DNA from: Enterobacter phage Tyrion
DNA length: 41,760 nucleotides
Sequence record: KX231829.1
Reading direction: 5' to 3' (one strand)
Part shown: piece by piece, positions 1 through 41,760 of the stretch
How positions within the stretch are numbered: the first letter of the stretch is position 1
Layout: the number at the start of each line of letters is the position of its first letter
Made by a program: the position numbers and the translations under genes
The notes under the pieces: model-generated
What the model saw: only the letters and a program-made list of their open reading frames with translations
What the model was told of the DNA's origin: nothing
Databases searched by the model: none

Positions 1-29
1 TGTCACGATAGCGCTAATAAATTGCAACG

Positions 30-55
30 GCCGCCGACTATGGCGGCTTTGTTTT
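30..55 (+). terminator. Rho-independent terminator upstream of terS
   Basis: Hairpin gccgcc-gactat-ggcggc followed by tttgtttt. Confidence 0.45.
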
Positions 56-65
56 GCATGGTACT

Positions 66-82
66 ATTACCATAACGGTAAT
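66..82. promoter_or_regulatory. Operator palindrome ATTACC-ATAAC-GGTAAT upstream of terS
   Basis: Perfect TTACC-N5-GGTAA palindrome 20 bp upstream of the terS ATG. Confidence 0.6.
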
Positions 83-101
83 TATTACCCTGGTGGTTAC
101 A

Positions 102-695
102 ATGCCTGCTGAACCAAAAGCCCACAAACGTAAATCAACGCAGTATAAGCCCCTGACAGCGATGCAGGAGGCTTACTGCCAGTCGTATATCAAGACGCCG
201 GAGAACCAGACTCAGGCGGCGATTAACGCCGGATTCTCGCCTAATACAGCGCACGTCAAAGCCAGCGTCATGATGCGCGATGAACGCATCCAGAAACGCA
301 TTGCCGAGTTGATGGAGGAGCGCAACAAACGCATGCGCGTCAGCGCTGATTATGTGTTGCTTCGTCTGGTGGAAATCGACCAGATGGATGTGCTGGATAT
401 CCTGAACGATGACGGCACCCTGAAGCCGATCCGCCAGTGGCCGAAGATATGGCGTACCACGCTGAGCGGTTTCGACCTGTCATCGACCATCATGAACATG
501 GATGAGACATCAATCGAGACCATCCTCAAGAAAATAAAATGGCCTGACAAGGTGAAGAACCTCGAACTCATTGGTAAGCACGTCGACATCAACGCTTTCA
601 AAGAGCGCCTGGAGGTTTCAGGTACTGTCACGATTGCCGACCGCATGGCGAAAGCCCGCCGCCGCGTTAAAGAGCAGGCTGGTGGTGAAGAATGA
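102..695 (+). CDS. terS: Terminase small subunit (Terminase_2-like, HTH)
   Basis: ORF 54..695. Likely start is the ATG at 102, preceded by ggtgg and downstream of the operator. The stop overlaps the terL start (ATGA). HTH-type TerS motifs: AGFSPNTAHVKAS. Confidence 0.8.
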   Translation: MPAEPKAHKRKSTQYKPLTAMQEAYCQSYIKTPENQTQAAINAGFSPNTAHVKASVMMRDERIQKRIAELMEERNKRMRVSADYVLLRLVEIDQMDVLDILNDDGTLKPIRQWPKIWRTTLSGFDLSSTIMNMDETSIETILKKIKWPDKVKNLELIGKHVDINAFKERLEVSGTVTIADRMAKARRRVKEQAGGEE

Positions 696-2170
696 CGGAC
701 GCCGCTATGTCGCCGGAAGAGCAACTCGTCGAGGATATCGCATCATTCACGTATGACCCACTGGGCTATGCGCTGTATGCATTTCCTTGGGGCGAGGATG
801 GTACAGAACTGGCACACGCCACCGGACCACGCAAGTGGCAGGCTGATGCATTCCGCGAGATACGTGATCACCTCCAGAATCCTGCTACCCGTCACCAGCC
901 GCTGATGCTGGCCCGAGCATCCGGACACGGTATCGGTAAATCAGCGTTTATCTCGATGCTGATCAACTGGGGCATGTCCACCTGCGAGGACTGCAAGGTA
1001 GTGGTCACCGCGAACACCGACAATCAGTTGCGTACAAAAACATGGCCTGAAATCATCAAGTGGTCGAACCTTGCTATCACGAAAGAGTGGTTTACCTGCA
1101 CCGCCACAGCGATGTACAGCAACGATCCGGGACACGATAAACGCTGGCGCGCTGACGCTATTCCATGGTCTGAGCACAACACTGAAGCATTCGCCGGGCT
1201 GCACAACGAGCGCAAGCGCATCATCGTGGTATTCGACGAAGCCTCAAACATTGCCGATCTGGTGTGGGAGGTTGCCGAGGGTGCGCTGACGGACGAGGAC
1301 ACCGAAATCATCTGGGTGGCGTTCGGTAACCCGACGCGTAACACCGGGCGTTTCCGCGAGTGCTTCCGCAAATACCGGCATCGCTGGAAGTGCGCGCAGA
1401 TTGACAGCCGCACCGTTGAGGGCACCAACAAAGAGCAACTGCAAAAGTGGGTGGACGACTACGGCGAAGACAGCGACTTCGTGAAGGTGCGTGTACGCGG
1501 CATCTTCCCTGACGCGTCTGAAAACCAGTTTATTCCGTCAGGCCTGACACAGCCTGCTGTGGGTCGGGTGATTACTCCGGCACAGGTTCAGCATGCGGCT
1601 GTAGTGCTTGGCGTTGACCCTTCGCACCAGGGTAAAGACCCGGCGGTGATTTATCTTCGTCAGGGGCTGCACTGCAAGAAGCTGGGAGAGTACCCGCGCA
1701 CAACTGATGATGTCTGGTTTGCCAAGGTGATCGCCGACTTCGAAGATCAGTATCACGCTGACGCTGTGTTTATCGACTATGGATACGGGACTGGCCTGAA
1801 GTCAGTCGGTGATAACTGGGGGCGCTCATGGACGCTGATACTGTTCGGCGGCGGAACGGCAGATCCTGAGATGGGTAACAAGCGCGGGGAGATGTACAAA
1901 TCCGCCCGTGATGCGCTGAAGCTGGGCGCGCAACTTGACAGCCAGGATTTAGCCGACGAACTCAGCGCGCCTGAGTACAAAGTCAGGCTTAAGGACAGCC
2001 GGAAGATTTTGCAGGACAAGGACGAGGTGAAAGAATTGCTTGGACGGTCGCCGAACAACGCTGACGCCTATGTCCTGACCTACGCTTTCCCGGTGGTCAA
2101 GAAGCAGTACATACCAGGACAACAGAATCAGCAGGGTAAAGCCATCACAGACTACGATCCGTTTGCATAA
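692..2170 (+). CDS. terL: Terminase large subunit
   Basis: 492 aa, translationally coupled to terS. ATPase and nuclease terminase architecture (motifs GHGIGKS, VVFDEAS). Confidence 0.9.
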   Translation: MTDAAMSPEEQLVEDIASFTYDPLGYALYAFPWGEDGTELAHATGPRKWQADAFREIRDHLQNPATRHQPLMLARASGHGIGKSAFISMLINWGMSTCEDCKVVVTANTDNQLRTKTWPEIIKWSNLAITKEWFTCTATAMYSNDPGHDKRWRADAIPWSEHNTEAFAGLHNERKRIIVVFDEASNIADLVWEVAEGALTDEDTEIIWVAFGNPTRNTGRFRECFRKYRHRWKCAQIDSRTVEGTNKEQLQKWVDDYGEDSDFVKVRVRGIFPDASENQFIPSGLTQPAVGRVITPAQVQHAAVVLGVDPSHQGKDPAVIYLRQGLHCKKLGEYPRTTDDVWFAKVIADFEDQYHADAVFIDYGYGTGLKSVGDNWGRSWTLILFGGGTADPEMGNKRGEMYKSARDALKLGAQLDSQDLADELSAPEYKVRLKDSRKILQDKDEVKELLGRSPNNADAYVLTYAFPVVKKQYIPGQQNQQGKAITDYDPFA

Positions 2171-2207
2171 AAAAGGTCGCCTGAGCGACCTTCCACTTCA
2201 TTCTGCT

Positions 2208-2585
2208 TTAATCATCGGGGTAAATCAGTGGCATCCAGTGAGTTACCTTGGTAGCCCCTGAATCGATAAATGCTTGCGTCCTTTGCCAGTAGCCGCCCAT
2301 GAAAGCCAACTTGAATACATCTCCAGAATCACTAAGCGCTATAACGTCTTTCGACCACTGACCCTCTTTGCTTTCCGGAAGTCTTTCATCAACGCTTATC
2401 CAATCTATTCCGAAACCATCAGACATTTTATGTCTTGCTTCATGAATCACTTTGTCCATCCTCTTCATGGAGGCGGCAGGTAGCGGTATTTCTCGTACCG
2501 AACAGATTTCTTTGATCAGTCCACTCGCTATTACTAACTCTTCAAAAAGAGTGGCTATTAAATCGCGTTCCTCTTCACCATTCAT
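2208..2585 (-). CDS. DUF551-family protein (moron, opposite strand to late operon)
   Basis: 125 aa with C-terminal ...KVTHWMPLIYPDD typical of DUF551. A paralogous C-terminal domain is at 39918..40811. Confidence 0.65.
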   Translation of the reverse strand: MNGEEERDLIATLFEELVIASGLIKEICSVREIPLPAASMKRMDKVIHEARHKMSDGFGIDWISVDERLPESKEGQWSKDVIALSDSGDVFKLAFMGGYWQRTQAFIDSGATKVTHWMPLIYPDD

Positions 2586-2700
2586 CTACAACCTCGTCTT
2601 AGTTGCTCGTCAGGTTATCAGTGGCGGGCGGTGACGATGCCGCTTTTCGGGAGCTACCCTAGCCACTGATGAAGTTTAACACAGCCACCGGCGGGCAGGT

Positions 2701-2714
2701 TGTGACATGTCACG
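2701..2714. repeat. Palindrome tGTGACATGTCACg (copy 1)
   Basis: 12-bp perfect palindrome GTGACATGTCAC immediately after the stop of the minus-strand gene 2718..3089. Identical 14-mer to the window end/start junction. Confidence 0.8.
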
Positions 2715-2717
2715 GTA

Positions 2718-3089
2718 TTACTTGATGGCATCAAAGCCGGCGTTAATAGCTTCCGCGATATTGACCGCATTGGTTTTATCAAATTGCCCACTCTGAATAA
2801 GCGCCGCATGCAGGCATTGCAACTTCATGTTGTATAAGTGCTCACTGCGGTAATCGGCATCTGATTTTGAAAGTCCATTCTCGAGTGTTTCATGGATTCC
2901 GCCGCCCATGTCGTACCACTGCCAACACTTACCAAACTCACGATTCAGATCGCCATCATTCAGGCCATCAATCACTGACAGGTCAGATACCGCATCTTCA
3001 TGCTCAGGCTGATATCCTTCGCCGATAGCTTGTTTCAGGTATTCGATCATCTCGCCGCGTGGCTGATTAAGCTCTTCAATCTCTTTCAT
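2718..3089 (-). CDS. Acidic hypothetical protein (moron), possible DNA-mimic/anti-defence candidate
   Basis: ORF 2718..3185. Likely start is MKEIEEL at 3089 with RBS AAGGTGA. Strongly acidic (about 24 D/E versus about 10 K/R). No recognised domain. Confidence 0.5.
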   Translation of the reverse strand: MKEIEELNQPRGEMIEYLKQAIGEGYQPEHEDAVSDLSVIDGLNDGDLNREFGKCWQWYDMGGGIHETLENGLSKSDADYRSEHLYNMKLQCLHAALIQSGQFDKTNAVNIAEAINAGFDAIK

Positions 3090-3106
3090 GATTTTCACCT
3101 TAAAAA

Positions 3107-3135
3107 AATGCCCGGGGAACCGGGCGAAGTGGTAG
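3107..3135 (-). terminator. Rho-independent terminator (minus strand) directly abutting the RBS of the 2718..3089 gene
   Basis: Minus strand reads GCCCGGttccCCGGGC + AUUUUUUU, then AAGGUGAAAAUC-AUG. Confidence 0.5.
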
Positions 3136-3202
3136 CAATGGGAGTTGCCTTCCATGGCAGTCACGGGTTTACAGCACAACGTCATCGCAATGGCGCTCTG
3201 GT

Positions 3203-3245
3203 GTAAAAAGGGCGGTACCAGTTATTTCAAGGGATGGCCCTGGTA
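3203..3245 (-). terminator. Second minus-strand hairpin/terminator
   Basis: 10-bp stem GCGGTACCAG/CTGGTACCGC, followed on the minus strand by CUUUUUAC. Confidence 0.4.
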
Positions 3246-3966
3246 CCGCCAATGTTACAACTATCGTTACTGGCACTACGGTTATCACGGTCCTAAGGCG
3301 TTATTGGGTTTTCTGACTCTGTCAGATAATTTATTGCCACACTAACGCAGTGGCCTCGGGGCTTTAACGTCTTCCGAGTAGCGACATCACACGCCGTTTT
3401 TATTTCCTCTTTTAGCCCAGCTAATACTTTGCTCATTGCCGAGGATCACACGACTCTGGATTTGGTTGTGGTGGCCGGTGCTGTGATATTCCGGCATAAG
3501 GCGCTTATTCGGCGGCATCGAGCTTGCTTATTCGCTTGAGCCATCCTTGTGAGTCAGCCACGTCCCACTGCGCATCAGCCTGCGCATTCACCACAACGCT
3601 GAGAGCACTCCCATCTTTGCCAATGGGTTTCAAGAGCGGCAGGCCTACCACTTGGAATGCTCTCATCGTTGCACCCTCGTCTCTTCCGAGGTGTCACACC
3701 GTATCGCCAGGATGGTGAATCCCTTGTCCGTGCATACCGTTCACTGACTTGCACATTCCGGCTACCCGCTCGGGGATAAGGAACACCAAGAAACCCCGCC
3801 GGACCGCTGCGACACATGTGCCATATGCCGTACTTCTCACACCTGAAAGCGCGCTCCACCGTCTGGATTTAACGACCCGGCTCAAAGGTCATTCACTGAA
3901 GCGCGCTTTAAGTTGTGTTCCGGTTACGTCTCCGGAGCGGTGCCATCTCCGCCGTCTGCATTATTT

Positions 3967-4046
3967 CATTACCTCAAGGGTAATTATTGATGCAATAACT
4001 GTCAATACCCTACGCTAAATAATGCATATGTGGTTAAATTGGTAAT
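3967..4046. promoter_or_regulatory. Promoter-operator unit upstream of the 68-aa gene and portal
   Basis: Perfect palindrome ATTACC-TCAAG-GGTAAT (3967..3983), then CATATGTGGTT (4025..4035) and half-site GGTAAT (4041..4046). Same composite architecture as 7 other intergenic sites. Confidence 0.55.
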
Positions 4047-4073
4047 AATTTAATTGCGTACGGAGTCATTGTT

Positions 4074-4280
4074 ATGTGCATGGGTAGCTCTCCATCAGTG
4101 CCAGCGGCACCGGAAGTGCAGGCCGCACCGCAGGAACAGGATGCTGCTGTAGTCGATGCTCGCGACGAAGAAACCCGCCGCCGCCGCGCTGCTGCCGGTC
4201 GTAGTTCCACGCTTCTGACTGGCTCGCAGGGGGACACCTCCGCAGCCAATACCAGCGGCAAAACTCTGCTCGGTCAGTAA
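4074..4280 (+). CDS. Small low-complexity Ala/Arg-rich protein upstream of portal
   Basis: 68 aa. Its translation-initiation region ACGGAGTCATTGT(T/C)ATG is duplicated exactly at the portal start. Confidence 0.5.
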   Translation: MCMGSSPSVPAAPEVQAAPQEQDAAVVDARDEETRRRRAAAGRSSTLLTGSQGDTSAANTSGKTLLGQ

Positions 4281-4294
4281 ACGGAGTCATTGTC

Positions 4295-5965
4295 ATGGCG
4301 GAAACAACGAAAGAGCGGTTGAACAAACAGTTCGCACAGCTTGAAAGCGAGCGCCAGTCGTTCGAGCCACACTGGCGAGAGTTGAGTGATTACATCAATC
4401 CTCGTGGTTCCCGCTTCCTGACATCAGAGGCAAACCGTAACGACCGCCGAAACACGCGGATCATCGACTCAACCGGCACTATGGCGGCGCGTACTCTTGC
4501 CAGTGGCATGATGTCAGGCATCACCAGCCCTGCGCGTCCGTGGTTCCGCCTGGCGACACCTGATCCGGATATGATGGATTATGGCCCGGTCAAGTTGTGG
4601 CTGGAGACGGTACAGAACCGCATGAACGATATGTTCAACAAGTCGAATCTGTACCAGTCACTGCCTCAGCTTTACGGCAGTCTTGGCACATACAGCACCG
4701 GCGCAATGGCGGTACTGGATGACGAAGAAGACATTATCCGCACGATGCCTTTTCCGATCGGCAGTTACTACCTGGCTAACTCCCCGCGCGGAAGCGTTGA
4801 TACCTGTTTCCGTAAGTTCTCCATGACTGTGCGCCAGCTTGTGCAGGAATTTGGCCTGGACAACGTCAGCGAATCCGTGAAGGGCATGTGGGAAAGCGGC
4901 ACGTATGAGAAGTGGGTTGAAGTGATGCACTCGGTGTATCCGAACATCAACCGCGATACGGCGAAGCTGGACAGCAAGAACAAGCCGTATAAATCCGTTT
5001 ATTACGAGGTCGGCGGCGATAACGATAAGTTGCTGCGCGAATCCGGCTTCGATGAATTCCCGATCATGGCGCCACGCTGGGAAGTGAACGGTGAAGATGT
5101 CTATGGCTCATCGTGTCCTGGCATGCTGGCGCTTGGTCCGGTTAAAGCGCTGCAACTTCTCCAGAAACGCAAATCTCAGCTGATTGATAAAGCCACTAAT
5201 CCGCCGATGGTTGGGCCTACTTCTCTCAAGAATCAGCGCGTTTCACTCCTCCCTGGTGATATCACCTACATCGACCAGGTGACCGGTCAGGACGGTTTTA
5301 AACCCGCATACCTGGTAACTCCCAGCACTGGCGATTTAATAACCGACATTCAGGACACGCGCCAGACCATCAACAGCGCCTACTTCGTCGATCTGTTCAT
5401 GATGCTTCAGAACATCAATACCCGCTCAATGCCGGTGGAAGCGGTGATCGAGATGAAGGAAGAAAAGCTCCTGATGCTGGGGCCGGTACTGGAACGCCTG
5501 AACGACGAATGCCTGAACCCACTGATTGACCGTGCATTCTCGATGATGGTGCGTAAGAACATGCTGCCACCGCCGCCGGACGTGATGGAAGGTATGCCTC
5601 TGAAAGTGGAATACATCTCCGTCATGGCTCAGGCGCAGAAGTCTATCGGTCTGTCCAGTCTGGCATCAACTGTCAACTTCATCGGACAACTTGCGCAGGC
5701 CAAACCTGAAGCACTCGACAAGCTCAACGTTGACCAGGCGATCGACGCATTTGCTGATATGTCCGGCGTATCGCCGACTGTCATAGTGCCGCAGGACCAG
5801 GTTGAACAGACGCGTCAGGACCGTGCGCAGCAGCAACAGCAACAGCAGGCAATGGCAATGGCTCAGATGGCAGCGCAGGGAGCCAAGACTCTCAGTGAGA
5901 CGCAGATGAAAGATCCCAGCGCGCTCTCAGCAATGGCTCAGGCAGCAGGCAGGCAACAGCAATGA
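4295..5965 (+). CDS. Portal protein
   Basis: 556 aa, positioned after terL. Gln-rich C-terminus. Size matches epsilon15 gp4. Confidence 0.85.
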   Translation: MAETTKERLNKQFAQLESERQSFEPHWRELSDYINPRGSRFLTSEANRNDRRNTRIIDSTGTMAARTLASGMMSGITSPARPWFRLATPDPDMMDYGPVKLWLETVQNRMNDMFNKSNLYQSLPQLYGSLGTYSTGAMAVLDDEEDIIRTMPFPIGSYYLANSPRGSVDTCFRKFSMTVRQLVQEFGLDNVSESVKGMWESGTYEKWVEVMHSVYPNINRDTAKLDSKNKPYKSVYYEVGGDNDKLLRESGFDEFPIMAPRWEVNGEDVYGSSCPGMLALGPVKALQLLQKRKSQLIDKATNPPMVGPTSLKNQRVSLLPGDITYIDQVTGQDGFKPAYLVTPSTGDLITDIQDTRQTINSAYFVDLFMMLQNINTRSMPVEAVIEMKEEKLLMLGPVLERLNDECLNPLIDRAFSMMVRKNMLPPPPDVMEGMPLKVEYISVMAQAQKSIGLSSLASTVNFIGQLAQAKPEALDKLNVDQAIDAFADMSGVSPTVIVPQDQVEQTRQDRAQQQQQQQAMAMAQMAAQGAKTLSETQMKDPSALSAMAQAAGRQQQ

Positions 5966-6258
5966 CAGATTACGACGACGACAAACTGAAAGAAGAGAAC
6001 GCGCGTAAGCAGCGCGATCTGGCTCAACGTGAAATCGACGACATCCGTTTCGTCATGGACAGCAAGCAGGGCCGCCGCGTCGTCTGGTCAGTGCTGGAGA
6101 AAGGGCGTGTATTTTCCGCCATTCCTCCGATGGACGCGCTGGCAATGGCATTTAACGAAGGGCAGCGCAATCTGGCGCTGGAGTTGTTTCAGCGAGTAAT
6201 GACGCACTGCCCTGATCAGTATCTGAAGATGGCCGCAGAGGCCAGTGAACAGGAGTGA
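5962..6258 (+). CDS. Hypothetical head-assembly protein
   Basis: 98 aa, coupled (ATGA) to portal and scaffold. Confidence 0.55.
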   Translation: MTDYDDDKLKEENARKQRDLAQREIDDIRFVMDSKQGRRVVWSVLEKGRVFSAIPPMDALAMAFNEGQRNLALELFQRVMTHCPDQYLKMAAEASEQE

Positions 6259-6953
6259 ACATGAATTTATTTGAGCGTTTGCTGTATCGCCGCCTTTGCA
6301 ATGAGCAATCAGTTGATGGTGGCGCGGCACCTGCAGCATCAGAACCCTCACCCGCTGCTGGTGATAATCCGGCTCCTGCTGGCGATCCAGCGCCGAAAGA
6401 AGGCGACACGCCACAACCAGGCGCTGAAGGCGATAAGCCAGCAGAAGAAAAGCCAGCCGGCGATAAACCGGCTGAAAAGAAAGAAGACGAAAAACCAGAA
6501 GGCGCGCCGGAGAAGTACGAATTTAAGACTGCTGAAGATATCGAACTGGATACCGAAGCGCTGAAGGATTTCGAACCAGTGGCGCGTGAACTGAACCTGA
6601 CCAACGAACAGGCGCAGAAGCTGGTTGATGTCTATCCGAAGATCCTGGCTGGCGTGCAGCAGCGTCAGGCTGAAGCATGGCAACAGACCACTGAACAGTG
6701 GGCTGCAGATGTGAAGGCCGACAAAGAGATCGGCGGTGACAAACTGCCTTCAAATCTCAGCGCCGCGCAGCGTGCGCTTGATCAGTTCGGTACGCCGGAA
6801 CTCAAGACATATCTGAACGATACCGGGCTGGGGAATCACCCTGATCTGGTTAAGGCGTTCGTGAAAATCGGTAAGGCCATGTCTGAAGACGGCATGGTCA
6901 CCGGTAGTAATGATGGCCAGCGTAGTGCGGCCGAAGTGCTCTATGGCAAATAA
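6255..6953 (+). CDS. Scaffolding protein (Pro/Ala/Glu/Lys-rich N-term, helical C-term)
   Basis: 232 aa acidic low-complexity protein immediately upstream of the major capsid gene. Confidence 0.6.
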   Translation: MNMNLFERLLYRRLCNEQSVDGGAAPAASEPSPAAGDNPAPAGDPAPKEGDTPQPGAEGDKPAEEKPAGDKPAEKKEDEKPEGAPEKYEFKTAEDIELDTEALKDFEPVARELNLTNEQAQKLVDVYPKILAGVQQRQAEAWQQTTEQWAADVKADKEIGGDKLPSNLSAAQRALDQFGTPELKTYLNDTGLGNHPDLVKAFVKIGKAMSEDGMVTGSNDGQRSAAEVLYGK

Positions 6954-6967
6954 GAGAGGAAATAACC

Positions 6968-7954
6968 ATGGCTGTTAAAGGCTTAACTGCGCTGACGCTG
7001 GCAGACTGGGGTAAGCGCATCGACCCAAACGGGAAAGTCGATAAAATCATCGAACTTCTCGCACAAACAAACCCGATCCTTCAGGACATGCTGATTGTTG
7101 AAGGTAACCTGCCGACCGGACACAAAACAACTGTTCGTTCCGGTCTTCCGTCGGCAACCTGGCGTTTGCTGAACTACGGCGTGCAGCCAAGTAAATCGAC
7201 TACCGTCCAGGTTACTGACGCTGTCGGCATGCTGGAAACCTACGCTGAAATCGATAAATCTCTGGCTGATCTGAACGGCAATACTGCTGAATTCCGCCTG
7301 TCTGAAGACCGTGCATTTATCGAAGCGATGAATCAGCAGATGGCGCAGACGCTTTTTTATGGCGACTCCAGCGTAAATCCTCAGCAGTTTATGGGCCTTT
7401 CATCTCGCTATTCCAGTCTGTCTGCTGGCAACGCGCAGAACATTATCGATGCAGGCGGTACCGGTACAGATAACACCTCTATCTGGCTGGTTGTTTGGGG
7501 TGAAAATACTGTTCACGGCATTTTCCCGAAAGGCCAGAAAGCTGGTTTGCAGATGGAAGATAAAGGGCAGCAGACACTGAAAGATGCCGCTGGTGGTCAG
7601 TACGAAGGCTACCGTACCCATTACAAGTGGGATAACGGTCTTTCCCTTCGTGACTGGCGTTACGTTGTGCGCATTGCAAACATCGATGTCAGCAACCTGT
7701 CAGATCCTGCCACAGCGGCAAACATTGCGAAACTGATGGTGAAGGCACTGCATCGCATTCCTAACCGTGGCATGGGCCGCCCTGTTTTCTATATGAACCG
7801 CACTATTGGTCAGGCGCTCGATCTGCAGTCGCTGGAGAAAACCTCTCTGGCGATCAGCGTGAAAGAGACCGAAGGCGAATGGTGGACCTCTTTCCGTGGT
7901 GTACCGATCCGCGAAACTGACGCTCTTCTGGAAACTGAAGCGCGCGTGGTGTAA
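6968..7954 (+). CDS. Major capsid protein (HK97-fold)
   Basis: 328 aa with strong RBS GAGAGGAAATAACC-ATG. Position and size match epsilon15 gp7. Confidence 0.85.
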   Translation: MAVKGLTALTLADWGKRIDPNGKVDKIIELLAQTNPILQDMLIVEGNLPTGHKTTVRSGLPSATWRLLNYGVQPSKSTTVQVTDAVGMLETYAEIDKSLADLNGNTAEFRLSEDRAFIEAMNQQMAQTLFYGDSSVNPQQFMGLSSRYSSLSAGNAQNIIDAGGTGTDNTSIWLVVWGENTVHGIFPKGQKAGLQMEDKGQQTLKDAAGGQYEGYRTHYKWDNGLSLRDWRYVVRIANIDVSNLSDPATAANIAKLMVKALHRIPNRGMGRPVFYMNRTIGQALDLQSLEKTSLAISVKETEGEWWTSFRGVPIRETDALLETEARVV

Positions 7955-8005
7955 CGCCTGTTATTAACCTGTGGGCCTTAACTGGCCCATTAATGGAGAA
8001 AGAAG

Positions 8006-8443
8006 ATGATCCTCGACAAACTGTTGATGTTCTCCGAAGCGCAGGCAGTTACGGCTTCCGCAGCTTCTACCGATGTAATCGACCTCGGCCCGATTGACGG
8101 CACCCGCCGCGATATCGGCGTCGGTTATCCGCTTGAGTTCTTGGCAATGGTGAATACCACAGCTACCGCTGCCGGTGCTGCAACTGTGAACGTTCAGTTG
8201 CAGACCAGCCCGGACAACAGCACATGGACCACTATCTATGATAGCGGCGCACTTGCGCTGGCTGCATTAACTGCCGGTAAACGTGTTGCTTCCGTCAAAG
8301 TACCTTCCGGAGTTCTGCGCTATCTGCGTGTGAATTATTCCGTCGGTACTGGCCCGCTTACGGCTGGTGCATTCACTTCCGGCATTAACCTGGATGTTGA
8401 TGCAAATACGCCGTATCCGATCCGCTCCAAAGTAACCGGTTAA
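8006..8443 (+). CDS. Capsid-associated beta-sandwich/decoration-like protein
   Basis: 145 aa, Ala/Thr/Gly-rich, RBS GGAGAAAGAAG. Confidence 0.5.
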   Translation: MILDKLLMFSEAQAVTASAASTDVIDLGPIDGTRRDIGVGYPLEFLAMVNTTATAAGAATVNVQLQTSPDNSTWTTIYDSGALALAALTAGKRVASVKVPSGVLRYLRVNYSVGTGPLTAGAFTSGINLDVDANTPYPIRSKVTG

Positions 8444-8453
8444 GGGGATATAG

Positions 8454-8789
8454 ATGTCAGGTGAGAAACCGAAGTACCGCGTTCTGCGCCTCTCTCATAT
8501 CCACAATAATCTGTGGCCGGAGGGTTCGGAAATTGAATACGACGGCGAGCCAGGTAGTGCACTGGAACCCATCAACGATGCAGCGAAGGCGGCGAAAGCA
8601 AAGGTTACAGGTAAAGCAGCAGAAGTCGTAACCAGTGCCAAACCCATCAACGATGCAGCGGAAGATGGCGATCTGGATAAGATTCGCGAAGAGTATGAAC
8701 TGCTCTTTAACGAGAAACCGCACCATAACGCCAAAGCCGAAACGCTTCGCGAGAAGATCGCAGATAAGCGTAAAGAACTGGGCGTGTAA
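8454..8789 (+). CDS. Small capsid decoration/staple-like protein
   Basis: 111 aa, the same length as epsilon15 gp10. Contains an internal 18-nt direct repeat encoding PINDAA twice. Confidence 0.5.
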   Translation: MSGEKPKYRVLRLSHIHNNLWPEGSEIEYDGEPGSALEPINDAAKAAKAKVTGKAAEVVTSAKPINDAAEDGDLDKIREEYELLFNEKPHHNAKAETLREKIADKRKELGV

Positions 8790-8805
8790 GCCTCGCGTAT
8801 CAGAC

Positions 8806-8830
8806 AAGGGGCTTCGGCCCCTTTATTGCA
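8806..8830 (+). terminator. Rho-independent terminator after capsid genes
   Basis: aaggggcttcggcccctttatt. Confidence 0.6.
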
Positions 8831-8833
8831 GGA

Positions 8834-9163
8834 GTGTATATGGAAATGGTCAACCTCAAAACCGGCACTGACAACTATCAGGATGAGAGCGGAGAAACCA
8901 AAACCCGTGACGATTATCCATGGGGTCTGTGCATTAACCTTGATAATGACACGCTGAAAAAGCTCGGCGCTACGCCGCAGCCCGTTGGCACTGAGGTGAT
9001 GATTACGGCGAAGGCAACCATCAAGAGCATGTCCACGCGCGAAGATGGCGAAGGCGTGCGCCACGATGCAAGCCTGCAGATCACCGACATGGCGATCGCA
9101 CCTGCAACCGGAGAGCCTGATAAATCAGCGGCTGAAACCCTTTATGGTAACGGGGGTGAGTGA
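8834..9163 (+). CDS. Hypothetical virion protein
   Basis: 109 aa with RBS GGAGTG. The start may be at 8840. Confidence 0.5.
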   Translation: MYMEMVNLKTGTDNYQDESGETKTRDDYPWGLCINLDNDTLKKLGATPQPVGTEVMITAKATIKSMSTREDGEGVRHDASLQITDMAIAPATGEPDKSAAETLYGNGGE

Positions 9164-9768
9164 TGGCTTCTGTTGTCGAGATCTGCAACCGCGCGCTGTC
9201 GAATATCGGCAACAGCCGCAGCATTAACAGCCTGACGGAAGCCAGCAAAGAGGCGGGGGAGTGCTCCCTGCATTTCGATGCTTGCCGCGATTCTGTTCTG
9301 TCAGACTTTGACTGGAACTTTGCCACCAAACGCCTGGCGCTTGCCGATACGAATAACCCGCCGCCTGACTGGGCGTATGCGTACCAGTATCCGTCTGATT
9401 GTCTGCGCATCACTGAAATCATGCTTCCCGGTGTGCGAAACCCAACTTCTGCAATGCGTGTTCAGTATGAAGTGGGTGCAGATGCAGACGGCACAGGGAA
9501 ACTGATTTACACAGACCAGGCGCAGGCATGGCTCAAATATGTAACGCGCATTACTGACGTGAATATGTTCGATTCCATTTTCATGGAGGCGCTGGCGTGG
9601 CGTCTGGCGGCCGCCATCAACATGGCGCTGACCGGCAATGCTGATCTCGGCACATTTGCCCTCAACATGTACAACCGCGTGATCCTTAGCGCTGGCTCCC
9701 ATAGCCAGAACGAATCACAGGAGCCGCAGCCGCCAGTGGATGAATTTACTGTAGCGAGGTTGTCCTGA
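9160..9768 (+). CDS. Tail tubular protein A-like (gp11-like adaptor)
   Basis: 202 aa. Size, position and pattern resemble T7 gp11 (WNFATKR / GWTFN region). Confidence 0.65.
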   Translation: MMASVVEICNRALSNIGNSRSINSLTEASKEAGECSLHFDACRDSVLSDFDWNFATKRLALADTNNPPPDWAYAYQYPSDCLRITEIMLPGVRNPTSAMRVQYEVGADADGTGKLIYTDQAQAWLKYVTRITDVNMFDSIFMEALAWRLAAAINMALTGNADLGTFALNMYNRVILSAGSHSQNESQEPQPPVDEFTVARLS

Positions 9769-12227
9769 TGGCTATCAGTTGGATCCAGCCCAGCTTTGCC
9801 GGTGGCGAAATTGGCCCGTCGCTGTACGGGCGTATCGACATGGCGAAATACCAGGTGGCATTGCGCAAATGCGATAACTTTATCGTGCGTCAGTATGGCG
9901 GCGTGGAGAATCGCCCGGGGACGCGTTTTGTCGGTGCCGCAAAATATGCTAACCGCAAATGCCGACTGATCCCGTTCCAGTTCTCTACTGTTCAGACCTA
10001 TGCGCTGGAGTTCGGTCACCAGTACATGCGCGTTATCAAAGATGGCGCGCTGGTGCTGAACAGCAGCAACGTTATTTATGAGATCGCTACGCCATACGCT
10101 GAAGCCGATCTCTTTCGCATCAAGTTCACCCAGAGCGCTGACGTTCTGACGCTGGTACACCCGTCTTACCCTCCAAAAGAATTGCGCCGCTACGCTCATG
10201 ACAACTGGCAACTCGTCGATGTAACGACGAAGAATGGTCCGTTTGAAGATATCAACGTTGATGAGTCTGTAACTGTGTATGCCAGTGCCAGCACCGGGAC
10301 AATAACGCTGACGGCGAGCTCTGCTATCTTCGGCGCTGAGCAGGTGGGGAAATTATTCTACCTTGAGCAGCCAGCGGTTGATTCAGTTCCGGTATGGGAA
10401 ACTGATAAGACAACTGCAATTAATGATATTCGCCGCGCTGACAGCAACTACTATCGTGCGAACACTGCCGGTAAAACCGGGACACTTCGACCATCTCACA
10501 CTGAAGGTATGGCGTGGGATGGGTGGGGAGGTGATACAGGTATCCAGTGGGAATACCTGCATAGTGGTTTTGGTATCGTCCGCATTACGGCCGCCAGCGG
10601 AACAACGGCAACAGCCACGGTACTTTATTACATTCCATCACAAGTAGTTGGATCCGCTAATGCCAGCTACAAGTGGGCAAAGTACGCATGGAACAGCGTT
10701 AACGGCTACCCTGGCACTGTCGTCTATTATCAGCAGCGTCTGTATTTCGCTGCCTCGACAGCATTCCCGCAGACAATCTGGGCGAGTCGTACCGGTGACT
10801 ATAAAGACTTCGGCAAGAGCAATCCGACGCAGGACGATGACCGGATCATTTACACCTATGCCGGTCGTCAGGTTAACGAGATCCGCCACCTTATTGATAT
10901 TGGTACGTTGGTGGCGCTGACATCTGGTGGCGAGTACGTCATTACCGGCGATCAGAATAAAGTGCTTACTCCGTCTGCATTCGCTTTCAGTTCTCAGGGT
11001 TCCAACGGTTGCAGCAACGTACCTCCCATCGCCGTTGCTAACATCGCTCTGTTTGTCCAGGAAAAGGGCAGCGTGGTCCGTGATCTCGCCTATTCATTTG
11101 ATGTCGACGGATATCAGGGTAATGACCTGACCATTCTGGCTAACCATCTTTTCCAGAAACGCAGCATTGTTGACTGGTGTTTCTCTATCGTTCCGTACTC
11201 CAGCGCCTTTTGCATTCGTGATGATGGAAAGTTGCTGGTGATGACCTATCTGCGTGATCAGCAGGTGTTTGCATGGGCGCCACAGTCCAGCGCCGGGAAA
11301 TACGAAAGCACATGCAGCATCAGTGAAGGGAATGAAGATGCGGTGTATTTCATCGTCAACCGCACAATCAACGGTCAGGTAGTCAGATACATCGAGCGAC
11401 TTTCGAGTCGCATGTTTACCAACGATGAAGATGCGTTCTTTGTTGATTCAGGGCTGAGTTATGACGGGCGTAACACTTCAACCAGGACAATGACCATCAG
11501 CGGCGGTTCCGGCGACTGGAGCTATAAGGTTGATTACCCGGTTACGGTGACCGGTGGATCCTATTTCTCCAGCGGTGACATTGGTGCACAGATTCAATTC
11601 CCGTATACCGGAACAGACCCTGACAATGGCGAAAGCGTTGCCAAAGAGCTTCGCGGTGACATCGTTTCTGTAACCAGTAACACGGCGGTTGTCGTGCGTT
11701 TTAATCGCGATGTGCCGACCGTTCTTCGAAACGTAGCAACTACCAACTGGCAGATGGCGCGACAGACGTTTGGCGGCCTGTCTCATCTTGAAGGCCAGAA
11801 AGTGAATATTCTTTCTGATGCCAACGTAGAACCACAGAAAGTGGTTTCAGGCGGATCTGTGACGCTGGAATCTCCTGGCGCTGTTGTTCACATCGGACTG
11901 CCAATCACAGCCGAATTTGAAACGCTGGACATCAATATCAACGGGCAGGAAACGCTTCTTGATAAGAAACAGGTGATCCCTGCCGTAACGCTGGTGGTTA
12001 ATGCCAGCCGCGGCATATGGGCTACCACACCAGGCGGGAAGTGGTACGAGTATCCGCAGCGTGAATTCGAGTTTTACGACGATCCTGTTGATGATGCCAC
12101 CGGGAAAGTGGAAGTGAAACTCGACAGCAACTGGGACAAAAACGGACGTGTAAAAATCCGTCAACTTGACCCACTGCCGCTTTCCGTCCTTGCTGTTATT
12201 CCTCGCCTGACTGTGGGGGGATTCTGA
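9768..12227 (+). CDS. Tail tubular protein B-like (gp12-like nozzle)
   Basis: 819 aa, coupled to the upstream gene. Size and position match T7 gp12. Confidence 0.7.
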   Translation: MAISWIQPSFAGGEIGPSLYGRIDMAKYQVALRKCDNFIVRQYGGVENRPGTRFVGAAKYANRKCRLIPFQFSTVQTYALEFGHQYMRVIKDGALVLNSSNVIYEIATPYAEADLFRIKFTQSADVLTLVHPSYPPKELRRYAHDNWQLVDVTTKNGPFEDINVDESVTVYASASTGTITLTASSAIFGAEQVGKLFYLEQPAVDSVPVWETDKTTAINDIRRADSNYYRANTAGKTGTLRPSHTEGMAWDGWGGDTGIQWEYLHSGFGIVRITAASGTTATATVLYYIPSQVVGSANASYKWAKYAWNSVNGYPGTVVYYQQRLYFAASTAFPQTIWASRTGDYKDFGKSNPTQDDDRIIYTYAGRQVNEIRHLIDIGTLVALTSGGEYVITGDQNKVLTPSAFAFSSQGSNGCSNVPPIAVANIALFVQEKGSVVRDLAYSFDVDGYQGNDLTILANHLFQKRSIVDWCFSIVPYSSAFCIRDDGKLLVMTYLRDQQVFAWAPQSSAGKYESTCSISEGNEDAVYFIVNRTINGQVVRYIERLSSRMFTNDEDAFFVDSGLSYDGRNTSTRTMTISGGSGDWSYKVDYPVTVTGGSYFSSGDIGAQIQFPYTGTDPDNGESVAKELRGDIVSVTSNTAVVVRFNRDVPTVLRNVATTNWQMARQTFGGLSHLEGQKVNILSDANVEPQKVVSGGSVTLESPGAVVHIGLPITAEFETLDININGQETLLDKKQVIPAVTLVVNASRGIWATTPGGKWYEYPQREFEFYDDPVDDATGKVEVKLDSNWDKNGRVKIRQLDPLPLSVLAVIPRLTVGGF

Positions 12228-12691
12228 TGATCGACGTGCAATTACTCCCGGCAACCGAAGAACACCTGCAAATGATTCTGCCCAACGTGCGTCAGGCTGA
12301 TATTGATGAACTGTATGCGGTATCGCTGATGACCACTGAAGCGGCTCTGCGCGTAGGTCTACGCACGGCAACAATGGCCTGGTCTGGCTTTGCTAACGGT
12401 GAACTTGTCACCATGTTCGGAGTGTCTCCTGCTTCCATGATCGGCGGAAATGGCATCCCCTGGCTGGTCAGTACGCATCTTGTAGAAAAGTATCAGAAGA
12501 CATTTCTCCGCCGTAGCCGTTACGCATTGCAGGACATGTTGGCGGTTTATCCGAGCCTGGAAAACTATGTAGACGAACGAAACCACGTAGCGAAGGCATG
12601 GCTGCACTGGCTCGGCTTCCGGCTTGAAGATGCTGCGCCGTATGGCGCGCTTGGCCTTAATTTCCACCGATTCCATATGGAGAGAAAATAA
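12227..12691 (+). CDS. Internal virion protein (gp13-like position)
   Basis: 154 aa, coupled via TGATGA. Confidence 0.5.
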   Translation: MIDVQLLPATEEHLQMILPNVRQADIDELYAVSLMTTEAALRVGLRTATMAWSGFANGELVTMFGVSPASMIGGNGIPWLVSTHLVEKYQKTFLRRSRYALQDMLAVYPSLENYVDERNHVAKAWLHWLGFRLEDAAPYGALGLNFHRFHMERK

Positions 12692-13260
12692 TGTGCAACC
12701 CGGCAATAGCACTCGTCGCTGTAACAGTGGCATCAGCCGCCGCCAGCGCATACAGCCAGAATCAACAGTCAAAGTATCAGTCAGCAGTGGCAGATCAGAA
12801 CGCTGATATTGCTGAATCACAGGCGCAGGATGCAATCAACCGTGGGAATATTGAAGCTGATCAGCGCCGCCGGGAAATGCGGCAGCGTGCCGGTACTGCT
12901 GCAGCAACTATGGGCGCTACTGGTGCTGAGCTGAGCAGCGGTACCGCGCTGGATGTGTTTGCTGATAATGCGCAGTTCGGAACGCTGGATTCTCTCACCA
13001 CTGTTAATAACGCTCAGCGTGAGGCATACGGCTATCAGGTGCAGGGAATGAATGCGCAGGCACAAGGTGCCGCCGCTCAGTCAGCAGGACAATCGGCAAT
13101 GACACAGACCCTGTTAACTGCTCCACTGAAAGCATACGGGGCGTATCAAATGGGTGGTGGCGGTAGTATCAACCCGTTCAGCAAGTCAGGAACCACGCCG
13201 ATGTTATCGAATAGCAGTTTCCTTAATTCAGATGCACGATTCAAAATTGGGGGTTACTGA
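12691..13260 (+). CDS. Internal virion protein with N-terminal TM helix (gp14-like position)
   Basis: 189 aa. N-terminal AIALVAVTVASAAASA is a hydrophobic helix. Gln/Ala-rich. Confidence 0.5.
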   Translation: MCNPAIALVAVTVASAAASAYSQNQQSKYQSAVADQNADIAESQAQDAINRGNIEADQRRREMRQRAGTAAATMGATGAELSSGTALDVFADNAQFGTLDSLTTVNNAQREAYGYQVQGMNAQAQGAAAQSAGQSAMTQTLLTAPLKAYGAYQMGGGGSINPFSKSGTTPMLSNSSFLNSDARFKIGGY

Positions 13261-15773
13261 TGCCTGTAGTTCCTACAACATCCGGTCGCCAGGTGCAAAG
13301 CCGAGGTGTGCAAACTGGTGGATTTCAGACTTTCGACGTTCCTCAGACTGGTCAGGTGCTGGCGAATGTCGCAGATCAGTATGCCGGTGTTTTCGCACAG
13401 GCCAAACAACGCGCCAATGTAGCGATGGCTCAGGATGCGTCATTGAGTCTGAGCCAGATAAGCAGTGATCTCCTGAATAATCCTGAAACTGGTCTGCTCA
13501 ACCTGAAGGGGAAAAATGCGATCGGCAAGGGACAGGAGTATACGCAGCAATTTGATTCGCAGGTCGAACAACTGGCGATGACGCTTCCGGATGAGCAATC
13601 ACGTAGCGCCTTCATGCAGCAGGCGCAACAATATCGGGTGCAGTTCACTACGCAGGCCGGGCGTCATGAGATCGGGCAAATCAATGCGTATGAAGAAGGC
13701 CAGTTCCAGGCGACTCTGCTGAATAACGGAAAGAATGCCGCTGCAATGTACGGTGACAATGCCGCGTATGTATCTGCGAACCAGCAAACTTTTCAGCAGA
13801 TCGATGAATATGGCGCCGCGCATGGCTGGAGTGATGAGCAGATTCAGGCCAAGAAAGTCGAGTTCAAAGAAAAGGTAGCAGATTCTGCCCTGTCTCAGTG
13901 GTCAGCCAATAATGCGACAGCATTTATCCAGAGCAACGGCGAGTTAAGCGATACAGTTGCGGGTTCGCGCCGGGCAATATCTGATGGCGGTGCCGCTGGT
14001 GGTGTTCGCGGTGTTCGCAACAATAACCCCGGAAACCTCGAGTACAGCAAAAGCAATCCGTGGGTAGGCCAGACTGGTGATGATGGGCGCTTTGCCAAAT
14101 TTGAAACGCCAGAGCATGGCATTCGTGCGCTGGGCCGCAACCTGATGTCATACCAGCGTCAGGGTATTGATACCGTCAGCGAGATCATTAATCGCTGGGC
14201 ACCGCCGGCTGACAACAATGACACAACCGCCTATATCAAAGCGGTATGCGAGCAGCTTGGCGTTTCTGCGGATGAGCCTCTTGATTCGTCTAACCCTGAT
14301 ACCCTGAAGGCACTTTGCGCTGCGATCATTCATCATGAGAACGGTAGTCAGCCATATAGCGATGAGCAGTTAACCAGCGGCGTCAGCGCGGCGCTTGGAC
14401 TGTCATCCATTCCAACTAACACCAAACGCTACACCGGCAACGCGGCATTCGATGCGGCATCACCAGAAGCGCAGGCCACCTTCATGCGGCAGGCAGATCA
14501 GATGCGTCGTCAGCAGCAGGCAGAGTATAAAACGACGATTGACAGTCAGGTACGAGATGCAACAGCGGCATATATGCGCGGTGTTGAGTTTCCTGACCCG
14601 CCGGATGAGGCTGCTTTCATGGCTGCTTATGGCGTCCGTGAGGGTAACATTCGGTACACCGAATTTAAAAACACGCAGATTGCCGGACAGTACATCGGCT
14701 CGTTCCGCAATATGCCGACCAGCAGCATCACCGCATACGTCGATCAGTTGCGTCCAGATACCGGTGAAACTGGCGAAGGATACGCGTCACGCGCCGCGCT
14801 TTATGACAATGTGGTTACCGCGGCAAATCAGGTAATAAAACAGCGGCAGGCTGACCCTGTACAGTTCTCGCTGGCCGCCGGGCAGACGAAACCGATCGAC
14901 ATGAATAACCAGGCAAACTTCGGTCAGAGTATCGCGTTGCGTGCTGCACAGGTTAATGATCTGGCAAAAGCATACGGCACGCCGCTGACGTTTTTCTCTA
15001 AAGAAGAAGCGAATCAGATCGGAACTTTCTTCCGTGATGCTCCAGTCTCTCAACAGTCTGCGTACTTGGACACCATCCGGCAGAGCACCGGCGGCGGTCA
15101 GGTGTACATGTCAGCACTCCAACAGATTAGCGCCAATGCACCATCTGCTGCCGTTGCCGGGATCCTGATGGATAAACCAGGCGGAGTGGTTGCAGAGAAA
15201 AACTGGTTCAATCCTGATGTATCGGTATCACCAGAAACAGCAGCGCAAACCATTCTGTCCGGTGCCGCAGCGCGAAAAGGAACTGATGATGCTAAGGGTA
15301 TCGCAATGCCGAAAGATACCGATCTGCGCCTCGAGTTCTCTGACATGGTGAAGGACGCATTTGCCGGTGACGCGCAGGGCGCATCGATGGCCTATGAGAT
15401 CGCAAAAGACTATTACGCCGGGGTGATGGCGAAGAAGGGCGTAGTGTCGGGTGAAATTGACAGTGACACCTGGAAGCAGGCTGTTAACGTAGCTACTGGC
15501 GGCGTGCACGATTATAACGGAATGGGAAATGTCCTGCTGCCGTGGGGCATGTCATCAGAGCAATTCGATAAACAGGTTGATCAGGCATGGAAAGCGCAGG
15601 TTACTGGCGCAGGAATAAAAGCACCGCCAGGCCAGTACGGTCTGCAAAGCTACGGTGACAGCCAGTACCTGGTGAAACTCGGTACCGGTTATCTGTTGAA
15701 AGATGACGGTACGCCTGTCGTTATCGATCTCACACAGCAGCGTCAGCGCTTCTCCGGAGATATTCCACAATGA
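13260..15773 (+). CDS. Internal core/ejection protein, possible cell-wall hydrolase-like motif
   Basis: 837 aa. Motif RNNNPGNLEY...GIRALGRNLMSYQRQGIDTVSEIINRWAP resembles virion-associated peptidoglycan hydrolase domains (unverified). Confidence 0.65.
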   Translation: MPVVPTTSGRQVQSRGVQTGGFQTFDVPQTGQVLANVADQYAGVFAQAKQRANVAMAQDASLSLSQISSDLLNNPETGLLNLKGKNAIGKGQEYTQQFDSQVEQLAMTLPDEQSRSAFMQQAQQYRVQFTTQAGRHEIGQINAYEEGQFQATLLNNGKNAAAMYGDNAAYVSANQQTFQQIDEYGAAHGWSDEQIQAKKVEFKEKVADSALSQWSANNATAFIQSNGELSDTVAGSRRAISDGGAAGGVRGVRNNNPGNLEYSKSNPWVGQTGDDGRFAKFETPEHGIRALGRNLMSYQRQGIDTVSEIINRWAPPADNNDTTAYIKAVCEQLGVSADEPLDSSNPDTLKALCAAIIHHENGSQPYSDEQLTSGVSAALGLSSIPTNTKRYTGNAAFDAASPEAQATFMRQADQMRRQQQAEYKTTIDSQVRDATAAYMRGVEFPDPPDEAAFMAAYGVREGNIRYTEFKNTQIAGQYIGSFRNMPTSSITAYVDQLRPDTGETGEGYASRAALYDNVVTAANQVIKQRQADPVQFSLAAGQTKPIDMNNQANFGQSIALRAAQVNDLAKAYGTPLTFFSKEEANQIGTFFRDAPVSQQSAYLDTIRQSTGGGQVYMSALQQISANAPSAAVAGILMDKPGGVVAEKNWFNPDVSVSPETAAQTILSGAAARKGTDDAKGIAMPKDTDLRLEFSDMVKDAFAGDAQGASMAYEIAKDYYAGVMAKKGVVSGEIDSDTWKQAVNVATGGVHDYNGMGNVLLPWGMSSEQFDKQVDQAWKAQVTGAGIKAPPGQYGLQSYGDSQYLVKLGTGYLLKDDGTPVVIDLTQQRQRFSGDIPQ

Positions 15774-17572
15774 GTTACTTCGGCCTTAACCCGGTAAACC
15801 AGAACCAGCAACTTGATGAAGCTGCTTCAAATCCTGCTGGCTTTAACAGTGATGTTGGGTTCTTTGATAATACTGTCGGCGCGGCGGCGTCCGGTCTTTA
15901 TTCCGGCCTGGTGGCAAAACCTGATCAGTTGCTGTGGGCAGGGATGGATAAAATCGTATCCCCGATTGCTCAGTTTGTTAACGAAAACACCTCGTTCAAT
16001 GACACTTCAGTTTCATACATTGCCGAGCAGCGAAAACTCGCAGAGCAGCAGGTAAAGCGGCTGACGCCTGATTCCGCGACAACCGGCACAGCCGGGCAGG
16101 TTCTTTATGGGCTGTTCGATATGGGTGGGCAGGCTGTTGTTGGTACAACGCTCGGTGGTCCTGTCGGCGGCGCGGCGGCCGTTACTTCTCTACAGGGGTT
16201 TTCTGAATTTGAACGGCTGACAGCACAGGGTGTTGATTTCAGGACGGCGCAGGAAGCGGGATTAGTGCAGGGCATCACTGCAGGTGCCGGAACGCTGATC
16301 CCGATGAGTCTCGGGTTACGTGCTGGTGGTGCGCTGGCGGAAGGTGTTGGCGCGCAACTGGCAAGAACCGGAGAAAGTGCAGTACGCAGCGCAGCGGCGA
16401 CAGCAGTACGCGCAGCACCTGACATTGCCTACGCAGCAGGGACTAACATTGCGTTTGGCATGGCGCAGCGTGGGCTGACTGCAAAGACTCTGCGTGATGG
16501 CGGCTATAACGAAATGGCGAACCAGTACGATGTTTTTGATCGGCAGGCTATCGCCATTGATGCTGTGCTTGGCGTGGCGTTCGGCGGTGTCGGCAGGTTC
16601 ATAAACTCTCGAGGTGAAGCCGCCAGTGTGCCGGAATTTTCACCTGCTGATGTCGATGCGGCGCTGGCGGCAAATGCAGCCCATCATGCTGAGATTGATA
16701 TTGCTCCAGGCGTGCCGGTTAACGTTCTTTCGCGTGATGCGCATATTCAGGCACTGCAAAAAGCAATGTCTGATGTCAGCCAGGGTAGGGCGGTTGATGT
16801 GGCAAGCATTGCGGAACCGGCTTCATTCACTGAAATTCCAGGGCGCAGAAACCTGATTTCTCAGGCGATCGATGAAACCCTGTATCGCACAGATGAAGGT
16901 AGCACTCAGGTTGCAGTTGATACCAGGGCGCTTGAGCAGCAGGCTGCACAGGCTTTAGACGTTGAGCAGGTTAATCAGTTGCAGACTGATATCGCCGGTA
17001 TTGAGCGATCCATTGAAACACTCAACCAGGAGCGATCAGGAGTCCTGAACGAACAACCTTCAGGCAGCGGACGTGAATTATCGCGTGCACGCGCAGCGCG
17101 TCAGGAAAGGCTGCGTGATATTGACCAGCGAATCAATGACGAGTCGGTCAGACTACAGACGGCAAAGGATAATCTGGCGGCGAATGTTGAGGGAGGGGTT
17201 AACTTTGAAGCGCGGGCGGAATTAGCCAGACGCCAGCAGGCAGAAAGCGATCTCAATGCTCAGGCTGTTTCATTCTACAAAACGGCAGAGGTCCGGACTC
17301 CTGACGAGGCTGCACCTTTTGAACCTGGTGCTGTATTGCGGCAGGTAGAGCAAAGGCCAACAGCGGATCAGGCCGGAGATATGGATCTGCGTATCGCTGA
17401 AGACTCACTGGTTGAATCACCTGACATGATGATCACCGTTCTCGATGATGACGGAAACCCGCAGTCGCGCAGTGCTCGGGAAGTGCTGGACGAAGCGAGC
17501 AGAGAGAATGAGCAGGCAATACAGGATTCCAGCCTTTTTGACGTAGCTGTAGCGTGTTTCTTGAGAGGATAA
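15770..17572 (+). CDS. Internal core/ejection protein
   Basis: 600 aa, Ala/Gly-rich with coiled-coil regions. Coupled to its neighbours. Confidence 0.65.
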   Translation: MSYFGLNPVNQNQQLDEAASNPAGFNSDVGFFDNTVGAAASGLYSGLVAKPDQLLWAGMDKIVSPIAQFVNENTSFNDTSVSYIAEQRKLAEQQVKRLTPDSATTGTAGQVLYGLFDMGGQAVVGTTLGGPVGGAAAVTSLQGFSEFERLTAQGVDFRTAQEAGLVQGITAGAGTLIPMSLGLRAGGALAEGVGAQLARTGESAVRSAAATAVRAAPDIAYAAGTNIAFGMAQRGLTAKTLRDGGYNEMANQYDVFDRQAIAIDAVLGVAFGGVGRFINSRGEAASVPEFSPADVDAALAANAAHHAEIDIAPGVPVNVLSRDAHIQALQKAMSDVSQGRAVDVASIAEPASFTEIPGRRNLISQAIDETLYRTDEGSTQVAVDTRALEQQAAQALDVEQVNQLQTDIAGIERSIETLNQERSGVLNEQPSGSGRELSRARAARQERLRDIDQRINDESVRLQTAKDNLAANVEGGVNFEARAELARRQQAESDLNAQAVSFYKTAEVRTPDEAAPFEPGAVLRQVEQRPTADQAGDMDLRIAEDSLVESPDMMITVLDDDGNPQSRSAREVLDEASRENEQAIQDSSLFDVAVACFLRG

Positions 17573-17576
17573 TTGA

Positions 17577-20051
17577 ATGAGACAGGAATGTATTCAGGCC
17601 GTGCAACAGGCCGCACAGCGCACTCTTACAGCCCGAGAAATACAGAATATCGAAGACCGCATTTACCGCAATATGCGATCTATCGCCCGTGACGATCCGA
17701 TGTCATGGCGTCAACTTAACGACGCTGAACGCCTGCGCCGCGCCGGGCAACTGGCGGCTGAAGAGTTGCAGCGAGAAGCGGCACTGAAAAAACGCCGTGT
17801 CGCGCTTACCATCGCAGCGCGTCAGCGCCTTGACAACTTCATTAACAGTTATCAGGGTGCTGACGGAAAGCTAGGCGCACTCAACCGCACGATCGCCTTC
17901 AGCGCCGACGGTAAATCAAACTTTCTGTCTGTTGAGTCTCGAACGAAAGCGACGCGTGATTACGCATTAAGCCAGTTGCAGGAAGCATTTGAAGCCGTTG
18001 ACCCTCGTTTCTTTGGCCTGTTTGAAGATGAAGCCGGCGTGCGCGATCTGGTGTTTGAGATGCGCGGGCAGAATACTGGCAATGCGAAGGCCAGAAAAGG
18101 GGCGAAAGCCTGGGGGGAGGTTACTGAACTGCTGCGCCGCCGCTTCAATGATGCCGGTGGCGATATCGGCTACCTGGAAAACTGGGGTATACCTCAGCAC
18201 CACTCGATGGAAAAGGTTGGTGCTGTATCGAAAGATAAATGGGTAAGCGATGTGATCGGCAAACTCGATCGCAAATATTACATCCGCGCCGACGGCCAGT
18301 TGATGAATGATACTGAGTTGTCATCTTTTCTCGGTGAAGCCTATAACACGATTGCCACAGGCGGCCTTAATAAACTCACTGATACCGGTATGCGTATTTC
18401 CGGTGCGCGGGCAAACCGTGGCAACGCGTCACGCCAGATCCACTTTAAAGACGCTGATTCATACCTTCAGTACCAGCAGATGTATGGCGACAGGTCACTC
18501 TGGGAAATCATGGTAGGGCACCTGGAAGGTATCAGCAAAGACATTGCGCTGGTGGAGACATACGGGCCAAACCCGGATCACGTGTTCCGATCTCTGCTTG
18601 ACCAGACGAAATCAGAGACAGCCACGGCTAACCCGCAGAACACAGGCAAAATAGAACGGCAGGCGAACAGCACAGAGAACCTGTACAACTTCATTTCTGG
18701 AAAGACGCAACCTGTAGCGAATCCGCACATCGCTCGCTGGTCTGACAATATCCGCAACTGGATGGTTGCCAGCCGTCTCGGTTCCGCGCTTCTGTCATCA
18801 TTCTCTGATCTCGGAACCATGTACCTGTCTGCGAAGGTTACCAACCTGCCAATGAACCAGTTATTTCGCAACCAGTTAGAGGCAATGAACCCCGCTAACC
18901 GCACGGAACTGGCGCGGGCACGCCGGGCTGGTCTGGCAATGGAATCACTACTTGGCAGCGTTAACCGCTGGGCGATGGATAATATGGGGCCATCTGTATC
19001 CCGCTGGGCGGCAACCGCTGTAATGCGCGCCAGCGGCCTGACGGCATGGTCAGATGCTCACAAGCGCGCCTATGGTGTCACCATGATGGGTAGCCTGGGG
19101 GAAGTTGTCACCATAACGCCTGACCTGAAAAGCCTGTCTAATGACGATTTTCGTATACTGAAAAGTAAGGGGATCACCGATACCGACTGGAGTGTGTGGA
19201 AGCTGGCGCAACAGGAGGACTGGGGGAAAGGAAACGATACGATGCTGACGCCGGAAAGCATCATGCGCATTCCTGATGCTGCTGTAGAGCATCTCGGATC
19301 GCCGGAGCGCGTGAAGTTCGAAGCGATGCGTAAGCTACTCGGAGCGGTTACCGAAGAAGTTGACATGGCTGTGATAACTCCGGGTGCGCGTGAGCAGATG
19401 GTTACTGGTTCAGGCATCCAGCGCGGGACATGGAAGGGAGAACTAACCCGTAGCGTATTCCTGTTTAAGTCTTTCCCGATCTCAGTTGTCATGCGTCACT
19501 GGTCGCGTGCAATGGGAATGCCGTCTGCCGGTGGGCGTGCGGCATACATCGCGACGTTTATCGCCAGTACAACCATTCTTGGCGCGCTGTCGCAGCAGTT
19601 AAACGATATGGCATCAGGCAGGAACCCGCGTGATATGACCGGTGATGATGCCGCAAAATTCTGGCTTGGTGCATTACTGAAAGGTGGTGGTCTTGGCCTG
19701 TATGGCGATTTCCTTCTGTCTGATCACACTAGGTACGGAAGTGGTGCGCTGGCGTCGATGCTTGGCCCGGTGGCTGGTCTTGTTGATGATGTCGTTAAGA
19801 TTGCCCAGGGTATCCCGCTTAATGCTGTAGAAGGAAAATACGAACAAACTGGCGGTGATCTGGTGAAACTTGGCAAAGGACTGACGCCTGGCGCGAATAT
19901 CTGGTATCTCAAAGCCGCCATAGATCACATGATCTTCAACCAGATGCAGGAGTATTTTTCTCCTGGCTATCTGCGTAAGATGGAACAACGTTCGAAGAAA
20001 GAATTTAACCAGACATACTGGTGGCGGCCGCAGGACACGCTACCGCAATAG
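17577..20051 (+). CDS. Internal core/ejection protein (large)
   Basis: 824 aa, the last gene of the injection-protein block. Confidence 0.65.
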   Translation: MRQECIQAVQQAAQRTLTAREIQNIEDRIYRNMRSIARDDPMSWRQLNDAERLRRAGQLAAEELQREAALKKRRVALTIAARQRLDNFINSYQGADGKLGALNRTIAFSADGKSNFLSVESRTKATRDYALSQLQEAFEAVDPRFFGLFEDEAGVRDLVFEMRGQNTGNAKARKGAKAWGEVTELLRRRFNDAGGDIGYLENWGIPQHHSMEKVGAVSKDKWVSDVIGKLDRKYYIRADGQLMNDTELSSFLGEAYNTIATGGLNKLTDTGMRISGARANRGNASRQIHFKDADSYLQYQQMYGDRSLWEIMVGHLEGISKDIALVETYGPNPDHVFRSLLDQTKSETATANPQNTGKIERQANSTENLYNFISGKTQPVANPHIARWSDNIRNWMVASRLGSALLSSFSDLGTMYLSAKVTNLPMNQLFRNQLEAMNPANRTELARARRAGLAMESLLGSVNRWAMDNMGPSVSRWAATAVMRASGLTAWSDAHKRAYGVTMMGSLGEVVTITPDLKSLSNDDFRILKSKGITDTDWSVWKLAQQEDWGKGNDTMLTPESIMRIPDAAVEHLGSPERVKFEAMRKLLGAVTEEVDMAVITPGAREQMVTGSGIQRGTWKGELTRSVFLFKSFPISVVMRHWSRAMGMPSAGGRAAYIATFIASTTILGALSQQLNDMASGRNPRDMTGDDAAKFWLGALLKGGGLGLYGDFLLSDHTRYGSGALASMLGPVAGLVDDVVKIAQGIPLNAVEGKYEQTGGDLVKLGKGLTPGANIWYLKAAIDHMIFNQMQEYFSPGYLRKMEQRSKKEFNQTYWWRPQDTLPQ

Positions 20052-20063
20052 AAGGGAGTTGGT

Positions 20064-20375
20064 ATGGGTTATATTGAAGCGAAGTTGAGTTTACTTGGAA
20101 GAATGCGAGTTATTGCTCTGCTGCTGAATGCAATAGTATTTCTGGGTAGTTCATGGGCTTTGTATAAAACCGGAATTTTTACAACGTCATGGTATAACGA
20201 AGGTGATGCAGTATTATGCGTACTTCTAATGCTATGTACAGCATTAAGCATCTTTGCCATCAATAACCCGATTATTCTTGATAAAACAGATGATGAATCG
20301 TCTTCGCTACTATTTTTATGGTTGAAGAGAAAAAAGCTCGAGCATCTTGAGAAAATAAAAGAACTTAAAAAATAG
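20064..20375 (+). CDS. Small two-TM membrane protein (AT-rich moron), candidate superinfection-exclusion protein
   Basis: 103 aa with two hydrophobic helices and low-GC codon usage. Sits between injection proteins and ant, where P22 has sieA. Confidence 0.55.
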   Translation: MGYIEAKLSLLGRMRVIALLLNAIVFLGSSWALYKTGIFTTSWYNEGDAVLCVLLMLCTALSIFAINNPIILDKTDDESSSLLFLWLKRKKLEHLEKIKELKK

Positions 20376-20376
20376 C

Positions 20377-20388
20377 GTGACATGTCAC
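20377..20388. repeat. Palindrome GTGACATGTCAC (copy 2)
   Basis: Perfect 12-bp palindrome between convergent genes, directly followed by the terminator hairpin ggccgctttcgcggcc. Confidence 0.8.
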
Positions 20389-20396
20389 AAAGGCCG

Positions 20397-20420
20397 CTTT
20401 CGCGGCCTTATTCTTATCAG
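20397..20420. terminator. Bidirectional Rho-independent terminator
   Basis: GGCCGC-tttc-GCGGCC followed by ttattctt on the plus strand. U-rich on the minus strand after the adjacent palindrome. Confidence 0.55.
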
Positions 20421-21130
20421 AACCCACCAGCCTGGCTGTTGATGTACTGCGCGTGCGTCTGGATGTCGCGCAGGCATTTACTGGCACCTACGATGTAGCT
20501 GATCATCGTGGTGAACTCCGCCGCCGCGCCGGATACGTCGTGGCCGTCGTCCTGCATCTGGTTCAGCAGGTTCATCAGCAGTGAGCGATCCGCCAGCCCA
20601 ACAACACCTTCCGGCGAGTGAATCATGTCGCGGTAGCCGGGTTTGAGTGGGGCGCTGTAGTTCTTCTGTTCAATCTGCATGGCCTGCATAACTGCTGATG
20701 CTGTGGCATTGGCAACCTGATCAGCAACCATCTTAATGCGGTCTTCTTGCGGGAGCGTATTTTTGATGTAACTACCGGTGCGGCGGATCTGCGGCAGCAC
20801 TTCGCCAGTTACCCATTTACGGAAACGGTAGGGAATAGTCCCAGGTGTTACTGCATCGCGGCAGCGCAGGATCAGAGTATAGAGGCCGGATTCGTTTATG
20901 ACATTAACGGTCTGACTACCTTTTACGGTGTAAGTTGAACTTACACCCTTCTCATCATCATCTAATGCTTTCAACGACATGCGGGAGTTAGTCAACCCAA
21001 GAGCTTTGCAAACGTCTGATGCAGCAAACCATGGATTACCATCAATGTTGAACATGCGAACAGGTGTGGATGATTCGAACTTAAATACTGCGTCTGGAGA
21101 TGGTTTTCTTTGAGTTGTCATAGTGATCAC
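20417..21130 (-). CDS. ant: Bro-N domain antirepressor-like protein (Ant)
   Basis: 237 aa. N-terminal Bro-N signature FNIDGNPWFAASDVCKALGL...LDDDEK. The C-terminal approximately 70 aa is paralogous to the product of 21439..21699. Confidence 0.75.
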   Translation of the reverse strand: MITMTTQRKPSPDAVFKFESSTPVRMFNIDGNPWFAASDVCKALGLTNSRMSLKALDDDEKGVSSTYTVKGSQTVNVINESGLYTLILRCRDAVTPGTIPYRFRKWVTGEVLPQIRRTGSYIKNTLPQEDRIKMVADQVANATASAVMQAMQIEQKNYSAPLKPGYRDMIHSPEGVVGLADRSLLMNLLNQMQDDGHDVSGAAAEFTTMISYIVGASKCLRDIQTHAQYINSQAGGF

Positions 21131-21392
21131 CTTTGTAGTTCCGGTTAATCACCACCGCTGAGACCAATCAGATGGTGGTGAACTGTGCAGAGTTGGTCTT
21201 ACCGGCTACAAAGGACCCGGCGCACCGTGAGGTGCCCCCACACAGCCCACCATAGAATATGGGTGCTATGCTTCACGCATAAAAAAACCGCTCGCGCGGT
21301 AATGCGCCTCTGTAGTAATCCGGGAGACCAATCCCGGCACTGGATTTTGCCAGTGCCTGATCACTATGGCACAAGAATTATGCATTGTAAAT

Positions 21393-21448
21393 TTACCTGT
21401 GAGGTAATAATAAACGGCTTCACAGGTAATTACAAACCTTATGTGGTT
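21393..21448. promoter_or_regulatory. Operator/promoter unit upstream of ant
   Basis: TTACC-TGTGA-GGTAAT (21393..21408), half-site AGGTAAT (21424..21430), ACCTTATGTGGTT (21436..21448). Confidence 0.5.
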
Positions 21449-21699
21449 TGCCGTCGTAGTTGCTCTACGCAATAATCCAGGTGCGTCTGCAGATCCTTCA
21501 TCGATAACTGTGAACTGGTGACATAGTTCACCAGCGCAGTCAGTTCTGCCAGCGGTCCATCAACGTTAAATCCGTCTTTGTCCAACTGGCGCAGCAATTT
21601 CATAAGGTGTGAGTCCTCCACCAGGGATATGACGCCTCCCGGCGTGTGTACTCTTTCAGCAAATCCATCTTCCAGCGGGTGGTGATACTGCCGTTGCAT
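21439..21699 (-). CDS. Small antirepressor-like protein (stand-alone Ant C-terminal domain paralog), SOS-box associated
   Basis: ORF 21439..21717 (TTG). Likely ATG at 21699 with RBS GGAG. Clear similarity to the Ant C-terminus (HTPGGVISLVEDSHLMKLL.. versus HSPEGVVGLADRSLLMNLL..). Confidence 0.6.
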   Translation of the reverse strand: MQRQYHHPLEDGFAERVHTPGGVISLVEDSHLMKLLRQLDKDGFNVDGPLAELTALVNYVTSSQLSMKDLQTHLDYCVEQLRRQTT

Positions 21700-21719
21700 C
21701 TCTTCATCTCCATGCAATC

Positions 21720-21739
21720 ACTGTATGCTTATACAGTAG
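21720..21739. promoter_or_regulatory. LexA (SOS) box aCTGTATGCTTATACAGta
   Basis: CTGT-N8-ACAG with AT-rich spacer, 18/20 match to TACTGTATATATATACAGTA. Lies about 20 bp upstream of the ATG of the small antirepressor-like gene. Confidence 0.65.
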
Positions 21740-21774
21740 CAAAGACTTTCTCCACTATCCAGCACAGAATGCAA

Positions 21775-21841
21775 ATTACCTTATCGGTAATAAATGTGTT
21801 GAATGTTATTTATTCGATACATATACGGTTATTCAGGTAAT
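21775..21841. promoter_or_regulatory. Operator/promoter unit between small ant-like gene and tailspike
   Basis: Perfect ATTACC-TTATC-GGTAAT (21775..21791), then GGTAATAAATGTGTT, ACATATACGGTT (21819..21830) and AGGTAAT (21835..21841). Confidence 0.55.
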
Positions 21842-21896
21842 AGAATGGATGGGACTGCATGCGCGATGGGCGCACAAGCTATCCGGAGATAATGAC

Positions 21897-24455
21897 ATGA
21901 CGGTCTCAACCGAAGTTGACCACAACGATTACACCGGGAACGGCGTCACAACGACATTCCCGTATACCTTCAGAATTTTTCAGAAGTCTGATCTGGTTGT
22001 TCAGGTTGTAGACCTGGATGAAAATATAAGCGTTCTGGTCCTTGATACGGACTACACAGTTACCGGTGCTGGTGGATACACTGGCGGCAATGTGATATTG
22101 GCTACGGCGCTTGCCAGTGGATACCAGATCTCCATTTCGCGCGAGTTACCTGTTACTCAGGAAACAGACCTTCGCAATCAGGGTAAGTTCTTCGCTGAAG
22201 TTCATGAAGACGCTTTCGATAAGCTGACTATGCTGATCCAGCAAGTAAGAAGTATGTTCAGCCTGGCGCTGCGCAAGCCTACATTCGTGGCAAATTATTA
22301 TGATGCTATGAACAACTATATTCGAAATCTGAGAGATCCTGTACGTCAGCAAGATGCAGCAACAAAAGGGTATGTTGACAGTTTGTCAGGAACAAATTTA
22401 AACAGAACCCTACGTGTTCCTGAAGCAGTAATATCTGTTTTGCCTGACATTGAAGATAGAAGAAATAAAGCGTTAAGTTTCGACTACGCCGGTGAGCCAT
22501 TGCTATTAGATCCATCAGGAAGTGGATTGTGGGGTTATGTTCTGATTGATTCATTTCAGTTAGGGGCAACAATATCCACTCGATACCAGGCATTGCGCTG
22601 GACTCTTCCGGATGGCGATGGTGAATACTATCGCTGGGATGGTGCACTTCCTAAAATCGTGCCACCTGGTTCCACTCCTGATACCGCAGGTGGCGTAGGC
22701 CCTGGTAAATGGGTTGGTGTTGGTGATGCGTCTTTACGCGGACAATTAAACAACACATTCGATGATGTCACATCATTAAGAAATTCAGAAAACCTTATCC
22801 CAGATATTCCAGTCTTGCTCGTTAATTACTATTCAGGTGTAGTTGGTGGAGGTGGGGCATTCTATGTTGATGACGCAGATACCACGTCAACAGATAACTC
22901 CGGCACTGTATTCGTAAACGCTAGCGGACAACGTATCAAGCGAGTTCTTGATGGCGTATGCCGCTGGTCAGACTTCGGAATTCTGCCAGGCATGCCGGTA
23001 GCGCCAACTAAATCGCAGTGTGAAGCAGTATGGGCGTGGGGTTTCGCAAACGGCTGTACCCGGTACGAAACCTTCCAGAAAGGGGAAATGACATTCACTT
23101 TCCCTCTGCTGTTCCAGGTGCCTGCTGACTGGACTGGCGGGGCGGTGAGCTTTATTGCTGAGGGTCTGCACAAATTCGCATACGATTTCCGTAATGGCGC
23201 CACTGATGATGTGGTAGAGATCATCCTGAAACTTGAAGACCTGTCAGGGAACACACCCATCCATACTATTTATAATTTCGATAACGTTGGGATGGGGCGG
23301 TTCCCTGGTAAGAGCATCCGATACACCGCTCTACGCCACACGAACGCAAAAAACTCAATGATCAAGGTTACCGGGAAGAACAACTACGGATATGCCCTGT
23401 TCATAGGCGGTAGTGATAACAGCATCGTGTACAATTCAACGTTTTATAACTGCGATGGACAATTGCTTGTAACGTCACCGGGAGGAGCTTACGACAACTT
23501 CGGTGATGCGATTTATGTTGGCGCTAAAAATGTGTCTATCCAGAGTCCTGTCATTGAAACAACACAGGGTGGTAGAGCTGGTATCGTATTCGAAGGGACA
23601 AGTGTTGATCGTGTTGGTGGTGAGGTAACAAACTGCTTCATTAAGGGATATGATCGCGGTATTCACATTGAAACCATTGGCTACAGAATGGACGCAGTTA
23701 ATATTACTGGAGGCAGGATACAGGATTGTAATACAAGCATATTGGCATTTAATGGAGTAGCCGCCGATATGGGAAGTGATATGTCTGTTATTGTCAAGGG
23801 ATTAACATCGCGGCTTGATAGCACAATTTCAGGTCATGCTAATCCAACAGGATTTACTCTTGGACACTTTATGGCTTCAGGAATAAACATGCAGATCACC
23901 ACTGAGGGTTGCTCATGGCAGGCGCAACTTAACAATATAACTATTGTTGGTGGTGGAAAATGGATTAGTAGCGGAGACAGGATGTTTGTTAATTCAGGAG
24001 GAATAGCAGCGCCATACGCAAGAAGTATAGAGATAAATAATATGTATGCCCCCGCAAACAGAAACACATTGTCATCATCAGGTAATGTTATATTCACAAA
24101 CTCATTTTGGGGTGGCGATATAGCGGTAACTGGCGGAAATAAGAGCGTGATAGATAATATAGAGATGACAAGACTCACATTCCCAAATTGCGGGAGAATT
24201 AGTCTTGTTGGATCCAATAGCGCCATTGTGAGAAACATAATATTCCAGTTCCCTGATACGTGGGCAATTGACAACACCCAAACTTTGCAGGTGCCTGTAT
24301 GTCCTATTATTGAAAATATCCATGTAAATAGCACGCCAACAGGAACGGCAACACTGCAGAGGAATGCAGAGAACACAGGTGCATCAGCAAACAGATACAG
24401 AAGGGCCATGCCATCATATATTTCAAATGGCACGACATTTACAACAATACCCTAA
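21897..24455 (+). CDS. Tailspike: T7 gp17-like N-terminal adaptor domain plus parallel beta-helix depolymerase-like domain
   Basis: ORF 21849..24455. Likely start MTVSTEV at 21897 with RBS GGAGATAA. N-term YTGNGVTTTFPYTFRIF..DLVVQVVDLD matches the T7 tail-fibre N-terminal domain pattern. The C-terminal two-thirds is AT-rich with beta-helix-like repeats. Confidence 0.85.
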   Translation: MTVSTEVDHNDYTGNGVTTTFPYTFRIFQKSDLVVQVVDLDENISVLVLDTDYTVTGAGGYTGGNVILATALASGYQISISRELPVTQETDLRNQGKFFAEVHEDAFDKLTMLIQQVRSMFSLALRKPTFVANYYDAMNNYIRNLRDPVRQQDAATKGYVDSLSGTNLNRTLRVPEAVISVLPDIEDRRNKALSFDYAGEPLLLDPSGSGLWGYVLIDSFQLGATISTRYQALRWTLPDGDGEYYRWDGALPKIVPPGSTPDTAGGVGPGKWVGVGDASLRGQLNNTFDDVTSLRNSENLIPDIPVLLVNYYSGVVGGGGAFYVDDADTTSTDNSGTVFVNASGQRIKRVLDGVCRWSDFGILPGMPVAPTKSQCEAVWAWGFANGCTRYETFQKGEMTFTFPLLFQVPADWTGGAVSFIAEGLHKFAYDFRNGATDDVVEIILKLEDLSGNTPIHTIYNFDNVGMGRFPGKSIRYTALRHTNAKNSMIKVTGKNNYGYALFIGGSDNSIVYNSTFYNCDGQLLVTSPGGAYDNFGDAIYVGAKNVSIQSPVIETTQGGRAGIVFEGTSVDRVGGEVTNCFIKGYDRGIHIETIGYRMDAVNITGGRIQDCNTSILAFNGVAADMGSDMSVIVKGLTSRLDSTISGHANPTGFTLGHFMASGINMQITTEGCSWQAQLNNITIVGGGKWISSGDRMFVNSGGIAAPYARSIEINNMYAPANRNTLSSSGNVIFTNSFWGGDIAVTGGNKSVIDNIEMTRLTFPNCGRISLVGSNSAIVRNIIFQFPDTWAIDNTQTLQVPVCPIIENIHVNSTPTGTATLQRNAENTGASANRYRRAMPSYISNGTTFTTIP

Positions 24456-24493
24456 CGTAAAGATTATTGAGGTGGCCCTATAAGGCCACCTTT

Positions 24494-26368
24494 TTACTTA
24501 CTCATAATTTCAGATATTTTATTAAATATATATTTACCAACAATCTCAGACCCATATTTTGTGAGGTGAATTTTGTCAGAATAAATTGGCTCACCATCAG
24601 GGCTTTGCACAATGCAACTTTTTGCGTCACATAAAGCGTCATTAGGGTTAATGAAATATACACCTTTAGTTTTGCTTGCCCATTCTTCTAATATTCTATT
24701 TTCAATTATTTCATTTTTTTCTTCCCTTGCAGGGCATTCAAGCTTTAAAATCGTATTTATAGGAAGCGGATTTTTAGCAAGACATTCAAAAACCTGATAT
24801 TCAGTGCCTTGTGTCTTTCCAATTACAAATAGCTTTCTACCTTTGGTTGATCTAAAGGCATCCGAATTAACAATGTTGGTTAATTCATTTATGACAATAT
24901 TTGCATTATTGTCAACAACTTCTTCACCAGTTGCAATATTTTTAAACTTCCAGTCACTACTCCATATTTGAGCGTAGAGCACGTATTTTGATTTATATTT
25001 TATGAGCGATTTATTGAAGTGCCCAGACCTATCTATACATGCCTTGGCAATTTTGTCTGAAAAAAATCTAACGTAATTATTTGTTGATATACACCCATCC
25101 TGGAATACTGCTGCAAAAGGCTTTCCATATTCTTTCAAAAAAGTAGAATACTGTCTTGCAAAACTATCACCAGTTATAATGAACTCAGGCTCGTTATTGT
25201 TTATGTTAAATAGCTGAATGCCGTTTCCTTGAGGTGTTCCAGAGCCTCCATAGTACTTTGCATGAAACTCTTTTGCTGACAGTCCGAATTTTTCATCGAC
25301 CCTGGATTTAATCCCGTCTTCACTGACATAATAAGATGCATAAAGAGCAATGAAAAACATACAGCAAAGTCCAATGCCGTAACTTCTTCTCTTTTCAACT
25401 GTATAGTAGAGTATTATTGAAATTGCCAAAACAATATACAAATAAGTTAAAAAACCAACATCAATATTAAATTTACCTAATGTGACAATGACAGGCCAGT
25501 GTACAAGGTAAATCGAGTAAGACCATAGACCAGCTTTTTGAAGAATAATATTTGAAAGTATTGAGTTTTTATTATTTGCAAGAATAACAAAGTATGCGCC
25601 AACCACAGGTAGCAATGCAGCATAACCAGGCCACGGAGTTTTATCGCTGATTAGAGCAATGGATGCAACAATGAGCGCGATACCAGCGATTTCAATCTTA
25701 CCGGAATGCTCTTTGTGCCGAGTGAGAGGGTACAGGAACGCGAGGCCACCAACCATCATCTCCCACGCCCTAGTATAAAGCATAAAGTACGCTGCTGACG
25801 GGTCTGTGTATGAAACATAAACAGAAAGCAACAAAGAAACTATCGCTGCGATTACAACGGCTATCTTTATTTTTGATAAAGGCAATATTTTTGATAAAGC
25901 ATAAATAATGATAGGGTAAATAATATAAAACTGCCACTCTACAGATAACGACCACGTGTGCAGTAAAAATTTACTTCTTGAATCTGCATCAAAATAACCA
26001 GACTCAAAAAAATAAGTAAAATTAGAAATGAATAATAAACTACTAAATGAATGATTACCTATGACCTGATAGGTCAATGGCTCAAAAATTAAATATCCAA
26101 CTATAAGAAGCGCAACCACAACAGCAACTAGCGCAGGAACTATTCTTTTGCATCTTGCAATCAGGAATTTAACAATTGAAAAGTTGTTATTTTCTACACC
26201 TCTGAATATTATTGATGTCATCAAAAAACCTGAGATAACGAAAAAAACATCAACTCCAGCAAAACCACCCGGTAAAAAAGATGGGCTAAAATGGAATACC
26301 ATAACGGATAAGACCGCAATTGCACGAAGACCATTAATATCTTTTCTGAATTTATTATCAACGCCCAT
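24494..26368 (-). CDS. oac: O-antigen acetyltransferase (acyltransferase-3 membrane domain plus SGNH domain, OafA/Oac-like), lysogenic conversion
   Basis: 624 aa. N-term NGLRAIAVLSVMVFHF with about 10 TM helices. C-terminal SGNH-like domain. Very low GC. Same position as the O-acetyltransferase of phiV10. Confidence 0.85.
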   Translation of the reverse strand: MGVDNKFRKDINGLRAIAVLSVMVFHFSPSFLPGGFAGVDVFFVISGFLMTSIIFRGVENNNFSIVKFLIARCKRIVPALVAVVVALLIVGYLIFEPLTYQVIGNHSFSSLLFISNFTYFFESGYFDADSRSKFLLHTWSLSVEWQFYIIYPIIIYALSKILPLSKIKIAVVIAAIVSLLLSVYVSYTDPSAAYFMLYTRAWEMMVGGLAFLYPLTRHKEHSGKIEIAGIALIVASIALISDKTPWPGYAALLPVVGAYFVILANNKNSILSNIILQKAGLWSYSIYLVHWPVIVTLGKFNIDVGFLTYLYIVLAISIILYYTVEKRRSYGIGLCCMFFIALYASYYVSEDGIKSRVDEKFGLSAKEFHAKYYGGSGTPQGNGIQLFNINNNEPEFIITGDSFARQYSTFLKEYGKPFAAVFQDGCISTNNYVRFFSDKIAKACIDRSGHFNKSLIKYKSKYVLYAQIWSSDWKFKNIATGEEVVDNNANIVINELTNIVNSDAFRSTKGRKLFVIGKTQGTEYQVFECLAKNPLPINTILKLECPAREEKNEIIENRILEEWASKTKGVYFINPNDALCDAKSCIVQSPDGEPIYSDKIHLTKYGSEIVGKYIFNKISEIMSK

Positions 26369-26407
26369 TTAATTACCCAAGGAATAATACTCTTTATCTA
26401 AATATTA

Positions 26408-26465
26408 TCACCTTATGGGTAATTTTGATAGGAGTAATCTCAGGTAATTATAACCATATATGGTT
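26408..26465. promoter_or_regulatory. Divergent promoter/operator region (oac leftward, lysis rightward)
   Basis: TCACC-TTATG-GGTAAT (26408..26423). Sigma70-like TTGATA (26425..26430) - 17 bp - TTATAA rightward. AGGTAAT (26442..26448), ACCATATATGGTT (26453..26465). On the minus strand CCATATATGGT is directly followed by a perfect TATAAT pointing toward oac. Confidence 0.55.
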
Positions 26466-26518
26466 TATTGTGTATGATGGACTCACCAACTAAGGGGGTT
26501 CGTTATGCACAGTAAACG

Positions 26519-26932
26519 GTGGTCATTATGTCAGCCGGGCTAACCAGTGAGTCTTTAAATCAGTGGCTTAGTATGGGTTCGCTCGCTGCGGTAATCGCAG
26601 GAGTTCCGCCAGAAGTGGCGCTCGGTGCTTTGGCTGGTGCGGTAATTTTTGTTACCTCGGCTGTCGAATACCCGATCCGCCGCCGGGTTCTTCTGTCGAT
26701 GCTCAGCTTTCTCTGCGGCCTTCTCTTCTACAAACCCACAGCATCCATCCTTATCGGCGTAGCCAGCCTGATCCCTACCATCACGCAGGATTCTTTCGAG
26801 AAAGGGATCGTATTCTCTGCCGGCGCATTCGTGTCAGCTATCGTCGCAGTTCGTATTGGCATCTGGCTCTATCACCGTTCCGATAATCCACGCGAGTTAA
26901 TCCCGGGGAGAAAAGACGATGACAACTCATGA
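26519..26932 (+). CDS. Holin-like membrane protein
   Basis: 137 aa, multiple TM segments, first gene of the lysis cassette. Confidence 0.5.
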   Translation: MVIMSAGLTSESLNQWLSMGSLAAVIAGVPPEVALGALAGAVIFVTSAVEYPIRRRVLLSMLSFLCGLLFYKPTASILIGVASLIPTITQDSFEKGIVFSAGAFVSAIVAVRIGIWLYHRSDNPRELIPGRKDDDNS

Positions 26933-27227
26933 GCTTCTTTTGCTTATTGCCAATGCGGTTATCTGTTCAGGCATAGCGATCCGCGTCGGTACATTCCGGC
27001 GAAACGGCTCGCAACATCGCCGGTGGGGAGGGTGGATCGCTTACTTTCTCATTGTGGCCGCCGCCAGCATTCCCATCCGCGCTGCCTATGCCATCTGGTA
27101 TCACACGCCAATGGCCGCCGATTTATCGGAGGTCGTCATCAACGCTGTCATGCTTGCCGCCGTTCTGAAGACACGCGGCAACGTTGTACAGATTTTCAAA
27201 ATATCGAGGTCTCAACATGGACATTAA
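26919..27227 (+). CDS. Second holin/antiholin-like membrane protein
   Basis: 102 aa, two to three TM helices. Overlaps the endolysin start. Confidence 0.5.
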   Translation: MTTHELLLLIANAVICSGIAIRVGTFRRNGSQHRRWGGWIAYFLIVAAASIPIRAAYAIWYHTPMAADLSEVVINAVMLAAVLKTRGNVVQIFKISRSQHGH

Positions 27228-27843
27228 CCAGTTCCGGCACGCCGCCGGTATAACTGAGCAACTGGCTGTGCGTTGGTATCCACATATCACCACAGCCATG
27301 AAAGAGTTTGGCATTATCGATCCACAACATCAGGCAATGTTCATTGCCCAGGTCGGGCATGAAAGCACTGGATTCACCAGGCTGGTGGAGAATTTCAACT
27401 ACAGCATTTCCGGGCTGTCTGGCTTCATCCGCGCCGGGCGTATAACTCCGGACCAGGCCAGCGCACTTGGCAGGAAAACATATGAGAAGTCTCTTCCCCT
27501 GGAACGCCAGCGTGCAATTGCCAATCTGGTGTATAGCAAGCGCTACGGTAACAATGCGCCAGGTGATGGATGGAAATACCGTGCGCGTGGACTCATCGGA
27601 ATCACGTTCCTCGATAACTACCGGGATTGTGGAAACGGTCTGAAGGTTGATCTGGTAGCTAAGCCTGAACTGCTGGCACAGGATGAATACGCGGCCCGCA
27701 GCGCGGCGTGGTTCTTCGCCAGTAAAGGTTGCATGAAGTACACCGGCGACATGGTGCGCGTAACGCAGATCATCAATGGCGGGCAGAACGGAATCGACGA
27801 CCGGCGCGCGCGGTATATCACCGCCAGTAAGGTGCTTTTATGA
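27214..27843 (+). CDS. Endolysin, glycoside hydrolase family 19 (chitinase-like lysozyme)
   Basis: ORF 27184..27843. Start at MDINQFRHAAGI. Motifs FIAQVGHESTGF and GDGWKYRARGLIGITFLDNYRDCG match Salmonella phage GH19 endolysins of the SPN1S/epsilon15 type. Confidence 0.85.
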   Translation, partial: NMDINQFRHAAGITEQLAVRWYPHITTAMKEFGIIDPQHQAMFIAQVGHESTGFTRLVENFNYSISGLSGFIRAGRITPDQASALGRKTYEKSLPLERQRAIANLVYSKRYGNNAPGDGWKYRARGLIGITFLDNYRDCGNGLKVDLVAKPELLAQDEYAARSAAWFFASKGCMKYTGDMVRVTQIINGGQNGIDDRRARYITASKVLL

Positions 27844-28340
27844 TCTGGGTATTCGTGAAAGCATACTGGAAACAGTTGCTTATTGTCGTGATGCTTGCTG
27901 CGTTGGTTATCAGTTGCGTTGTTGCCTGGAATATCCATGGTGACCGGCAGTATGACGTCGGGTACGCACAGGCGCAGTCAGATCAGAAACAGGCTGATGA
28001 TAAGGCCCGGGCACAACGAGATAAGGAGAAAACACAAATTGAACGTGATGCGCTATCCCGTATTGAGTCTGCGCGGGCTGATGCTGATTTTGCTGCTGCC
28101 TCTTCTGGGCGCCTGCAGTCAGAACTTGACAAGATCAAGCGAATCGCCGAACACTATACCGGAACTTTCCCCACTGGCACGCCAGCCAGCAAGGTCATCA
28201 GTGTGCTCGCCGACATGCTTGAAGAAAGCAACCGAGCTTACGTCGCAACAGCAGAAGAAGCTGAGCGATATAGGGTTGCAGGTGAGTCCTGTGAGCAGCA
28301 GTATGACGCACTGAAAAAGCGGGGCACCATTAACCTGTGA
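27840..28340 (+). CDS. Rz-like i-spanin
   Basis: 166 aa, N-terminal TM helix then coiled coil. Overlaps the endolysin stop. Confidence 0.7.
   Translation: MIWVFVKAYWKQLLIVVMLAALVISCVVAWNIHGDRQYDVGYAQAQSDQKQADDKARAQRDKEKTQIERDALSRIESARADADFAAASSGRLQSELDKIKRIAEHYTGTFPTGTPASKVISVLADMLEESNRAYVATAEEAERYRVAGESCEQQYDALKKRGTINL
28048..28314 (+). CDS. Rz1-like o-spanin embedded in +1 frame of Rz
   Basis: Within ORF 27895..28314. Start MRYPV, lipoprotein signal LLLLPLLGAC (lipobox LLGAC), Pro-rich mature region. Confidence 0.6.
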   Translation: MRYPVLSLRGLMLILLLPLLGACSQNLTRSSESPNTIPELSPLARQPARSSVCSPTCLKKATELTSQQQKKLSDIGLQVSPVSSSMTH

Positions 28341-28624
28341 CGGTATATAAAACGGTACGGTGAAAATAAGTTATGAGAAAGATGTTATCACTCAATTGGT
28401 TATGTTTGTCGTAAATAATTGAGTGGGAATGATTTACAGCTAACTCATAGCTAATCATTTCTATTCATTTAATAAAATAACCCTCTGTTTTTACGGAGGG
28501 TTTTTGTTTATATCTACTCATAACTATTCACTCTACACCACATTTTTCGACGGTACACGTGACGGTATTACCCTAAAGGTATACTCTCATACCGACAGAA
28601 ACATGGATGCAAAACGGGTGAAAA
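28325..28624. other. Candidate attP region with integrase arm-type repeats
   Basis: AT-rich non-coding region next to int with at least 5 copies of (G)ACGGTA(T/C) (28336, 28349, 28548, 28560, inverted at 28590). Also an inverted repeat cactcaatt...aattgagtg. Confidence 0.45.
28483..28509 (+). terminator. Rho-independent terminator ending the lysis operon
   Basis: ccctctg-ttttta-cggaggg followed by tttttgttt. Confidence 0.6.
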
Positions 28625-29875
28625 GTGCTTACCGATACCAAACTGAAAAACCTGAAGCCTCAGGACAAACTCTATAAAGTTTCTGACCGTGACGGGCTGT
28701 ACGTAGCCGTGCTCATATCAGGCTCTGTCTCGTTCCGCTATGACTACAGAATCAACGGCCGCCGGGAAACTCTGGTGATTGGTCAGTATGGTCGTGACGG
28801 TATCAGCCTGGCGGAAGCGCGGGAAGAACTCATTGCGGCTAAAAAGTTGCTCAAGTCAGGCCAGTCGCCTGCTGCGGCAAAGCGTGACGGTATCAAAAAG
28901 ATCCGTGGCGCTGAGACATTCGCGGTACATACCGACAGCTATATGAAGCACGTCATTCTGGCTGACAGCACCCGCGCCATGAAGCAGGCAGTGATCGACC
29001 GTGACATACTTCCTGTGCTTGGCAACAAGATGATGGCGGAGATCACCACATCGATGGTGCGCGATCTGTGCGACAGGATTGTAGAGCGTGGCGGCCGTGC
29101 GACGGCAGTACAGACCAGGGAGATTATCAGCAGCGTATACCGTCACGCTAATGACCGTGGGCACGGTCTGTTTAACCCGGCAGCAGACATAAAGCCGTCG
29201 TCAATTGCCATGTTCAAGCCGCGAGAACGTTGCCTGCAACCAGAAGAGATTGGAATTTTCTTCCGCACACTCGATACCGTCGCGGCTATGGCAACGATGA
29301 AGCTGGCAACTAAACTGGTGCTGCTGACGATGGTCAGAAAAAATGAATTCATCAATGCCACCTGGAAAGAAATCGACTTCAAAAAATGGACATGGACTAT
29401 TCCGTCAAAAAGGATGAAGGGAAGCCGGGCGCACGTTATCTACCTGCCAAAGCAGGCGCAGGATCTGATGGTTGGCCTGCAGATGTGTGCTGGTGGAAGC
29501 GAGTACCTTTTGCCCGGGCGCTATTCAGTGAGCAAGCCGTTATCCAATGCAGCGCTAAACCGTCTGATCACCACCACAGTGGAATCAGCACAGTCGGCAG
29601 GATGCAACCTTGAACACTTCGCTGTACACGACCTGCGCCGCACTGCCAGCACGCTGTTGCATGAAGCTGGCTATCCATCAGACTGGATTGAAAAGGCGCT
29701 GGCGCATGAACAGAAGGGCGTGCGTGCGGTGTACAACAAAGCGGAGTACGCCAGGCAGCGCGCCTACATGTTGCAGCAGTGGGCGAATATGGTTGATTGC
29801 TGGATTAACGGGGAGCACACCGATCTGGTGCCGTTCTCCCCGTCGAAGTTTGAGAAGTGGATGGAGGGGCAATAG
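28625..29875 (+). CDS. int: Tyrosine integrase, P4-type (N-terminal arm-binding domain plus catalytic domain)
   Basis: 416 aa, GTG start. N-term LTDTKLKNLKP..KLYKVSDRDGLYVAV..GS.SFRYDYR. C-term HDLRRT...HE...Y catalytic signature. Confidence 0.9.
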   Translation: MLTDTKLKNLKPQDKLYKVSDRDGLYVAVLISGSVSFRYDYRINGRRETLVIGQYGRDGISLAEAREELIAAKKLLKSGQSPAAAKRDGIKKIRGAETFAVHTDSYMKHVILADSTRAMKQAVIDRDILPVLGNKMMAEITTSMVRDLCDRIVERGGRATAVQTREIISSVYRHANDRGHGLFNPAADIKPSSIAMFKPRERCLQPEEIGIFFRTLDTVAAMATMKLATKLVLLTMVRKNEFINATWKEIDFKKWTWTIPSKRMKGSRAHVIYLPKQAQDLMVGLQMCAGGSEYLLPGRYSVSKPLSNAALNRLITTTVESAQSAGCNLEHFAVHDLRRTASTLLHEAGYPSDWIEKALAHEQKGVRAVYNKAEYARQRAYMLQQWANMVDCWINGEHTDLVPFSPSKFEKWMEGQ

Positions 29876-29879
29876 ATTA

Positions 29880-30086
29880 TTAACTTTCCTGAATCTTGTG
29901 AGATGTAGTTAAAATATTCCGCACCACCTCTATTCTTCCTTGCTCTTCCAGGGTGCGGATTGCTATTGCTGCATCCCTGATCGTAATTCTAAGGTGATCG
30001 CAAATTTCAATAGAACTCATATTTCTAGAATGCAGAAGATTAAAAATTGAATCCTGTATTTCTTTCCCACCATATACACGCTTCAT
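29880..30086 (-). CDS. Small winged-helix regulator, PapI/FaeA-like
   Basis: ORF 29880..30218. Likely start MKRVYGG at 30086, overlapping the methyltransferase stop. Paralogous to 30720..30947. Confidence 0.5.
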   Translation of the reverse strand: MKRVYGGKEIQDSIFNLLHSRNMSSIEICDHLRITIRDAAIAIRTLEEQGRIEVVRNILTTSHKIQES

Positions 30087-30730
30087 GCTGCACGCTCCCG
30101 GCCCTGGTTGTCTGTTGGTGATAGCGGAGCATTTGAGAATGCCTGCGCCATTCCTGCAACATCCAGCGCATAACCTGGATGAAGTTGCACCGCCGGACCG
30201 TCGCACTGGTTTCCCCAAACGTCGAAACCATGCGACGACTGGCGAGCGAACAATTCTATGCGCGGCACATCGCCCAACAGTTGCACCAGTTTTTCCCTGA
30301 TGATGTCTGGTTTGCGTGAGTTCTCCATGCGCGGCGCCGTGACGTGCTGGCAGATTGACGCATCCATGCGGGACGGTAGTTTCCCACGCACCGCAAACAG
30401 GCAGTCTTCGCTGTTCGCCCTGGTAAGATGGCCCATGCCGATCGCGCTGTTCCCCTTATGCTTATTCGTTTTATGCCAGGTGAATCCCTTCATGGTCATC
30501 AGTCGGAAGCCCCACGCCTCTACAACCTTCAGCGCTTCAACCGGCTGAGTTGGAACCCACCACATCGCCAGCAGGCAATCATCTGAAGCGAGATCCCATA
30601 CAGGCAGGCGGCAGATATCCAGCACGTTCATCACCGGATATTTGAACCCGGCGCCGCGGTCGCCGTCTGCTGCCTTGTCGCGATATGACCAGGGAGGATC
30701 AGCGTAGATGAGTGTGTATTTATTTGGCAT
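30083..30730 (-). CDS. N6-adenine DNA methyltransferase (MT-A70/Dam-phage family, DPPW motif), orphan
   Basis: 215 aa. N-term YTLIYADPPWSY. No restriction-endonuclease partner nearby. Confidence 0.85.
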   Translation of the reverse strand: MPNKYTLIYADPPWSYRDKAADGDRGAGFKYPVMNVLDICRLPVWDLASDDCLLAMWWVPTQPVEALKVVEAWGFRLMTMKGFTWHKTNKHKGNSAIGMGHLTRANSEDCLFAVRGKLPSRMDASICQHVTAPRMENSRKPDIIREKLVQLLGDVPRIELFARQSSHGFDVWGNQCDGPAVQLHPGYALDVAGMAQAFSNAPLSPTDNQGRERAA

Positions 30731-30947
30731 TCCTCATCTCCTTAATCTTTTTTATGGACTTGCTAAAGTTGTTCTTTTTGAATTCGATAAAACCACCTTT
30801 AATCAATTTTTTTATCGCCAAATCAACAACGTTTTGAGAAATTCCCAAGTTTTTGGAAATTTGTGCAGATGTTTTGTTAGGATTTTTTTTAAGGAAATCA
30901 AAAATACATGCCTGAGTATCGGCCCCCGCAATTGTATGTTTTGTCAT
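30720..30947 (-). CDS. Small winged-helix regulator, PapI/FaeA-like (AT-rich)
   Basis: 75 aa. IFDFLKKNPNKTSAQISKNLGISQNVVDLAIKKLIKGGFIEF aligns with the 29880..30086 product. Lys-rich, low-GC codon usage. Confidence 0.55.
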   Translation of the reverse strand: MTKHTIAGADTQACIFDFLKKNPNKTSAQISKNLGISQNVVDLAIKKLIKGGFIEFKKNNFSKSIKKIKEMRNAK

Positions 30948-31119
30948 ATCACACCAGCCTTAATTGGACGAACCTTAAGCGATTCATTCAATTTCTCAGC
31001 AACTCGTTGTGCTGCTATGGGGTTGTTAATAATCAACTTTGCAGGAGTTAACCAGCCTCTGTGTTTAACAGAGTAAATAAGAGTTACCTTACCGACGGTG
31101 ATATTGTCGTGAGGATTAG
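30943..31119 (-). CDS. Hypothetical 58-aa protein (not in ORF track)
   Basis: Minus-strand ATG at 31119 overlapping the upstream stop (TATGACTAA). Its own stop overlaps the ATG of the 75-aa gene (ATGA), so it is translationally coupled in the operon. Confidence 0.4.
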
Positions 31120-31505
31120 TCATAGATCACCCCACGGCTGAGTATTCCACTGTAATCACCACAGCGCAGGCCATTACTTTTCGTGATGCACTGGTCACGA
31201 CGAACGGCGATCTTGTGCCGCTCAACTTCACCCTTCGCTGCATCCATACACAGGAGCCATAGACGAGCAGCAACGCGAAAGTGACCTTTTTTCTCTCTTG
31301 CGATAGCGCGCTTCTCGATCTCCATCGCCGCCGGTGTCACCGCGATTACTTTTGAGACTTCGCTTTTTGACACATGGTCAAGATGGTACTTCTGCAATTT
31401 CGTTAACTTTGGCTTATTCATTTGATCCAGCCTTCTCTGAAAATAACCGCCAGCAGGTAAAGCCAGGCGGAAATTGAGGTCAGGTATAAGTACCATCCTG
31501 ACCAC
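31116..31505 (-). CDS. Hypothetical protein (first gene of leftward methyltransferase operon)
   Basis: 129 aa ORF. An alternative start is MNKPK at 31421. Confidence 0.5.
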   Translation of the reverse strand: MVRMVLIPDLNFRLALPAGGYFQRRLDQMNKPKLTKLQKYHLDHVSKSEVSKVIAVTPAAMEIEKRAIAREKKGHFRVAARLWLLCMDAAKGEVERHKIAVRRDQCITKSNGLRCGDYSGILSRGVIYD

Positions 31506-31530
31506 TTATTCCAGTGCCTGATCAGCGCTG

Positions 31531-31779
31531 TCATGCTGCGCTACTCACTGGACGATAAACACGCTGATCAACCGGCGGTTTTTTCCCCTGGAATTGAGCA
31601 GGGCTTTGAGCCTGTCGCTCATCCAGCCATCGCTCGACTTCATCCTGATTCCAGGCGCAACGTTTATCAGTTATATACCAGCGCTTTGGAAATTCTCCGG
31701 CGCGCTCCATACGATCGATCGTGCTCCATGACAATGGCACCACCGCCAGGAGTTCCTTCTTGCCTAATGCACCTTTCAT
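31531..31779 (-). CDS. AlpA/Xis-like DNA-binding protein (excisionase candidate)
   Basis: 82 aa. LSWSTIDRMERAGEFPKR is an AlpA-family HTH. Confidence 0.65.
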   Translation of the reverse strand: MKGALGKKELLAVVPLSWSTIDRMERAGEFPKRWYITDKRCAWNQDEVERWLDERQAQSPAQFQGKKPPVDQRVYRPVSSAA

Positions 31780-31828
31780 AAAAACCTCTCTTGGTTGCAG
31801 TGCGGCGCGCGTGGCGCCGCGGTGGTGG

Positions 31829-32797
31829 TTACATCGGTACTTCGTTTAATTCATCACGGCGGATGCTGTAAACGTCAGTGGCTTTTTCCAGACGCTCATC
31901 ATCATTCGCCAATTTTTTGGCAACGTATTTGTAGGCGTTGTCCAGGTCAGCAATGGTGTTGTAGTTCATCGCCGCACCGGTAAACGCTGCCAGGATTTCA
32001 TCAGGATCCCGGTCGTCTGCCTTTCTGGTTTGTTCTTCCTGCTTCTGCTCTGGCTTTGAATTGATCAGGCTGTTCACGCCTGATGCGGTCGATGCTGGCG
32101 GCGTAATGTCACGCTCTACGCGCGGTGTTGTCTCCTGCAATTCGTCAGGGGTGTAGACACCCATGATGACGTCAGGGCAATGCAGGCGTGACCAGCGCTT
32201 TGTCGCCAGGTATGCGAGTTGTTGTTTAGGATCACTGGCCCAAAGAGTGGAGTTTCTTACCTGTGCCTGTGACAGTAGCAATTCCAGGACACGTGGTTTA
32301 TCTTCACCCTTCATCGTGGCCCATACACGCACTCCACAACCTGCTTCATCTTTTAATGTCCATGCTGGAGCGATGTAGGTATTACCCTTCTGGGATGTTT
32401 TCTCTACAAACTTGCCGATCACGTTTTCCCACGGTCCGAACCACTCATAGTTGATACGGTCTTTCGTTGGCGACATCGTGGTGATCACCGCATTTACCAA
32501 CTGGGCCTCATAACCGAGAGTGCCGCTAACGACATGAGTTTTCTGCGCGACTGCGAATGGATTCATACCCCACTGAGCAGCCTGCATTGCCACAGCCATG
32601 CAATCAGCAGGCTTTCCGGCGAGGTGAGCCGGTACGGTCACGCGACTTTGAGACATGACCTCGGCAAACTTCATCAACTGGTTCAACCCTTCAGGGCTAA
32701 AAATGGTGGCAGCGGTGCCAGCTATGGCAGTGTCTACTGGTTGGTTAATGGTTGAGATTTCGTTGCTCATACGTACATATCCTGTTTGCGTGCCCAC
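31829..32797 (-). CDS. recT: RecT-family single-strand annealing recombinase
   Basis: 322 aa, adjacent to and overlapping the exonuclease gene. RecT-like core. Confidence 0.8.
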   Translation of the reverse strand: MGTQTGYVRMSNEISTINQPVDTAIAGTAATIFSPEGLNQLMKFAEVMSQSRVTVPAHLAGKPADCMAVAMQAAQWGMNPFAVAQKTHVVSGTLGYEAQLVNAVITTMSPTKDRINYEWFGPWENVIGKFVEKTSQKGNTYIAPAWTLKDEAGCGVRVWATMKGEDKPRVLELLLSQAQVRNSTLWASDPKQQLAYLATKRWSRLHCPDVIMGVYTPDELQETTPRVERDITPPASTASGVNSLINSKPEQKQEEQTRKADDRDPDEILAAFTGAAMNYNTIADLDNAYKYVAKKLANDDERLEKATDVYSIRRDELNEVPM

Positions 32798-33588
32798 TCA
32801 GGGCGTTTAATAATTTCCACACCACCCCATTCATCGCTGATGCGGCATTCGTGATAGGTATTCAGATCCCGGCGGAATAACTGGTGTCCGGCGTCAACAT
32901 CAGGTGCATCAAGTTCGAACACGCGGACCGGGTATCGACCGCAGTCGATGGTTTCGCTGACAGCCAGGAAGAAGAAACCATGCGGTTGGCCAGTAACCTT
33001 CAGCGCGCCTTCGCGGTACATGGCGTCCTGGACGTGATAACGGAACTCCTCGATGTGACGTGCGAAGCGATCCATGTCGGCAACCTTTTTCACATCAACG
33101 ATCACGTTGTGCTCATTCAGCCATTTGTCAGGACGGATTCGGCACAGTTCGCCAGTCTCTTCATCGTTCCAGTACATTGACGCTTCACAGTGGCCTGGCG
33201 CCTCCAGCATCCAGCGCGCAGCCGGGTGGGCCATTGCGCTGTCGCGCATCAGTTTCAGTTTCCGGCCCTGTTCGGCGTCCATTACCGTCATACCCATACC
33301 GGCAACATCGCGCAGGAACGCTTCTTCGTCTGCTTTACCCTGGTTGGTGCGGCGGTTGAACTGTGGCGCCACGATGAAACGTTTATCGAATTCATCCGGC
33401 TCCAGTAGCAGGCAGTGCAGAGCGGTACCCATGTCCAGTGCCGATTTTTTCTCTTCATCTTCCGGCGCAGCCTTCACCCATTTCAGAAGAGCAGGGTTCT
33501 TTGCCACCATATCCAGCTGCGACTTACTCACGCCGTCACCGGCGTGGTAGTCCTCATTGCTGATGTCGAAATAGGTTCCTGGGTTCAT
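32767..33588 (-). CDS. YqaJ/lambda-Exo-like recombination exonuclease (PD-(D/E)XK)
   Basis: 273 aa immediately upstream of recT. YqaJ-type motifs. Confidence 0.8.
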   Translation of the reverse strand: MNPGTYFDISNEDYHAGDGVSKSQLDMVAKNPALLKWVKAAPEDEEKKSALDMGTALHCLLLEPDEFDKRFIVAPQFNRRTNQGKADEEAFLRDVAGMGMTVMDAEQGRKLKLMRDSAMAHPAARWMLEAPGHCEASMYWNDEETGELCRIRPDKWLNEHNVIVDVKKVADMDRFARHIEEFRYHVQDAMYREGALKVTGQPHGFFFLAVSETIDCGRYPVRVFELDAPDVDAGHQLFRRDLNTYHECRISDEWGGVEIIKRPEWARKQDMYV

Positions 33589-33722
33589 TCTTCAACCTCG
33601 CTATCATCAGGTTCATCAACCGACTGATTGTTTATTGCTCCGCAAGATTCACATTCTGTGTGGGTCAGGCTTGACCAAGGTCCTTTCCAAAAAACCTGTC
33701 CGCCGCATGTTTGGCAAATCAT
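33588..33722 (-). CDS. 45-aa zinc-ribbon protein (not in ORF track)
   Basis: MICQTCGGQ...CESCG has two CxxC pairs. Its stop overlaps the exonuclease ATG. Confidence 0.4.
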
Positions 33723-34060
33723 GCTGCTGTCCTCGCGCTGTCAATTTTGTCCGCCATATCCATCCTGGCGATGACGCCAGTCAATTCACGTTTGAACGAC
33801 GACATCAGTTCTTCGTACTCGCAGCTTTCTTTTGCCGCTTCCAGAATTTCACGGCGAACGCCAGCACGAAGAAGCGAACGCTCGAACGTCTCATCCATGT
33901 CGGCGCCGCTGACTGCATCAATCAGTTCAACGTGGCGGTCGTACAGTTCTGATGACATCTGGTATTCGTTGCTGAACATGACCGCGATATTGTTCAGATT
34001 GTTAATCTGTTGTGTGTTCACTTGCTCACCCCCATATCCCGTTATCGTTGGCAACTTCAT
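33719..34060 (-). CDS. Hypothetical early protein (leftward operon)
   Basis: 113 aa, acidic, no recognised domain. Confidence 0.5.
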   Translation of the reverse strand: MKLPTITGYGGEQVNTQQINNLNNIAVMFSNEYQMSSELYDRHVELIDAVSGADMDETFERSLLRAGVRREILEAAKESCEYEELMSSFKRELTGVIARMDMADKIDSARTAA

Positions 34061-34176
34061 GGGCTACCTTGTTGGTAAACGCCCATTTGATGCCTTCCTG
34101 CAGCGTGCGAAACTTCCAGCTCATCAGCCCGCAAGCTGTAACGCAGTACCAACCGTTAATGATTTTCCACTGCATG

Positions 34177-34283
34177 ATTTATTACCTCGGTTTGTTACCG
34201 TTGAGGTAATAATTATCCATATATGGTTTGCAGTCAATAGATATGAGTGTAAAAAATTACCTGTGGGGTAATTGTCAGGTAAT
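34177..34283. promoter_or_regulatory. OL-like operator/promoter cluster
   Basis: TTACCTCGG..CCGTTGAGGTAAT, then GGTAAT-aattat-CCATATATGG (34205..34226). Perfect ATTACC-TGTGG-GGTAAT (34256..34272), AGGTAAT (34277..34283). Leftward sigma70-like TTGACT-17-AATTAT with CCATATATGG in the spacer. Confidence 0.55.
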
Positions 34284-34294
34284 CTTAAAGGCAA

Positions 34295-34317
34295 TAAAAA
34301 AGCCGCTCATTGGCGGC
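34295..34317 (-). terminator. Terminator after repressor gene
   Basis: GCCGC-tcattg-GCGGC. On the minus strand it is followed by UUUUUUAUU. Confidence 0.55.
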
Positions 34318-34339
34318 TTAGTTATTGATTATTTGAATA

Positions 34340-34924
34340 TTATTCTGTTGTTTTTTTATTCTGACTGATAACGAATTCTATGTAGCTTTCTATCTTCTTT
34401 TTTTCTACGTCAGGTAACAATCCGTAACTTGGTCGGTCATATCTGATAGCTTCCGGATCATGAGGATGAATCAGCAATTCATAACCATGTCGACCGAACG
34501 CGGAGGCGATAGATTCGAGAGTTGAGATTGATACACTGACTTCGTTGTTCAGCATTCTGCTGACAGTGTTCTGAGAAATTCCGCTGGCGCGCTCGATCTT
34601 ACCTTGTGATGTCAGGTTATCGCTTTCTCTCATCCAGCGTTCAAGGTTATGGGCAGCAATGATACCAATATCAGTTGGTCCTACAGGTACAAAGCTATCA
34701 AGAGTCAGAGATCTGTCTATGTCCAGCCAGTTACGCGGTTTGTTTGCTGCTGCCTCAATCTTACGTGCAACCTGATCACCGATTATTTTCTTTCCAAGAA
34801 CCCAACGATTAACCAGGTTAGCCTGCGTGTTCATCCTTTCTGCAAGACGCGTCTGCACGCCGTTAAATTCGCGGTCTATTAGATCCTTGAGATTTTGTCT
34901 GCGTACGTCCTGGATACTTTTCAT
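34340..34924 (-). CDS. Prophage repressor, tandem HTH_XRE domains, no S24 peptidase domain
   Basis: 194 aa with two HTH regions (about 1-65 and about 105-160). No Ser/Lys autocleavage module. Divergent from the cro-like gene. Confidence 0.75.
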   Translation of the reverse strand: MKSIQDVRRQNLKDLIDREFNGVQTRLAERMNTQANLVNRWVLGKKIIGDQVARKIEAAANKPRNWLDIDRSLTLDSFVPVGPTDIGIIAAHNLERWMRESDNLTSQGKIERASGISQNTVSRMLNNEVSVSISTLESIASAFGRHGYELLIHPHDPEAIRYDRPSYGLLPDVEKKKIESYIEFVISQNKKTTE

Positions 34925-34956
34925 GCTCTTGAAAATAAGCTCTTAAGTGAATGAGT

Positions 34957-35041
34957 AGGTAATTCAATTAAAAGCGATATTACCCCACAGGTAAATGCAC
35001 CCCACAGGTAACTGAACTTGATTTTTGTTACCTAATCGGTG
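34957..35041. promoter_or_regulatory. OR-like operator cluster (PRM/PR)
   Basis: AGGTAAT (34957), ATTACC-CCACA-GGTAA (34978..34993), GCACC-CCACA-GGTAA (34996..35010), TTACC-TAATC-GGTGA (35027..35041) overlapping a rightward TTGATT (35017..35022)-17-GAGTAT promoter. Confidence 0.6.
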
Positions 35042-35078
35042 AGTATTTATTATCTGACATAAATATCAGGCAATAGCT

Positions 35079-35309
35079 ATGAGCGAGAACACGCAATTCG
35101 ATTTCAAAAAGCACTGGCTTGCACTTACTCCGGATGAGCGTGAAGCCTTCGCAGAAGAGGCGGGAACGACCAGCCATTATATCCAGACGCACCTTACCAG
35201 CAAACGTAAAATGCCAGGTAAGACACTGATGAACGGGCTGTTTAGGGCTGCAAAATCCCGTCAGTGGGTACGCACAAAACCCGAACTGGCATACTTCTTC
35301 TACTCCTGA
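35079..35309 (+). CDS. Cro/CII-like small transcriptional regulator
   Basis: 76 aa, first rightward gene divergent from the repressor. HTH-like LTPDEREAFAEEAGTTSHYIQ. Confidence 0.5.
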   Translation: MSENTQFDFKKHWLALTPDEREAFAEEAGTTSHYIQTHLTSKRKMPGKTLMNGLFRAAKSRQWVRTKPELAYFFYS

Positions 35310-35373
35310 TTTCCCCTACCGATCCCCACAAGGCCGCCTTCTGGCGGTCTTTTCATATCTATTCGTACCCAAA

Positions 35374-35396
35374 AGGTAATTATTATCCATATATGG
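35374..35396. promoter_or_regulatory. Promoter/operator unit upstream of 35461 operon
   Basis: AGGTAAT-tat-TATCCATATATGGTT. The same 25-bp arrangement occurs at 26442 and 34205. Confidence 0.5.
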
Positions 35397-35460
35397 TTGA
35401 TCTTTTTTCTTCTCTGATTAAAAATTGTCGTAATCCCAACACTAATACTCAGGGTTAAGC

Positions 35461-35670
35461 ATGAAAATCATTACGCGTATGGATGCCGCAAAAAGCGGAC
35501 TGAAGCGTTATTACACTGGAAAACCATGTAAACACGGGCATGACAGTGAACGATGGGTATACAACGGTCATTGCGTCAAGTGCACGATGGAATCAAATCG
35601 GCGTATCAAGGCGGAAATAAAACGGATTATGGATGAGGCTTCCAGGGGCGATGCTATGGAGGTGATCTGA
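35461..35670 (+). CDS. Small Cys/His zinc-finger protein
   Basis: 69 aa with CKHGH...C..C. Confidence 0.5.
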   Translation: MKIITRMDAAKSGLKRYYTGKPCKHGHDSERWVYNGHCVKCTMESNRRIKAEIKRIMDEASRGDAMEVI

Positions 35671-36437
35671 TGGCTCGCATTCGAACGATAAAGCCGGAGT
35701 TCTGGACAGATGAAGACATGGCAGAACTATCAGAGCCAGCATGCCTTCTTGCTATTGGCCTTCTGAATTACGCCGATGATGAAGGATACTTCAATGCCAA
35801 CCCGAAACTGATAAAAGCTGCAGTTTTCCCAATCAGAGATCCGTCCGTTCCTATTCCGGTACTAATACGGGAGCTTTCCAACTGTGGTTATTTGTCCATG
35901 TTTTCAACCCAGGACGGCAAGCATTTTGGTGCAATAACAAATTTCCTTAAACATCAGGTAGTAAACAAGCCAAAGGAAAGCAAAATCAAATACTTACCTC
36001 TTATACCGTATGAGTACGGTACTGATACAGGATTAGTACCTGTAGGAATGGATCAGGGATCAGGGATCAGGGAAAGTAAAACCCCTCTCTCTGCGCGCGA
36101 AGAAATTCAAATTCCTCCTGTTGTTGTTCCAGGTATCGGAGAACCGATCGGCAAATTCACCATGCATGAAAACTGGCAACCATCTGAAGATTTTGTCATG
36201 CGCGCCAGAATGTGGGGCTATGCATTACCTGCTGACGGGTACAAGAAATCAGAACTGATTGAATTCATCACTTACTGGATGGCAGAAGGCAATGTGATGC
36301 AACACGTGCAGTGGGAACAGAAGTTTGCCAGGCTGCTGATGAACAGGAAAAAAAGAGCGGCAGGAAAGCGCGGTGACGACTCTGACGATGACGTACCGCA
36401 CTGGAACAGTCCAGAGGCGTGGGAGGATTTCTTGTGA
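35670..36437 (+). CDS. Replication initiation protein (lambda O-like role)
   Basis: 255 aa immediately upstream of, and overlapping, the P-like gene. N-terminal DNA-binding-like region. Confidence 0.6.
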   Translation: MARIRTIKPEFWTDEDMAELSEPACLLAIGLLNYADDEGYFNANPKLIKAAVFPIRDPSVPIPVLIRELSNCGYLSMFSTQDGKHFGAITNFLKHQVVNKPKESKIKYLPLIPYEYGTDTGLVPVGMDQGSGIRESKTPLSAREEIQIPPVVVPGIGEPIGKFTMHENWQPSEDFVMRARMWGYALPADGYKKSELIEFITYWMAEGNVMQHVQWEQKFARLLMNRKKRAAGKRGDDSDDDVPHWNSPEAWEDFL

Positions 36438-37219
36438 ACAACGTATTTAACGCAATCCAGAACAGAGACGGTGCAGCGCTTTCTCGCATGACCGGATCAG
36501 ACAGAGAGCACGAAGGGAATGACAACGTGGTGAACATCACCGCAGAGCGCCTTGTCGATGCCCTGTTTAAACAACTCAAACAGTTATTCCCGGCGGCAGA
36601 GCAAACAAACCTGAAAACGGCAGCGCAGGAAGTATCAGCAAAGCAGCAGTGGATCGCCGCATTCGCCGAAGGTGGTATCCGTACCCGTGAGCAGGTCTCT
36701 GCCGGAATGCGTCATGCCAGAGCCAGTGAATCACCGTTCTGGCCTTCACCTGGTCAATTCATCAAGTGGTGCAAAGACAGCAAGATGGTGCTTGGCGTCA
36801 GCATCGATGATGTGATGGGGGAGTTTCACCGGTACGCCAAAGAAAAAAGTCTCCAGCCTGGCGGACCTGAGAGATTCCCGTGGCGCCACCCGGTCATGTA
36901 CTGGATTGTGTGTGATACCCGGCGCGCTATGTACCAGCGGCAGCTGAGTGAGGCTGAAGTCGAGAAGCATGCGCGTAAGCTGCTTGATGAGTGGGCGCAG
37001 AAGGTTGCAGCAGGGCAGCAGATACCGGATCCAGTTCTCAGCATACAGGCGAAACCAGAGCCGATGAGTACGCCGCCCGATAGCTCAGGAAGCGCCTACC
37101 ACCCACCAGGGCGAAGTTTTGGCTGCATGCCTAACTCAGCGACACTTGGAGGGATCACTCCGGCGATGTGGCTTATGGAGGAATACAGGCGAGGTAAGGC
37201 GGCAGGACTCATCAAATAG
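36419..37219 (+). CDS. Lambda P-like replication protein (helicase loader)
   Basis: The central region aligns with lambda P: QQWIAAFAEGGIRTREQVSAGMRHARASESPFWPSPGQFIKWC versus lambda RRQWVLAFRENGITTMEQVNAGMRVARRQNRPFLPSPGQFVAWC. Confidence 0.8.
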   Translation: MGGFLVNNVFNAIQNRDGAALSRMTGSDREHEGNDNVVNITAERLVDALFKQLKQLFPAAEQTNLKTAAQEVSAKQQWIAAFAEGGIRTREQVSAGMRHARASESPFWPSPGQFIKWCKDSKMVLGVSIDDVMGEFHRYAKEKSLQPGGPERFPWRHPVMYWIVCDTRRAMYQRQLSEAEVEKHARKLLDEWAQKVAAGQQIPDPVLSIQAKPEPMSTPPDSSGSAYHPPGRSFGCMPNSATLGGITPAMWLMEEYRRGKAAGLIK

Positions 37220-37263
37220 CAAAGTAACACCGGCGCAGCAGCGCATTTTTTTACGCCCACACA

Positions 37264-37341
37264 ATTACCCAGTGGGTAATAAAATGTGTTCACAAGTATT
37301 GATTTCGAACCGTATATGGATTTTAATTACCTAAGAGGTAA
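37264..37341. promoter_or_regulatory. Promoter with flanking operators upstream of RuvC-like operon
   Basis: Perfect ATTACC-CAGTG-GGTAAT (37264..37280). TTGATT (37299..37304) - 17 bp spacer containing CCGTATATGG (37310..37319) - TTTAAT (37322..37327). Perfect TTACC-TAAGA-GGTAA (37327..37341) at the predicted start site. Confidence 0.6.
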
Positions 37342-37344
37342 ATC

Positions 37345-37809
37345 ATGACGGCAGTTTTAGGGATTGACCCGGGATGCAGTGGCGCACTGGTGCTCATCAC
37401 TGGTCAGGGCGCTTACATCGACCATCTGGCAATGCCAACCATCAAGGTCGGCACAAAGTCCAGAGTGAACGGCGCAGCGGTGTCGGCGTGGGTCAGGCAG
37501 TACGGAATCACGCATGCGTACCTCGAGCAGGTAGGGGCAATGCCAGGTCAGGGAACGGCCAGCATGTTCACTTTCGGTCATGCGGCTGGCGTTGCGGAGG
37601 GGATCCTTCAGGGGCTCAACATCCCGTACACGCTGGTAACGCCGCAGGCCTGGAAGAAATCAGCCGGGCTTATCGGTAGCGACAAGGATGCAGCGCGAAG
37701 CAGGGCGATTCAACTTTACCCGGAACTCAGGGCGCTGGATGCGAAAGCGAAAGGCCAGGCCATTGCAGATGCACTGCTAATCGCCAGGCATGGGATCGGA
37801 ATTAAATAA
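37345..37809 (+). CDS. RuvC-like Holliday junction resolvase
   Basis: 154 aa. VLGIDPGCSG, YLEQV and ADALLIARHG correspond to the RuvC catalytic D/E/D motifs. Confidence 0.7.
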   Translation: MTAVLGIDPGCSGALVLITGQGAYIDHLAMPTIKVGTKSRVNGAAVSAWVRQYGITHAYLEQVGAMPGQGTASMFTFGHAAGVAEGILQGLNIPYTLVTPQAWKKSAGLIGSDKDAARSRAIQLYPELRALDAKAKGQAIADALLIARHGIGIK

Positions 37810-37865
37810 CGATCCTTTTTGTTATCAACGTAATCAATAACTTAAACGGGTAAGCGGGGGTAAAG

Positions 37866-38438
37866 ATGGACAGCAATATCAGTGAGTTAGTGAAGTTAGG
37901 GCATGAGCGCGCGGCTGAACTGAAAGCATCATGCGGTGCTGTCGATGTGCGCAGCGTGGAGCAACTGATTAGCGATCTGGCATCGCAACTTGAAGTGCAG
38001 TATGTGCGTGCTGAAGAGTCACAGCGCGAGTTCCGCTCTGCTGATATCACAATGCAGAATCTGGAGGCTCAACTTAAGCAAAACAAGATTGACGCTGACT
38101 GCTACAAGAAGGGCATGGAAGCGTCAAATGCGCGGCTGGTTCAGATTGCTGCGGAGAATGCGGGGCTGAATGAGAAAATGAACAAACTCGCCACCTGGCC
38201 AGGCATTGAGTTCTATTCCTCAGCCTGGGAGTTCAACAACGGTGACGGCAATGACGCTCTTGAATTCATGTGTGATGTGCAAACCCCAGCGACCGACGCT
38301 TTCCTGGCTGAAGTGCGGGCGCAGGGTGTGGAGGGTATCTATCAATTTAACACGGATAAAATGGGCATTTATCTTGATGGCGATGTATGCGCGTTAATCG
38401 ATCACTACGCCGCCCAGTTAAGAAAGGAGCGAGGATAA
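37866..38438 (+). CDS. Hypothetical nin-region protein (coiled-coil N-terminus)
   Basis: 190 aa. Its stop overlaps the next ATG (TAATG). Confidence 0.5.
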   Translation: MDSNISELVKLGHERAAELKASCGAVDVRSVEQLISDLASQLEVQYVRAEESQREFRSADITMQNLEAQLKQNKIDADCYKKGMEASNARLVQIAAENAGLNEKMNKLATWPGIEFYSSAWEFNNGDGNDALEFMCDVQTPATDAFLAEVRAQGVEGIYQFNTDKMGIYLDGDVCALIDHYAAQLRKERG

Positions 38439-38962
38439 TGAAAAGACACTCTCCTCCTGACATCCAAGAACTAACATCATCGCTTGACTATGACCCATTA
38501 ACAGGAAAATTCACCTGGAAAAAGCAACGTGCATCAAATTGCGCAATCGGCAAGGAAGCTGGCTATATAACCGCTTATGGCTATAGGCAGATACATTTCA
38601 ACGGTAAGGCATACAAAGCGCATCGCCTTGCCTGGTTTATTACCTACGGAACATGGCCAGACCTGATTGACCATATCGATATGGATAGGGCAAATAACGC
38701 AATTTCCAATCTCCGCGAGGCTACCACCTCAGAGAATTCGCGAAATCAATCATTAAAAAGAAGAAATTCATCTGGCGTTCCATGTGTTTACTGGCACAGC
38801 ACCAGAAATAGATGGGTCGTAAAAGTGACGCGTGAAGGAAGGGAATATTACGGAGGAGCATTTACAAATTTTGATGATGCAAAGTTGGTATCCGAAAAAC
38901 TACGCAAAGAATTGCATGGTGAATTTTATCGTGAAGTCTCACGCAAAGGAGTGCAGTCATGA
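38438..38962 (+). CDS. HNH endonuclease with AP2-like DNA-binding domain (free-standing homing-endonuclease type)
   Basis: ORF 38387..38962. Start MKRHSPP with RBS AAGGAG. HNH motif HRLAWFITYG...DHIDMDRANNAISNLREAT..EN. The C-terminal region VYWHSTRNRWVVKV is AP2-like. AT-rich. Confidence 0.75.
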   Translation: MKRHSPPDIQELTSSLDYDPLTGKFTWKKQRASNCAIGKEAGYITAYGYRQIHFNGKAYKAHRLAWFITYGTWPDLIDHIDMDRANNAISNLREATTSENSRNQSLKRRNSSGVPCVYWHSTRNRWVVKVTREGREYYGGAFTNFDDAKLVSEKLRKELHGEFYREVSRKGVQS

Positions 38963-39921
38963 CCCCTAACGAAAAGCAAAAGCTTCTTCAGCGTCAGTCT
39001 CTTTCTCTCGATGCAAAGATTCAAATGACAAAGCGCCGAATCCGTGATTTCTACGATCACTTTGATGGAGAGGTTTACCAATCCTTCAGCGGCGGAAAAG
39101 ACAGCACTGTATTGCGTCACATCATCATGTCTATGGGATTAAAGATGCCATTTGTCTTTAGTAACACAGGTCTTGAGATGCCGGAGATTGTTGACTTCGT
39201 AAGAGCGCAGGCCAGCAAGGATGATGGTGTCGTTCAGGTTCGACCAAAGGTTCCGTTTAACCAGGTATGGCAGGAGTACGGGTTGCCAATTGGAAGTAAA
39301 AAGGTCGCAAAAATGATTCGCGTCCTCCAGGAGGGAGACACAGGTCGGAACAGCAACATGCACAATCTTTATAACACCGGAGTTAACTCGAAAGGCCAGT
39401 TCGCTAAATCATGGAAGATACCCGAGAAGTGGCGTGTATTCGTCAATGATGAAGCGCCGCGCATTACCGACTTATGCTGCGATTTTCTCAAAAAAGAGCC
39501 TCTGGACACTTATGCGAAGGAAACCGGTCGACACGGCATCAGCGCAATTATGGCTGACGAAGGGGGGGCACGTGAAATGCGTACTCAATGCAACGTTTAT
39601 GACGGCAAGCGTCCCAACTGTGCTCCCATGCTGTTCTGGCTTGAAAGCGATGTCTGGGAATACATAAACACCCGCGAAGTGGAAATTTGTGAAGTGTATT
39701 ACGACAGAGAGGTAAACGGTCGTCACGTCCCGGCAGAGAAAAGAACCGGCTGCATGTTCTGCGGATTTGGAGTTCACATGGAAAAAGGCATGAACCGCTT
39801 TCAGCGCATGGCCATTACGCATCCTCGCCAGCACTCTATCGTCATTGACCGCATGGGTATGGGTAAAGCTCTTGACCTGATAAACGTTAAATACATTCCG
39901 GATGATGAGGCCGCCCAATGA
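38959..39921 (+). CDS. PAPS-reductase-family PP-loop ATPase-like protein
   Basis: 320 aa. PP-loop motif SFSGGKDST near the N-terminus. A family recurrent in enterobacterial prophage nin regions. Confidence 0.75.
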   Translation: MTPNEKQKLLQRQSLSLDAKIQMTKRRIRDFYDHFDGEVYQSFSGGKDSTVLRHIIMSMGLKMPFVFSNTGLEMPEIVDFVRAQASKDDGVVQVRPKVPFNQVWQEYGLPIGSKKVAKMIRVLQEGDTGRNSNMHNLYNTGVNSKGQFAKSWKIPEKWRVFVNDEAPRITDLCCDFLKKEPLDTYAKETGRHGISAIMADEGGAREMRTQCNVYDGKRPNCAPMLFWLESDVWEYINTREVEICEVYYDREVNGRHVPAEKRTGCMFCGFGVHMEKGMNRFQRMAITHPRQHSIVIDRMGMGKALDLINVKYIPDDEAAQ

Positions 39922-40811
39922 GCAACATCGACAAACAGGCGCTGCGAAATTTAGCGCTAAGAGCTACACCGGGCCCATGGGCAATGGAGCACGAAAATAT
40001 CTGGTATTGCGAAAACGGTTATACCAAACACCTCGCTTACTTCTGTCAGGGTGATGATGTTGATGATAGCCAGGATGACGCTAACACGCGATATGTTGCT
40101 GCTGCCGACCCATCCACCGTGCTGGCGCTGCTGGATGAGCTGGAAGCAAAAGACTCAACCATCTCTACTCAGCAGCAGGAAATACGGACACTGCTTAATG
40201 CTCTAGAGCAAGCAATGGATAATCGCTACGAAATAGCAGAGCAGAACGGAATGTCGCGCGAGTTTTCCGACTGGTTCTTTGATAACAAAAAGGATGGTTG
40301 CGGGAACGTCTGGTTCATGATGATGGCGGCAATGTGGGAAGGGTGGCAAGGGCGCGCCGCCATGCTTCAGGGTAGCCAACCTGTAAGTAATCGTGATGAG
40401 TTGCTGCCCAGCATCAAACCCGCTCCAGAACTGGATTCTGTGGCTAAAAACGCTGAGTCGCTGCCCGGAAACTCTCCAGCCATCGGCTGGTTGCCGTTCG
40501 ATCAATGGCTATCACAACAAAAAGGAAAGATAGACGTCGATTGCGGATGTGTAACCACTGAGGCATTTTTCCACTGGTTGCGCGTTGCATATGAGTCCGG
40601 CAACTCTCCGGTGATTCCGGATAGATGGATTCCGGTAAGCGAGCGGGTTCCGGAAAGCAACGGTGTGTATTTTGGCTGGGATGGAAAGCGTGTGTTGGAG
40701 GTCAACTGTTTCTTTGGTGGCTTCTCCGCAAATCAATTCATCCACGGAGAAATAACGCACTGGATGCCACTGCCTGAAGCACCGCAGCAGGAGGGGAAAG
40801 ATGGAAAATGA
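39918..40811 (+). CDS. Ea22-like N-terminal / DUF551 C-terminal protein
   Basis: 297 aa. N-term MSNIDKQALRNLALRATPGPW (Ead/Ea22-like). C-term WIPVSERVPE...ITHWMPLPEAP (DUF551). Confidence 0.7.
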   Translation: MSNIDKQALRNLALRATPGPWAMEHENIWYCENGYTKHLAYFCQGDDVDDSQDDANTRYVAAADPSTVLALLDELEAKDSTISTQQQEIRTLLNALEQAMDNRYEIAEQNGMSREFSDWFFDNKKDGCGNVWFMMMAAMWEGWQGRAAMLQGSQPVSNRDELLPSIKPAPELDSVAKNAESLPGNSPAIGWLPFDQWLSQQKGKIDVDCGCVTTEAFFHWLRVAYESGNSPVIPDRWIPVSERVPESNGVYFGWDGKRVLEVNCFFGGFSANQFIHGEITHWMPLPEAPQQEGKDGK

Positions 40812-41193
40812 CAGCGACAACGTCATCACCCTGGTGCAGCCAAAGCGCGATGAAGAGAAGCTGCTGAATATCACTGTAACCGATAAGAAGGCTTACGAAG
40901 AACAACGCTGTAAGCACCTGTCGATTGAAGTCAGTGAAAAGGAACGCACAGTACATTGCACCCGCTGCGGCTGTGCTGTTGACCCTTTCGACCACATTCT
41001 CCAGTGCGCCACCAATGGAGAGCGCGTGGTCACTGAGATAGCGCAACTTCACCGCCGTCGCGACGAACTGCGTGAGGCTGTAGCCAACCTGGAGCGCGAA
41101 GAGAAAAACGCCAAGGCCCGGCTACGCTCTGCCAGGACGTCAATTCTCTTTGCTGAGAATGACCTGAAGAATACTGTGCAGGAGGTGAAGTGA
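40801..41193 (+). CDS. Hypothetical Cys-rich nin-region protein
   Basis: 130 aa. CTRCGC...C zinc-binding-like, coiled-coil C-term. Confidence 0.45.
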   Translation: MENDSDNVITLVQPKRDEEKLLNITVTDKKAYEEQRCKHLSIEVSEKERTVHCTRCGCAVDPFDHILQCATNGERVVTEIAQLHRRRDELREAVANLEREEKNAKARLRSARTSILFAENDLKNTVQEVK

Positions 41194-41420
41194 TGAGACG
41201 CTCAAGTTGGGATGCTCGCCTTGATAAGCGCGTGAATATCGAGAAGCTAGAAGAACAAGGTCTTATCGCTGACAGTATGGAAGTTAGAAAGAGTCTTGTT
41301 GAACGCGTTATGAGAGGAGAAATAACTCCAGAGCAGTCCAGGGAAGAACTGAAGCGGATTCAGCGAAATGCCAAGCGCAATGGACTTAAAACCAGAAACC
41401 AGGCATGGAGAGAAGGTTGA
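41190..41420 (+). CDS. Hypothetical small protein
   Basis: 76 aa, coupled to its neighbours. Confidence 0.4.
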   Translation: MMRRSSWDARLDKRVNIEKLEEQGLIADSMEVRKSLVERVMRGEITPEQSREELKRIQRNAKRNGLKTRNQAWREG

Positions 41421-41758
41421 TGGCTAAATCCCCAGCAGAACGCAAAGCCGCGCAGCGCGCGCGGCAGTCCGCCGCCGGTGAGCGCAAGCTTGAACTGGTG
41501 CTGGATGCTCAGGAACTGGACATGCTGGCGCGGAACTGCGCCGCCCGGCGCCCTGGGCGTGCGCCGTATGAAATGTCTGAGTACATCGCGATGCTGATTC
41601 GCCAGGATGATGCACGCGTTCGTGGGCGTATCAAATCTATCAGCGCTAACCGCTGCGGGAAGTGCGGTGATGCGCTACCGGTTGAGTCCTGTCCCTGCGC
41701 TGGTGATTCTCAATGCTGGGCCACTCTGGGCTGGCATGAGACTAAATTATCAGTGTGA
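41405..41758 (+). CDS. Hypothetical Cys-rich protein
   Basis: 117 aa. Alternative start MAKSP at 41420. C-terminal CGKCG...C.C motif. Ends 2 bp before the window end. Confidence 0.45.
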   Translation: MERRLMAKSPAERKAAQRARQSAAGERKLELVLDAQELDMLARNCAARRPGRAPYEMSEYIAMLIRQDDARVRGRIKSISANRCGKCGDALPVESCPCAGDSQCWATLGWHETKLSV

Positions 41759-41760
41759 CA

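Follow-up and report, generated by a model that had tools for sequence, protein, structure and literature searches.

The 41,760-nt stretch of Enterobacter phage Tyrion DNA analysed here (KX231829.1; hereafter the window) carries a dispersed set of TTACC-N5-GGTAA palindromes which, with a probability we put at about 0.8 on comparative sequence grounds, are the operators of Rep, a tetrameric HTH master repressor of the epsilon15/SPC32H type. The repeated palindrome itself is a real feature. An exact search of the whole window recovered nine perfect copies versus 0.07 expected from dinucleotide shuffles, one more than the eight of the original prediction, which had recognised the recurrence and the sites but overlooked the PL-proximal operator at 34195 and placed the others 0–2 nt off. 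With up to one mismatch allowed, the whole window holds 15 copies versus 0.54 expected. All nine perfect sites are intergenic, as had been claimed, and the intergenic share of the window is 7.5% on the gene map (P ~8e-11); five of the six one-mismatch sites are also intergenic, the exception at 34064 lying within a 49-aa gp37-like ORF. An imperfect copy first placed at 34996 has two mismatches and starts at 34997, and a supposed AGGTAAT half-site at 35374 belongs to the 35365 site as its right half, while the five other half-sites stand (Table 1).

Table 1. Coordinates of operators, B boxes, genes and RNAs in the window.
Feature	Coordinates	Strand	Sequence	Position or assignment
Operator A, perfect	67..81		TTACCATAACGGTAA	Centre at ~+1 of terS extended -10 promoter
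Operator A, 1 mismatch	85..99		TTACCCTGGTGGTTA	18 bp from 67 site; overlaps terS ribosome-binding site
Operator A, perfect	3969..3983			90 bp upstream of gp3-like/portal operon
B box	4022..4035
Bro-N gene	20417..21130	-		Downstream of isrK/C4-like RNAs
C4 antisense RNA	21171..21257	-		Rfam
isrK-like sRNA	21281..21356	-		Rfam
Operator A, perfect	21393..21407			Centre at +1 of P1 (leftward; TTGTAA/TATTAT)
Lone half-sites (starts)	21424, 21835, 26442, 34277, 34957		AGGTAAT
B box	21435..21448
Ant, SPC32H-type small antirepressor, 86 aa	21439..21699	-		PDB 5D50 chain E homologue; phrog_450
LexA box	21721..21736		CTGTATGCTTATACAG	Overlaps putative P_ant -10 (TACTGT)
Operator A, perfect	21776..21790			Ant/tailspike divergent region
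B box	21817..21830
Operator A, 1 mismatch	26408..26422		TCACC...GGTAA	oac/lysis divergent region
B box, perfect	26452..26465		AACCATATATGGTT
A-like candidate site, 1 mismatch	28568..28582		TTACCCTAAAGGTAT	attP region, 42 bp upstream of int
1-mismatch copy	34064 (start)
PL-proximal operator, perfect	34195..34209			First base is last base of PL -10; centre ~+1
B box	34215..34228		ATCCATATATGGTT	PL spacer; 19.5 bp from proximal, 42.5 bp from distal operator
PL-distal operator, perfect	34257..34271			62 bp from 34195; invariant A6 tract alongside
Rep, SPC32H Rep homologue	34340..34924	-		Probable master repressor
OR operator, perfect	34980..34994			Over -35/spacer of putative PRM (rep promoter)
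OR operator, 2 mismatches	34997..35011		GCACCCCACAGGTAA (GCACC...GGTAA)	17 bp from 34980
OR operator, 1 mismatch	35028..35042			Between PR invariant -35 TTGATT (35018–35023) and -10 region
gp39-like small HTH protein	35079..35309	+		First PR gene; phrog_35 transcriptional repressor
A-like site, 1 mismatch	35365..35379		GTACC...GGTAA	Upstream of 35461 replication operon
B box	35385..35398
P_ruvC distal operator, perfect	37265..37279
B box	37308..37321
P_ruvC proximal operator, perfect	37327..37341			62 bp from 37265; first base is last of -10

The window is that of a Uetakevirus (epsilon15/phiV10-like), with DNA ~81% identical to phiV10, and six relatives (epsilon15, phiV10, SPC32H, BUCT554, TL-2011b and 65FD) keep the site positions. 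The GenBank/RefSeq record of epsilon15 marks ATTACC-N5-GGTAAT as 'protein_bind: repressor, lysogeny' at seven corresponding places (terS, gp3/portal, tail fibre, three sites at PL, and RuvC), among them 12..27, 2931..2947, 19895..19911 and 35906..35922 as counterparts of the sites at 67, 3969, 21776 and 37265; this annotation may be purely bioinformatic. Since the network was already annotated in epsilon15, Tyrion adds a further case of an established system, and the type of regulation is not novel. The 21393 site is conserved in phiV10 (20497) and TL-2011b (34385), and the 85 site is present at the equivalent position in epsilon15, phiV10, TL-2011b, BUCT554 and 65FD. Imperfect forms are also kept, with TCACC at 26408 shared by five of six relatives (perfect in epsilon15, 24704) and GTACC at 35365 kept in phiV10 (33112). 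The candidate at 28568 has an identical mismatch in seven of seven phages, and epsilon15 carries an integrase-binding annotation (26873..26882) at the matching place. In phylogenetic footprints the half-sites are invariant and the 5-bp spacers variable.

Across 80 IMG/VR loci with a Rep homologue, 495 perfect sites were found in 1.19 Mb (0.42 per kb), and 218 distinct sites from all loci define the extended consensus A-TTACC-T-n-W-n-A-GGTAA-T (A/T flank 71%, central W 88%). An unbiased palindrome scan of loci from Samsonia, E. coli and a metagenome contig, with Rep homologues of 41–58% identity, ranked TTACC-N5-GGTAA first among palindromes, with copies flanking rep and preceding terS. Conservation of the site positions thus extends to the 80 IMG/VR loci and to the neighbourhood of Rep homologues with only 41–45% identity.

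The ORF at 34340..34924 is homologous over its full length to SPC32H Rep (PDB 5D50_A, E=7e-44; 5D4Z is also homologous) and matches the Pfam families HTH_3 and YdaS-like. With this homology and the epsilon15 annotation, a single phage repressor acting through dispersed operators, as originally proposed, is the best reading. The term tandem-HTH is misleading for the protein, in which the N-terminal HTH domain is assigned to DNA binding, the middle HTH_3-like domain to dimerisation and the C-terminal domain to tetramerisation (PMC9986798). SPC32H Rep sits as a tetramer on palindromic DNA, one tetramer being enough for repression (PMC9638917), and its tetramerisation domain is p53-like, a type associated with DNA looping (PMC9986798). 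For phage ZX5, overexpression of the repressor lowered holin and endolysin transcripts by 99.97–99.99% (PMC9782041), although this drop could be indirect. The Rep HTH helix NLVNRW is invariant in seven of seven phages, as is the half-site; Reps with variant helices (TLISRW, SLVSQW) retain the unchanged half-site, so the comparative link between Rep and site is one of co-occurrence only.

A pair of Rep N-terminal domains would occupy one 15–17 bp palindrome (A-TTACC-N5-GGTAA-T). At four predicted promoters (P_terS, PL, P_ruvC and the isrK/C4/Bro-N promoter) the -10 and an operator share one base, the last of the former and the first of the latter, and Rep lying over +1 would there occlude RNA polymerase. 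The hexamers are AATTAT (34214..34209) and TTGACT (34237..34232) on the minus strand for the PL -10 and -35, and TTTAAT (37322–37327) and TTGATT (37299–37304) for those of P_ruvC, where the 37327 site spans the predicted +1, as had been noticed, and its right half also serves as the RuvC Shine-Dalgarno sequence. The promoters named here are consensus predictions, and sigma70-like sites showed no excess over shuffles in the promoter scan. At both PL and P_ruvC a second operator lies exactly 62 bp upstream, and 147 of 150 adjacent operator pairs in the 80 IMG/VR loci share exactly this spacing. The spacing fits bridging by a Rep tetramer, which over 62 bp (~six helical turns) could hold both operators and clamp the promoter. 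Straight DNA of 62 bp measures ~210 Å. Within the Rep tetramer, ~100 Å separates one pair of middle dimerisation domains from the other (PMC9986798), so bridging would need strong bending. The cluster of three sites between rep and gp39 was recognised correctly, including the position of its third member in the PR spacer; spacings of 17 and 31 bp match those of epsilon15 (33341, 33358 and 33388; 17 and 30–31 bp), and the counterpart of the 34997 site is perfect in epsilon15-type phages (33358). Covering PR and PRM, the three sites would form a switch with autoregulation.

Direct control of late genes, also proposed originally, is plausible for terS, with operators over the predicted +1, and is not evident from position for portal, tailspike and lysis, since each has one full site ~70–85 bp upstream of its putative start. 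Such single, far-upstream sites at the gp3, tailspike and holin promoters are not in a classical occlusion position; those in the gp3/portal, Ant/tailspike and oac/lysis regions may act on leftward promoters, or alternatively may cooperate with invariant lone GGTAAT half-sites beside late -10 elements. It is quite possible, if short of an even chance, that 3969, 21776 and 26408 are Rep operators for the divergent leftward promoters (those of the moron/int-alpA/DUF551 unit, P_ant and P_oac), with another factor mainly controlling the portal, tailspike and lysis promoters through a second palindrome, AACCATATATGGTT (B box), and any Rep effect on late genes being indirect. The B box, previously unannotated, stands beside operators at fixed offsets that are identical in relatives with the orthologous site; six intergenic copies were found versus 0.28 expected, and in the 80 IMG/VR loci 105 of 157 copies lie ≤80 bp from an operator at discrete offsets. 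The portal, tailspike and lysis promoters have no -35 hexamer, and B boxes occupy that region, at about -27 to -33; the TL-2011b lysis promoter has a B box and a -10 (TATGAT) without an operator, and the Samsonia prophage tailspike promoter has ATATGGTT-N7-GGTAAT, its spacer lacking a full operator. The 3969 site lies across the -10 and +1 of a putative promoter that points leftward and has an invariant -35 (TTGACA, 4006..4001, minus strand), and alignment of this region keeps TGTCAA and the half-sites invariant as the spacer varies; the 21776 site is closer to the putative start of P_ant (about -57) than to that of tailspike (about -70). However, the late promoter P_terS carries operators over +1, invariant lone GGTAAT half-sites adjoin the putative gp3 and tailspike -10 elements, the gp3 half-site lies in the canonical 62-bp register from its full site, the B box has no known binding factor, and every promoter assignment is a prediction.

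A rather unlikely alternative to Rep is that another phage protein, such as the gp39 homologue, a candidate Cro-like lytic repressor, is the main or an additional binder of the palindrome, in which case the network would mark a lytic-phase regulator instead of the lysogenic repressor. This small HTH protein is conserved (72–84% identity across seven phages) and is encoded by the first gene of PR, and the PR/PRM region shows no second conserved palindrome. Cro and CI use common operators in lambda-type switches, although sharing of this kind would extend the Rep model and not supplant it. Against gp39, the motif accompanies Rep homologues down to 41% identity, epsilon15 annotators gave the palindrome to the repressor, and gp39 and the Rep N-terminal domain gave no significant match when compared as profiles.

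We consider it improbable that the sites are stoperators or roadblocks that halt elongating RNA polymerase. Those at 67/85 (before terS) and at 35365 (before the replication operon, just past the terminator of the gp39-like gene) lie directly 3′ of intrinsic terminators and could there block polymerase that reads through from the preceding operon. However, the original label 'stoperator-like' implies oriented sites within operons, whereas these are palindromic, with no orientation, and stand at promoters; none of the nine perfect sites is inside an operon, four promoters have a site fused to the -10 hexamer, and terS has its own extended -10 (TGgTACTAT, 59–67), conserved as TGnTA(C/G)TAT directly 5′ of the 67 site in seven of seven phages. 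That the palindromes are back-to-back promoter elements (GGTAAT as -10, TTACC as -35) and not protein-binding sites can be given hardly any credence: several lone GGTAAT half-sites do form TGnTAAT-type extended -10-like elements or Shine-Dalgarno sequences, but ten invariant positions around a free 5-bp spacer recur at 0.42 per kb in 80 loci, pairs keep exactly 62 bp, some sites, such as distal operators, lie outside promoter elements, and nine perfect copies compare with 0.006 expected in an AT-matched, first-order Markov background of intergenic DNA only.

If Rep holds these operators in the lysogen, induction would proceed without Rep cleavage, since Pfam found no S24 peptidase domain in Rep. 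On SOS induction, LexA would leave the P_ant box and the 86-aa Ant would be made and would then dismantle the Rep tetramer; Ant of SPC32H is reportedly able to take the Rep tetramer apart. The LexA box is the sole perfect CTGT-N8-ACAG in the window, is invariant in seven phages and occurs also in the Samsonia prophage. The original prediction had assigned 'ant' to the Bro-N gene (20417..21130); we rejected this gene as the characterised antirepressor of the family, which is the ORF at 21439..21699 behind the LexA box (E=7e-48 and ~85% identity to PDB 5D50 chain E). The 21393 operator would serve the isrK/C4/Bro-N transcription unit, for which a promoter and a terminator are predicted, and also abuts the -35 of P2 (TTTACA/CATAGT), from which the isrK-like RNA starts. 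The isrK-like and C4 RNAs are Rfam gathering hits, at 79.9 and 73.3 bits.

An exact search of the window recovered nine perfect copies of the TTACC-N5-GGTAA palindrome (the operator), against 0.07 expected from dinucleotide shuffles, and 15 sites with at most one mismatch against 0.54 expected. When genes are placed by combining the ORF list with annotations from relatives, all nine perfect sites fall within the 7.5% of the window that is intergenic (P about 8e-11). A first-order Markov background fitted to that intergenic fraction predicts 0.006 copies, and the one near-site in coding sequence is at 34064. Up to 15 sites are spread over 10 intergenic regions and several operons. These figures uphold the originally predicted motif network, although its count of eight copies missed the one at 34195, the promoter-proximal operator of the putative promoter PL. 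Positions given for the remaining copies lie within 0-2 nt of those from the exact search, and the imperfect copies (26408, 34997, 35028) and AGGTAAT half-sites are present as claimed. Across the 218 distinct sites of all loci compared, the consensus extends to A-TTACC-T-n-W-n-A-GGTAA-T, with symmetric flanks in the symmetrised logo.

Judged by sequence, the window is an epsilon15/phiV10-type podophage genome (genus Uetakevirus) that looks complete, with the gene order of phiV10 and about 81% nucleotide identity to it over 80% of the structural half. The early region is mosaic. A protein search found Rep (ORF 34340..34924 on the minus strand, the predicted master repressor) to be 97% identical to a Citrobacter amalonaticus protein, and one IMG/VR contig carries an immunity region 95% identical to that of the window while the rest of the contig differs. 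The epsilon15 record (NC_004775.2, likewise AY150271.2) contains seven “protein_bind, repressor, lysogeny” features, and the sequence of all seven is ATTACC-N5-GGTAAT: one each upstream of terS, upstream of gp3/portal, between gp19 and the tail-fibre gene, and upstream of the RuvC-like gene, and three at PL between gp37 and the repressor gene. Each of these regions has a matching site in the window, and through this annotation a dispersed set of putative repressor operators is already known in the family. Four of the 11 perfect epsilon15 copies are unannotated (two in OR, the rep/gp39 divergent region, one in the lysis region, and one proximal to RuvC).

The six relatives compared (epsilon15, phiV10, SPC32H, BUCT554, TL-2011b, and 65FD) all carry sites at corresponding intergenic positions, as a conserved network predicts. 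Their imperfect forms recur as well, with TCACC at oac/lysis, GTACC after the gp39 terminator, and GGTTA or GGTGA at terS and PR, and in alignments of the Ant/tailspike, PL, gp3, lysis, and OR regions the half-sites are invariant and the 5-bp spacers variable. Beyond these phages, perfect sites number 495 across the 1.19 Mb of 80 IMG/VR loci with a Rep homologue. Near Rep homologues of 41-58% identity, TTACC-N5-GGTAA was again the commonest 5+5 palindrome in a motif-blind scan, and in the distant relatives scanned (a Samsonia erythrinae prophage, an E. coli prophage, and a 1.25-kb metagenome contig) its copies flank rep and lie upstream of terS. In a protein search and three contigs compared for covariation between the Rep recognition helix and the operator, even the most divergent homologues found keep TTACC-N5-GGTAA. 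The half-site stays constant in Reps whose helix is TLISRW or SLVSQW, so the apparent link between motif and Rep is one of strong co-occurrence, not covariation. In the Samsonia prophage (L087, 230-440 and 5280-5380; Rep 45% identical), the tailspike promoter has ATATGGTT-N7-GGTAAT and lacks a full operator, and at terS an operator upstream of the extended -10 TGGTATGAT is followed by two direct GATTACC half-sites.

A phmmer search of the PDB aligned Rep end-to-end (residues 1-191) with 5D50_A, the crystallised SPC32H repressor (E=7e-44), whose C-terminal part is also represented by 5D4Z. Pfam matches comprise an N-terminal YdaS/Cro-like HTH and a central HTH_3; these HTH families were the only ones matched, and a Peptidase_S24 domain, which would indicate LexA-like autocleavage, was not found in Pfam. 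When Rep is aligned with its homologues in the six relatives (45-78% identity; 45% for epsilon15 gp38), the HTH helix NLVNRW is invariant, in agreement with the invariant half-site. One report assigns to SPC32H-type Rep an N-terminal DNA-binding domain, a central HTH_3-like dimerisation domain, and, at the C-terminus, a p53-like domain for both tetramerisation and antirepressor binding (PMC9986798). Another describes SPC32H Rep as a tetramer on palindromic DNA, with paired HTHs from different dimers and a single tetramer enough for repression (PMC9638917). The repressor-operator model is therefore supported in part: the 5D50_A homologue and the epsilon15 annotation argue for a single HTH repressor, the product of 34340..34924, as the probable binding protein. 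Profile comparison of the N-terminal domain of Rep with the gp39-like protein (a Cro-like HTH ORF, 35079..35309 on the plus strand) was not significant.

The induction module points to the same system. SPC32H Ant (5D50 chain E; E=7e-48) has a homologue of about 85% identity in an 86-aa ORF at 21439..21699 (minus strand), which diverges from the tailspike gene. The sole perfect LexA box of the window, CTGTATGCTTATACAG at 21721-21736, lies at the promoter of this ORF, 22 bp upstream of it. This box is invariant in the seven phages (the window and the six relatives) and is kept at ant in the Samsonia prophage. Kim and Ryu (2013) are reported to have found that LexA represses ant and that Rep is inactivated by Ant, not by RecA-mediated cleavage. 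The gene first labelled ant, 20417..21130, instead encodes a Bro-N protein by Pfam, and the family-type Ant is the product of 21439..21699. Rfam places gathering-level matches to an isrK-like Hfq-binding sRNA and a C4 antisense RNA between the Bro-N gene and operator 21393. The isrK match has its 5′ end at a predicted promoter start, with a terminator downstream of it. Because both RNAs and the predicted promoter intervene, operator 21393 probably serves a P1-immI-like or Gifsy-IsrK-like unit. The Bro-N/C4/isrK genes resemble a second antirepression module, P1-immI-like or Gifsy-1-like, beside the LexA-controlled Ant.

In every feature that can be checked from sequence, the window corresponds to the epsilon15/SPC32H Rep-operator-Ant-LexA system. 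With epsilon15 it shares synteny, ATTACC-N5-GGTAAT at the corresponding places, and the pairing of operators 62 bp apart at PL and RuvC, but it has two PL operators where epsilon15 has three, its operator spacers are less A/T-rich, and it adds a site before the isrK/C4/Bro-N unit, which epsilon15 lacks. With SPC32H it shares homologues of Rep and Ant over their full length, a LexA box at the promoter of ant, a Rep without an S24 domain, and the same operators in the same places, the binding of Rep to this exact sequence being putative; it differs in the divergence of Rep (about 45% identical), less so of Ant, and in the extra C4/isrK/Bro-N module. The sites can accordingly be labelled putative Rep operators, and the phage can be described as having an SPC32H-type switch of a non-cleavable repressor and a LexA-controlled small antirepressor.

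Read along the direction of transcription, a recurring layout emerges in which the final T of a -10-like hexamer is also the first base of the operator. At PL, P_ruvC, P_terS, and the leftward promoter P1, this fusion places the operator centre at about +1, the classical occlusion position, and the TGnTA(C/G)TAT form of the terS extended -10 is kept in 7/7 phages. A second perfect operator lies exactly 62 bp upstream at PL (34195/34257) and at P_ruvC (37265/37327), the two pairs being mirrored with the direction of transcription. Among adjacent operators less than 120 bp apart in the 80 IMG/VR loci, 147 of 150 pairs show exactly this centre-to-centre spacing. The distal PL operator is bordered by an invariant A6 tract, and beside this operator an 11-bp insertion found only in the window, TCAGGTAATCT (34272-34283), creates an extra half-site at 34277.

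Operators, predicted promoter elements, B boxes, and RNA matches of the window, with centre-to-centre distances between B boxes and operators
Feature	Position	Strand or direction	Sequence or detail
Perfect operators	67, 3969, 21393, 21776, 34195, 34257, 34980, 37265, 37327		exact search
PL (predicted)	-35 at 34237..34232; -10 at 34214..34209	minus	TTGACT, 17 bp, AATTAT-TACC
P_ruvC (predicted)	-35 at 37299-37304; -10 at 37322-37327		TTGATT, 17 bp, TTTAAT-TACC
P_terS (predicted)	59-67		extended -10, TGgTACTAT-TACC
Promoter P1 (predicted)	at 21393	leftward	TTGTAA, 17 bp, TATTAT-TACC
gp3 -10-like element, conserved	4049-4054		TTTAAT
Tailspike -10-like element, conserved	21841-21846		TAGAAT
Lysis -10-like element, conserved	26473-26478		TATGAT
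isrK-like Hfq-binding sRNA	21281..21356	minus	Rfam, gathering-level match
C4 antisense RNA	21171..21257	minus	Rfam, gathering-level match
B box, perfect	26452-26465
B box variants	4022-4035, 21435-21448, 21817-21830, 34215-34228, 35385-35398, 37308-37321
B-operator offset, gp3			52.5 bp
B-operator offset, tailspike			40.5 bp
B-operator offset, lysis			43.5 bp
B-operator offset, Bro-N unit			41.5 bp
PL and P_ruvC of the window, inside the 62-bp pair			operator, 42.5, B, 19.5, operator
RuvC Shine-Dalgarno/GGTAA	37327-37347		AGAGGTAAATCATG
Tailspike ORF start as listed, AGGTAA	21835-21851		AGGTAATAGAATG
gp37-like Shine-Dalgarno/AGGTAA	34176-34194	minus	GAGGTAATAAATCATG

Since 62 bp is about six helical turns, both operators of a pair would face the same side of the helix. 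This phasing, together with the tetrameric state of Rep and its looping-type domain, suggests bridging of the pairs at PL and P_ruvC, in which one Rep tetramer would grip both operators and clamp the promoter between them. A comparable arrangement is described for pLS20 Rco in PMC9986798, where a tetramer with a p53-like tetramerisation domain bridges operators about 60-75 bp apart, although Rco reads direct repeats and needs several tetramers. The same source gives IncP KorA/KorB as a case of a palindromic operator reused at many promoters, but these are plasmid regulators unrelated in sequence to Rep. The way in which Rep, a tetramer of solved structure, represses is said in PMC9986798 not to have been “extensively characterized”, so the operator/-10 fusion and 62-bp geometry offer a concrete model of Rep tetramer repression to test.

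Scans with the sigma70 consensus gave no excess of promoter-like sites over shuffles, so promoter assignments rest on conservation across phages and on manual reading. Full-text searches of the accessible literature with the motif sequence returned nothing relevant. Neither public annotation nor that literature was found to mention the 62-bp pairs, the fusion of operator and -10, or a second palindrome, the B box. The B box and the fusion, partnered at PL and P_ruvC by a second operator at strictly 62 bp, are thus testable additions to public annotation that refine a known system and do not overturn temperate-phage regulation.

The rep/gp39 region is a lambda-like three-operator switch. PR carries operator 35028 in the interval from its invariant -35 TTGATT to its -10, putative PRM is overlapped by 34980 at its -35/spacer, and 34997 lies 17 bp from 34980. 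Within this region (34984-35012), CCCCACAGGTAA also forms a direct repeat 17 bp apart (34984 and 35001). The view that the network departs from lambda OL/OR holds for the operators outside the immunity region and the Rep without a RecA-dependent autocleavage domain, but a lambda-like core is kept, with divergent rep and cro-like genes, three operators between them, and multiple PL operators; the fixed 62-bp pairs flanking single promoters are a further difference. Likeness to P1 C1 also stands in part. Operators of P1 are asymmetric 17-mers bound by monomeric C1; like P1, the window has one repressor whose many dispersed operators serve several separate operons, and it also carries a C4 antisense RNA and an antirepressor pathway, whereas its sites are palindromic and, by homology to tetrameric SPC32H Rep, would be bound by HTH pairs of a tetramer. 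The term stoperator-like is not borne out. Stoperators of phage L5 are asymmetric 13-mers in one orientation that lie within transcribed regions and act on elongation; many copies of one repressor site genome-wide recall those of L5 gp71, but the perfect sites of the window are symmetric, exclusively intergenic (9/9), and in several cases fused to -10 elements.

Direct control of the portal, tailspike, and lysis promoters was the weakest part of the original prediction. Each has a single full operator about 85 (gp3/portal), 70 (tailspike), or 70 bp (lysis) upstream of a start inferred from a conserved -10-like element, and hence not at an occlusion position. Operators 3969 and 21776 are better placed to serve leftward promoters instead: a perfect minus-strand -35 hexamer, TTGACA at 4006..4001, is invariant in the seven phages and belongs to a putative leftward promoter whose -10/+1 is covered by operator 3969, and operator 21776 lies at about -57 of P_ant, the putative ant promoter. 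However, invariant lone GGTAAT half-sites adjoin the late -10 elements, and the one at gp3 keeps the 62-bp spacing to the full operator; a tetramer may therefore bind full site and half-site cooperatively at late promoters. In phage ZX5, repressor overexpression lowered holin and endolysin mRNA by >99.9%, an effect that may be indirect (PMC9782041). Some half-sites may be ribosome-binding sites rather than Rep sites, because the GGTAA half of an operator or a lone AGGTAA stands at the expected Shine-Dalgarno position of the RuvC, tailspike, and gp37-like genes.

The B box, AACCATATATGGTT, has ACC-N6-GGT where the operator has ACC-N5-GGT, and adjoins operators. As a 12-mer with at most two mismatches it gives 15 strand-hits in the window against 2.8 expected, and in intergenic DNA the count is 6 against 0.28. 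Boxes accompany the promoters of PL, P_ruvC, replication, portal, tailspike, lysis, and the sRNA; none is marked in the epsilon15 annotation. Offsets between B box and operator are identical in all relatives with an orthologous site. At late promoters, which have no recognisable -35 hexamer, the box lies at about -27 to -33, whereas it takes up the spacer of PL and of P_ruvC. Its position relative to putative starts varies (about -20, -27 to -33, -40, and -85), which rules out a fixed promoter element. We know of no match between the B box and sites for the host factors DnaA, HipB, MqsA, Fis, CRP, or IHF.

We regard as tentative, and on balance doubtful, the reading that operators and B box form a two-part code through which a B-box regulator wires an early-to-late switch onto the Rep network. 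Such a regulator would act from about -30 to activate late promoters that lack a -35, and would damp early promoters from within their spacers, with the offsets to the operators helically phased, and the box may then explain the timing of late promoters. Possible binders would be a gp49-like Zn-finger protein, the gp39-like HTH protein, a PerC-like activator (31116..31505), or Rep in a second binding mode. The gp49-like gene (41405-41758) is the last before the terminator and terS, a position that recalls lambda Q and makes its product, by analogy, a candidate late regulator. This highly conserved protein of 112-117 aa belongs to phrog_536 (“transcriptional regulator”), has no Pfam match, and combines a basic N-terminus with a Cys-rich C-terminus (CxxC...CxC...C).

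Candidate targets of the leftward promoter at 4006 are small minus-strand ORFs (3505-3885), orf155, an int-alpA RNA, and DUF551. The int-alpA RNA match (Rfam, 44 bits; 2605-2669, minus strand) is upstream of the DUF551 gene (2208..2585), both being located in a leftward-transcribed accessory region between terL and gp3. In SPC32H this region holds a tRNA-Arg; a tRNA scan of the whole window found none. A near-operator, TTACCCTAAAGGTAT (28568-28582), lies 42 bp upstream of int and is a candidate Rep site; its single mismatch, GGTAT, is kept in 7/7 phages, and its epsilon15 counterpart is annotated as integrase-binding.

Follow-up and report, generated by a model that had tools for sequence, protein, structure and literature searches.

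A putative tRNA-mimicking scaffold RNA in the non-coding terL-portal spacer of Enterobacter phage Tyrion

What do the approximately 880 bp between terL and portal (positions 3190-4073) of Enterobacter phage Tyrion encode? A sequence-only reading of the window, which is the whole 41,760-nt stretch of record KX231829.1 analyzed here, had found no credible open reading frame (ORF) in this spacer and proposed a leftward non-coding RNA or leader. The lack of a credible ORF was borne out. The ORFs in the spacer encode 53 aa (3505-3666, minus strand), 94 aa (3575-3859, minus strand), 89 aa (3749-4018, plus strand) and 47 aa (3293-3436, minus strand), among others, and a PHROG search of the ORFs in 3190-4073 returned no match except a weak one for 3145-3345 on the plus strand. 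The two ORFs overlapping conserved DNA, those of 53 and 47 aa, did not keep their reading frame in relatives. The 47-aa frame is disrupted in Erwinia phage Gungnir39, and the 53-aa frame shows a stop after 13 codons in the mEp460-type copy, a frameshift in L012, no start codon in IME11 and an in-frame TGA in the Pseudomonas copy. A small protein gene made up of the 53-aa ORF (3666-3505) is thus hardly credible, although a Shine-Dalgarno-like GAGGG lies 7 nt upstream of it and a 60-aa ORF of Bas80 shares its C-terminal 31 residues with one position different. Besides the broken frames, the DNA conservation runs 40-50 nt beyond its stop codon, and the ORF has no PHROG match. The spacer had also been described as GC-rich, which was wrong, since its GC content of 0.509 is close to the window-wide 0.506 and below those of terL (0.563) and portal (0.546).

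Relatives were checked for pseudogene remnants aligning to the spacer, and none were found. What they carry at this position are tRNA genes and RNA elements rather than the remains of a protein gene, which supports the non-coding reading. Comparison with these relatives suggests that the spacer forms a non-coding RNA operon on the minus strand, common to epsilon15-like phages. Two of its components had not been foreseen, namely a distinct structured RNA of wide distribution and, apart from it, an sRNA (Table 1). On balance, we think it probable that the spacer is such an operon and that its second RNA domain is a tRNA-mimicking scaffold with variable cargo, excised by tRNA enzymes.

Table 1. 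Features of the spacer and its left neighbors, in positions of the window.
Feature	Position	Strand	Description
Putative leftward sigma-70-like promoter	4005-3977	-	-35 TTGACA 4005-4000; 17-nt spacer; -10 TACCCT 3982-3977
Repressor operator	3968-3984	.	Palindrome ATTACCTCAAGGGTAAT; aligns to the annotated repressor site of epsilon15
Structured 5' part	3770-3935	-	Long imperfect hairpin ~3917-3838; second hairpin ~3830-3810
Conserved upstream block	3666-3769	-	GGUAGCCGGAAUGUGCAAGUC ... GGUGCAACGAU
RNA domain 1	3601-3664	-	7-bp closing helix P0 enclosing two hairpins
RNA domain 2, putative tRNA-like scaffold RNA	3465-3597	-	Covariance model R1; covariation
P1	3595-3589 / 3473-3467	-	UGUGGUG / CACCACA; extendable to 9 bp, 3597-3589 / 3473-3465
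J1/2	3588-3586	-	AAU
P2	3585-3581 / 3574-3570	-	GCGCA / UGCGC; loop L2 GGCUGA 3580-3575
Cargo	3569-3496	-	74 nt
P3	3495-3491 / 3478-3474	-	GCCGG / CCGGC; loop L3 3490-3479
3' trailer, scaffold to T1	3251-3464	-	Inserted module of ~150 nt, ~3464-3311; trailer box AAUAACGCCUUAGGACCGUGAU, ~3310-3289
Terminator T1	3250-3205	-	GGCGGUACCAG, 18-nt loop, CUGGUACCGCC, C, U5; dG -21.8, z -4.31
T1 parts	3250-3240 / 3221-3211; 3209-3205	-	11-bp stem; U5
sRNA between the T1 and T2 U-tracts	3201-3102	-	~100 nt; ends in T2; homology to EPEC RNA
Terminator T2	3125-3120 / 3115-3110; 3108-3102	-	Stem; U7; dG -12.6, z -3.2
Shine-Dalgarno sequence and acidic protein gene	2718-3101	-	AAGGUGA 3101-3095, abutting T2; ATG 3089; stop 2718
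int-alpA RNA motif (RF02996)	2605-2669	-	44 bits, gathering score 35.8; between the acidic and DUF551 genes
DUF551 gene	2585-2208	-	DUF551 match, E 4.4e-10

The operator unit that had been placed near 3969 proved to be a 17-nt palindrome, which aligns with the 'repressor' protein_bind feature at 2931-2947 of the epsilon15 record. That record annotates an IHF site too. With up to two mismatches, ATTACC-N5-GGTAAT was found in 16 copies in the window compared with 1.2 expected. The promoter-like -10 sits within the operator, and the same arrangement, TTGACA-17-TACCYT over the operator, was observed in epsilon15, two E. coli prophages and one viral contig. We infer promoter activity at this site; a scan for consensus promoters did not pick it up, since its -10 agrees with the consensus at only 3/6 positions. 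The structured 5' part folded on the minus strand at -65.9 kcal/mol (z -3.09), with 0/200 shuffles as stable, and on the plus strand at -46 (z -0.19). It is 90.6% identical to epsilon15 2683-2810, annotated there as an RNase III processing site. The conserved block that follows is missing from epsilon15, and its kin were found in mEp460 (73.6% over window 3570-3766), E. coli prophage L002 (73.4% over 3656-3876) and EPEC PP10.

The closing helix of RNA domain 1, P0, is formed by GAGAGCA (3664-3658) and UGCUCUC (3607-3601), and the domain folded at -28.8 kcal/mol (z -3.0). A 7-bp partner of the leader 7-mer was present at the correct offset in 70-80 of the 109 distinct upstream contexts, across which the stretch enclosed by P0 varies from 42 to 101 nt. 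The P0 pair types covary, as in AAGAGCA/UGCUCUU, GAGGGCA/UGCUCUC, AAGCGCA/UGCGCUU and GGUUGCA/UGCAACU.

For domain 2, a covariance model (R1) was built from 30 diverse members with P1, P2, P3 and the conserved loops. Domain 2 scored 76.1 bits (E 2.9e-17) as the sole match in the window, a score that is partly so by construction since the window sequence is among the 30 training sequences. Pairs changed on both sides numbered 13/21 in one alignment (A1) and 12/24 in another (A3), equaled by 0/500 shuffles; because most sequences in both alignments were picked by a filter requiring pairing, the percentage paired is inflated and the changes on both sides are the informative measure. Compensatory changes and G.U wobbles were seen in P1, P2, P3, the loop-loop helix and P0. 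The conserved core of P1 is pairs 3-9 (7 bp), formed in at least 27 of the 30 sequences, and P1 also covaried where the selection had placed no constraint on it (GGUCUG/CAGACC, AGGGUG/CACCCU, UGGAUG/CAUCCA and UGAGGG/CCCUCA). The L2-L3 loop pairing GCUGA/UCAGC changes to GUCGA/UCGAC in Pseudomonas phages, a covariation that comes from one lineage. The sole difference between the window scaffold and the family consensus is an insertion of ~3 nt in L3. With this insertion (L3 is AAUAUCACAGCA) 4/5 of the L2-L3 loop pairs are left and the loop-loop helix is weakened, which counts against the reading that we prefer, as does the fold of the whole element, which was no more stable than its shuffles (z 0.26).

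The nearly invariant ~50-nt scaffold recurs with ~70 cargo classes, with inserts of 6-178 nt. Its carriers are N4-like, T1-like, P22-like, lambdoid, Vi1-like, Erwinia and Pseudomonas phages, and members were also found in Kosakonia, Massilia and Rhizobium genomes. The mEp460-type copy was matched in 1775 of 5426 complete E. coli genomes, none of which has an annotation at that spot. Carried by about one in three complete E. coli genomes and by at least seven unrelated phage lineages, this RNA thus goes unannotated, which is a gap in current annotation. Copies of the cargo termed type A in Pseudomonas and enteric phages share ~92% identity despite the exchange of 3/6 P1 pairs, and a cargo hairpin shows a G-C to A-U compensation between them. 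This identity across hosts and the hairpin compensation suggest that the cargo is under selection. Cargo complementarity within the window reached 11 nt at best, and shuffled cargo mostly gave 10-11 and up to 13 nt, so no target above chance was found there. A loose genome-wide pattern, AATGCGCAGNNNGATGCGC, was set aside as yielding mostly chance matches in GC-rich genomes; among the 95 of its loci that were searched with R1, 7 scored at least 42 bits.

The scaffold was unmatched in Rfam 15 at both gathering and permissive thresholds in the window, 12 related loci and short-cargo copies, where the only matches were to tRNAs, int-alpA, C4 and isrK. A full-text literature search that included the exact core sequence did not retrieve the element, which may be among the 10,006 unnamed candidates of PMC10690425 or have appeared in subscription literature. 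Domain 2 is a member of a widespread phage RNA family that we could not find described in the sources searched. Several sequence records annotate spurious ORFs across the scaffold RNA.

Hypervariable centers between invariant ends, and 'empty' versions with centers of 6 or 12 nt, would also be expected if the locus were an element at the DNA level, such as a hot-spot of recombination or insertion or a MITE-like cassette with short inverted ends, whose conserved parts are protein-binding sites and whose cargo is inserted DNA. Identical cargo in unrelated phages points to horizontal exchange as a unit, and covarying inverted ends are also expected of transposase-binding sites. However, the G.U wobbles in P1, P2, P3 and L2-L3, which are A.C on the opposite strand, suit RNA and not duplex DNA. 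As the two hairpins are not alike, the inverted repeat at the ends is limited to 7-9 bp. The orientation is always co-directional with neighboring tRNAs and transcription units, and no recombinase is consistently near. We therefore regard an explanation in DNA as very unlikely.

Several features of the scaffold resemble a tRNA. The 7-bp core of P1 runs straight into the 3' strand of P3 (5 bp), like the 7+5 acceptor/T minihelix of tRNA, the second hairpin is at the position of the D arm, and the hairpin loops pair mutually, resembling the tRNA elbow. In the window the 7-bp P1 is followed by A (3466) and CCA (3465-3463), so that a 3' NCCA (A-CCA, 3466-3463) is encoded. Among the cargo classes, CCA lies within 5 nt after P1 in 26/70, compared with 1/70 controls, and is missing in 63%. 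In many cases P1 is lengthened to 9 bp, which would leave part of the NCCA paired in the precursor and counts against a tRNA-like reading. Canonical tRNA features are also missing: the anticodon arm is replaced by the cargo, and L3 is AGAUCAGCA and not a UUCRANY T loop. ARAGORN found no tRNA in the window and no tmRNA anywhere, and the Rfam tRNA model (RF00005) had no match in 2100-4400 even at E up to 5. Neither ARAGORN nor Rfam gave a tmRNA match in the window, and the acceptor pair 3:70 of the element is U-A and not G3:U70. A tmRNA was rejected as the identity of the element. Sub-threshold permuted/alpha tmRNA matches were limited to the phages IME11, Bas80 and Magnus, where they precede the scaffold, and the window is without this module. 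HK620 has a tag-like sequence similar to the tmRNA-like modules of these three phages.

The genomic setting of the scaffold also involves tRNAs. In prophage L002 a bona fide tRNA-Arg(UCU) occupies the scaffold slot, with the 5' leader and 3' trailer shared. In EPEC PP10 the slot holds a 113-nt gene that PGAP labels 'pseudogenic tRNA-Gly' (E2348C_ncR36), with the acceptor GUUGUGG/CCACAAC as in the scaffold, CCA, and canonical D and T arms. At the family loci, 18/25 tRNAs were within 500 nt and on the same strand. The trailer agrees with this setting. Window 3403-3335 is 95.7% identical to the DNA directly downstream of tRNA-Met in Erwinia phage Gungnir39, and window 3310-3257 matches the trailer directly after a scaffold RNA or a tRNA at many loci. 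The occupied tRNA slot, the failure of tRNA finders to recognize the scaffold and the pseudogenic label in EPEC would all fit a decayed tRNA gene, a non-functional relic of the tRNA carried by sister prophages. A relic, however, would not retain an identical ~50-nt scaffold with compensatory substitutions across phages of enteric bacteria, Pseudomonas and beta- and alpha-proteobacteria, nor a cargo at 92% identity across hosts, and this reading is highly improbable. Our best guess is that domain 2 is a tRNA-mimicking stable RNA displaying a cargo domain.

At the left end of the spacer, two minus-strand terminators had been proposed. Both are real, each with a hairpin, a U-tract and compensatory stem changes, although their coordinates had been a few bases off. 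The T1 stem is GGCGGUGAUAGU/ACUAUUACCGCC in L002 and GGCGGUGGCAG/CUGACCACCGUC in L134, and the T2 stem shows GCCCGG/CCGGGC versus GCCCAC/GUGGGC. The T1-T2 sRNA folded at -33.7 (z -2.95) and is kept in 13 distinct relatives. It is 86.2% identical over the full length of 'E2348C_2757.EST5UTR' of EPEC E2348/69 (NC_011601 2837269-2837365, plus strand), with the terminators flanking alike. Pearl Mizrahi et al. (2021) reported E2348C_2757.EST5UTR as a new Hfq-associated sRNA that formed chimeras with perC and the 5'UTR of cfa, and in their RIL-seq data for PP10 of EPEC E2348/69, Hfq-bound RNAs were present on the same strand at T1 and T1-T2 (PMC8550237 supplementary tables). The hairpin region homologous to T1 (NC_011601 2837204-2837266, plus strand) was Hfq-bound with 25 chimeras to lpp (PMC8550237). 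By analogy with this EPEC homologue, the T1-proximal trailer and the T1-T2 sRNA of the window phage may have an Hfq-bound regulatory role. Since the EPEC RNAs pair via Hfq with lpp, cfa, perC and bfpP, the prophage locus may have an input into how the host regulates its envelope and virulence. Should the operator keep the promoter repressed in lysogens, induced cells or a different promoter may be the source of the EPEC signals. The EPEC Pas sRNAs, which are prophage sRNAs near structural genes, were considered and rejected as counterparts, since PasB is at 1466261-1466343 in PP6, a different locus.

The acidic gene lies immediately beyond T2. The distance between the U-tract and the ATG had been given as 18 nt, and it is actually 12 nt (AAGGUGAAAAUC, 3101-3090), as the U-tract ends at 3102 and the ATG is at 3089. 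The order T2-SD-ATG, 'GGGCAUUUUUUUAAGGUGA', is kept in 13 relatives. The product is 123 aa long without a Pfam domain, as described earlier, with a net charge of -13 and not about -14. Its only match is phrog_4846, which has no function assigned, and two other phage records share no more of it than the C-terminal 50 aa; with these as the only matches, the earlier proposal of a DNA-mimic or anti-defense moron is unsupported.

Does the spacer serve only as the leader or attenuator of this gene, setting transcription past T1 and T2? The conserved T2-SD-ATG geometry and the two terminators in series before the gene are what such a leader would show. Yet dozens of phages whose downstream genes or tRNAs are unrelated carry the scaffold RNA and domain 1, epsilon15 retains T1, the sRNA and T2 while it is entirely without window 3217-3791, the downstream gene is poorly conserved, and in EPEC the T1 and T1-T2 RNAs target host mRNAs in trans. 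These observations make a mere leader quite unlikely. Of the leftward non-coding RNA or leader proposed in the sequence-only reading, the non-coding nature and the leftward direction were upheld by the promoter-like site, the minus-strand fold and the EPEC RIL-seq, whereas a simple leader or attenuator was not. Terminator read-through control of the acidic gene, the other proposal of that reading, would fit the T2-SD-ATG order kept in the 13 relatives.

Terminators also bear on another reading, in which the element is a cis-acting processive antitermination RNA, HK022 put- or nut-like, that modifies RNA polymerase so as to let it pass T1 and T2 and express the downstream genes, perhaps with Nus factors on the boxA-like leader UGCUCUUU. 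This leader box matches UGCUCUUUAACAA, the rrn boxA consensus, over its first 8 nt, and the match counts in favor of antitermination. The positions of the element do so as well. In mEp460 and Stx2a_WGPS2 it comes after PL, where lambda carries N, with a T1-type terminator ~15 nt downstream; in HK620 it is between pR'/qut and the late terminator, in phiEt88 after the antiterminator gene, and in the window before T1 and T2. A terminator-like site was found within 300 nt downstream of the element in 40/70 cargo classes compared with 11/58 controls. A terminator just downstream is, however, equally expected of a free-standing small-RNA gene, and in lytic N4-like and T1-like phages tRNA genes, not terminators, come after the element. 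Real tRNAs take the slot of the element, and the leader box changes in step with the other strand of P0, whose 3' strand it forms, which suggests that the box is base-paired and not a free boxA. The HK022 put region, searched as positions 18000-30000, showed no sequence similarity and no R1 match, and the put architecture is a V of two long stem-loops with no closing stem and no variable insert (PMC9378689). We consider antitermination unlikely overall, if still deserving of some weight.

In the tRNA-mimicking reading that we favor, transcription would start at the promoter whose -10 lies in the repressor operator. The transcript would run leftward through the stable hairpins of its 5' part, then through the two RNA domains, each closed by a stem and set in tandem, and would end at T1, or continue through the ~100-nt sRNA to T2. 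The geometry of the locus suggests that the acidic gene is transcribed only by RNA polymerase that has passed both terminators. The scaffold would mimic a tRNA enough for tRNA-processing enzymes to excise it and leave it stable, with RNase P probably acting at its 5' side, trimming of its 3' end and perhaps upkeep of CCA. A phage-specific function, such as binding or sequestering a host or defense factor, might then lie with the cargo domain, and the T1-proximal trailer and the T1-T2 sRNA would work separately as Hfq-bound RNAs, as their EPEC homologues do.

More tentatively, the scaffold could be a natural, horizontally exchanged RNA display platform, whose frame is recognized by the host tRNA machinery and into which phages plug their cargos; we hold this wider proposal to be possible and no better than that. 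If it were true, it would represent a new class of modular phage RNA, similar in concept to engineered tRNA scaffolds. The cargos could then act as guides, decoys or aptamers, directed for instance at tRNA-targeting or other RNA-sensing defenses, and the frame would be coupled to an upstream tmRNA-tag-like module in some phages. A compact natural scaffold tolerating inserts of 6-178 nt could also serve RNA expression.

Among known phage RNAs, GOLLD and ROOL are reportedly (Weinberg et al.) large structured RNAs associated with phages and prophages, often beside tRNA genes. The scaffold RNA is much smaller than these, has a different architecture and had no Rfam match. The HK022 put RNAs are likewise structured nascent RNAs just after phage promoters facing terminators, and their architecture differs from that of the scaffold. 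No BLAST or R1 match was found in HK022 18000-30000, a region in which putL and putR were not located and outside which putR possibly lies. The antisense RNAs C4 of P1 and CI of P4 (RF01695) are small phage regulatory RNAs cut from a leader transcript. RNase P cuts them via an acceptor-like end stem, and their loops specify the target. A C4 match (RF01695) is present elsewhere in the window phage, at 21171-21257; C4 identity was rejected for the scaffold, which has no Rfam C4 match at its locus, no cargo target above chance in the window and a cargo of 6-178 nt.

The T1 trailer and the T1-T2 RNA are similar to Hfq sRNAs of the 3'ETS-leuZ type and to terminator-derived Hfq sRNAs in that they are 3' pieces of a tRNA-like transcription unit ending in intrinsic terminators, and their EPEC homologues are Hfq-bound with chimeras to lpp, cfa, perC and bfpP. 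This likeness covers window 3250-3102 and not the scaffold RNA, and the Hfq binding is that of the EPEC copy. With the tRNA genes of epsilon15-like prophages, the window RNA shares the slot, the 5' leader box, the 3' trailer and the strand, whereas ARAGORN, the Rfam tRNA model and R1 all separate it from tRNAs.

That the tRNA clusters of phages contain extra stable RNAs is long established, as with rnaC (species 1, 139 nt) and rnaD (species 2, 119 nt) of T4. These two are processed together with tRNAs and, like the scaffold RNA, are phage stable RNAs longer than tRNAs. The T4 record places them directly after tRNA-Arg, within the tRNA cluster and on its strand. Their sequences show a tRNA-type T arm in rnaC and a terminal CCA in rnaD. 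They were rejected as homologues since R1 matches neither, and the canonical T arm of rnaC contrasts with the non-canonical loop-loop helix of the scaffold family. We know of no invariant scaffold with variable cargo for rnaC or rnaD. In the family described here, the fixed frame and the ~70 natural cargos make the role of such "extra" phage stable RNAs testable.

The window is a phage or prophage of the epsilon15-like (Uetakevirus) type, and the features around the spacer (3190-4073, read on the minus strand) are collected in the table. The sequence-only reading held that the spacer contains no credible ORF, and this was borne out: only short ORFs were found, none of them has a PHROG family except for one weak match, and the two that overlap conserved DNA do not keep their reading frame in relatives. 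The description of the spacer as GC-rich was wrong, with a measured GC of 0.509 versus 0.506 in the window as a whole and 0.563 in terL. The two minus-strand intrinsic terminators that it placed ahead of the acidic gene, T1 and T2, were confirmed by fold energy and by compensatory changes which preserve the pairing of both stems among relatives. The gap from the T2 U-tract to the ATG is 12 nt instead of 18 nt. Since the Shine-Dalgarno sequence of the acidic gene abuts T2, the gene product can apparently be made only if transcription reads through to it or starts at an unrecognised promoter, which supports the earlier argument from geometry. The acidic protein was said to have a charge of about -14 and no domain; the charge is -13, the lack of a Pfam domain stands, and the sole PHROG match is a family of unknown function. 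The int-alpA motif lies between the acidic and DUF551 genes, a context unlike the int/alpA 5' UTRs which gave the family its name.

Features of the terL-portal region and of related modules in other phages (window positions unless a phage is named)
Feature	Position	Strand	Details
terS	54-695	+	
terL	692-2170	+	
Minus-strand island	between terL and small gp3-like gene		holds DUF551 gene, int-alpA RNA motif, acidic gene, spacer
DUF551 gene	2585-2208	-	
int-alpA RNA motif RF02996	2669-2605	-	44 bits vs gathering score 35.8
Acidic gene	3089-2718	-	123 aa
Terminator T2	3125-3102	-	6-bp GC stem + U7; -12.6 kcal/mol, z -3.2
Terminator T1	3250-3205	-	11-bp stem + U5; -21.8 kcal/mol, z -4.3
Scaffold RNA	3597-3465	-	
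P1 closing stem of scaffold			(U)GUGGUG/CACCAC(A); 13 diverse copies
P2 hairpin of scaffold			GCGCA-GGCUGA-UGCGC; 13 diverse copies
P3 hairpin of scaffold			GCCGG-AGAUCAGCA-CCGGC; abuts P1 3' strand; 13 diverse copies
Domain 1	3664-3601	-	-28.8 kcal/mol, z -3.0; P0 pairs GAGAGCA 3664-3658 with UGCUCUC 3607-3601
Promoter-like site	TTGACA 4005-4000, TACCCT 3982-3977	-	17-nt spacer; -10 inside operator
Small gp3-like gene	4074-4280	+	
Portal	4295-5965	+	
Tag-like module, IME11	1950-1802	-	
Tag-like module, HK620	about 2770-2700	-	
Tag-like module, Bas80	1911-1788	-	
Tag-like module, Magnus	1885-1736	-	

The guess that a leftward non-coding RNA is made here appears correct, and the locus is real and unusually rich. 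A long non-coding stretch is present at the spacer position in all epsilon15-like genomes. In the epsilon15 record this stretch carries annotations for a minus-strand terminator, an RNase III site, an IHF site and a repressor operator. They correspond by alignment to window 3090-3216, 3792-3918 and 3968-4071, and window 3217-3791 is missing from epsilon15. The arrangement of the promoter-like site is kept in epsilon15, two E. coli prophages and one viral contig. For the region 3935-3770 the fold energy is -65.9 kcal/mol (z -3.1) on the minus strand versus -46 kcal/mol (z -0.2) on the plus strand. The operator motif occurs in 16 copies in the window versus 1.2 expected. Copies of ATTACC-N5-GGTAAT are paired or clustered at several places (66-100, 26372-26962, 34194-34995 and 37264-37342), among them just upstream of terS, and this distribution suggests that one repressor may control many promoters, as annotated for epsilon15.

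The EPEC E2348/69 prophage PP10 is homologous to the spacer, with about 84% identity across the aligned 59%, and the plus strand of its record corresponds to the window minus strand. On the matching strand, three entries in the supplementary tables of Pearl Mizrahi et al. 2021 (PMC8550237) are relevant: the annotated ncRNA E2348C_ncR36 (2837057-2837169), an Hfq-bound RNA (2837204-2837266) for which the tables give 25 chimeras with lpp and 12 with bfpP, and a "newly identified EPEC-unique sRNA" (E2348C_2757.EST5UTR, 2837269-2837365) that has chimeras with the cfa 5'UTR and perC. When mapped on the sequence, the Hfq-bound RNA is the T1 hairpin region and E2348C_2757.EST5UTR comes from the interval between the U-tracts of T1 and T2. 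Window 3201-3102 is 86% identical to the latter, and 13 distinct relatives have kept the T1-T2 RNA. Since the EPEC RNAs map in this way, the tandem terminators are best read as the ends of two successive RNAs and the stretch between them as an sRNA gene. The T1 loop carries the conserved CCCUUGAA. In the T1 loop and stem (window 3239-3200, minus strand), TTGAAA (TTGAAG or TTGATG in relatives) is followed 17 nt downstream by TTTACA/TACACC, immediately ahead of the mapped EPEC sRNA 5' end, so the T1-T2 sRNA may be transcribed from a weak promoter of its own that lies inside T1.

The most interesting content of the locus is not visible from a single sequence: a tRNA-mimicking scaffold RNA that is widespread and bears an exchangeable variable insert, the cargo. 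Window 3455-3609 has 91-94% identity with unannotated DNA of unrelated phages, including N4-like IME11, Bas77-80, Klebsiella BUCT610 and Pseudomonas CF23a, and its 40-nt core (3570-3609) is found at about 89-100% identity in HK620, mEp460, Stx2 phages, Vi1-like Magnus, phiEt88 and others. P1, the junction AAU, P2, a variable centre and P3 are common to 13 diverse minus-strand copies, and the P2 and P3 loops complement each other (GCUGA/UCAGC). When viral contigs and species genomes were scanned, 241 scaffold instances were obtained, which formed about 70 cargo classes of 6-178 nt after filtering. A covariance model of the family (R1), built from 30 members with the window sequence among them, gave the copy in its own training set 76.1 bits (E 2.9e-17) as the sole match in the window; members were also found in Kosakonia, Massilia, Rhizobium and Eoetvoesiella genomes. 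No Rfam 15 family matches the scaffold, short-cargo copies included. A full-text literature search found no description of it; subscription-type or other unsearchable literature may hold one, and the RNA may be hidden among the thousands of unnamed candidates of a 2023 phage-RNA survey (PMC10690425).

Of 5426 complete E. coli genomes, 1775 match the mEp460-type copy, 586 of them with at least 80% coverage; plasmids about 93-112 kb long, perhaps phage-plasmids, match it as well. The scaffold is unannotated in all 60 sampled rows, where a few 'hypothetical protein' annotations reach the terminator end only.

The scaffold of the window is a conserved structured minus-strand RNA, and the covariation of the scaffold helices is strong. 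P1 occurs as GGUCUG/CAGACC, AGGGUG/CACCCU, UGGAUG/CAUCCA and UGAGGG/CCCUCA in sequences picked without a P1 constraint, P2 as GCGAA/UUCGC, GCGUA/UACGU, UCGGA/UCCGA and GACGG/CCGUC, P3 as GCAGG/CCUGC and GCUGG/CCAGC, and the loop-loop helix as GUCGA/UCGAC in Pseudomonas phages. Since most aligned sequences were chosen with a pairing filter, changes on both sides of a pair, not the percentage paired, are the informative measure. Such changes were seen in 13 of 21 pairs of the cargo-deleted alignment and 12 of 24 pairs of the full-length alignment, values that 0 of 500 shuffles reached in either case, and slid controls collapsed for both.

Directly 5' of the scaffold, the 7-bp helix P0 closes domain 1 and encloses a second variable region of 42-101 nt. 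The leader 7-mer has a partner in 70-80 of 109 distinct upstream contexts, and the pair types covary; hence the boxA-like "leader box" is mainly the P0 3' strand. On the other side, a roughly 150-nt insertion separates the scaffold RNA from its usual trailer, and 69 nt within it (3335-3403), which have no conserved ORF, are 95.7% identical to DNA just 3' of the tRNA-Met of Erwinia phage Gungnir39.

Scaffold RNA and tRNA genes are interchangeable in position. In the E. coli prophage L002 the scaffold slot is held by a bona fide tRNA-Arg(UCU), with the same domain 1 and leader before it and the same trailer and T1 after it. In EPEC PP10 it is held by a 113-nt "pseudogenic tRNA-Gly" with the same acceptor GUUGUGG/CCACAAC; this gene also has CCA, an enlarged middle, and D and T arms of canonical form. 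The scaffold RNA of lytic phages lies directly 5' of tRNA genes on the same strand, and 18 of the 25 tRNAs in the family loci are on the same strand within 500 nt. P1 has a conserved core of 7 bp that runs without a linker into the 5-bp P3, which is the 7+5 geometry of the tRNA acceptor/T minihelix. In 26 of 70 cargo classes, versus 1 of 70 controls, P1 is followed by CCA, and the window copy has it. The scaffold RNA lacks an anticodon arm and a canonical T loop, and neither ARAGORN, Rfam tRNA nor R1 joins tRNAs with scaffold RNAs. The scaffold would work like a tRNA mimic, yet it is not a tRNA.

We propose that the scaffold RNA would be excised by tRNA-processing enzymes and then accumulate as a stable RNA, with the cargo as its functional, phage-specific part. 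Its neighbours are Hfq-bound RNAs in the EPEC homologue. One cargo, type A, keeps about 92% identity between Pseudomonas and enteric phages despite the exchange of three of six P1 pairs and carries a compensatory change of its own, so the cargo is under selection; no antisense target of the cargo was found within the window. The main rival, a put- or nut-like antitermination element, is in our opinion unlikely. The position of the scaffold speaks for such an element: after PL, in the place of lambda's N, in mEp460-type phages, in the HK620 late leader, and ahead of T1 and T2 in the window. Of the 70 cargo classes, 40 have a terminator-like site no more than 300 nt downstream, versus 11 of 58 controls, but a small-RNA gene would equally have a terminator there. 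Against it, the scaffold does not resemble HK022 put, the leader box is paired within P0, tRNAs can replace the element, and tRNA genes come after it in lytic phages.

In the lambdoid phages mEp460 (1830-1340, minus strand) and Stx2a_WGPS2, the whole RNA, about 490 nt from the upstream block through domain 1 and scaffold to a T1-type terminator, is placed immediately left of the repressor gene, at the position of lambda PL-nutL-N. No N-sized ORF is present at this locus, and the records annotate hypothetical ORFs over the RNA on the opposite strand.

Other phages carry a tmRNA-tag-like module about 170-300 nt upstream of the scaffold, and the window is without it. The module gives a sub-threshold match to RF04321 tmRNA_permuted (33.1 bits vs gathering score 47). 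The IME11 module, ...UAG AAA CGA ... AUA AAU GCA AAC GAU GAU GUU GUU CUG AUG GCG GCG UAA, reads ANDDVVLMAA*, and that of HK620 reads ANEEMYLAVA*; the E. coli ssrA tag is ANDENYALAA. The start codon is absent, an in-frame stop lies just upstream, and ARAGORN found no tmRNA in the IME11, HK620, Bas80 and Magnus loci. The conserved upstream block contains AUGUGCAAGUC (window about 3747-3736, minus strand; also in mEp460 and EPEC PP10), which reads from GCA as GCA AGU CAG UGA in the window, GCA AGU CAA UGA in mEp460 and GCA AGC CAG UGU UAG in EPEC. Either this is a coincidence, or the sequence may be related to the module in degenerate form.

The closest analogues are T4 rnaC and rnaD, stable RNAs of unknown function located after tRNA-Arg in the T4 tRNA cluster, to which R1 gives no match, and the C4/CI RNAs, which are processed by RNase P. 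The window has a C4 antisense RNA of its own (21171-21257, minus strand, 73.3 bits) beside an isrK RNA (21281-21356, minus strand, 79.9 bits), accompanied by operator copies at 21392 and 21775, an arrangement that resembles a P1/P4-style RNA immunity module, here in an epsilon15-like phage. The trailer and the T1-T2 RNA have their closest analogues in the 3'ETS-type Hfq sRNAs. The scaffold RNA can be likened to the phage tRNA-like stable RNAs already known, and there is a real chance that it represents a new, modular class.

Follow-up and report, generated by a model that had tools for sequence, protein, structure and literature searches.

A conserved box beside repressor half-sites marks seven promoter regions of a Uetakevirus and may be the site of a second phage regulator

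Enterobacter phage Tyrion (KX231829.1; the 41,760 nucleotides analyzed here are termed the window) has a complete Uetakevirus genome of the epsilon15/phiV10-like temperate type, in which seven promoter regions are marked by a short element, the box, that is real, separate and conserved and is not a degenerate operator of the phage repressor, Rep. As it adjoins a repressor half-site at seven promoters and recurs at the same places in relatives, we tentatively favor, with rather less than even confidence, its being the site of a second phage regulator that would turn late promoters on and damp early ones. Such a regulator would most likely be a dimeric phage protein, made early in the lytic cycle and other than the DNA-binding domain of Rep. 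A second regulator site is also the best of the readings offered by a first-pass annotation of this DNA, the box being separate, conserved and joined to the half-site in a composite.

Sequence, conservation and distinctness of the box

The box has the consensus A-W-CCATATATGG-TT, a 14-bp imperfect palindrome of the form AWCC-N6-GGTT. Exact copies of its core, CCRTATATGG, lie at 26454, 34217 and 35387 (each CCATATATGG) and at 37310 (CCGTATATGG), as the first-pass annotation had listed, save that it was off by one in placing the first at 26453; the window has seven strand-matches to this core against 0.11 expected, a number reached in none of 100 shuffles. The degenerate copies listed with them are likewise present, at 4024 (GCATATGTGG), 21437 (CCTTATGTGG) and 21819 (ACATATACGG). 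Alone these three would not be significant, since the window has 19 matches at two mismatches; a 14-column matrix trained on relatives only, with the window's own copies excluded, places them within its top seven. By this matrix the seven sites rank 1-7 in the window with 16.1-22.9 bits, and the next best match has 11.4; loci with at least 16 bits number seven as against 0.175 expected and a maximum of 3 in 200 simulations. Described earlier as a conserved palindrome, the box is indeed palindrome-like in the window but not strictly so in relatives (CCAAATCTGG, CCACATATGG, TCATATAAGG). Its constant parts there are C2, T6, G9 and G10 with the flanking A(-1) and TT, and the six bases between CC and GG are rich in A/T and conserved in part.

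Conservation extends to orthologous sites in about 90-130 IMG/VR copies per site and in eight complete phages, and the box recurs in phages of Escherichia, Salmonella, Klebsiella, Enterobacter and Citrobacter. The epsilon15-type relatives have a different PL spacer, which lacks it. The epsilon15 reference annotation includes repressor, IHF, RNase III and integrase sites and no such element, and the 25 literature matches listed of 88 for CCATATATGG were all eukaryotic, vector-related or from animal viruses, with none on phages.

The closest comparison is with the operator of the repressor, TTACC-N5-GGTAA, copies of which the epsilon15 record annotates as sites bound by the repressor. Operator and box alike are inverted repeats built on ACC...GGT cores, and the two occur in the same promoters. 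However, the operator half-site is TTACC/GGTAA with a spacing of 5, whereas that of the box is AACC/GGTT with a spacing of 6; the box contains neither a 5-bp center nor a TTACC/GGTAA half-site, and its CC-N6-GG spacing is the same at every one of the seven window sites and in every relative. Of 113 distinct operators, 93% have A as the fourth base of GGTAA, while at that base the box has T (GGTT) in 100% of the sequences at the head, tail-fiber and lysis sites and in 74% at the PL site. The distributions also differ: the box is absent from PR/PRM, as it is from the terminase promoter, and can occur without an operator at the lysis promoter.

The fixed composite of box and repressor half-site that had been proposed is borne out at all seven window sites, where the gap between GGTAA/TTACC and the 10-mer is 6 nt for the copy at 26454 and 7 nt for the other six. 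The heptamer AGGTAAT said to accompany each copy is found with a gap of 5-6 nt, except that it reads TGGTAAT at 4040. Three arrangements had been called identical; two of them, at 34204 and 35374, do match in 24 of 25 bases, but that at 26443 has a linker of 5 nt (GGTAAT-TATAA-CC) rather than 6. An unbiased repeat search grouped 21424, 34204 and 35374 into one 25-nt repeat family. Among 27 independent contexts of the lysis site, 11 have GGTAA 6-7 nt from the box.

Placement of the box at promoters

All seven boxes lie inside or against predicted promoter elements, in line with what had been suggested; these assignments rest on conservation patterns. In two promoters the box sits in the 17-bp spacer, with the same succession of 5 nt, 10-mer and 2 nt, just as the first-pass annotation had noticed. 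One is PL (TTGACT-17-AATTAT, minus strand), with the box (ATCCATATATGGTT, 34215..34228, minus strand) between the -35 at 34237-34232 and the -10 at 34214-34209, and operators at 34195-34209 and 34257-34271. The other is the RuvC-operon promoter (TTGATT-17-TTTAAT), where the box (AACCGTATATGGAT, 37308..37321, plus strand) lies between a -35 at 37299-37304 and a -10 at 37322-37327, with operators at 37265-37279 and 37327-37341; in relatives only the right half of this box (T-TGG-WT) is well kept.

Two further boxes abut a -35. Past the terminator of the cro-like gene, a box (ATCCATATATGGTT, 35385..35398, plus strand), preceded by an operator at 35365-35379, supplies with its final TT the start of the -35 TTGATC (35397-35402), which is followed by a -10 AAAAAT (35420-35425). 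This promoter, predicted to drive the gp40/replication operon, has both hexamers conserved in relatives, with a spacer of 16-17 nt and variable sequence. On the minus strand, a box overlapping the stop codon of the gp19/Ant-like ORF (21435..21448; minus-strand sequence AACCACATAAGGTT; PWM score 18.3) is followed, in a promoter scan, by a -35 TTGTAA (21435-21430), 17 nt and a -10 TATTAT (21412-21407), with an operator downstream at 21393-21407. The Rfam matches downstream of it, in an arrangement equal in phiV10 and ZX5, suggest that this promoter serves a module of isrK-like RNA, C4-like RNA and Bro-N, here called the antirepressor module.

At the head, tail-fiber and lysis promoters the box occupies the place expected of a -35, and no -35 is called; their -10 hexamers are conserved, with one tolerated position varying. 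Upstream of the head/portal operon, the box (ATGCATATGTGGTT, 4022..4035, plus strand; PWM score 20.3) is accompanied by GGTAA at 4041-4045 and -10 candidates within 4043-4051; it lacks a -35, a sigma-70-type promoter call yields none there, and across 89 distinct relatives the orthologous block hardly varies. The box upstream of the tail-fiber gene (ATACATATACGGTT, 21817..21830, plus strand; PWM score 16.1) is followed by GGTAA at 21836-21840 and a -10 TAGAAT at 21841-21846, again without a -35; in 89 distinct relatives box, GGTAAT and TA[GCA]AAT are kept and the linkers are variable. At the lysis cassette the box (AACCATATATGGTT, 26452..26465, plus strand) is the first conserved element of the promoter, followed by a -10 TATGAT (26473-26478), which varies in its fourth position alone (TAT[GCAT]AT), and by a Shine-Dalgarno AAGGGGG ahead of the ATG at 26505.

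The distance from box to -10 is 2 nt at PL and the RuvC operon, 9 at the lysis promoter, 12 at the tail-fiber promoter and about 22-23 at the replication operon, and is ambiguous (9-12 nt) at the head promoter. The box accordingly lacks the fixed -10 distance of a core sigma-70 element such as an extended -10 or a -35 variant, and the idea that it is a core part of one phage-specific promoter class does not hold.

The lysis/oac locus deserves separate treatment, as the first-pass annotation had drawn attention there to a perfect TATAAT facing oac. This hexamer (26447-26452, minus strand) does abut the box, and with a -35 TACACA (26474-26469) at 16 nt it forms a candidate oac promoter in whose spacer the box lies when read on the minus strand. 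In 76 distinct relatives the conserved DNA ahead of the lysis genes starts precisely with the box and gives way beyond it to unrelated cargo, so the box is part of the rightward lysis promoter rather than of the oac promoter. Conservation ends upstream at the box in 27 unrelated cargo contexts, and the TATAAT facing oac is common to the window and phiV10 only. No Rep site lies within 70 bp in four of the 27 contexts, and TL-2011b and ZX5 likewise lack one close to the lysis box. Even so, a holin/endolysin promoter must stay silent in a lysogen. According to the phiV10 annotation oac is a lysogenic-conversion gene; the TACACA of its candidate promoter overlaps the lysis -10. Should this candidate promoter drive oac in lysogens, the box is expected to be unoccupied in them, an argument weakened by the existence of a second oac promoter candidate.

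Candidate readers and alternative explanations

Rep (34340..34924, minus strand) has an N-terminal HTH and a C-terminal HTH_3 tetramerization domain (Pfam) and matches the SPC32H repressor (PDB 5D50/5D4Z; E = 7e-44). Its N-terminal HTH is predicted to read TTACC-N5-GGTAA, making Rep the presumptive partner of the half-sites beside every box. Its C-terminal HTH_3 is unlikely to read the box, since the recognition helix carries SQN here and GPA in SPC32H-type phages while the box is unchanged. The zinc-finger protein (35461) is also an unlikely binder, with no counterpart annotated in TL-2011b or ZX5, both of which retain boxes, and gp40 is disfavored. The gp49-family regulator (phrog_536) is disfavored as well, since ZF40 has a 70%-identical homolog of it but no box in its intergenic DNA; what comes after the gene is instead GTGAC-N2-GTCAC, in Uetakeviruses as in ZF40, N15 and a Yersinia phage. 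Possible binders are the Cro-like HTH protein (35079..35309, plus strand), the PerC-like protein and the two small proteins whose genes open the PL operon.

The alternative that survives best, which we regard as somewhat unlikely, is that the box is a second-class, low-affinity Rep site, where a Rep tetramer, which has two pairs of N-terminal domains, would hold a full operator or GGTAA half-site and bind the neighboring AACC-N6-GGTT dyad with its remaining domains, extending repression over the cores of promoters whose full operator is too distant (about -70 at the lysis and tail-fiber promoters). The ACC/GGT shared by box half-sites and operator speaks for this, as do the GGTAA/TTACC at 6-7 nt from every window box, recurring in unrelated contexts, and a placement relative to the -10 whose variability fits simple occlusion. 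The spacings are also suggestive: operator and box centers are 19.5 bp apart at PL, the replication operon and the RuvC operon, comparable to the 18-27 bp between neighboring full operators at PR and the terminase promoter, and those of 40.5-43.5 and 52.5 bp come close to whole numbers of helical turns. Moreover, the SPC32H Rep is described, as cited in PMC9638917, as a DNA-binding tetramer with trans-paired N-terminal domains. Against it, the differences from the operator (T for A at the fourth half-site base, N6 for N5) are fixed, showing no drift toward the operator in more than 250 distinct sequences, the box stands alone at the lysis promoter of some relatives, and the box is the same where the C-terminal helix differs. 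A box occupied by Rep would also fill the candidate oac spacer, yet oac should be on in lysogens.

Distinctly unlikely, in our estimate, is that the Cro-like protein uses the box as its operator and, in the lytic phase, does nothing but repress or modulate the seven promoters. Its gene is the only one on the PR transcript before the terminator, the replication-operon box comes directly after it, and every box position overlaps the RNA polymerase footprint; the protein is limited to this phage group and one Psychrobacter phage, and the absence of the box from PR/PRM, where Cro would rely on the main operators, also agrees. Psychrobacter phage pOW20-A tells against the idea: it pairs homologs of Cro (40%) and of the Rep N-terminus (38%) with ATACC-N5-GGTAT operators and has no clear box, which suggests that this Cro family reads the main operator, as the Cro-like protein here probably does. 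In addition, repression of late promoters by Cro would be counter-productive and would leave them without a driving element.

It is very unlikely that the box serves a nucleoid or DNA-bending protein of the host (IHF-, Fis- or CRP-like) or is an intrinsically flexible CA/TA/TG-step element that helps Rep or RNA polymerase wrap the promoter, although its occurrence in phages of five genera and its core of flexible pyrimidine-purine steps, with variable center and fixed ends, would suit such a role. The invariant A-1, T11, T12 and CC/GG point to recognition of specific bases, and a host factor would hardly account for the fixed distance of 6-7 nt to a half-site of the phage repressor. The IHF-like element once envisaged finds no backing (WATCAANNNNTTR, at up to one mismatch, occurs 42 times against 35.5 expected and never overlaps a box), and the CRP, FNR, DnaA, NrdR and MqsA consensus sequences are not known to resemble the box more than partially.

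A putative second regulator and its parallels

A second phage regulator would act differently according to where its site lies. Late promoters need something at the box, because they have a conserved -10 but no -35; there the bound protein would stand in for -35 recognition and switch the promoter on. The boxes of the replication operon and the antirepressor module, centered at about -40 and directly followed by a moderate -35, would place the protein where a class II activator binds. Bound within the spacers of PL, the RuvC operon and oac (center about -19.5), it would obstruct RNA polymerase, and once accumulated it would damp early and lysogenic-conversion transcription. The adjoining GGTAA half-site may let Rep cover the box or compete for it in a lysogen, and one composite would therefore carry both immunity and timing. 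Against activation stands the differing distance from box to -10 among late promoters (9, 12 and 9-12), unusual for an activator that replaces the -35; such inconstancy would be natural for a repressor merely overlapping RNA polymerase, and the tight coupling to the Rep half-site fits a Rep-linked function at least as well. It also counts against this reading that the PL of epsilon15-type phages works without the box.

The late promoters of phage P1, in work by Lehnherr and co-workers in 1991-92, reportedly combine a -10 with a short inverted repeat near -22 that replaces the -35 and are activated by Lpa. The head, tail-fiber and lysis promoters here resemble them in that they lack a -35 and combine a conserved -10 with a short palindrome placed in the -35/spacer region, centered at about -26 to -30, but they may differ in the distance from palindrome to -10 (9 at lysis, 12 at tail fiber, ambiguous at head), and copies of the same box also occur here within spacers or ahead of real -35 hexamers. 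Among the proteins scanned, which covered part of the ORFs, none was recognized as Lpa-like. Class II activators bind near -41.5 against the -35, as do CRP and FNR, or at OR2, as does lambda CI; the boxes of the replication operon and the antirepressor module alone hold such a position, their promoter elements being read from conservation, whereas the box sequence is unrelated, the other copies lie elsewhere and activation here is putative. The phi29 protein p4 is a dual-function switch that activates the late promoter and represses early ones, and here too one type of site occurs at early and late promoters in positions predicting opposite effects; p4 sites, however, lie far upstream and act by bending, while the boxes lie within core promoters and are coupled to repressor half-sites. 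The CArG box CC(A/T)6GG, bound by eukaryotic MADS/SRF proteins, has letters identical to the 10-mer, a coincidence of sequence only, in another domain of life and with no MADS protein here.

In its fullest form, which we consider unlikely, the proposal is that at all lytic promoters but PR, genus-wide, a Rep half-site and a box tethered 6-7 nt from it make up a two-part code setting immunity and timing, in which a second protein would replace the late -35, activate the replication and antirepressor promoters in class II fashion and, from within the spacers, block early and lysogenic-conversion promoters, with the lysis and oac promoters as a face-to-face toggle around a single box.

Phages of the epsilon15/phiV10/SPC32H type serve as reporter phages and as a structural model of repressor-antirepressor switches, and we found no account of their late-gene timing in the searchable literature. 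The box offers a testable handle on these phages: it marks seven promoter regions, three late ones included, predicts where late transcription should start and may be used as bait for the missing regulator. Around one such box, the overlapping oac and lysis promoters would form a simple switch, with oac going off as the lysis genes come on.

A second conserved motif in the promoters of the window

Besides the operator of its repressor, the window carries a second motif, separate from that operator, which recurs in seven promoter regions. The DNA is a complete temperate podophage genome, epsilon15/phiV10-like and of the genus Uetakevirus, with approximately 78-84% identity over the shared parts to phiV10, epsilon15, SPN1S, BUCT554 and others; its first gene, at 54, encodes the small terminase subunit and its last, ending at 41758, a gp49-like regulator. 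The repressor Rep (34340..34924, minus strand) aligns with the SPC32H Rep of known crystal structure (PDB 5D50; E = 7e-44), and its operator, TTACC-N5-GGTAA, occurs at 15 sites with at most one mismatch as against 0.54 expected, the repressor-binding sites annotated in the epsilon15 reference record being these same operator sites.

The inner part of the second motif, the 10-mer CCRTATATGG, has four exact copies (34217, 35387, 37310 and 26454, the last placed one nucleotide off, at 26453, by the first-pass annotation), where 0.11 would be expected. The three degenerate copies proposed earlier are likewise present, at 4024, 21437 and 21819, but are not significant taken alone because the window holds 19 matches at two mismatches. 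A 14-column matrix was therefore derived solely from relatives, with equal weight per site class and the window copies excluded. On scanning the window, the top seven loci (16.1-22.9 bits) were precisely the seven places first noticed, with the next match at 11.4 bits; seven loci at or above 16 bits compare with 0.175 expected, and none of 200 simulations gave more than 3.

The relatives comprised eight complete genomes and the sequences found by four IMG/VR scans, the scans being anchored on flanking sequence and not on the motif itself; they have the motif at the same orthologous places, in line with its initial description as conserved. The logo consensus is A-W-C-C-A-T-A-T-R-T-G-G-T-T, with C2, T6, G9, G10, A(-1) and T11-T12 nearly invariant and the inner bases variable (CCAAATCTGG, CCACATATGG, TCATATAAGG, CCGTTTGTGG). 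This makes the motif an imperfect palindrome of 14 bp whose ends are fixed (AWCC-N6-GGTT, hereinafter the box); the perfect CCATATATGG of the window is one variant of it. While the Rep operator is among the nearest arrangements, the box falls outside the operator class: around a 5-bp centre the operator reads GGTAA, its fourth base being A in 93% of 113 distinct sites, whereas the centre of the box measures 6 bp and its half-site is GGTT, where the fourth base is T in 100% at three sites. We saw no drift of the box toward the operator sequence, which argues for a reader other than that of the operator.

We found no account of the box in the literature that could be searched, outside which key subscription papers lie, nor in the epsilon15 annotation, and a full-text search for CCATATATGG gave no phage paper among the 25 of 88 matches listed. 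Operator data are absent from the ZX5 paper, and an Rfam scan, bearing on function at the RNA level, placed no family on the boxes. The identity of the box with the CArG box is a coincidence.

Promoter architectures around the box

Promoter elements were inferred from positions that stay fixed while their neighbours vary. The box indeed lies in the 17-bp spacer of the PL and RuvC-operon promoters, with the same 10-mer layout at both. At PL (box at 34215, minus strand), TTGACT is followed by 5 nt, the 10-mer, 2 nt and AATTAT, with an operator at 34195-34209 and a second one 19 nt upstream of the -35; the RuvC-operon promoter (box at 37308, plus strand) repeats this layout from TTGATT to TTTAAT, with operators at 37265 and 37327, and in the relatives the right half of its box alone is well kept. 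In the epsilon15-type phages the PL spacer (approximately 32520-32550 in the epsilon15 record, and in IMG/VR relatives) reads GATCAAAAAGTGATTGT, with a Dam site and without the box. The hexamer TTGATC/GATCAA, found again beside the replication-operon box, may be a separate element.

At two further promoters the box abuts the -35, with the geometry of class II activator sites. The replication-operon promoter (box at 35385), located 3' of the terminator of the cro-like gene, comprises an operator (35365-35379), 6 nt, the 10-mer, directly the -35 TTGATC, a spacer of 16-17 nt that varies in sequence, and the -10 [C/G/A]AAAAT. The other, at 21435 on the minus strand, comprises the 10-mer, 1 nt, TTGTAA, 17 nt and TATTAT, with an operator at 21393-21407, and has the same layout in phiV10 and ZX5. 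The final codons of the gp19/Ant-like ORF share sequence with its box, whose conservation may therefore be coding in part. Encoded downstream are an isrK-like RNA, a C4-type antisense RNA and a Bro-N protein.

The remaining three are the late promoters of the head operon, tail fibre and lysis cassette. They have a good -10, but promoter calls show no recognisable -35, and the box is their sole conserved upstream element. In the lysis promoter (box at 26452) the 10-mer is followed by TTTATTGTG, the -10 TAT[G/C/A/T]AT, variable at its fourth position alone, a presumed start approximately 7 nt on, the Shine-Dalgarno sequence AAGGGGG and ATG 26505, a more likely start for the first gene of the cassette than GTG 26519. 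Across 76 distinct relatives the box forms the exact upstream edge of conservation in this promoter; 27 unrelated contexts can be told apart in the DNA beyond it (oac, gtr and other cargo). The tail-fibre promoter (box at 21817) has the 10-mer, 7 variable nt, an invariant GGTAA and the -10 TA[G/C/A]AAT, and the gene probably starts at ATG 21897, which is preceded by GGAG at 9 nt and lies 3' of the inferred transcription start. The ORF starts of the mechanical list are probably wrong at 21849-21899 and 26505-26521. In the head-operon promoter (box at 4022) the 10-mer, TTAAATT and GGTAATAATTT form an almost invariant block with an ambiguous -10 (TAATAA, AATAAT or TAATTT).

The box has its centre at varying positions (approximately -19.5, -26.5, -29.5 and -40) in the different promoters and is thus not a core promoter element. 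It is also absent from PR/PRM, with three operators, and from the terminase promoter, with two. An extended -10 reading of its TGG was rejected, the TG being out of register at all sites. P1-type late promoters, another of the nearest arrangements, have a palindrome in place of the -35, and the three late promoters of the window resemble them in part.

Coupling to Rep half-sites

A Rep half-site (GGTAA or TTACC) accompanies all seven boxes, as first claimed; its distance to the 10-mer is 6 nt at 26454 and 7 nt at each of the other six. An unbiased repeat search recovered a 25-nt composite of box and half-site three times, at 21424, 34204 and 35374; the copy at 26443, counted among the identical ones earlier, differs because its linker is 5 nt. 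At the lysis promoter GGTAA recurs at 6-7 nt in 11 of the 27 otherwise unrelated upstream contexts, and several others have one-mismatch versions; the composite of box and half-site is therefore under selection. A full operator lies 43.5 +/- 1 bp from the lysis box in 15 of these contexts, and four have no Rep site within 70 bp. The box can also stand alone.

Other conserved elements

The C4-type antisense RNA (21171-21257, minus; Rfam, 73 bits) and the isrK-like Hfq-binding RNA (21281-21356, minus; 80 bits) are flanked by the gp19/Ant-like ORF and the Bro-N ORF (20417-21130), an arrangement that points to a P1/P7 immI-like module controlling an antirepressor. Upstream of the gp19/Ant-like ORF (21439-21717, minus) is a LexA box, CTGTATGCTTATACAG (21721-21736), kept in all relatives aligned, which fits SOS control of the antirepressor; the SPC32H antirepressor is under SOS control.

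A perfectly conserved TTGACA (4000-4005, minus), 17 nt from TACCCT/TACCTT within the operator at 3969-3983, probably marks a leftward promoter under Rep control for transcription of the accessory genes 3859-2208; hence, the operator near the head-operon box may serve it and not the head promoter. Rfam also gives an int-alpA RNA (2605-2669, minus; 44 bits, gathering score 35.8) in the region of the leftward accessory genes that follow the terminase genes. A second composite, TGCAT-N7-TTACC-N5-GGTAAT-WATT (55-86, 3957-3988 and 21381-21412), sets a TTGCAT-like hexamer at a fixed distance from the operator and may represent a further type of promoter/operator arrangement.

A third conserved palindrome, GTGACATGTCAC, occurs after the large-terminase terminator (2702-2713), 1 nt before the bidirectional terminator 20390-20409 (20377-20388), and across the window junction (41755-41760 joined to 1-6), where it contains the stop codon of the gp49-like regulator; the window is thus cut inside it. 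It is at the same three positions in epsilon15, SPN1S, PAT1 and ZX5, and is probably the gp49-like regulator's own site. GTGAC-N2-GTCAC lies directly 3' of the gp49-like gene in Uetakeviruses, ZF40, N15 and a Yersinia phage. GTGACATGTCAC resembles the matS (GTGACRNYGTCAC) and SlmA sites.

Candidate binding proteins and a putative second regulator

Several proteins were considered as the reader of the box. The zinc-finger (zinc-ribbon) protein gp40 (35461-35670), named at the outset, was rejected, as it lacks an annotated counterpart in TL-2011b and ZX5, which keep the boxes; its zinc-ribbon is a module common to HNH endonucleases of many lytic phages. The gp49-like regulator (41405-41758) is disfavored, since a 70%-identical homologue occurs in Pectobacterium phage ZF40, whose intergenic DNA is without the box, and since the palindrome that follows the gene, GTGAC-N2-GTCAC, is a different one. 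We also rejected the C-terminal HTH_3 domain of Rep, whose recognition helix is SQN in the window and GPA in SPC32H while both phage groups have the same box, and an AlpA-like excisionase, which would need two specificities as there is no box near attP. The early-left operon contains a 75-aa winged-helix (MarR-like) ORF (30720-30947, minus), with none listed there in the phiV10, epsilon15 and SPN1S records; it too was discarded, relatives' annotations having no counterpart at that position. Possible binders are Cro with a second specificity, a PerC-like protein (31116-31505), the two small proteins encoded first in PL (34026-34175 and 33719-34021), a host protein, and Rep, whose N-terminal domain would then have another binding mode.

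The reading that we tentatively favour is that a second regulator acts at the box and is produced in the early lytic phase. The late promoters would depend on it as an activator, which would keep the holin/endolysin promoter silent in the lysogen even where no Rep site is nearby. At the two promoters where the box abuts a moderate -35 it would occupy a class II position, and in the PL and RuvC-operon spacers the same protein would interfere with the polymerase, resulting in early shut-off. In the window and phiV10, the -35 (TACACA, minus) of the lysogenic-conversion gene oac overlaps the lysis -10 (TATGAT, plus) at 26469-26478, with the box in the oac spacer; from this layout the two promoters appear to be face-to-face and mutually exclusive. 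If the candidate oac promoter is used in lysogens, the box would be empty there, and its occupation would turn oac off as the lysis genes turn on. Against a second regulator, the lysis promoter and the tail-fibre promoter have box-to--10 spacings that are 3 bp apart, the activator is still only putative, and the coupling to Rep becomes a secondary feature.

The main rival, which we consider rather unlikely, makes the box a weak second-class Rep site, bound by the remaining DNA-binding domains of the Rep tetramer: this accounts for both the half-site coupling and the variable geometry, but leaves unexplained the fixed sequence differences from the operator and the stand-alone boxes. A pure Cro operator is less probable still. 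The Cro-like protein (35079..35309, plus) is found in this genus and Psychrobacter phage pOW20-A only, a search for distant relatives retrieving only enterobacterial prophages of the same genus; pOW20-A has homologues of it and of the Rep N-terminal domain, operators of the form ATACC-N5-GGTAT and no clear box, which suggests that Cro reads the main operator. Least credible is a host factor site or flexible element; the IHF-like bending element envisaged earlier was not borne out, the IHF consensus being neither enriched nor found on any box. We regard the box as a new regulator box in phage promoters, which gives a direct route to late-gene control in this phage group.

Follow-up and report, generated by a model that had tools for sequence, protein, structure and literature searches.

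A probable SPC32H-type induction switch and a second, apparently RNA-controlled antirepressor in Enterobacter phage Tyrion

How would a prophage whose repressor carries no autocleavage domain respond to DNA damage, and why should its small antirepressor gene have a larger paralogous neighbor? These questions are raised by a locus beside the tailspike gene of Enterobacter phage Tyrion, which we analyzed in the context of the whole 41.8–kilobase stretch of DNA available, called the window below (Table 1). A preliminary description of this DNA had predicted a circuit in which LexA controls a small antirepressor that acts on a non-cleavable repressor, and the presence of SPC32H orthologues of all three parts supports it. 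The lysis-lysogeny switch is very probably of the SPC32H type, supplemented with a second Ant-domain antirepressor apparently under RNA control. The LexA/Ant/Rep circuit is already published, with the structure of the complex solved, and is not a new prediction; it was reportedly worked out by experiment for Salmonella phage SPC32H (Kim and Ryu 2013, J Virol 87:11775; Kim et al. 2016, PNAS 113:E2480), and structures are deposited as PDB 5D50, a crystal of Ant together with Rep, and 5D4Z. The one modestly new point is the existence of two paralogous antirepressors with separate inputs. Homologies, motifs and their conservation, RNA family matches, and three-way covariation were computed here; the binding of LexA, of Ant to Rep, and of Rep to its palindrome, as well as the direction of the RNA effects, are argued by analogy with characterized relatives.

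Tyrion is an epsilon15/phiV10-like (Uetakevirus) temperate phage and not a P22-like one. Its order of tail gene, ant, tailspike, and oac is identical to that of SPC32H, in which ant likewise lies between the tail gene and the tailspike. The two phages also have in common the orthologous Ant, a two-HTH Rep, the position of the SOS box, and a TTACC-N5-GGTAA site upstream, with the SPC32H order of these elements kept; unlike Tyrion, SPC32H has no second antirepressor, no isrK, and no C4. Homologues of Ant and Rep co-occur in essentially the same 33 to 34 phage records. In a search of E. coli genomes, identity was only ~80%, and none of the sequenced complete E. coli genomes is therefore the host of this very phage. 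The exact Ant protein was found on many gut-metagenome and enterobacterial contigs.

Table 1. Positions of the regulatory features in the window (a dot marks features without an assigned strand).
Feature	Position	Strand	Basis
Bidirectional intrinsic terminator at the end of both the ant cassette and the tail operon that converges on it	20390..20409	.	Terminator scan
Second antirepressor, 234 aa, Bro-N plus SPC32H-Ant-like C-domain (residues ~150-232)	20417..21121	-	Pfam and paralogy
Bro-N mRNA leader, 49 nt	21122..21170	-	Complementarity to C4
C4-family antisense RNA	21171..21257	-	Rfam RF01695, 73.3 bits vs gathering score 45, full model length
isrK-family sRNA with intrinsic terminator (21281-21300)	21281..21356	-	Rfam RF01394, 79.9 bits vs gathering score 50
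isrK promoter: -35 TTTACA, 17-nt spacer, TG-extended -10 CATAGT	21363..21391	-	Promoter scan, 9/12 matches with TG
Rep-type operator TTACCTGTGAGGTAA, directly adjoining the isrK -35 element	21393..21407	.	Exact palindrome
ant, 86-aa small antirepressor, SPC32H Ant orthologue	21439..21699	-	Homology to SPC32H Ant
LexA (SOS) box TACTGTATAAGCATACAGTG, minus-strand reading	21719..21738	.	recA-box match and conservation
Probable ant promoter: -35 TGGATA (21756-21761), 17-nt spacer, extended -10 TGC-TACTGT (21733-21741)	21733..21761	-	Inspection
Rep-type operator TTACCTTATCGGTAA, between the divergent ant and tailspike genes and upstream of the ant promoter	21776..21790	.	Exact palindrome
Operator cluster on both sides of rep (34064, 34195, 34257, 34980, 35028)	34064..35042	.	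Palindrome sites
rep, 194-aa repressor, two HTH regions, no autocleavage domain, SPC32H Rep orthologue	34340..34924	-	Pfam and PDB match

The small antirepressor, its LexA box, and the repressor

The ant product is 86% identical to SPC32H Ant over 100% of its length, both proteins being 86 aa long, and matches chain 5D50_E (“Anti-repressor protein”) with an E value of 7e-48 and phrog_450 with an E value of 3e-45. The gene had been put at 86 to 92 aa; the shorter form, which begins at the ATG at 21699 and is preceded by a GGAG Shine-Dalgarno sequence located between the LexA box and the ATG, is retained, while the TTG start that would give 92 aa is not used by homologues. Neither Pfam nor NCBIfam contains a family for the small Ant, and a sub-threshold match to DUF724 was dismissed as noise. 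A review (PMC7380047) states that cleavage of LexA leads to production of SPC32H Ant, which inhibits the repressor through direct contact between the two proteins. Two other papers describe how the Rep tetramer that binds DNA is broken up when a tetramer of Ant engages two Rep dimers (PMC9638917; PMC9986798).

In Rep, Pfam recognizes HTH_3 at residues 97 to 147 and an N-terminal HTH at residues 21 to 61; HTH families are the only matches, with no Peptidase_S24 among them, in agreement with the earlier account of a two-HTH repressor lacking the S24 autocleavage module. Residues 1 to 191 align with 5D50_A (“Repressor”; E 7e-44), and the protein is 78% identical to the phiV10 repressor. With SPC32H Rep, it shares just 45% identity, over 98% of the protein, compared to 86% for Ant; recognition of Rep by Ant in Tyrion is thus predicted by analogy with SPC32H.

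The presumed Rep operator is TTACC-N5-GGTAA. The window contains 9 exact and 6 one-mismatch sites versus 0.54 expected, a number that 0 of 100 shuffles reached, and the sites are clustered around rep and in front of operons. The cluster flanking rep matches the positions of annotated repressor sites in epsilon15. Both ant-like genes had been described as flanked by such sites, and exact copies are indeed present at 21393–21407 and 21776–21790. The first of these is separated by 1 nt from TTTACA, a layout that is the same in a distant locus (L015). The second is conserved in eight phages, and the equivalent site in the epsilon15 GenBank record is annotated as protein_bind “repressor; lysogeny.” This operator is centered ~57 bp upstream of the inferred ant start. 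Instead of repressing ant, it may act on the divergent tailspike promoter or in DNA looping.

The core of the LexA box, CTGTATGCTTATACAG at 21721–21736, is the sole CTGT-N8-ACAG in the window. Such a motif is not significant by itself (0.62 expected; at least one in 40 of 100 shuffles), and the box carries weight because 18 of its 20 positions are identical to the E. coli MG1655 recA SOS box and because it recurs at the same place, ~20 to 37 nt upstream of the ant ATG, in 13 of 13 related phage loci; in three of them, the left half reads ATGT and not CTGT. These loci belong to Salmonella, Escherichia, Enterobacter, and Klebsiella phages and prophages. The near-consensus box announced ~20 bp upstream of the small gene is thus confirmed, with its position set at 21719–21738 and its edge 21 nt upstream of the ATG. 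That the box is a chance match or a relic, and that induction proceeds otherwise, e.g., through an unrecognized cleavage of Rep, is extremely improbable. While the ~0.6 occurrences of CTGT-N8-ACAG expected per window would allow for chance, the match to the recA box and the constancy of position in all 13 loci amid varying flanking bases argue against it, as the missing S24 domain does against Rep cleavage. In addition, a point mutation in the equivalent SPC32H box reportedly led to constitutive Ant and lytic growth (the work of Kim and Ryu in 2013).

A consensus promoter scan called no ant promoter. The one listed in Table 1 consists of two blocks, CTGGATAG and TGnTAC/TnT, that are conserved at constant spacing in eight phages; its -10 element overlaps the LexA box, an overlap that rests on this by-eye promoter assignment. 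Two other arrangements, with TTGCAT/TTTGCA beside the operator as the -35 element or with the box in the spacer as in recA, were dropped, as the partner -10 hexamers are poor and not conserved.

In a lysogen, Rep would occupy the operators in front of phage promoters, and host LexA would occupy the recA-like SOS box over the -10 element and start site of ant. Upon DNA damage, LexA would be removed and the 86-aa Ant made; by binding Rep, Ant would take it off the DNA, resulting in prophage induction.

The preliminary description had likened this scheme to the Gifsy/Fels-type mechanism. GfoA/GfhA of Gifsy-1/-3 and Tum of coliphage 186/Fels-2 are small antirepressors that LexA controls directly and that are encoded outside the immunity region, in phages with a non-cleavable repressor (PMC3121763; PMC7380047). 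The likeness to Tyrion is one of logic; these antirepressors are found in lambdoid siphoviruses or P2-like myoviruses, unlike Tyrion. The common logic stands, but the family is the SPC32H type. None of the Pfam, NCBIfam, and PHROG matches points to the GfoA/GfhA/Tum families. The SPC32H authors are said to describe their Ant as structurally distinct.

The Bro-N protein and its RNA cassette

The larger neighbor of ant, previously drawn as 20417..21130, likely begins at the ATG at 21121 and not at the GTG at 21130. Its product carries a Bro-N domain at residues 24 to 113 (PF02498; E 3.6e-19) and matches both phrog_130 and phrog_450. The small Ant is 38% identical to residues 155 to 233 over 79 aa (E 1e-21), which bears out the proposed paralogy, and the C-domain matches 5D50_E with an E value of 6e-14. 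The earlier suggestion that the shared domain is a repressor-binding module is a reasonable one, and the C-domain is a candidate for this role because the whole 86-aa SPC32H Ant is that module. Over its full length, the Bro-N protein is 73% identical to ORF4 of E. coli phage vB_EcoP_ZX5. Overexpression of this orthologue favors the lytic cycle, with a ~1000-fold decrease in prophage titer and a 75% decrease in rep mRNA (Li et al. 2022, PMC9782041). The same paper makes no mention of LexA, a small Ant, isrK, C4, or homology of the C-domain to SPC32H Ant.

Alternatively, the Bro-N protein may not act on the resident Rep, its C-domain serving only for oligomerization, and would instead be a DNA-binding regulator or an anti-immunity factor directed at other prophages or host functions. 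Consistent with such a role, Bro-N is a presumed DNA-binding domain (PMC9782041, PMC7313666), the C-domain of the Bro-N form is 36 to 44% identical to the small Ants and forms a clade of its own, and SPC32H Ant is itself a tetramer; the phiV10 copy has a frameshift in the C-domain, which is thus dispensable there. However, the N-domain is swapped among Bro-N, AntA, and Rha in the same slot while the Ant-like domain is kept, as would be expected if the C-domain is the functional constant. Moreover, all examples found are in phages of the same Rep/Ant type, and ZX5 ORF4 overexpression cut both lysogeny and rep transcripts. We therefore consider a function apart from Rep quite unlikely and treat the protein as a second antirepressor.

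The preliminary description had also implied a place for the Bro-N gene in the LexA-box circuit. This gene, however, has no LexA box; its promoter is its own and operator-flanked, and it comes with an isrK/C4 module. These elements form a cassette of ~1 kb directly downstream of ant, in the order operator, promoter, isrK, C4, leader, and Bro-N gene. The isrK promoter has its predicted start at 21356, the nucleotide that Rfam aligns to position 1 of isrK. Several records call open reading frames (ORFs) across the isrK and C4 RNA genes; in our analysis, the interval 21122–21438 contains RNA genes and no repressor ORFs. The leader that joins C4 to the ATG at 21121 is 49 nt long and has no ORF, so that a coupling ORF of the icd/orf45 type is missing.

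C4 has two pairing elements, the loop b′ (CCUUUGUAG, 21206–21214) and a′ (AGACCAA, 21193–21199). Complementary sites are located on both sides of it: a1 (21325–21331) and b1 (21307–21315) in isrK, and a2 (TTGGTCT, 21161–21167) and b2 (CTACAAAGG, 21130–21138) in the leader, with b2 overlapping the Bro-N Shine-Dalgarno sequence (AAAGGTGA, 21127–21134). These pairings were derived from maximal complementary stretches, as whole-RNA duplex folding produced uninformative long duplexes. When the read-through transcript was folded, isrK paired to the C4 loops (z = −3.96). Four b and three a specificities occur in seven phage loci, each with matching changes in all three partners: the C4 loop, isrK, and the leader. 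Furthermore, isrK and C4 are present in all nine loci with a second antirepressor and in none of the five loci without one.

Overall, the second antirepressor appears to be controlled by small RNAs and not by LexA. The isrK promoter would transcribe isrK first, with transcription ending at the terminator, and read-through past this terminator would yield the C4-type antisense RNA. The C4 elements would pair with the leader and should block Bro-N translation, because leader site b2 covers the Shine-Dalgarno sequence. With its copies of both target sites, isrK would act as a decoy that should relieve the C4 block.

Independence of the two inputs

Downstream of the ant stop codon (21439), the only terminator-like sites are the isrK terminator and the 20390–20409 hairpin, and none precedes the isrK promoter. 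SOS-driven transcription may therefore run on from ant into isrK-C4-BroN, and the two inputs may thereby be linked. In SPC32H, the same hairpin directly follows ant, which places the cassette between the ant stop codon and the terminator. Both observations would fit an arrangement in which ant and the Bro-N gene form one LexA-controlled operon, the Bro-N protein is a second SOS output, and the RNAs only damp leakage. We nevertheless regard such an operon as unlikely. The cassette has a good promoter and an operator of its own, the isrK terminator would halt most read-through, and the C4 arising from this transcript would keep the Shine-Dalgarno sequence blocked. In addition, SPC32H and epsilon15 are without the cassette, and as SOS induction is reported for SPC32H, it can proceed in the absence of the cassette.

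If the inputs are separate, as we prefer to think, the paralogous antirepressors of Uetakevirus-type prophages with the cassette, which would both be built on a single Rep-binding domain, may divide the labor, with Ant reading LexA and the Bro-N/AntA/Rha::Ant protein reading IsrK/C4, which would set a second, RNA-encoded immunity specificity. We propose this tentatively, as an idea somewhat short of probable. At least four b and three a classes are found among phages with near-identical Rep. If the proposal is true, otherwise homoimmune phages could differ in the ability of a superinfecting genome to activate its antirepressor.

Relation to other immunity loci and significance

In immI of P1/P7 (c4-icd-ant), the C4 antisense RNA is cut out of the antirepressor transcript, and its a′ and b′ base-pair with sites that precede the antirepressor gene, as the work of Citron and Schuster (1990) is summarized in PMC7313666. 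In Tyrion, too, the antirepressor is preceded by a same-strand C4 with a′/b′ targets on both sides, the downstream ones being at the ribosome-binding site; a putative primary-repressor operator lies at the promoter, and specificities co-vary as in P1/P7 heteroimmunity. In contrast to P1, Tyrion has no icd-like ORF, b2 is located on the antirepressor’s own Shine-Dalgarno sequence, isrK and a terminator precede C4, and the Bro-N antirepressor is unrelated to P1 Ant.

In the isrK-orf45 (STnc1160)-anrP region of Gifsy-1, the isrK promoter produces an sRNA with a leaky terminator; transcripts that pass it code for an antirepressor-like protein but are translationally silent (Hershko-Shalev et al. 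2016, PMC4825925). This longer mRNA is the trans target of the short IsrK, a processed CI/C4-like RNA is located downstream of isrK, orf45 provides translational coupling, and the output is the antiterminator AntQ (PMC4825925). In Tyrion, too, an antirepressor-like gene lies downstream of an isrK-family RNA that has a promoter and an intrinsic terminator of its own, but there is no orf45-like upstream ORF. In APSE phages of Hamiltonella, isrK and c4 adjoin a Bro-N protein gene with an a′/b′ match upstream of it (PMC7313666). This is the same three-part isrK/c4/Bro-N arrangement as in Tyrion, although APSE phages are P22-like and Tyrion is not.

The immI region of P22 consists of mnt-arc-ant and the sar RNA, with the antirepressor upstream of the tailspike and under antisense-RNA control. 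The preliminary description had located the Tyrion module exactly where P22 carries immI. The position beside the tailspike holds, but there is no mnt, arc, or P22-type ant, and membership in immI was dropped: Bro-N is the sole Pfam match in the large protein, the small Ant has none, and P22_AR_N, P22_AR_C, and KilAC domains are absent. Tyrion’s virion type is also epsilon15-like, unlike that of P22. Furthermore, P22 Ant is not needed for SOS induction (PMC7380047), while the SPC32H-type small Ant is.

Current understanding is not overturned by the findings at this locus. In most records, the small gene still goes by “hypothetical protein,” and PHROG gives its family as “unknown function,” although its orthologue is a structurally solved antirepressor. 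The phiV10-like prophages, among them phages of O157 and other pathogenic E. coli as well as relatives in Klebsiella and Salmonella, probably have both an SOS route and an RNA-gated route of induction, and the existence of two routes is relevant to spontaneous induction, superinfection immunity, and crosstalk between prophages that share a host.

The LexA box and the small antirepressor

The preliminary description placed a near-consensus LexA box upstream of a small gene (ant) and predicted prophage induction through a LexA-derepressed antirepressor. The box holds up on closer comparison: CTGTATGCTTATACAG at 21721-21736 is the single CTGT-N8-ACAG of the window, and the surrounding 20-mer TACTGTATAAGCATACAGTG, read on the coding strand of ant, is identical at 18 of 20 positions to the recA operator TACTGTATGAGCATACAGTA of E. 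coli MG1655. The occurrence of CTGT-N8-ACAG is by itself not significant (0.62 expected; at least one in 40 of 100 shuffles). The box lies 20 to 37 nt 5′ of the ant ATG in all 13 related phage loci fetched, with ATGT instead of CTGT as the left half-site in three of them. In the window, ant starts with the ATG at 21699, yielding an 86-aa product, and a GGAG is found between this ATG and the SOS box.

A good alignment of the ant upstream regions of the window, SPC32H, epsilon15, phiV10, TL-2011b, one Enterobacter phage, and two Klebsiella phages shows four conserved blocks: the TTACC-N5-GGTAA palindrome, CTGGATAG, TGnTAC/TnT, and the SOS box. Our own assignment of a candidate ant promoter has a −35 TGGATA separated by 17 nt from an extended −10 TGC-TACTGT; a consensus promoter scan did not call it. 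With the extended −10 read in this way, the box would cover both the −10 element and the start site.

Ant shares 86% identity along its entire length with the product annotated “ant: anti-repressor protein” in SPC32H and SPC32N and matches PDB chain 5D50_E (“Anti-repressor protein,” likewise 86 aa) with an E value of 7e-48. It also aligns to residues 155-233 of the neighboring Bro-N antirepressor (38% identity, E 1e-21), which bears out the paralogy proposed from the sequence. In the phage collection, the phages with Ant homologues (33 records) are essentially those with homologues of the repressor Rep (34 records). The SPC32H Ant family corresponds to phrog_450, labeled “unknown function” by PHROG, and its database members are nearly all named “hypothetical protein” despite the crystal structure and the genetics.

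Features of the window
Feature	Coordinates	Strand	Details
Small membrane protein gene	20064-20375	+	103 aa
Bro-N gene	20417-21121	-	234 aa
C4 antisense RNA	21171-21257	-	Rfam 73.3 bits, gathering score 45; full model covered
isrK sRNA	21281-21356	-	Rfam 79.9 bits, gathering score 50; full model covered
isrK promoter	21363-21391		TTTACA, 17 nt, TG-extended CATAGT
ant	21439-21699	-	86 aa
SOS box 20-mer	21719-21738		read on ant coding strand
rep	34340-34924	-	
TTACC-N5-GGTAA	21393-21407		
TTACC-N5-GGTAA	21776-21790		
TTACC-N5-GGTAA site groups	67-99, 3969, 21776, 34064-34271, 34980-35042, 37265-37341		
Second palindrome	26452-26465, 34215-34228, 35385-35398, 37308-37321		
Second palindrome, weaker	21819-21830, 21435-21448, 4024-4035		
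int-alpA RNA	2605-2669	-	Rfam 44 bits, gathering score 35.8

The repressor, its presumed operators, and the phage type

As described earlier, Rep has two HTH domains, matched at residues 21-61 and 97-147; the domain search gave no S24 peptidase hit in its sequence. Its residues 1-191 match 5D50_A (“Repressor”) with an E value of 7e-44, and it is 78% identical to phiV10 Rep and 45% to SPC32H Rep. The circuit predicted in the preliminary description is therefore the one published for SPC32H, of which the window carries an orthologous copy. In 2013, Kim and Ryu reportedly observed SOS induction without Rep cleavage; mutating a single position of the LexA box is said to have resulted in constitutive Ant and a lytic phage. 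[quoted passage not shown] The SPC32H Rep tetramer binds DNA and is broken when an Ant tetramer engages two Rep dimers (PMC9638917); the Rep C-terminal domain serves both tetramerization and Ant binding (PMC9986798). The Gifsy/Fels systems suggested previously for comparison share the regulatory logic (PMC3121763); the circuit itself is of the SPC32H type.

TTACC-N5-GGTAA, previously noted to flank both ant-like genes, indeed does so and occurs in the window at nine exact and six one-mismatch sites, 15 versus 0.54 expected. In the epsilon15 GenBank record, ATTACCTTACAGGTAAT, located 5′ of the ant orthologue gp19, is labeled protein_bind “repressor; lysogeny,” and more such sites are annotated where the genome begins, in front of the portal operon and the RuvC-like gene, and left of the repressor gene. 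Since the sites of the window are distributed in the same way, we presume, from this annotation and by inference, that they are Rep operators. The one at 21776-21790 is centered ~57 bp 5′ of the inferred ant start and may control the divergent tailspike promoter, or take part in looping, rather than regulate ant.

A second palindrome, AACCATATATGGTT, lies ~20 or ~43 bp from most of these operators; a search of the window with CCATATATGGTT, allowing up to two mismatches, gave 15 matches versus 2.8 expected. Candidate roles are a binding site for Rep's second HTH region, a binding site for the Cro-like protein, and a promoter element. Compared with SPC32H, the window's Ant is 86% and its Rep just 45% identical, with unchanged operator half-sites TTACC/GGTAA; this suggests a conserved surface as the target of Ant, which could work on heteroimmune relatives too (compare Gifsy crosstalk).

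From 20300 to 21900, the window is 77 to 78% identical at the nucleotide level to phiV10, ZX5, and related Escherichia phages; complete E. coli genomes reach only ~80%. The gene order (824-aa tail protein, small membrane protein, leftward ant, rightward tailspike, leftward O-antigen acetyltransferase) is that of SPC32H and epsilon15, both Uetakevirus; the phage is therefore of the epsilon15 type and not of the P22 type. The small membrane protein, whose gene separates the tail gene from the terminator, is larger in the window than in SPC32H and phiV10 (~46 aa) or epsilon15 (64 aa); it has no Pfam match and could have a superinfection-exclusion type function. An int-alpA RNA match is located between the terminase and portal regions.

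A second antirepressor with probable RNA control

The 317-nt spacer between the two antirepressor genes holds RNA genes, isrK and C4. The isrK promoter ends 7 nt before isrK position 1, its −35 is abutted by the presumed operator 21393-21407, and the 3′ end of isrK is an intrinsic terminator. The C4 loop CCUUUGUAG can pair with CUACAAAGG (21130-21138), which overlaps the Bro-N Shine-Dalgarno AAAGGUGA, as well as with CUACAGAGG within isrK. Another C4 element, AGACCAA, is complementary to UUGGUCU both in the leader (21161-21167) and in isrK (21325-21331). These three-way sets of C4, isrK, and leader sites covary across seven loci, where the first element appears as CCTTTGTAG/CTACAGAGG/CTACAAAGG, CCTTTTAG/CTAAAAGG/CTAAAAGG, CCGTTTAG/CTAAACGG/CTAAGCGG, and CCACTTAG/CTAAGTGG/CTAAGTGG, and the second as AGACCAA/TTGGTCT, ACGCCAA/TTGGCGT, and GTGCAAA/TTTGCAC. 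The read-through transcript folds with a z of −3.96 versus shuffles, with isrK paired to the C4 elements. Mechanical ORFs of 96 and 68 aa run over the RNAs at 21185-21475(+) and 21266-21472(−); in related locus L015, a 319-aa Rha::Ant call (4001-4960) starts within isrK, and in the ZX5 record an “ash family protein” feature underlies the Bro-N protein match.

The same design is found in P1/P7 immI, where c4 RNA pairs with regions 5′ of the antirepressor gene and controls it (Citron and Schuster 1990, as summarized in PMC7313666), and in Gifsy-1 isrK-orf45-anrP, where short IsrK acts in trans on a translationally silent read-through mRNA (PMC4825925). APSE phages carry isrK, c4, and Bro-N arranged as in the window (PMC7313666). 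Unlike P1 and Gifsy-1, the window lacks an upstream ORF of the icd/orf45 kind, and the C4 target is the antirepressor’s own ribosome-binding site.

Both isrK and C4 are present in nine of nine loci with a second antirepressor versus none of five without. In SPC32H, epsilon15, BUCT554, BUCT711, and one metagenomic relative, ant is directly followed by a terminator, with neither RNA. The hairpin terminator 3′ of ant in SPC32H is the hairpin 3′ of the Bro-N gene in the window, which places the insertion of the ~1-kb unit 21438-20417 after the ant stop codon and ahead of the terminator. Because ant and this cassette have no terminator between them, read-through driven by the SOS response could supply the second antirepressor; we consider such wiring rather unlikely.

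An exhaustive HMMER search yielded no more than 43 representatives of the Ant domain, which is either stand-alone (~86 to 95 aa) or C-terminal to a Bro-N (residues 24-113 in the window protein), AntA, or Rha N-domain. The fusion C-domains form their own clade, with 54 to 78% identity to each other and 36 to 44% to small Ants. AntA and Rha forms occupy an identical position, again preceded by the operator-promoter-isrK-C4 leader, so RNA control and the Ant-like domain are constant and the N-domain exchangeable; this supports the initial proposal of the C-domain as the probable working repressor-directed module. ZX5 ORF4 is 73% identical to the window Bro-N protein. On its overexpression, the prophage titer fell from 1e9 to 1e6 and repressor mRNA dropped by 75% (PMC9782041); the same report is silent on LexA, SPC32H, the small Ant, and the RNAs. 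In phiV10 (locus L003, 3065-3750), the Bro-N gene is frameshifted within the Ant-like C-domain and annotated as a 194-aa protein and a 29-aa ORF; either the second antirepressor is inactive or the record contains a sequencing error. Between ant and the 824-aa tail gene lies a hot spot for cargo: the relatives L010, L013, L014, and L015 carry genes with SocA_Panacea, DUF2335, or Rap1a domains and unannotated ORFs 3′ of the second antirepressor gene.

Overall, the initial observation is confirmed and its interpretation supported; the circuit had previously been described, and its structure solved, in a close relative, and the RNA-controlled second antirepressor also belongs to known kinds. We did not find described the combination of two paralogous antirepressors, one LexA-gated and the other IsrK/C4-gated, with covarying RNA specificities. 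This pair represents a modest extension of known systems.

What the first reader, a model, noticed from the sequence alone, without database searches (positions are those of the whole stretch)
29880..31505. Orphan adenine methyltransferase flanked by two paralogous PapI/FaeA-like winged-helix genes in a 5-gene coupled operon
The leftward operon (129-aa, 58-aa, 75-aa wHTH, MT-A70/DPPW methyltransferase, 68-aa wHTH) uses overlapping stop/start codons throughout. The two small wHTH proteins are mutual paralogs (IFDFLKKNPNKTSAQISKNLGIS..VDLAIKKLIKGGFIEF versus IFNLLHSRNMSSIEICDHLRITIRDAAIAIRTLEEQGRIEV). Their pattern resembles PapI/FaeA, which cooperates with adenine methylation in epigenetic phase-variable switches. 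The 30720..31119 segment is markedly AT-rich, implying a recent insertion. This is a candidate phage-borne methylation-dependent regulatory module, or an anti-restriction self-methylation cassette with its own regulators. No cognate endonuclease is present.
Basis: inference. Interest (0 to 1): 0.6.

Follow-up and report, generated by a model that had tools for sequence, protein, structure and literature searches.

The report
Phage methyltransferase flanked by twin winged-helix genes
At the far end of the early-left operon of an epsilon15-like temperate phage, a lone MT-A70 adenine methyltransferase sits between two small, AT-rich, distantly related winged-helix genes; these belong to a very rare unnamed family, are not PapI/FaeA relatives, and may be nucleic-acid-binding partners of the enzyme, as shown for a related Shiga-toxin phage enzyme.

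Summary
The described sequence features are real. On the minus strand, seven genes are joined by overlapping stop/start codons: AlpA/Xis, a 38-aa ORF, PerC-like (101 aa, not 129), DUF1317, a 75-aa wHTH (w75), an MT-A70/DPPW methyltransferase, and a 68-aa ORF (o68). They form the distal end of the early-left operon of an epsilon15-like (Uetakevirus) phage, next to the integrase gene.

w75 is an HTH_24/MarR-type winged helix. o68 has no profile match but models as a canonical winged helix. The two are true distant paralogs (Smith-Waterman z 9-14, hhalign 96%, bridging homologs). Both are low-GC cassettes (32% and 38%, against 57% for the methyltransferase) that relatives lack or replace.

The PapI/FaeA reading fails: no PF04703 match, only generic fold similarity, and no fimbrial or local promoter context.

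The methyltransferase core is 73% identical to Stx-phage M.EcoPA8orf6770P. That enzyme is published as binding an upstream wHTH protein (PNB-2) and methylating 16S rRNA. My best guess (about 0.4) is an analogous adaptor role for w75/o68. However, they are not PNB-2 homologs, and the coupling junctions are shared by many unrelated cassettes.

Verdict: a new variant of a known kind, of moderate interest.

The parts
29880..30086 (-). o68: 68-aa small winged-helix protein of an unnamed 'MKRxYGG' family. Its ATG overlaps the methyltransferase stop codon (ATGA). 38% GC.
   Evidence: ORF and sequence. No family hit. Model pLDDT 76.5 with H1-H2-H3-wing. Foldseek matches to MarR/IclR/ArsR folds at TM 0.74-0.80. 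dN/dS 0.33-0.51. In every context examined it lies immediately 3' of an MT-A70 gene.
30083..30730 (-). Orphan MT-A70 family N6-adenine methyltransferase, 215 aa, with DPPW at residues 11-14. It is the conserved core of the module. 57% GC.
   Evidence: PF05063 at 88.3 bits, full length. phrog_359 at 1e-115. PADLOC MTase_II. About 90% identical in Uetakevirus relatives and 73% (136/187) identical to Stx phage PA8 gp5. dN/dS 0.04-0.13.
30720..30947 (-). w75: 75-aa basic (pI 10.2) winged-helix protein, a paralog of o68. Its 3' end carries the Shine-Dalgarno sequence and ATG of the methyltransferase gene (11-nt overlap). 32% GC cassette.
   Evidence: HTH_24 at 27.2 bits against a cutoff of 21.9, plus MarR_2. 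Model with three confident helices. Absent in ET846, epsilon15 and SPN1S. dN/dS 0.07-0.31. pI.
30944..31123 (-). DUF1317 protein, 59 aa. A small gene of the kind found between the recombination and integrase genes of lambdoid phages. 41% GC.
   Evidence: PF07026 at 70 bits. phrog_1998.
31116..31421 (-). PerC-family putative transcriptional activator, 101 aa from ATG 31421.
   Evidence: PF06069 at 28.3 bits. phrog_868 aligns residues 33-129 to profile positions 3-99. epsilon15 gp31 is 99 aa. The ATG overlaps the stop of the 38-aa ORF.
31418..31534 (-). 38-aa hydrophobic ORF, equivalent to the epsilon15 gp32 'membrane protein'. It is coupled by ATGA overlaps on both sides.
31531..31779 (-). AlpA-family excisionase/regulator, 82 aa. 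It is the first gene of the overlapping block.
   Evidence: PF05930 at 24.8 bits. phrog_66.
28625..29875 (+). Tyrosine integrase, convergent with the operon. Its stop codon lies 4 nt from the o68 stop codon.
   Evidence: Homologous loci carry integrase Pfam domains and lie next to guaA.
34209..34237 (-). PL-like sigma-70 promoter candidate downstream of the cI-like repressor gene (34340-34924). It is the only predicted leftward promoter upstream of the module.
   Evidence: Consensus scan only; the number of promoter-like sites is not above the shuffled expectation. Repressor ORF.

Best explanation
Shown. The window is an epsilon15-like (Uetakevirus) temperate phage in phage gene order. Positions 29880-31779 are the integrase-proximal end of its early-left operon (recombination genes, AlpA/Xis, then small accessory genes). 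The conserved element is a minimal 215-aa MT-A70/DPPW adenine methyltransferase with no restriction partner. It is about 90% identical across guaA-integrated prophages of Citrobacter, E. coli, Klebsiella and Raoultella. Its core is 73% identical to the Stx-phage enzyme M.EcoPA8orf6770P (REBASE relative M.EcoGV). Both boundaries of the methyltransferase gene are recombination-prone coupling junctions, usually ...GCNGCATGA. Different phages carry different cassettes there. In this phage both slots hold low-GC members of one tiny, unnamed winged-helix family: w75 on the 5' side and o68 on the 3' side.

Inferred mechanism. On induction or infection the operon is read leftward from the repressor-controlled promoter. 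Translational coupling then makes w75, the methyltransferase and o68 together. The small single-domain winged-helix proteins act as nucleic-acid-binding adaptor subunits. They bind the methyltransferase, which has no target-recognition domain, and set or bias its substrate. That substrate could be phage or host DNA (self-protection from restriction, GATC-like sites) or host 16S rRNA. This is the role PNB-2 plays for the Stx-phage enzyme.
For: - Phage identity and operon layout.
- Methyltransferase family and motif. It has no relative among solved bacterial enzymes; the closest solved chains are eukaryotic MT-A70 complexes, which work with partner subunits (PMC7544214).
- Precedent: PMC10810198 reports that the gene just upstream of the Stx-phage MT-A70, PNB-2, has a predicted winged HTH, overlaps the methyltransferase start, co-purifies 1:1 with the enzyme and directs it to 16S rRNA.
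- The PA8 locus has the same architecture. The window's methyltransferase core is 73% identical to the PA8 enzyme.
- The w75/o68 family comprises about 25 clusters at 90% identity among 5.8 billion proteins and occurs on one IMG/VR contig out of 2.9 million.
- In all 13 or more contexts read, the gene abuts an MT-A70 gene, whatever lies on the other side. Either paralog can occur without the other (L005 and L009).
- Both genes are under purifying selection.
- Other occupants of the same slots are also nucleic-acid or modification proteins: DGQHR, ASCH, a second methyltransferase, other wHTH and HTH proteins.
Against: - No interaction was tested, and no multimer model could be run.
- w75 and o68 show no similarity to PNB-2 (Smith-Waterman z 1.5 and -1.2; hhalign 6%).
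- Most relatives of this methyltransferase have no wHTH neighbour at all (ET846, epsilon15, most IMG/VR loci). The enzyme therefore probably works alone.
- Translational coupling is not specific to the wHTH genes. In 64 of 72 loci the methyltransferase start lies in an ATGA, and in 60 of 72 its stop does, with unrelated neighbours such as DUF1317, DUF1382, PerC and a coiled-coil protein.
- All family members come from one phage lineage and one locus. The strict adjacency could therefore reflect junction-restricted cassette exchange rather than function.
- The substrate of the precedent enzyme is itself disputed. [quoted passage not shown] The PNB-2 complex is reported to act on 16S rRNA.
Confidence: 0.4

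Rival explanations
1. The two winged-helix genes are independent accessory cassettes, for example DNA-binding regulators of host or phage genes, exclusion factors or anti-defence factors. They sit beside the methyltransferase only because its two boundaries are the junctions where cassettes are swapped in this phage lineage. The methyltransferase works alone as an anti-restriction or Dam-like enzyme.
For: - The slots on both sides of the methyltransferase hold many unrelated genes in relatives: DUF1317, DUF1382, PerC, DGQHR, ASCH, a coiled-coil 59-mer, a membrane protein and a phosphatase-like ORF.
- The conserved ...GCNGCATGA junctions are shared by all of them.
- w75 has moved between methyltransferase backgrounds: dS 0.15-0.18 against 0.76.
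- Most methyltransferase orthologs lack any wHTH neighbour.
- w75 is a basic MarR/AsnC-type wHTH, typical of DNA-binding regulators.
Against: - The family has never been seen anywhere except abutting this methyltransferase, even though the gene on the far side varies.
- The proteins are single-domain, 57-75 aa, with no evident dimerisation module. Some members lack the wing.
- There is no local promoter or operator for them to act on.
- The close Stx-phage homolog of the methyltransferase does use an adjacent wHTH subunit.
Confidence: 0.35
2. This is an anti-restriction self-methylation cassette in which the wHTH proteins regulate transcription of the methyltransferase gene, like the controller (C) proteins or HTH autoregulators of restriction-modification methyltransferases.
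For: - The enzyme is an orphan phage methyltransferase in an early operon.
- Its relative M.EcoGV is listed as GATC-specific on DNA (PMC6602927).
- wHTH folds are typical of repressors.
Against: - There is no intergenic space. All junctions overlap by 4-11 nt.
- No promoter-like site is predicted on the minus strand between about 34237 and 29880, so there is nothing local to control.
- C proteins are Xre-type HTH proteins with C-box operators, not wHTH proteins.
- GATC is not depleted in the phage: 188 sites against about 163 expected.
Confidence: 0.1
3. One reading: w75 and o68 are PapI/FaeA-like co-regulators that cooperate with adenine methylation in an epigenetic phase-variable switch.
For: - They are small standalone winged-helix proteins of PapI-like size next to an adenine methyltransferase.
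- They show weak generic similarity to PapI (Smith-Waterman z 4-5; hhalign 55% for the w75 family).
Against: - No PF04703 match at E<=1.
- 2htj is absent from the PDB profile hits at E<=10 and from the Foldseek top 50.
- hhalign of the o68 family against PapI gives 8.6%.
- The context is a phage lytic operon, not a fimbrial switch with paired GATC/Lrp sites.
- The genes are probably silent in lysogens, where a heritable switch would have to operate (inferred from the operon position).
Confidence: 0.03

Closest known systems
M.EcoPA8orf6770P-PNB-2 holoenzyme of Stx2 phage PA8 (PMC10810198); REBASE relative M.EcoGV
   Same: - The catalytic subunit is the same subfamily of short MT-A70/DPPW enzymes: 136 of 187 core residues are identical.
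- It lies at the integrase-proximal end of a leftward phage operon.
- A winged-helix gene sits immediately upstream and overlaps the methyltransferase start.
- Further small genes, including another wHTH (128 aa, TrmB-like plus DUF1627), lie downstream.
   Different: - The partner proteins are unrelated in sequence. PNB-2 is about 118-143 aa with a basic C-terminal tail; w75 and o68 are 68-75 aa and belong to a different family.
- Here there are two paralogous wHTH genes, one on each side of the methyltransferase.
- The C-terminal tails of the methyltransferases differ.
- No biochemical data exist for this phage.
Orphan 'adenine methylase' of epsilon15-like phages (epsilon15 gp29, SPN1S_0032, E. 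coli guaA prophages)
   Same: These are orthologous enzymes, about 90% identical, at the same position between the PerC/DUF1317 genes and the integrase gene.
   Different: These relatives lack w75 and o68. Their slots are empty or hold DGQHR, a 35-aa ORF, a coiled-coil 59-mer or a membrane protein.
PapI/FaeA family (PF04703; PapI structure 2htj)
   Same: It is a small standalone winged-helix protein of about 70-77 aa, and its known role is linked to adenine methylation (established knowledge).
   Different: - No profile match, and only fold-level similarity.
- PapI works with Lrp and host Dam at fimbrial promoters. Neither that context nor any local regulatory DNA is present here.
Eukaryotic MT-A70 complexes (METTL3-METTL14; ciliate MTA1-MTA9 with the p1 and p2 DNA-binding subunits)
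   Same: Both use an MT-A70 catalytic domain that needs separate nucleic-acid-binding partners (PMC7544214). These are the closest solved structures by sequence.
   Different: The eukaryotic enzymes are heterodimers of two MT-A70 paralogs, with homeobox-like or CCCH-type binding modules. Here there is a single methyltransferase gene with wHTH neighbours, and the partnership is only inferred.

Membership tests
MT-A70 methyltransferase (PF05063) | Full-length match to the family profile above Pfam's gathering score | tested here: met
   88.3 bits against a cutoff of 23.9; residues 5-175 align to profile positions 1-172 of 172.
MT-A70 methyltransferase (PF05063) | Catalytic motif IV, DPPW | tested here: met
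   DPPW at residues 11-14, invariant in all 8 aligned orthologs.
MT-A70 methyltransferase (PF05063) | SAM-dependent N6-adenine methylation, and the identity of the substrate | not testable with these tools
   This requires a methylome or an enzyme assay. Published relatives are assigned either GATC on DNA or 16S rRNA.
Winged helix-turn-helix (HTH_24/MarR clan) | Profile match or H1-H2-H3-wing topology (w75) | tested here: met
   HTH_24 at 27.2 bits against a cutoff of 21.9. The model has three confident helices; the wing and tail are of low confidence.
Winged helix-turn-helix (HTH_24/MarR clan) | Profile match or H1-H2-H3-wing topology (o68) | tested here: met
   No profile exceeds its cutoff. 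The model (pLDDT 76.5) shows H8-20, H25-32, H36-48 and a beta hairpin at 52-61. Foldseek gives TM 0.74-0.80 to ZitR, IclR and CadC. o68 is homologous to w75. This rests on a predicted structure built from a shallow alignment.
PapI/FaeA (PF04703) | Match to the family profile | tested here: not met
   PF04703 is not listed for either protein at E<=1.
PapI/FaeA (PF04703) | Specific similarity to PapI (2htj) beyond the generic wHTH fold | tested here: not met
   The PapI sequence was verified against 2htj_A. 2htj does not appear in the PDB profile searches at E<=10 or in the Foldseek top 50. hhalign gives 55% and 8.6%, against 96% between w75 and o68.
PapI/FaeA (PF04703) | Location in a fimbrial regulatory region with paired GATC/Lrp sites | tested here: not met
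   The genes are embedded, with overlapping codons, in a phage early-left operon. There are no fimbrial genes and no intergenic DNA.
Two-subunit phage MT-A70 holoenzyme (M.EcoPA8orf6770P-PNB-2 type) | Catalytic subunit orthologous to M.EcoPA8orf6770P | tested here: met
   136 of 187 residues identical (73%) over the core.
Two-subunit phage MT-A70 holoenzyme (M.EcoPA8orf6770P-PNB-2 type) | wHTH gene immediately upstream, co-transcribed, overlapping the methyltransferase start | tested here: met
   w75 overlaps the methyltransferase gene by 11 nt and carries its Shine-Dalgarno sequence. In PA8, gp6 and gp5 overlap by 4 nt. Caveat: such overlaps are generic at this junction.
Two-subunit phage MT-A70 holoenzyme (M.EcoPA8orf6770P-PNB-2 type) | Partner homologous to PNB-2 | tested here: not met
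   Smith-Waterman z of 1.5 (w75) and -1.2 (o68). hhalign of the w75 family against PNB-2 gives 6%.
Two-subunit phage MT-A70 holoenzyme (M.EcoPA8orf6770P-PNB-2 type) | Physical 1:1 complex and partner-dependent substrate (16S rRNA) | not testable with these tools
   This needs co-purification and activity assays. No multimer prediction was available.
Type II restriction-modification system | Cognate restriction endonuclease gene adjacent to the methyltransferase | tested here: not met
   The neighbours are wHTH, DUF1317, PerC and integrase genes. The only nuclease-like genes in the window are the recombination exonuclease, RuvC and an HNH_3 gene 8 kb away in the rightward region.

The most novel reading that the evidence does not exclude
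w75 and o68 define a new family of tiny winged-helix adaptor subunits. They dock onto a phage MT-A70 enzyme that lacks a target-recognition domain and retarget it, for example between phage DNA and host 16S rRNA. The two paralogs would give alternative or combined holoenzymes. The conserved ATGA junctions would let phages swap such specificity modules as cassettes, a modular 'plug-in specificity' system for an orphan methyltransferase.
Probability: 0.2. Interest if true: 0.65.

Novelty: new variant of a known kind. Interest (0 to 1): 0.4.

Why it matters
Short MT-A70 methyltransferases are common in enterobacterial prophages. Their targets are disputed: GATC on DNA, or 16S rRNA with a partner protein. 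In one Stx phage the enzyme-partner pair alters prophage induction and virulence.

This locus offers a natural comparison. The same enzyme core occurs with no partner, with a 5' wHTH, with a 3' wHTH, or with both. It is a compact test bed for whether small nucleic-acid-binding proteins set the substrate of bacterial MT-A70 enzymes, as they do in eukaryotes.

If the wHTH genes turn out to be unrelated to the enzyme, the region still documents how translationally coupled cassettes are shuffled at conserved stop/start junctions.

Tried and rejected
- BLASTP of w75 against o68 found nothing. Smith-Waterman with shuffles, hhalign and bridging homologs show this was a seeding failure, not an absence of similarity.
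- tblastn of both small proteins against 50,697 phage records found no match.
- The scan of GTDB species-representative genomes returned only an ordinary 152-aa AsnC/Lrp regulator from Algibacter. It is not a family member. Its high Smith-Waterman z against w75 (11.3) belongs to a hit selected from 596 Gb, so I did not use it as a control.
- M.EcoGII, the non-specific prophage adenine methyltransferase, was considered as the closest known enzyme and rejected. It is a 349-aa DPPY beta-class enzyme.
- I looked for a link between the methyltransferase C-terminal tail (215-aa against 197-aa forms) and the presence of w75 or o68, as suggested for PNB-2. There is none: both tail types occur with and without each partner.
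- A Z-alpha (Z-DNA binding) reading was prompted by Foldseek hits. By eye I do not see the Asn/Tyr pair that, from memory, marks the Z-alpha recognition helix in helix 3, so I did not pursue it.
- The PADLOC hits of w75 to CasR/Csa3/CARF C-terminal domains are generic wHTH matches.
- A quantitative test of HTH enrichment next to MT-A70 genes was planned but dropped. The tools return only family counts for batch scans, and no fair baseline could be built. The list of HTH neighbours is therefore anecdotal.
- The profile search of 1.84 billion representative proteins also returned long repetitive proteins (P0011-P0013, P0015, P0022). These are multi-stretch matches to repeats, not relatives.
Full report
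WHAT IS THERE

The window is an epsilon15-like (Uetakevirus) temperate phage in phage gene order, with the terminase gene at the left and the lysis genes, attP and integrase in the middle. The region 29800-31800 matches Salmonella phages SPN1S and epsilon15 and E. coli prophages at 81-87% over the methyltransferase, PerC and AlpA genes, but not over the two small genes. Annotated relatives share the order RecE-like exonuclease, RecT, AlpA/Xis, small membrane ORF, PerC-like, DUF1317, methyltransferase, small ORF, then a convergent integrase. In bacterial genomes the prophage sits next to guaA.

On the minus strand of the window the genes are:
- AlpA, 31779-31531
- a 38-aa ORF, 31534-31418
- PerC-like, 31421-31116
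- DUF1317, 31123-30944
- w75, 30947-30720
- MT-A70, 30730-30083
- o68, 30086-29880

Successive genes overlap by 4, 4, 8, 4, 11 and 4 nt.

The PHROG alignment starts at residue 33, epsilon15 gp31 is 99 aa, and the ATG at 31421 overlaps the stop of the 38-aa ORF. The block is therefore seven coupled genes, not five. It is the distal part of a longer leftward operon that follows a cI-like repressor gene and a PL-like site near 34237. No other leftward promoter-like site is predicted down to 29880. This is a simple consensus scan and should be treated as weak evidence.

THE THREE CORE PROTEINS

The methyltransferase is a full-length MT-A70 domain (88 bits against a cutoff of 24) with DPPW at residues 11-14. 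Its closest solved relatives are eukaryotic MT-A70 enzymes: ciliate MT-A70 family proteins and METTL3.

w75 passes the HTH_24 threshold and hits MarR-type profiles. It is basic, with pI 10.2.

o68 has no match in Pfam, PHROGs, NCBIfam or PADLOC. Its AlphaFold model (pLDDT 76.5) is a textbook winged helix: three helices and a beta hairpin. Foldseek superposes it on MarR, IclR and ArsR domains at TM 0.74-0.80. The w75 model has three confident helices and a disordered tail, and it also finds only generic wHTH and Z-alpha-type folds.

ARE THE TWO SMALL PROTEINS PARALOGS?

Yes.
- BLASTP found nothing. A Smith-Waterman alignment runs end to end with score 60, z = 9.2, reached by 0 of 5000 shuffles.
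- hhalign of the two family alignments gives 96% probability and 31% identity over 59 columns.
- Intermediate sequences tie the two together. P0014 scores z = 12 against w75 and z = 18 against o68. P0004, the E. coli member of the w75 subfamily, scores z = 14 against o68.
- A joint alignment has 11 invariant columns, including an N-terminal K-x4-G-x3-Q motif that lies outside the HTH.
- By contrast, similarity to PapI, to PNB-2 and to other phage wHTH proteins is at background wHTH level, z from -1 to 5.

CASSETTES

Both small genes are low-GC: w75 32% and o68 38%, with DUF1317 at 41%. The methyltransferase is 57% and the window 51%.

A DNA alignment of six loci shows that the methyltransferase core is conserved from its fourth codon to about codon 185:
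- The 5' slot is empty in E. coli ET846, where DUF1317 abuts the methyltransferase.
- It holds w75 in the window, L005, L006 and L007.
- It holds a 160-aa methyltransferase-like ORF plus a w75 homolog in L004.
- It holds a DGQHR (DndB/ParB-like) protein in SPN1S.
- The 3' slot holds o68-type genes, a coiled-coil 59-mer, a membrane protein, or nothing.

Low GC (31-39%) is shared by all family members even at 48% identity, so it is a stable trait and not a sign of recency. The w75 cassette has nevertheless been exchanged more recently than the methyltransferase it abuts: dS 0.15-0.18 against 0.76.

Both genes are under purifying selection: dN/dS 0.07-0.31 for w75, 0.33-0.51 for o68, and 0.04-0.13 for the methyltransferase.

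HOW RARE IS THE FAMILY, AND WHERE IS IT FOUND?

Searches of 5.8 billion proteins found about 25 clusters at 90% identity, all from Citrobacter, E. coli, Klebsiella and Raoultella. An exhaustive HMMER pass over 1.84 billion representatives added only two real small relatives and one 35-aa fragment. The family is absent from 50,697 phage records and from GTDB species representatives. It is present on a single IMG/VR contig.

Every context I read, 13 or more distinct ones, is a guaA-adjacent epsilon15-like prophage in which the gene abuts the MT-A70 gene:
- o68-type genes always lie 3' of it with an ATGA overlap.
- w75-type genes always lie 5' of it.
- The gene on the other side of the methyltransferase varies: DUF1317, DUF1382, PerC, or ORFs of 182-212 aa.
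- What follows also varies: the integrase gene or DUF7740.
- Either paralog can occur alone: L005 has only w75, and L009 and many others have only the o68 type.
- Some Klebsiella and Raoultella members are 57 aa and end before the wing.

TESTING THE PAPI/FAEA INTERPRETATION

- PF04703 is not reported for either protein even at E<=1.
- I verified my recalled PapI sequence against PDB entry 2htj. That entry does not appear in profile searches of the PDB at E<=10 or in the Foldseek top 50.
- hhalign gives 55% (w75 family) and 8.6% (o68 family).
- The context is wrong as well. There is no fimbrial operon and no intergenic regulatory DNA, and the genes lie in an operon that should be repressed in lysogens.

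The resemblance is the generic one among small winged helices.

A BETTER PRECEDENT

A literature search turned up PMC10810198. In Stx2 phage PA8 the MT-A70/DPPW enzyme M.EcoPA8orf6770P (gp5) lies near the integrase gene. The gene just upstream, PNB-2, has a predicted winged HTH. It co-purifies and cross-links 1:1 with the enzyme and directs it to 16S rRNA. The enzyme alone is weakly active on DNA.

A table in PMC6602927 whose footnote limits specificities to PacBio-determined ones lists the close relative M.EcoGV as GATC-specific. [quoted passage not shown]

I fetched the PA8 locus. The order is PNB-2, the methyltransferase (4-nt overlap), a DUF1382 protein, then a 128-aa wHTH+DUF1627 protein. 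The window's methyltransferase is 73% identical to PA8 gp5 over 187 residues. The catalytic subunit and the architecture therefore match. However, w75 and o68 are not PNB-2 homologs.

HOW SPECIFIC IS THE ASSOCIATION?

I retrieved 80 IMG/VR loci encoding relatives of this methyltransferase and read the ORFs on each side. The neighbours are very diverse:
- DUF1317, DUF1382, PerC and NinB
- replication proteins and even ribonucleotide reductase
- several nucleic-acid or modification proteins: DGQHR, ASCH and a second methyltransferase
- other HTH proteins: a MarR/IclR-like 88-mer coupled 3' of the methyltransferase in L059, a wHTH-like 101-mer 5' of it in L071, and Sigma70_r4-like HTH proteins in L017, L087 and L090

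I could not build a fair baseline, so this list is suggestive only.

The stop/start coupling is generic. Among 72 loci at 75% identity or more, the methyltransferase start lies in an ATGA in 64 and its stop in 60, usually within ...GCNGCATGA preceded by GGAG or GGTGG. Coupling therefore cannot be used as evidence that w75 or o68 in particular are subunits. The shared junctions also offer a purely mechanical reason why a cassette family would be confined to the two flanks of this gene.

VERDICT ON MECHANISM

Shown:
- an orphan MT-A70 enzyme in the early-left operon of an epsilon15-like phage
- two paralogous, selected, low-GC winged-helix cassettes of a rare unnamed family, one on each side
- no restriction partner, and no PapI/FaeA membership

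Inferred:
- Expression occurs only on induction or infection, from the repressor-controlled promoter.
- The small wHTH proteins serve as nucleic-acid-binding adaptors of the methyltransferase, by analogy with PNB-2 and with eukaryotic MT-A70 complexes. I put this at about 0.4.
- The main rival is that they are independent regulators or accessory genes parked at a cassette junction, at about 0.35.
- A C-protein-like control role is unlikely, at about 0.1, for lack of any local promoter.
- The PapI-type switch is very unlikely.

NOVELTY AND INTEREST

The methyltransferase is an ordinary member of a widespread prophage family. The wHTH family is unannotated and very rare. The double-flanked arrangement is a new variant of the recently described 'MT-A70 plus wHTH partner' theme.

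Interest is moderate at 0.4. Natural variants with zero, one or two partners make a clean experimental system for a live question: what do bacterial and phage MT-A70 enzymes methylate, and who tells them? Nothing here is shown to be mechanistically new.

Noticed in passing
window 30083-30086 and 30727-30730; loci L003-L108: Both ends of the methyltransferase gene are conserved coupling junctions, usually GGAG or GGTGG followed by GCNGCATGA. Among 72 loci at 75% identity or more, the methyltransferase start lies in an ATGA in 64 and its stop in 60, although the neighbouring genes are unrelated. The junctions look like the microhomologies at which cassettes are swapped while translational coupling is kept.
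   Followed up: partly
L002 3342-4337 (SPN1S); L014 2522-3004 and L004 4522-5004; L030 and L035 2351-3004: The slot just upstream of the methyltransferase holds other nucleic-acid or modification proteins in relatives. These are a DGQHR (DndB/ParB-like) protein, a 160-aa second methyltransferase-like ORF (weak Methyltransf_11/25 hits, DPPH motif) and an ASCH-domain protein. This hints that the slot collects modification-related cargo.
   Followed up: partly
L010 (phage PA8) 1634-2020: In the Stx phage a second winged-helix protein (128 aa, TrmB-like N-terminus plus DUF1627) lies two genes downstream of the MT-A70 gene. A wHTH gene on both sides of the enzyme is therefore not unique to this window. 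It is not homologous to o68.
   Followed up: partly
P0028, P0030, P0034 (57 aa); loci L099-L102: Klebsiella and Raoultella members of the o68 subfamily end at ...RIEEVTK, before the second wing strand. They are nevertheless conserved and found on many contigs (P0028 is indexed in 44 blocks of the collection, of which 24 contigs were read). A full wing is therefore apparently not required.
   Followed up: no
window 24494-26368 (-): A 624-aa acyltransferase-3 plus SGNH fusion on the opposite strand, between the tail and lysis genes. It is probably an O-antigen acetyltransferase for serotype conversion, as known for epsilon15-type phages.
   Followed up: no
window 37866-39921 (+): A run of three genes: an unassigned 190-aa ORF, an HNH_3 endonuclease (38387-38962) and a PAPS-reductase-like protein (38959-39921). 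In L089 a PAPS-reductase-like ORF (judged from its sequence, not scanned against Pfam) lies directly upstream of an MT-A70 gene. This may be a second nucleic-acid-modification module.
   Followed up: no
It swallows the reading frame region of a separate, conserved 38-aa hydrophobic ORF (31418-31534), equivalent to epsilon15 gp32.
   Followed up: yes
window 20417-21130 (-): A Bro-N domain protein is encoded on the minus strand inside the otherwise rightward structural and tail gene block. It is probably another inserted accessory gene.
   Followed up: no
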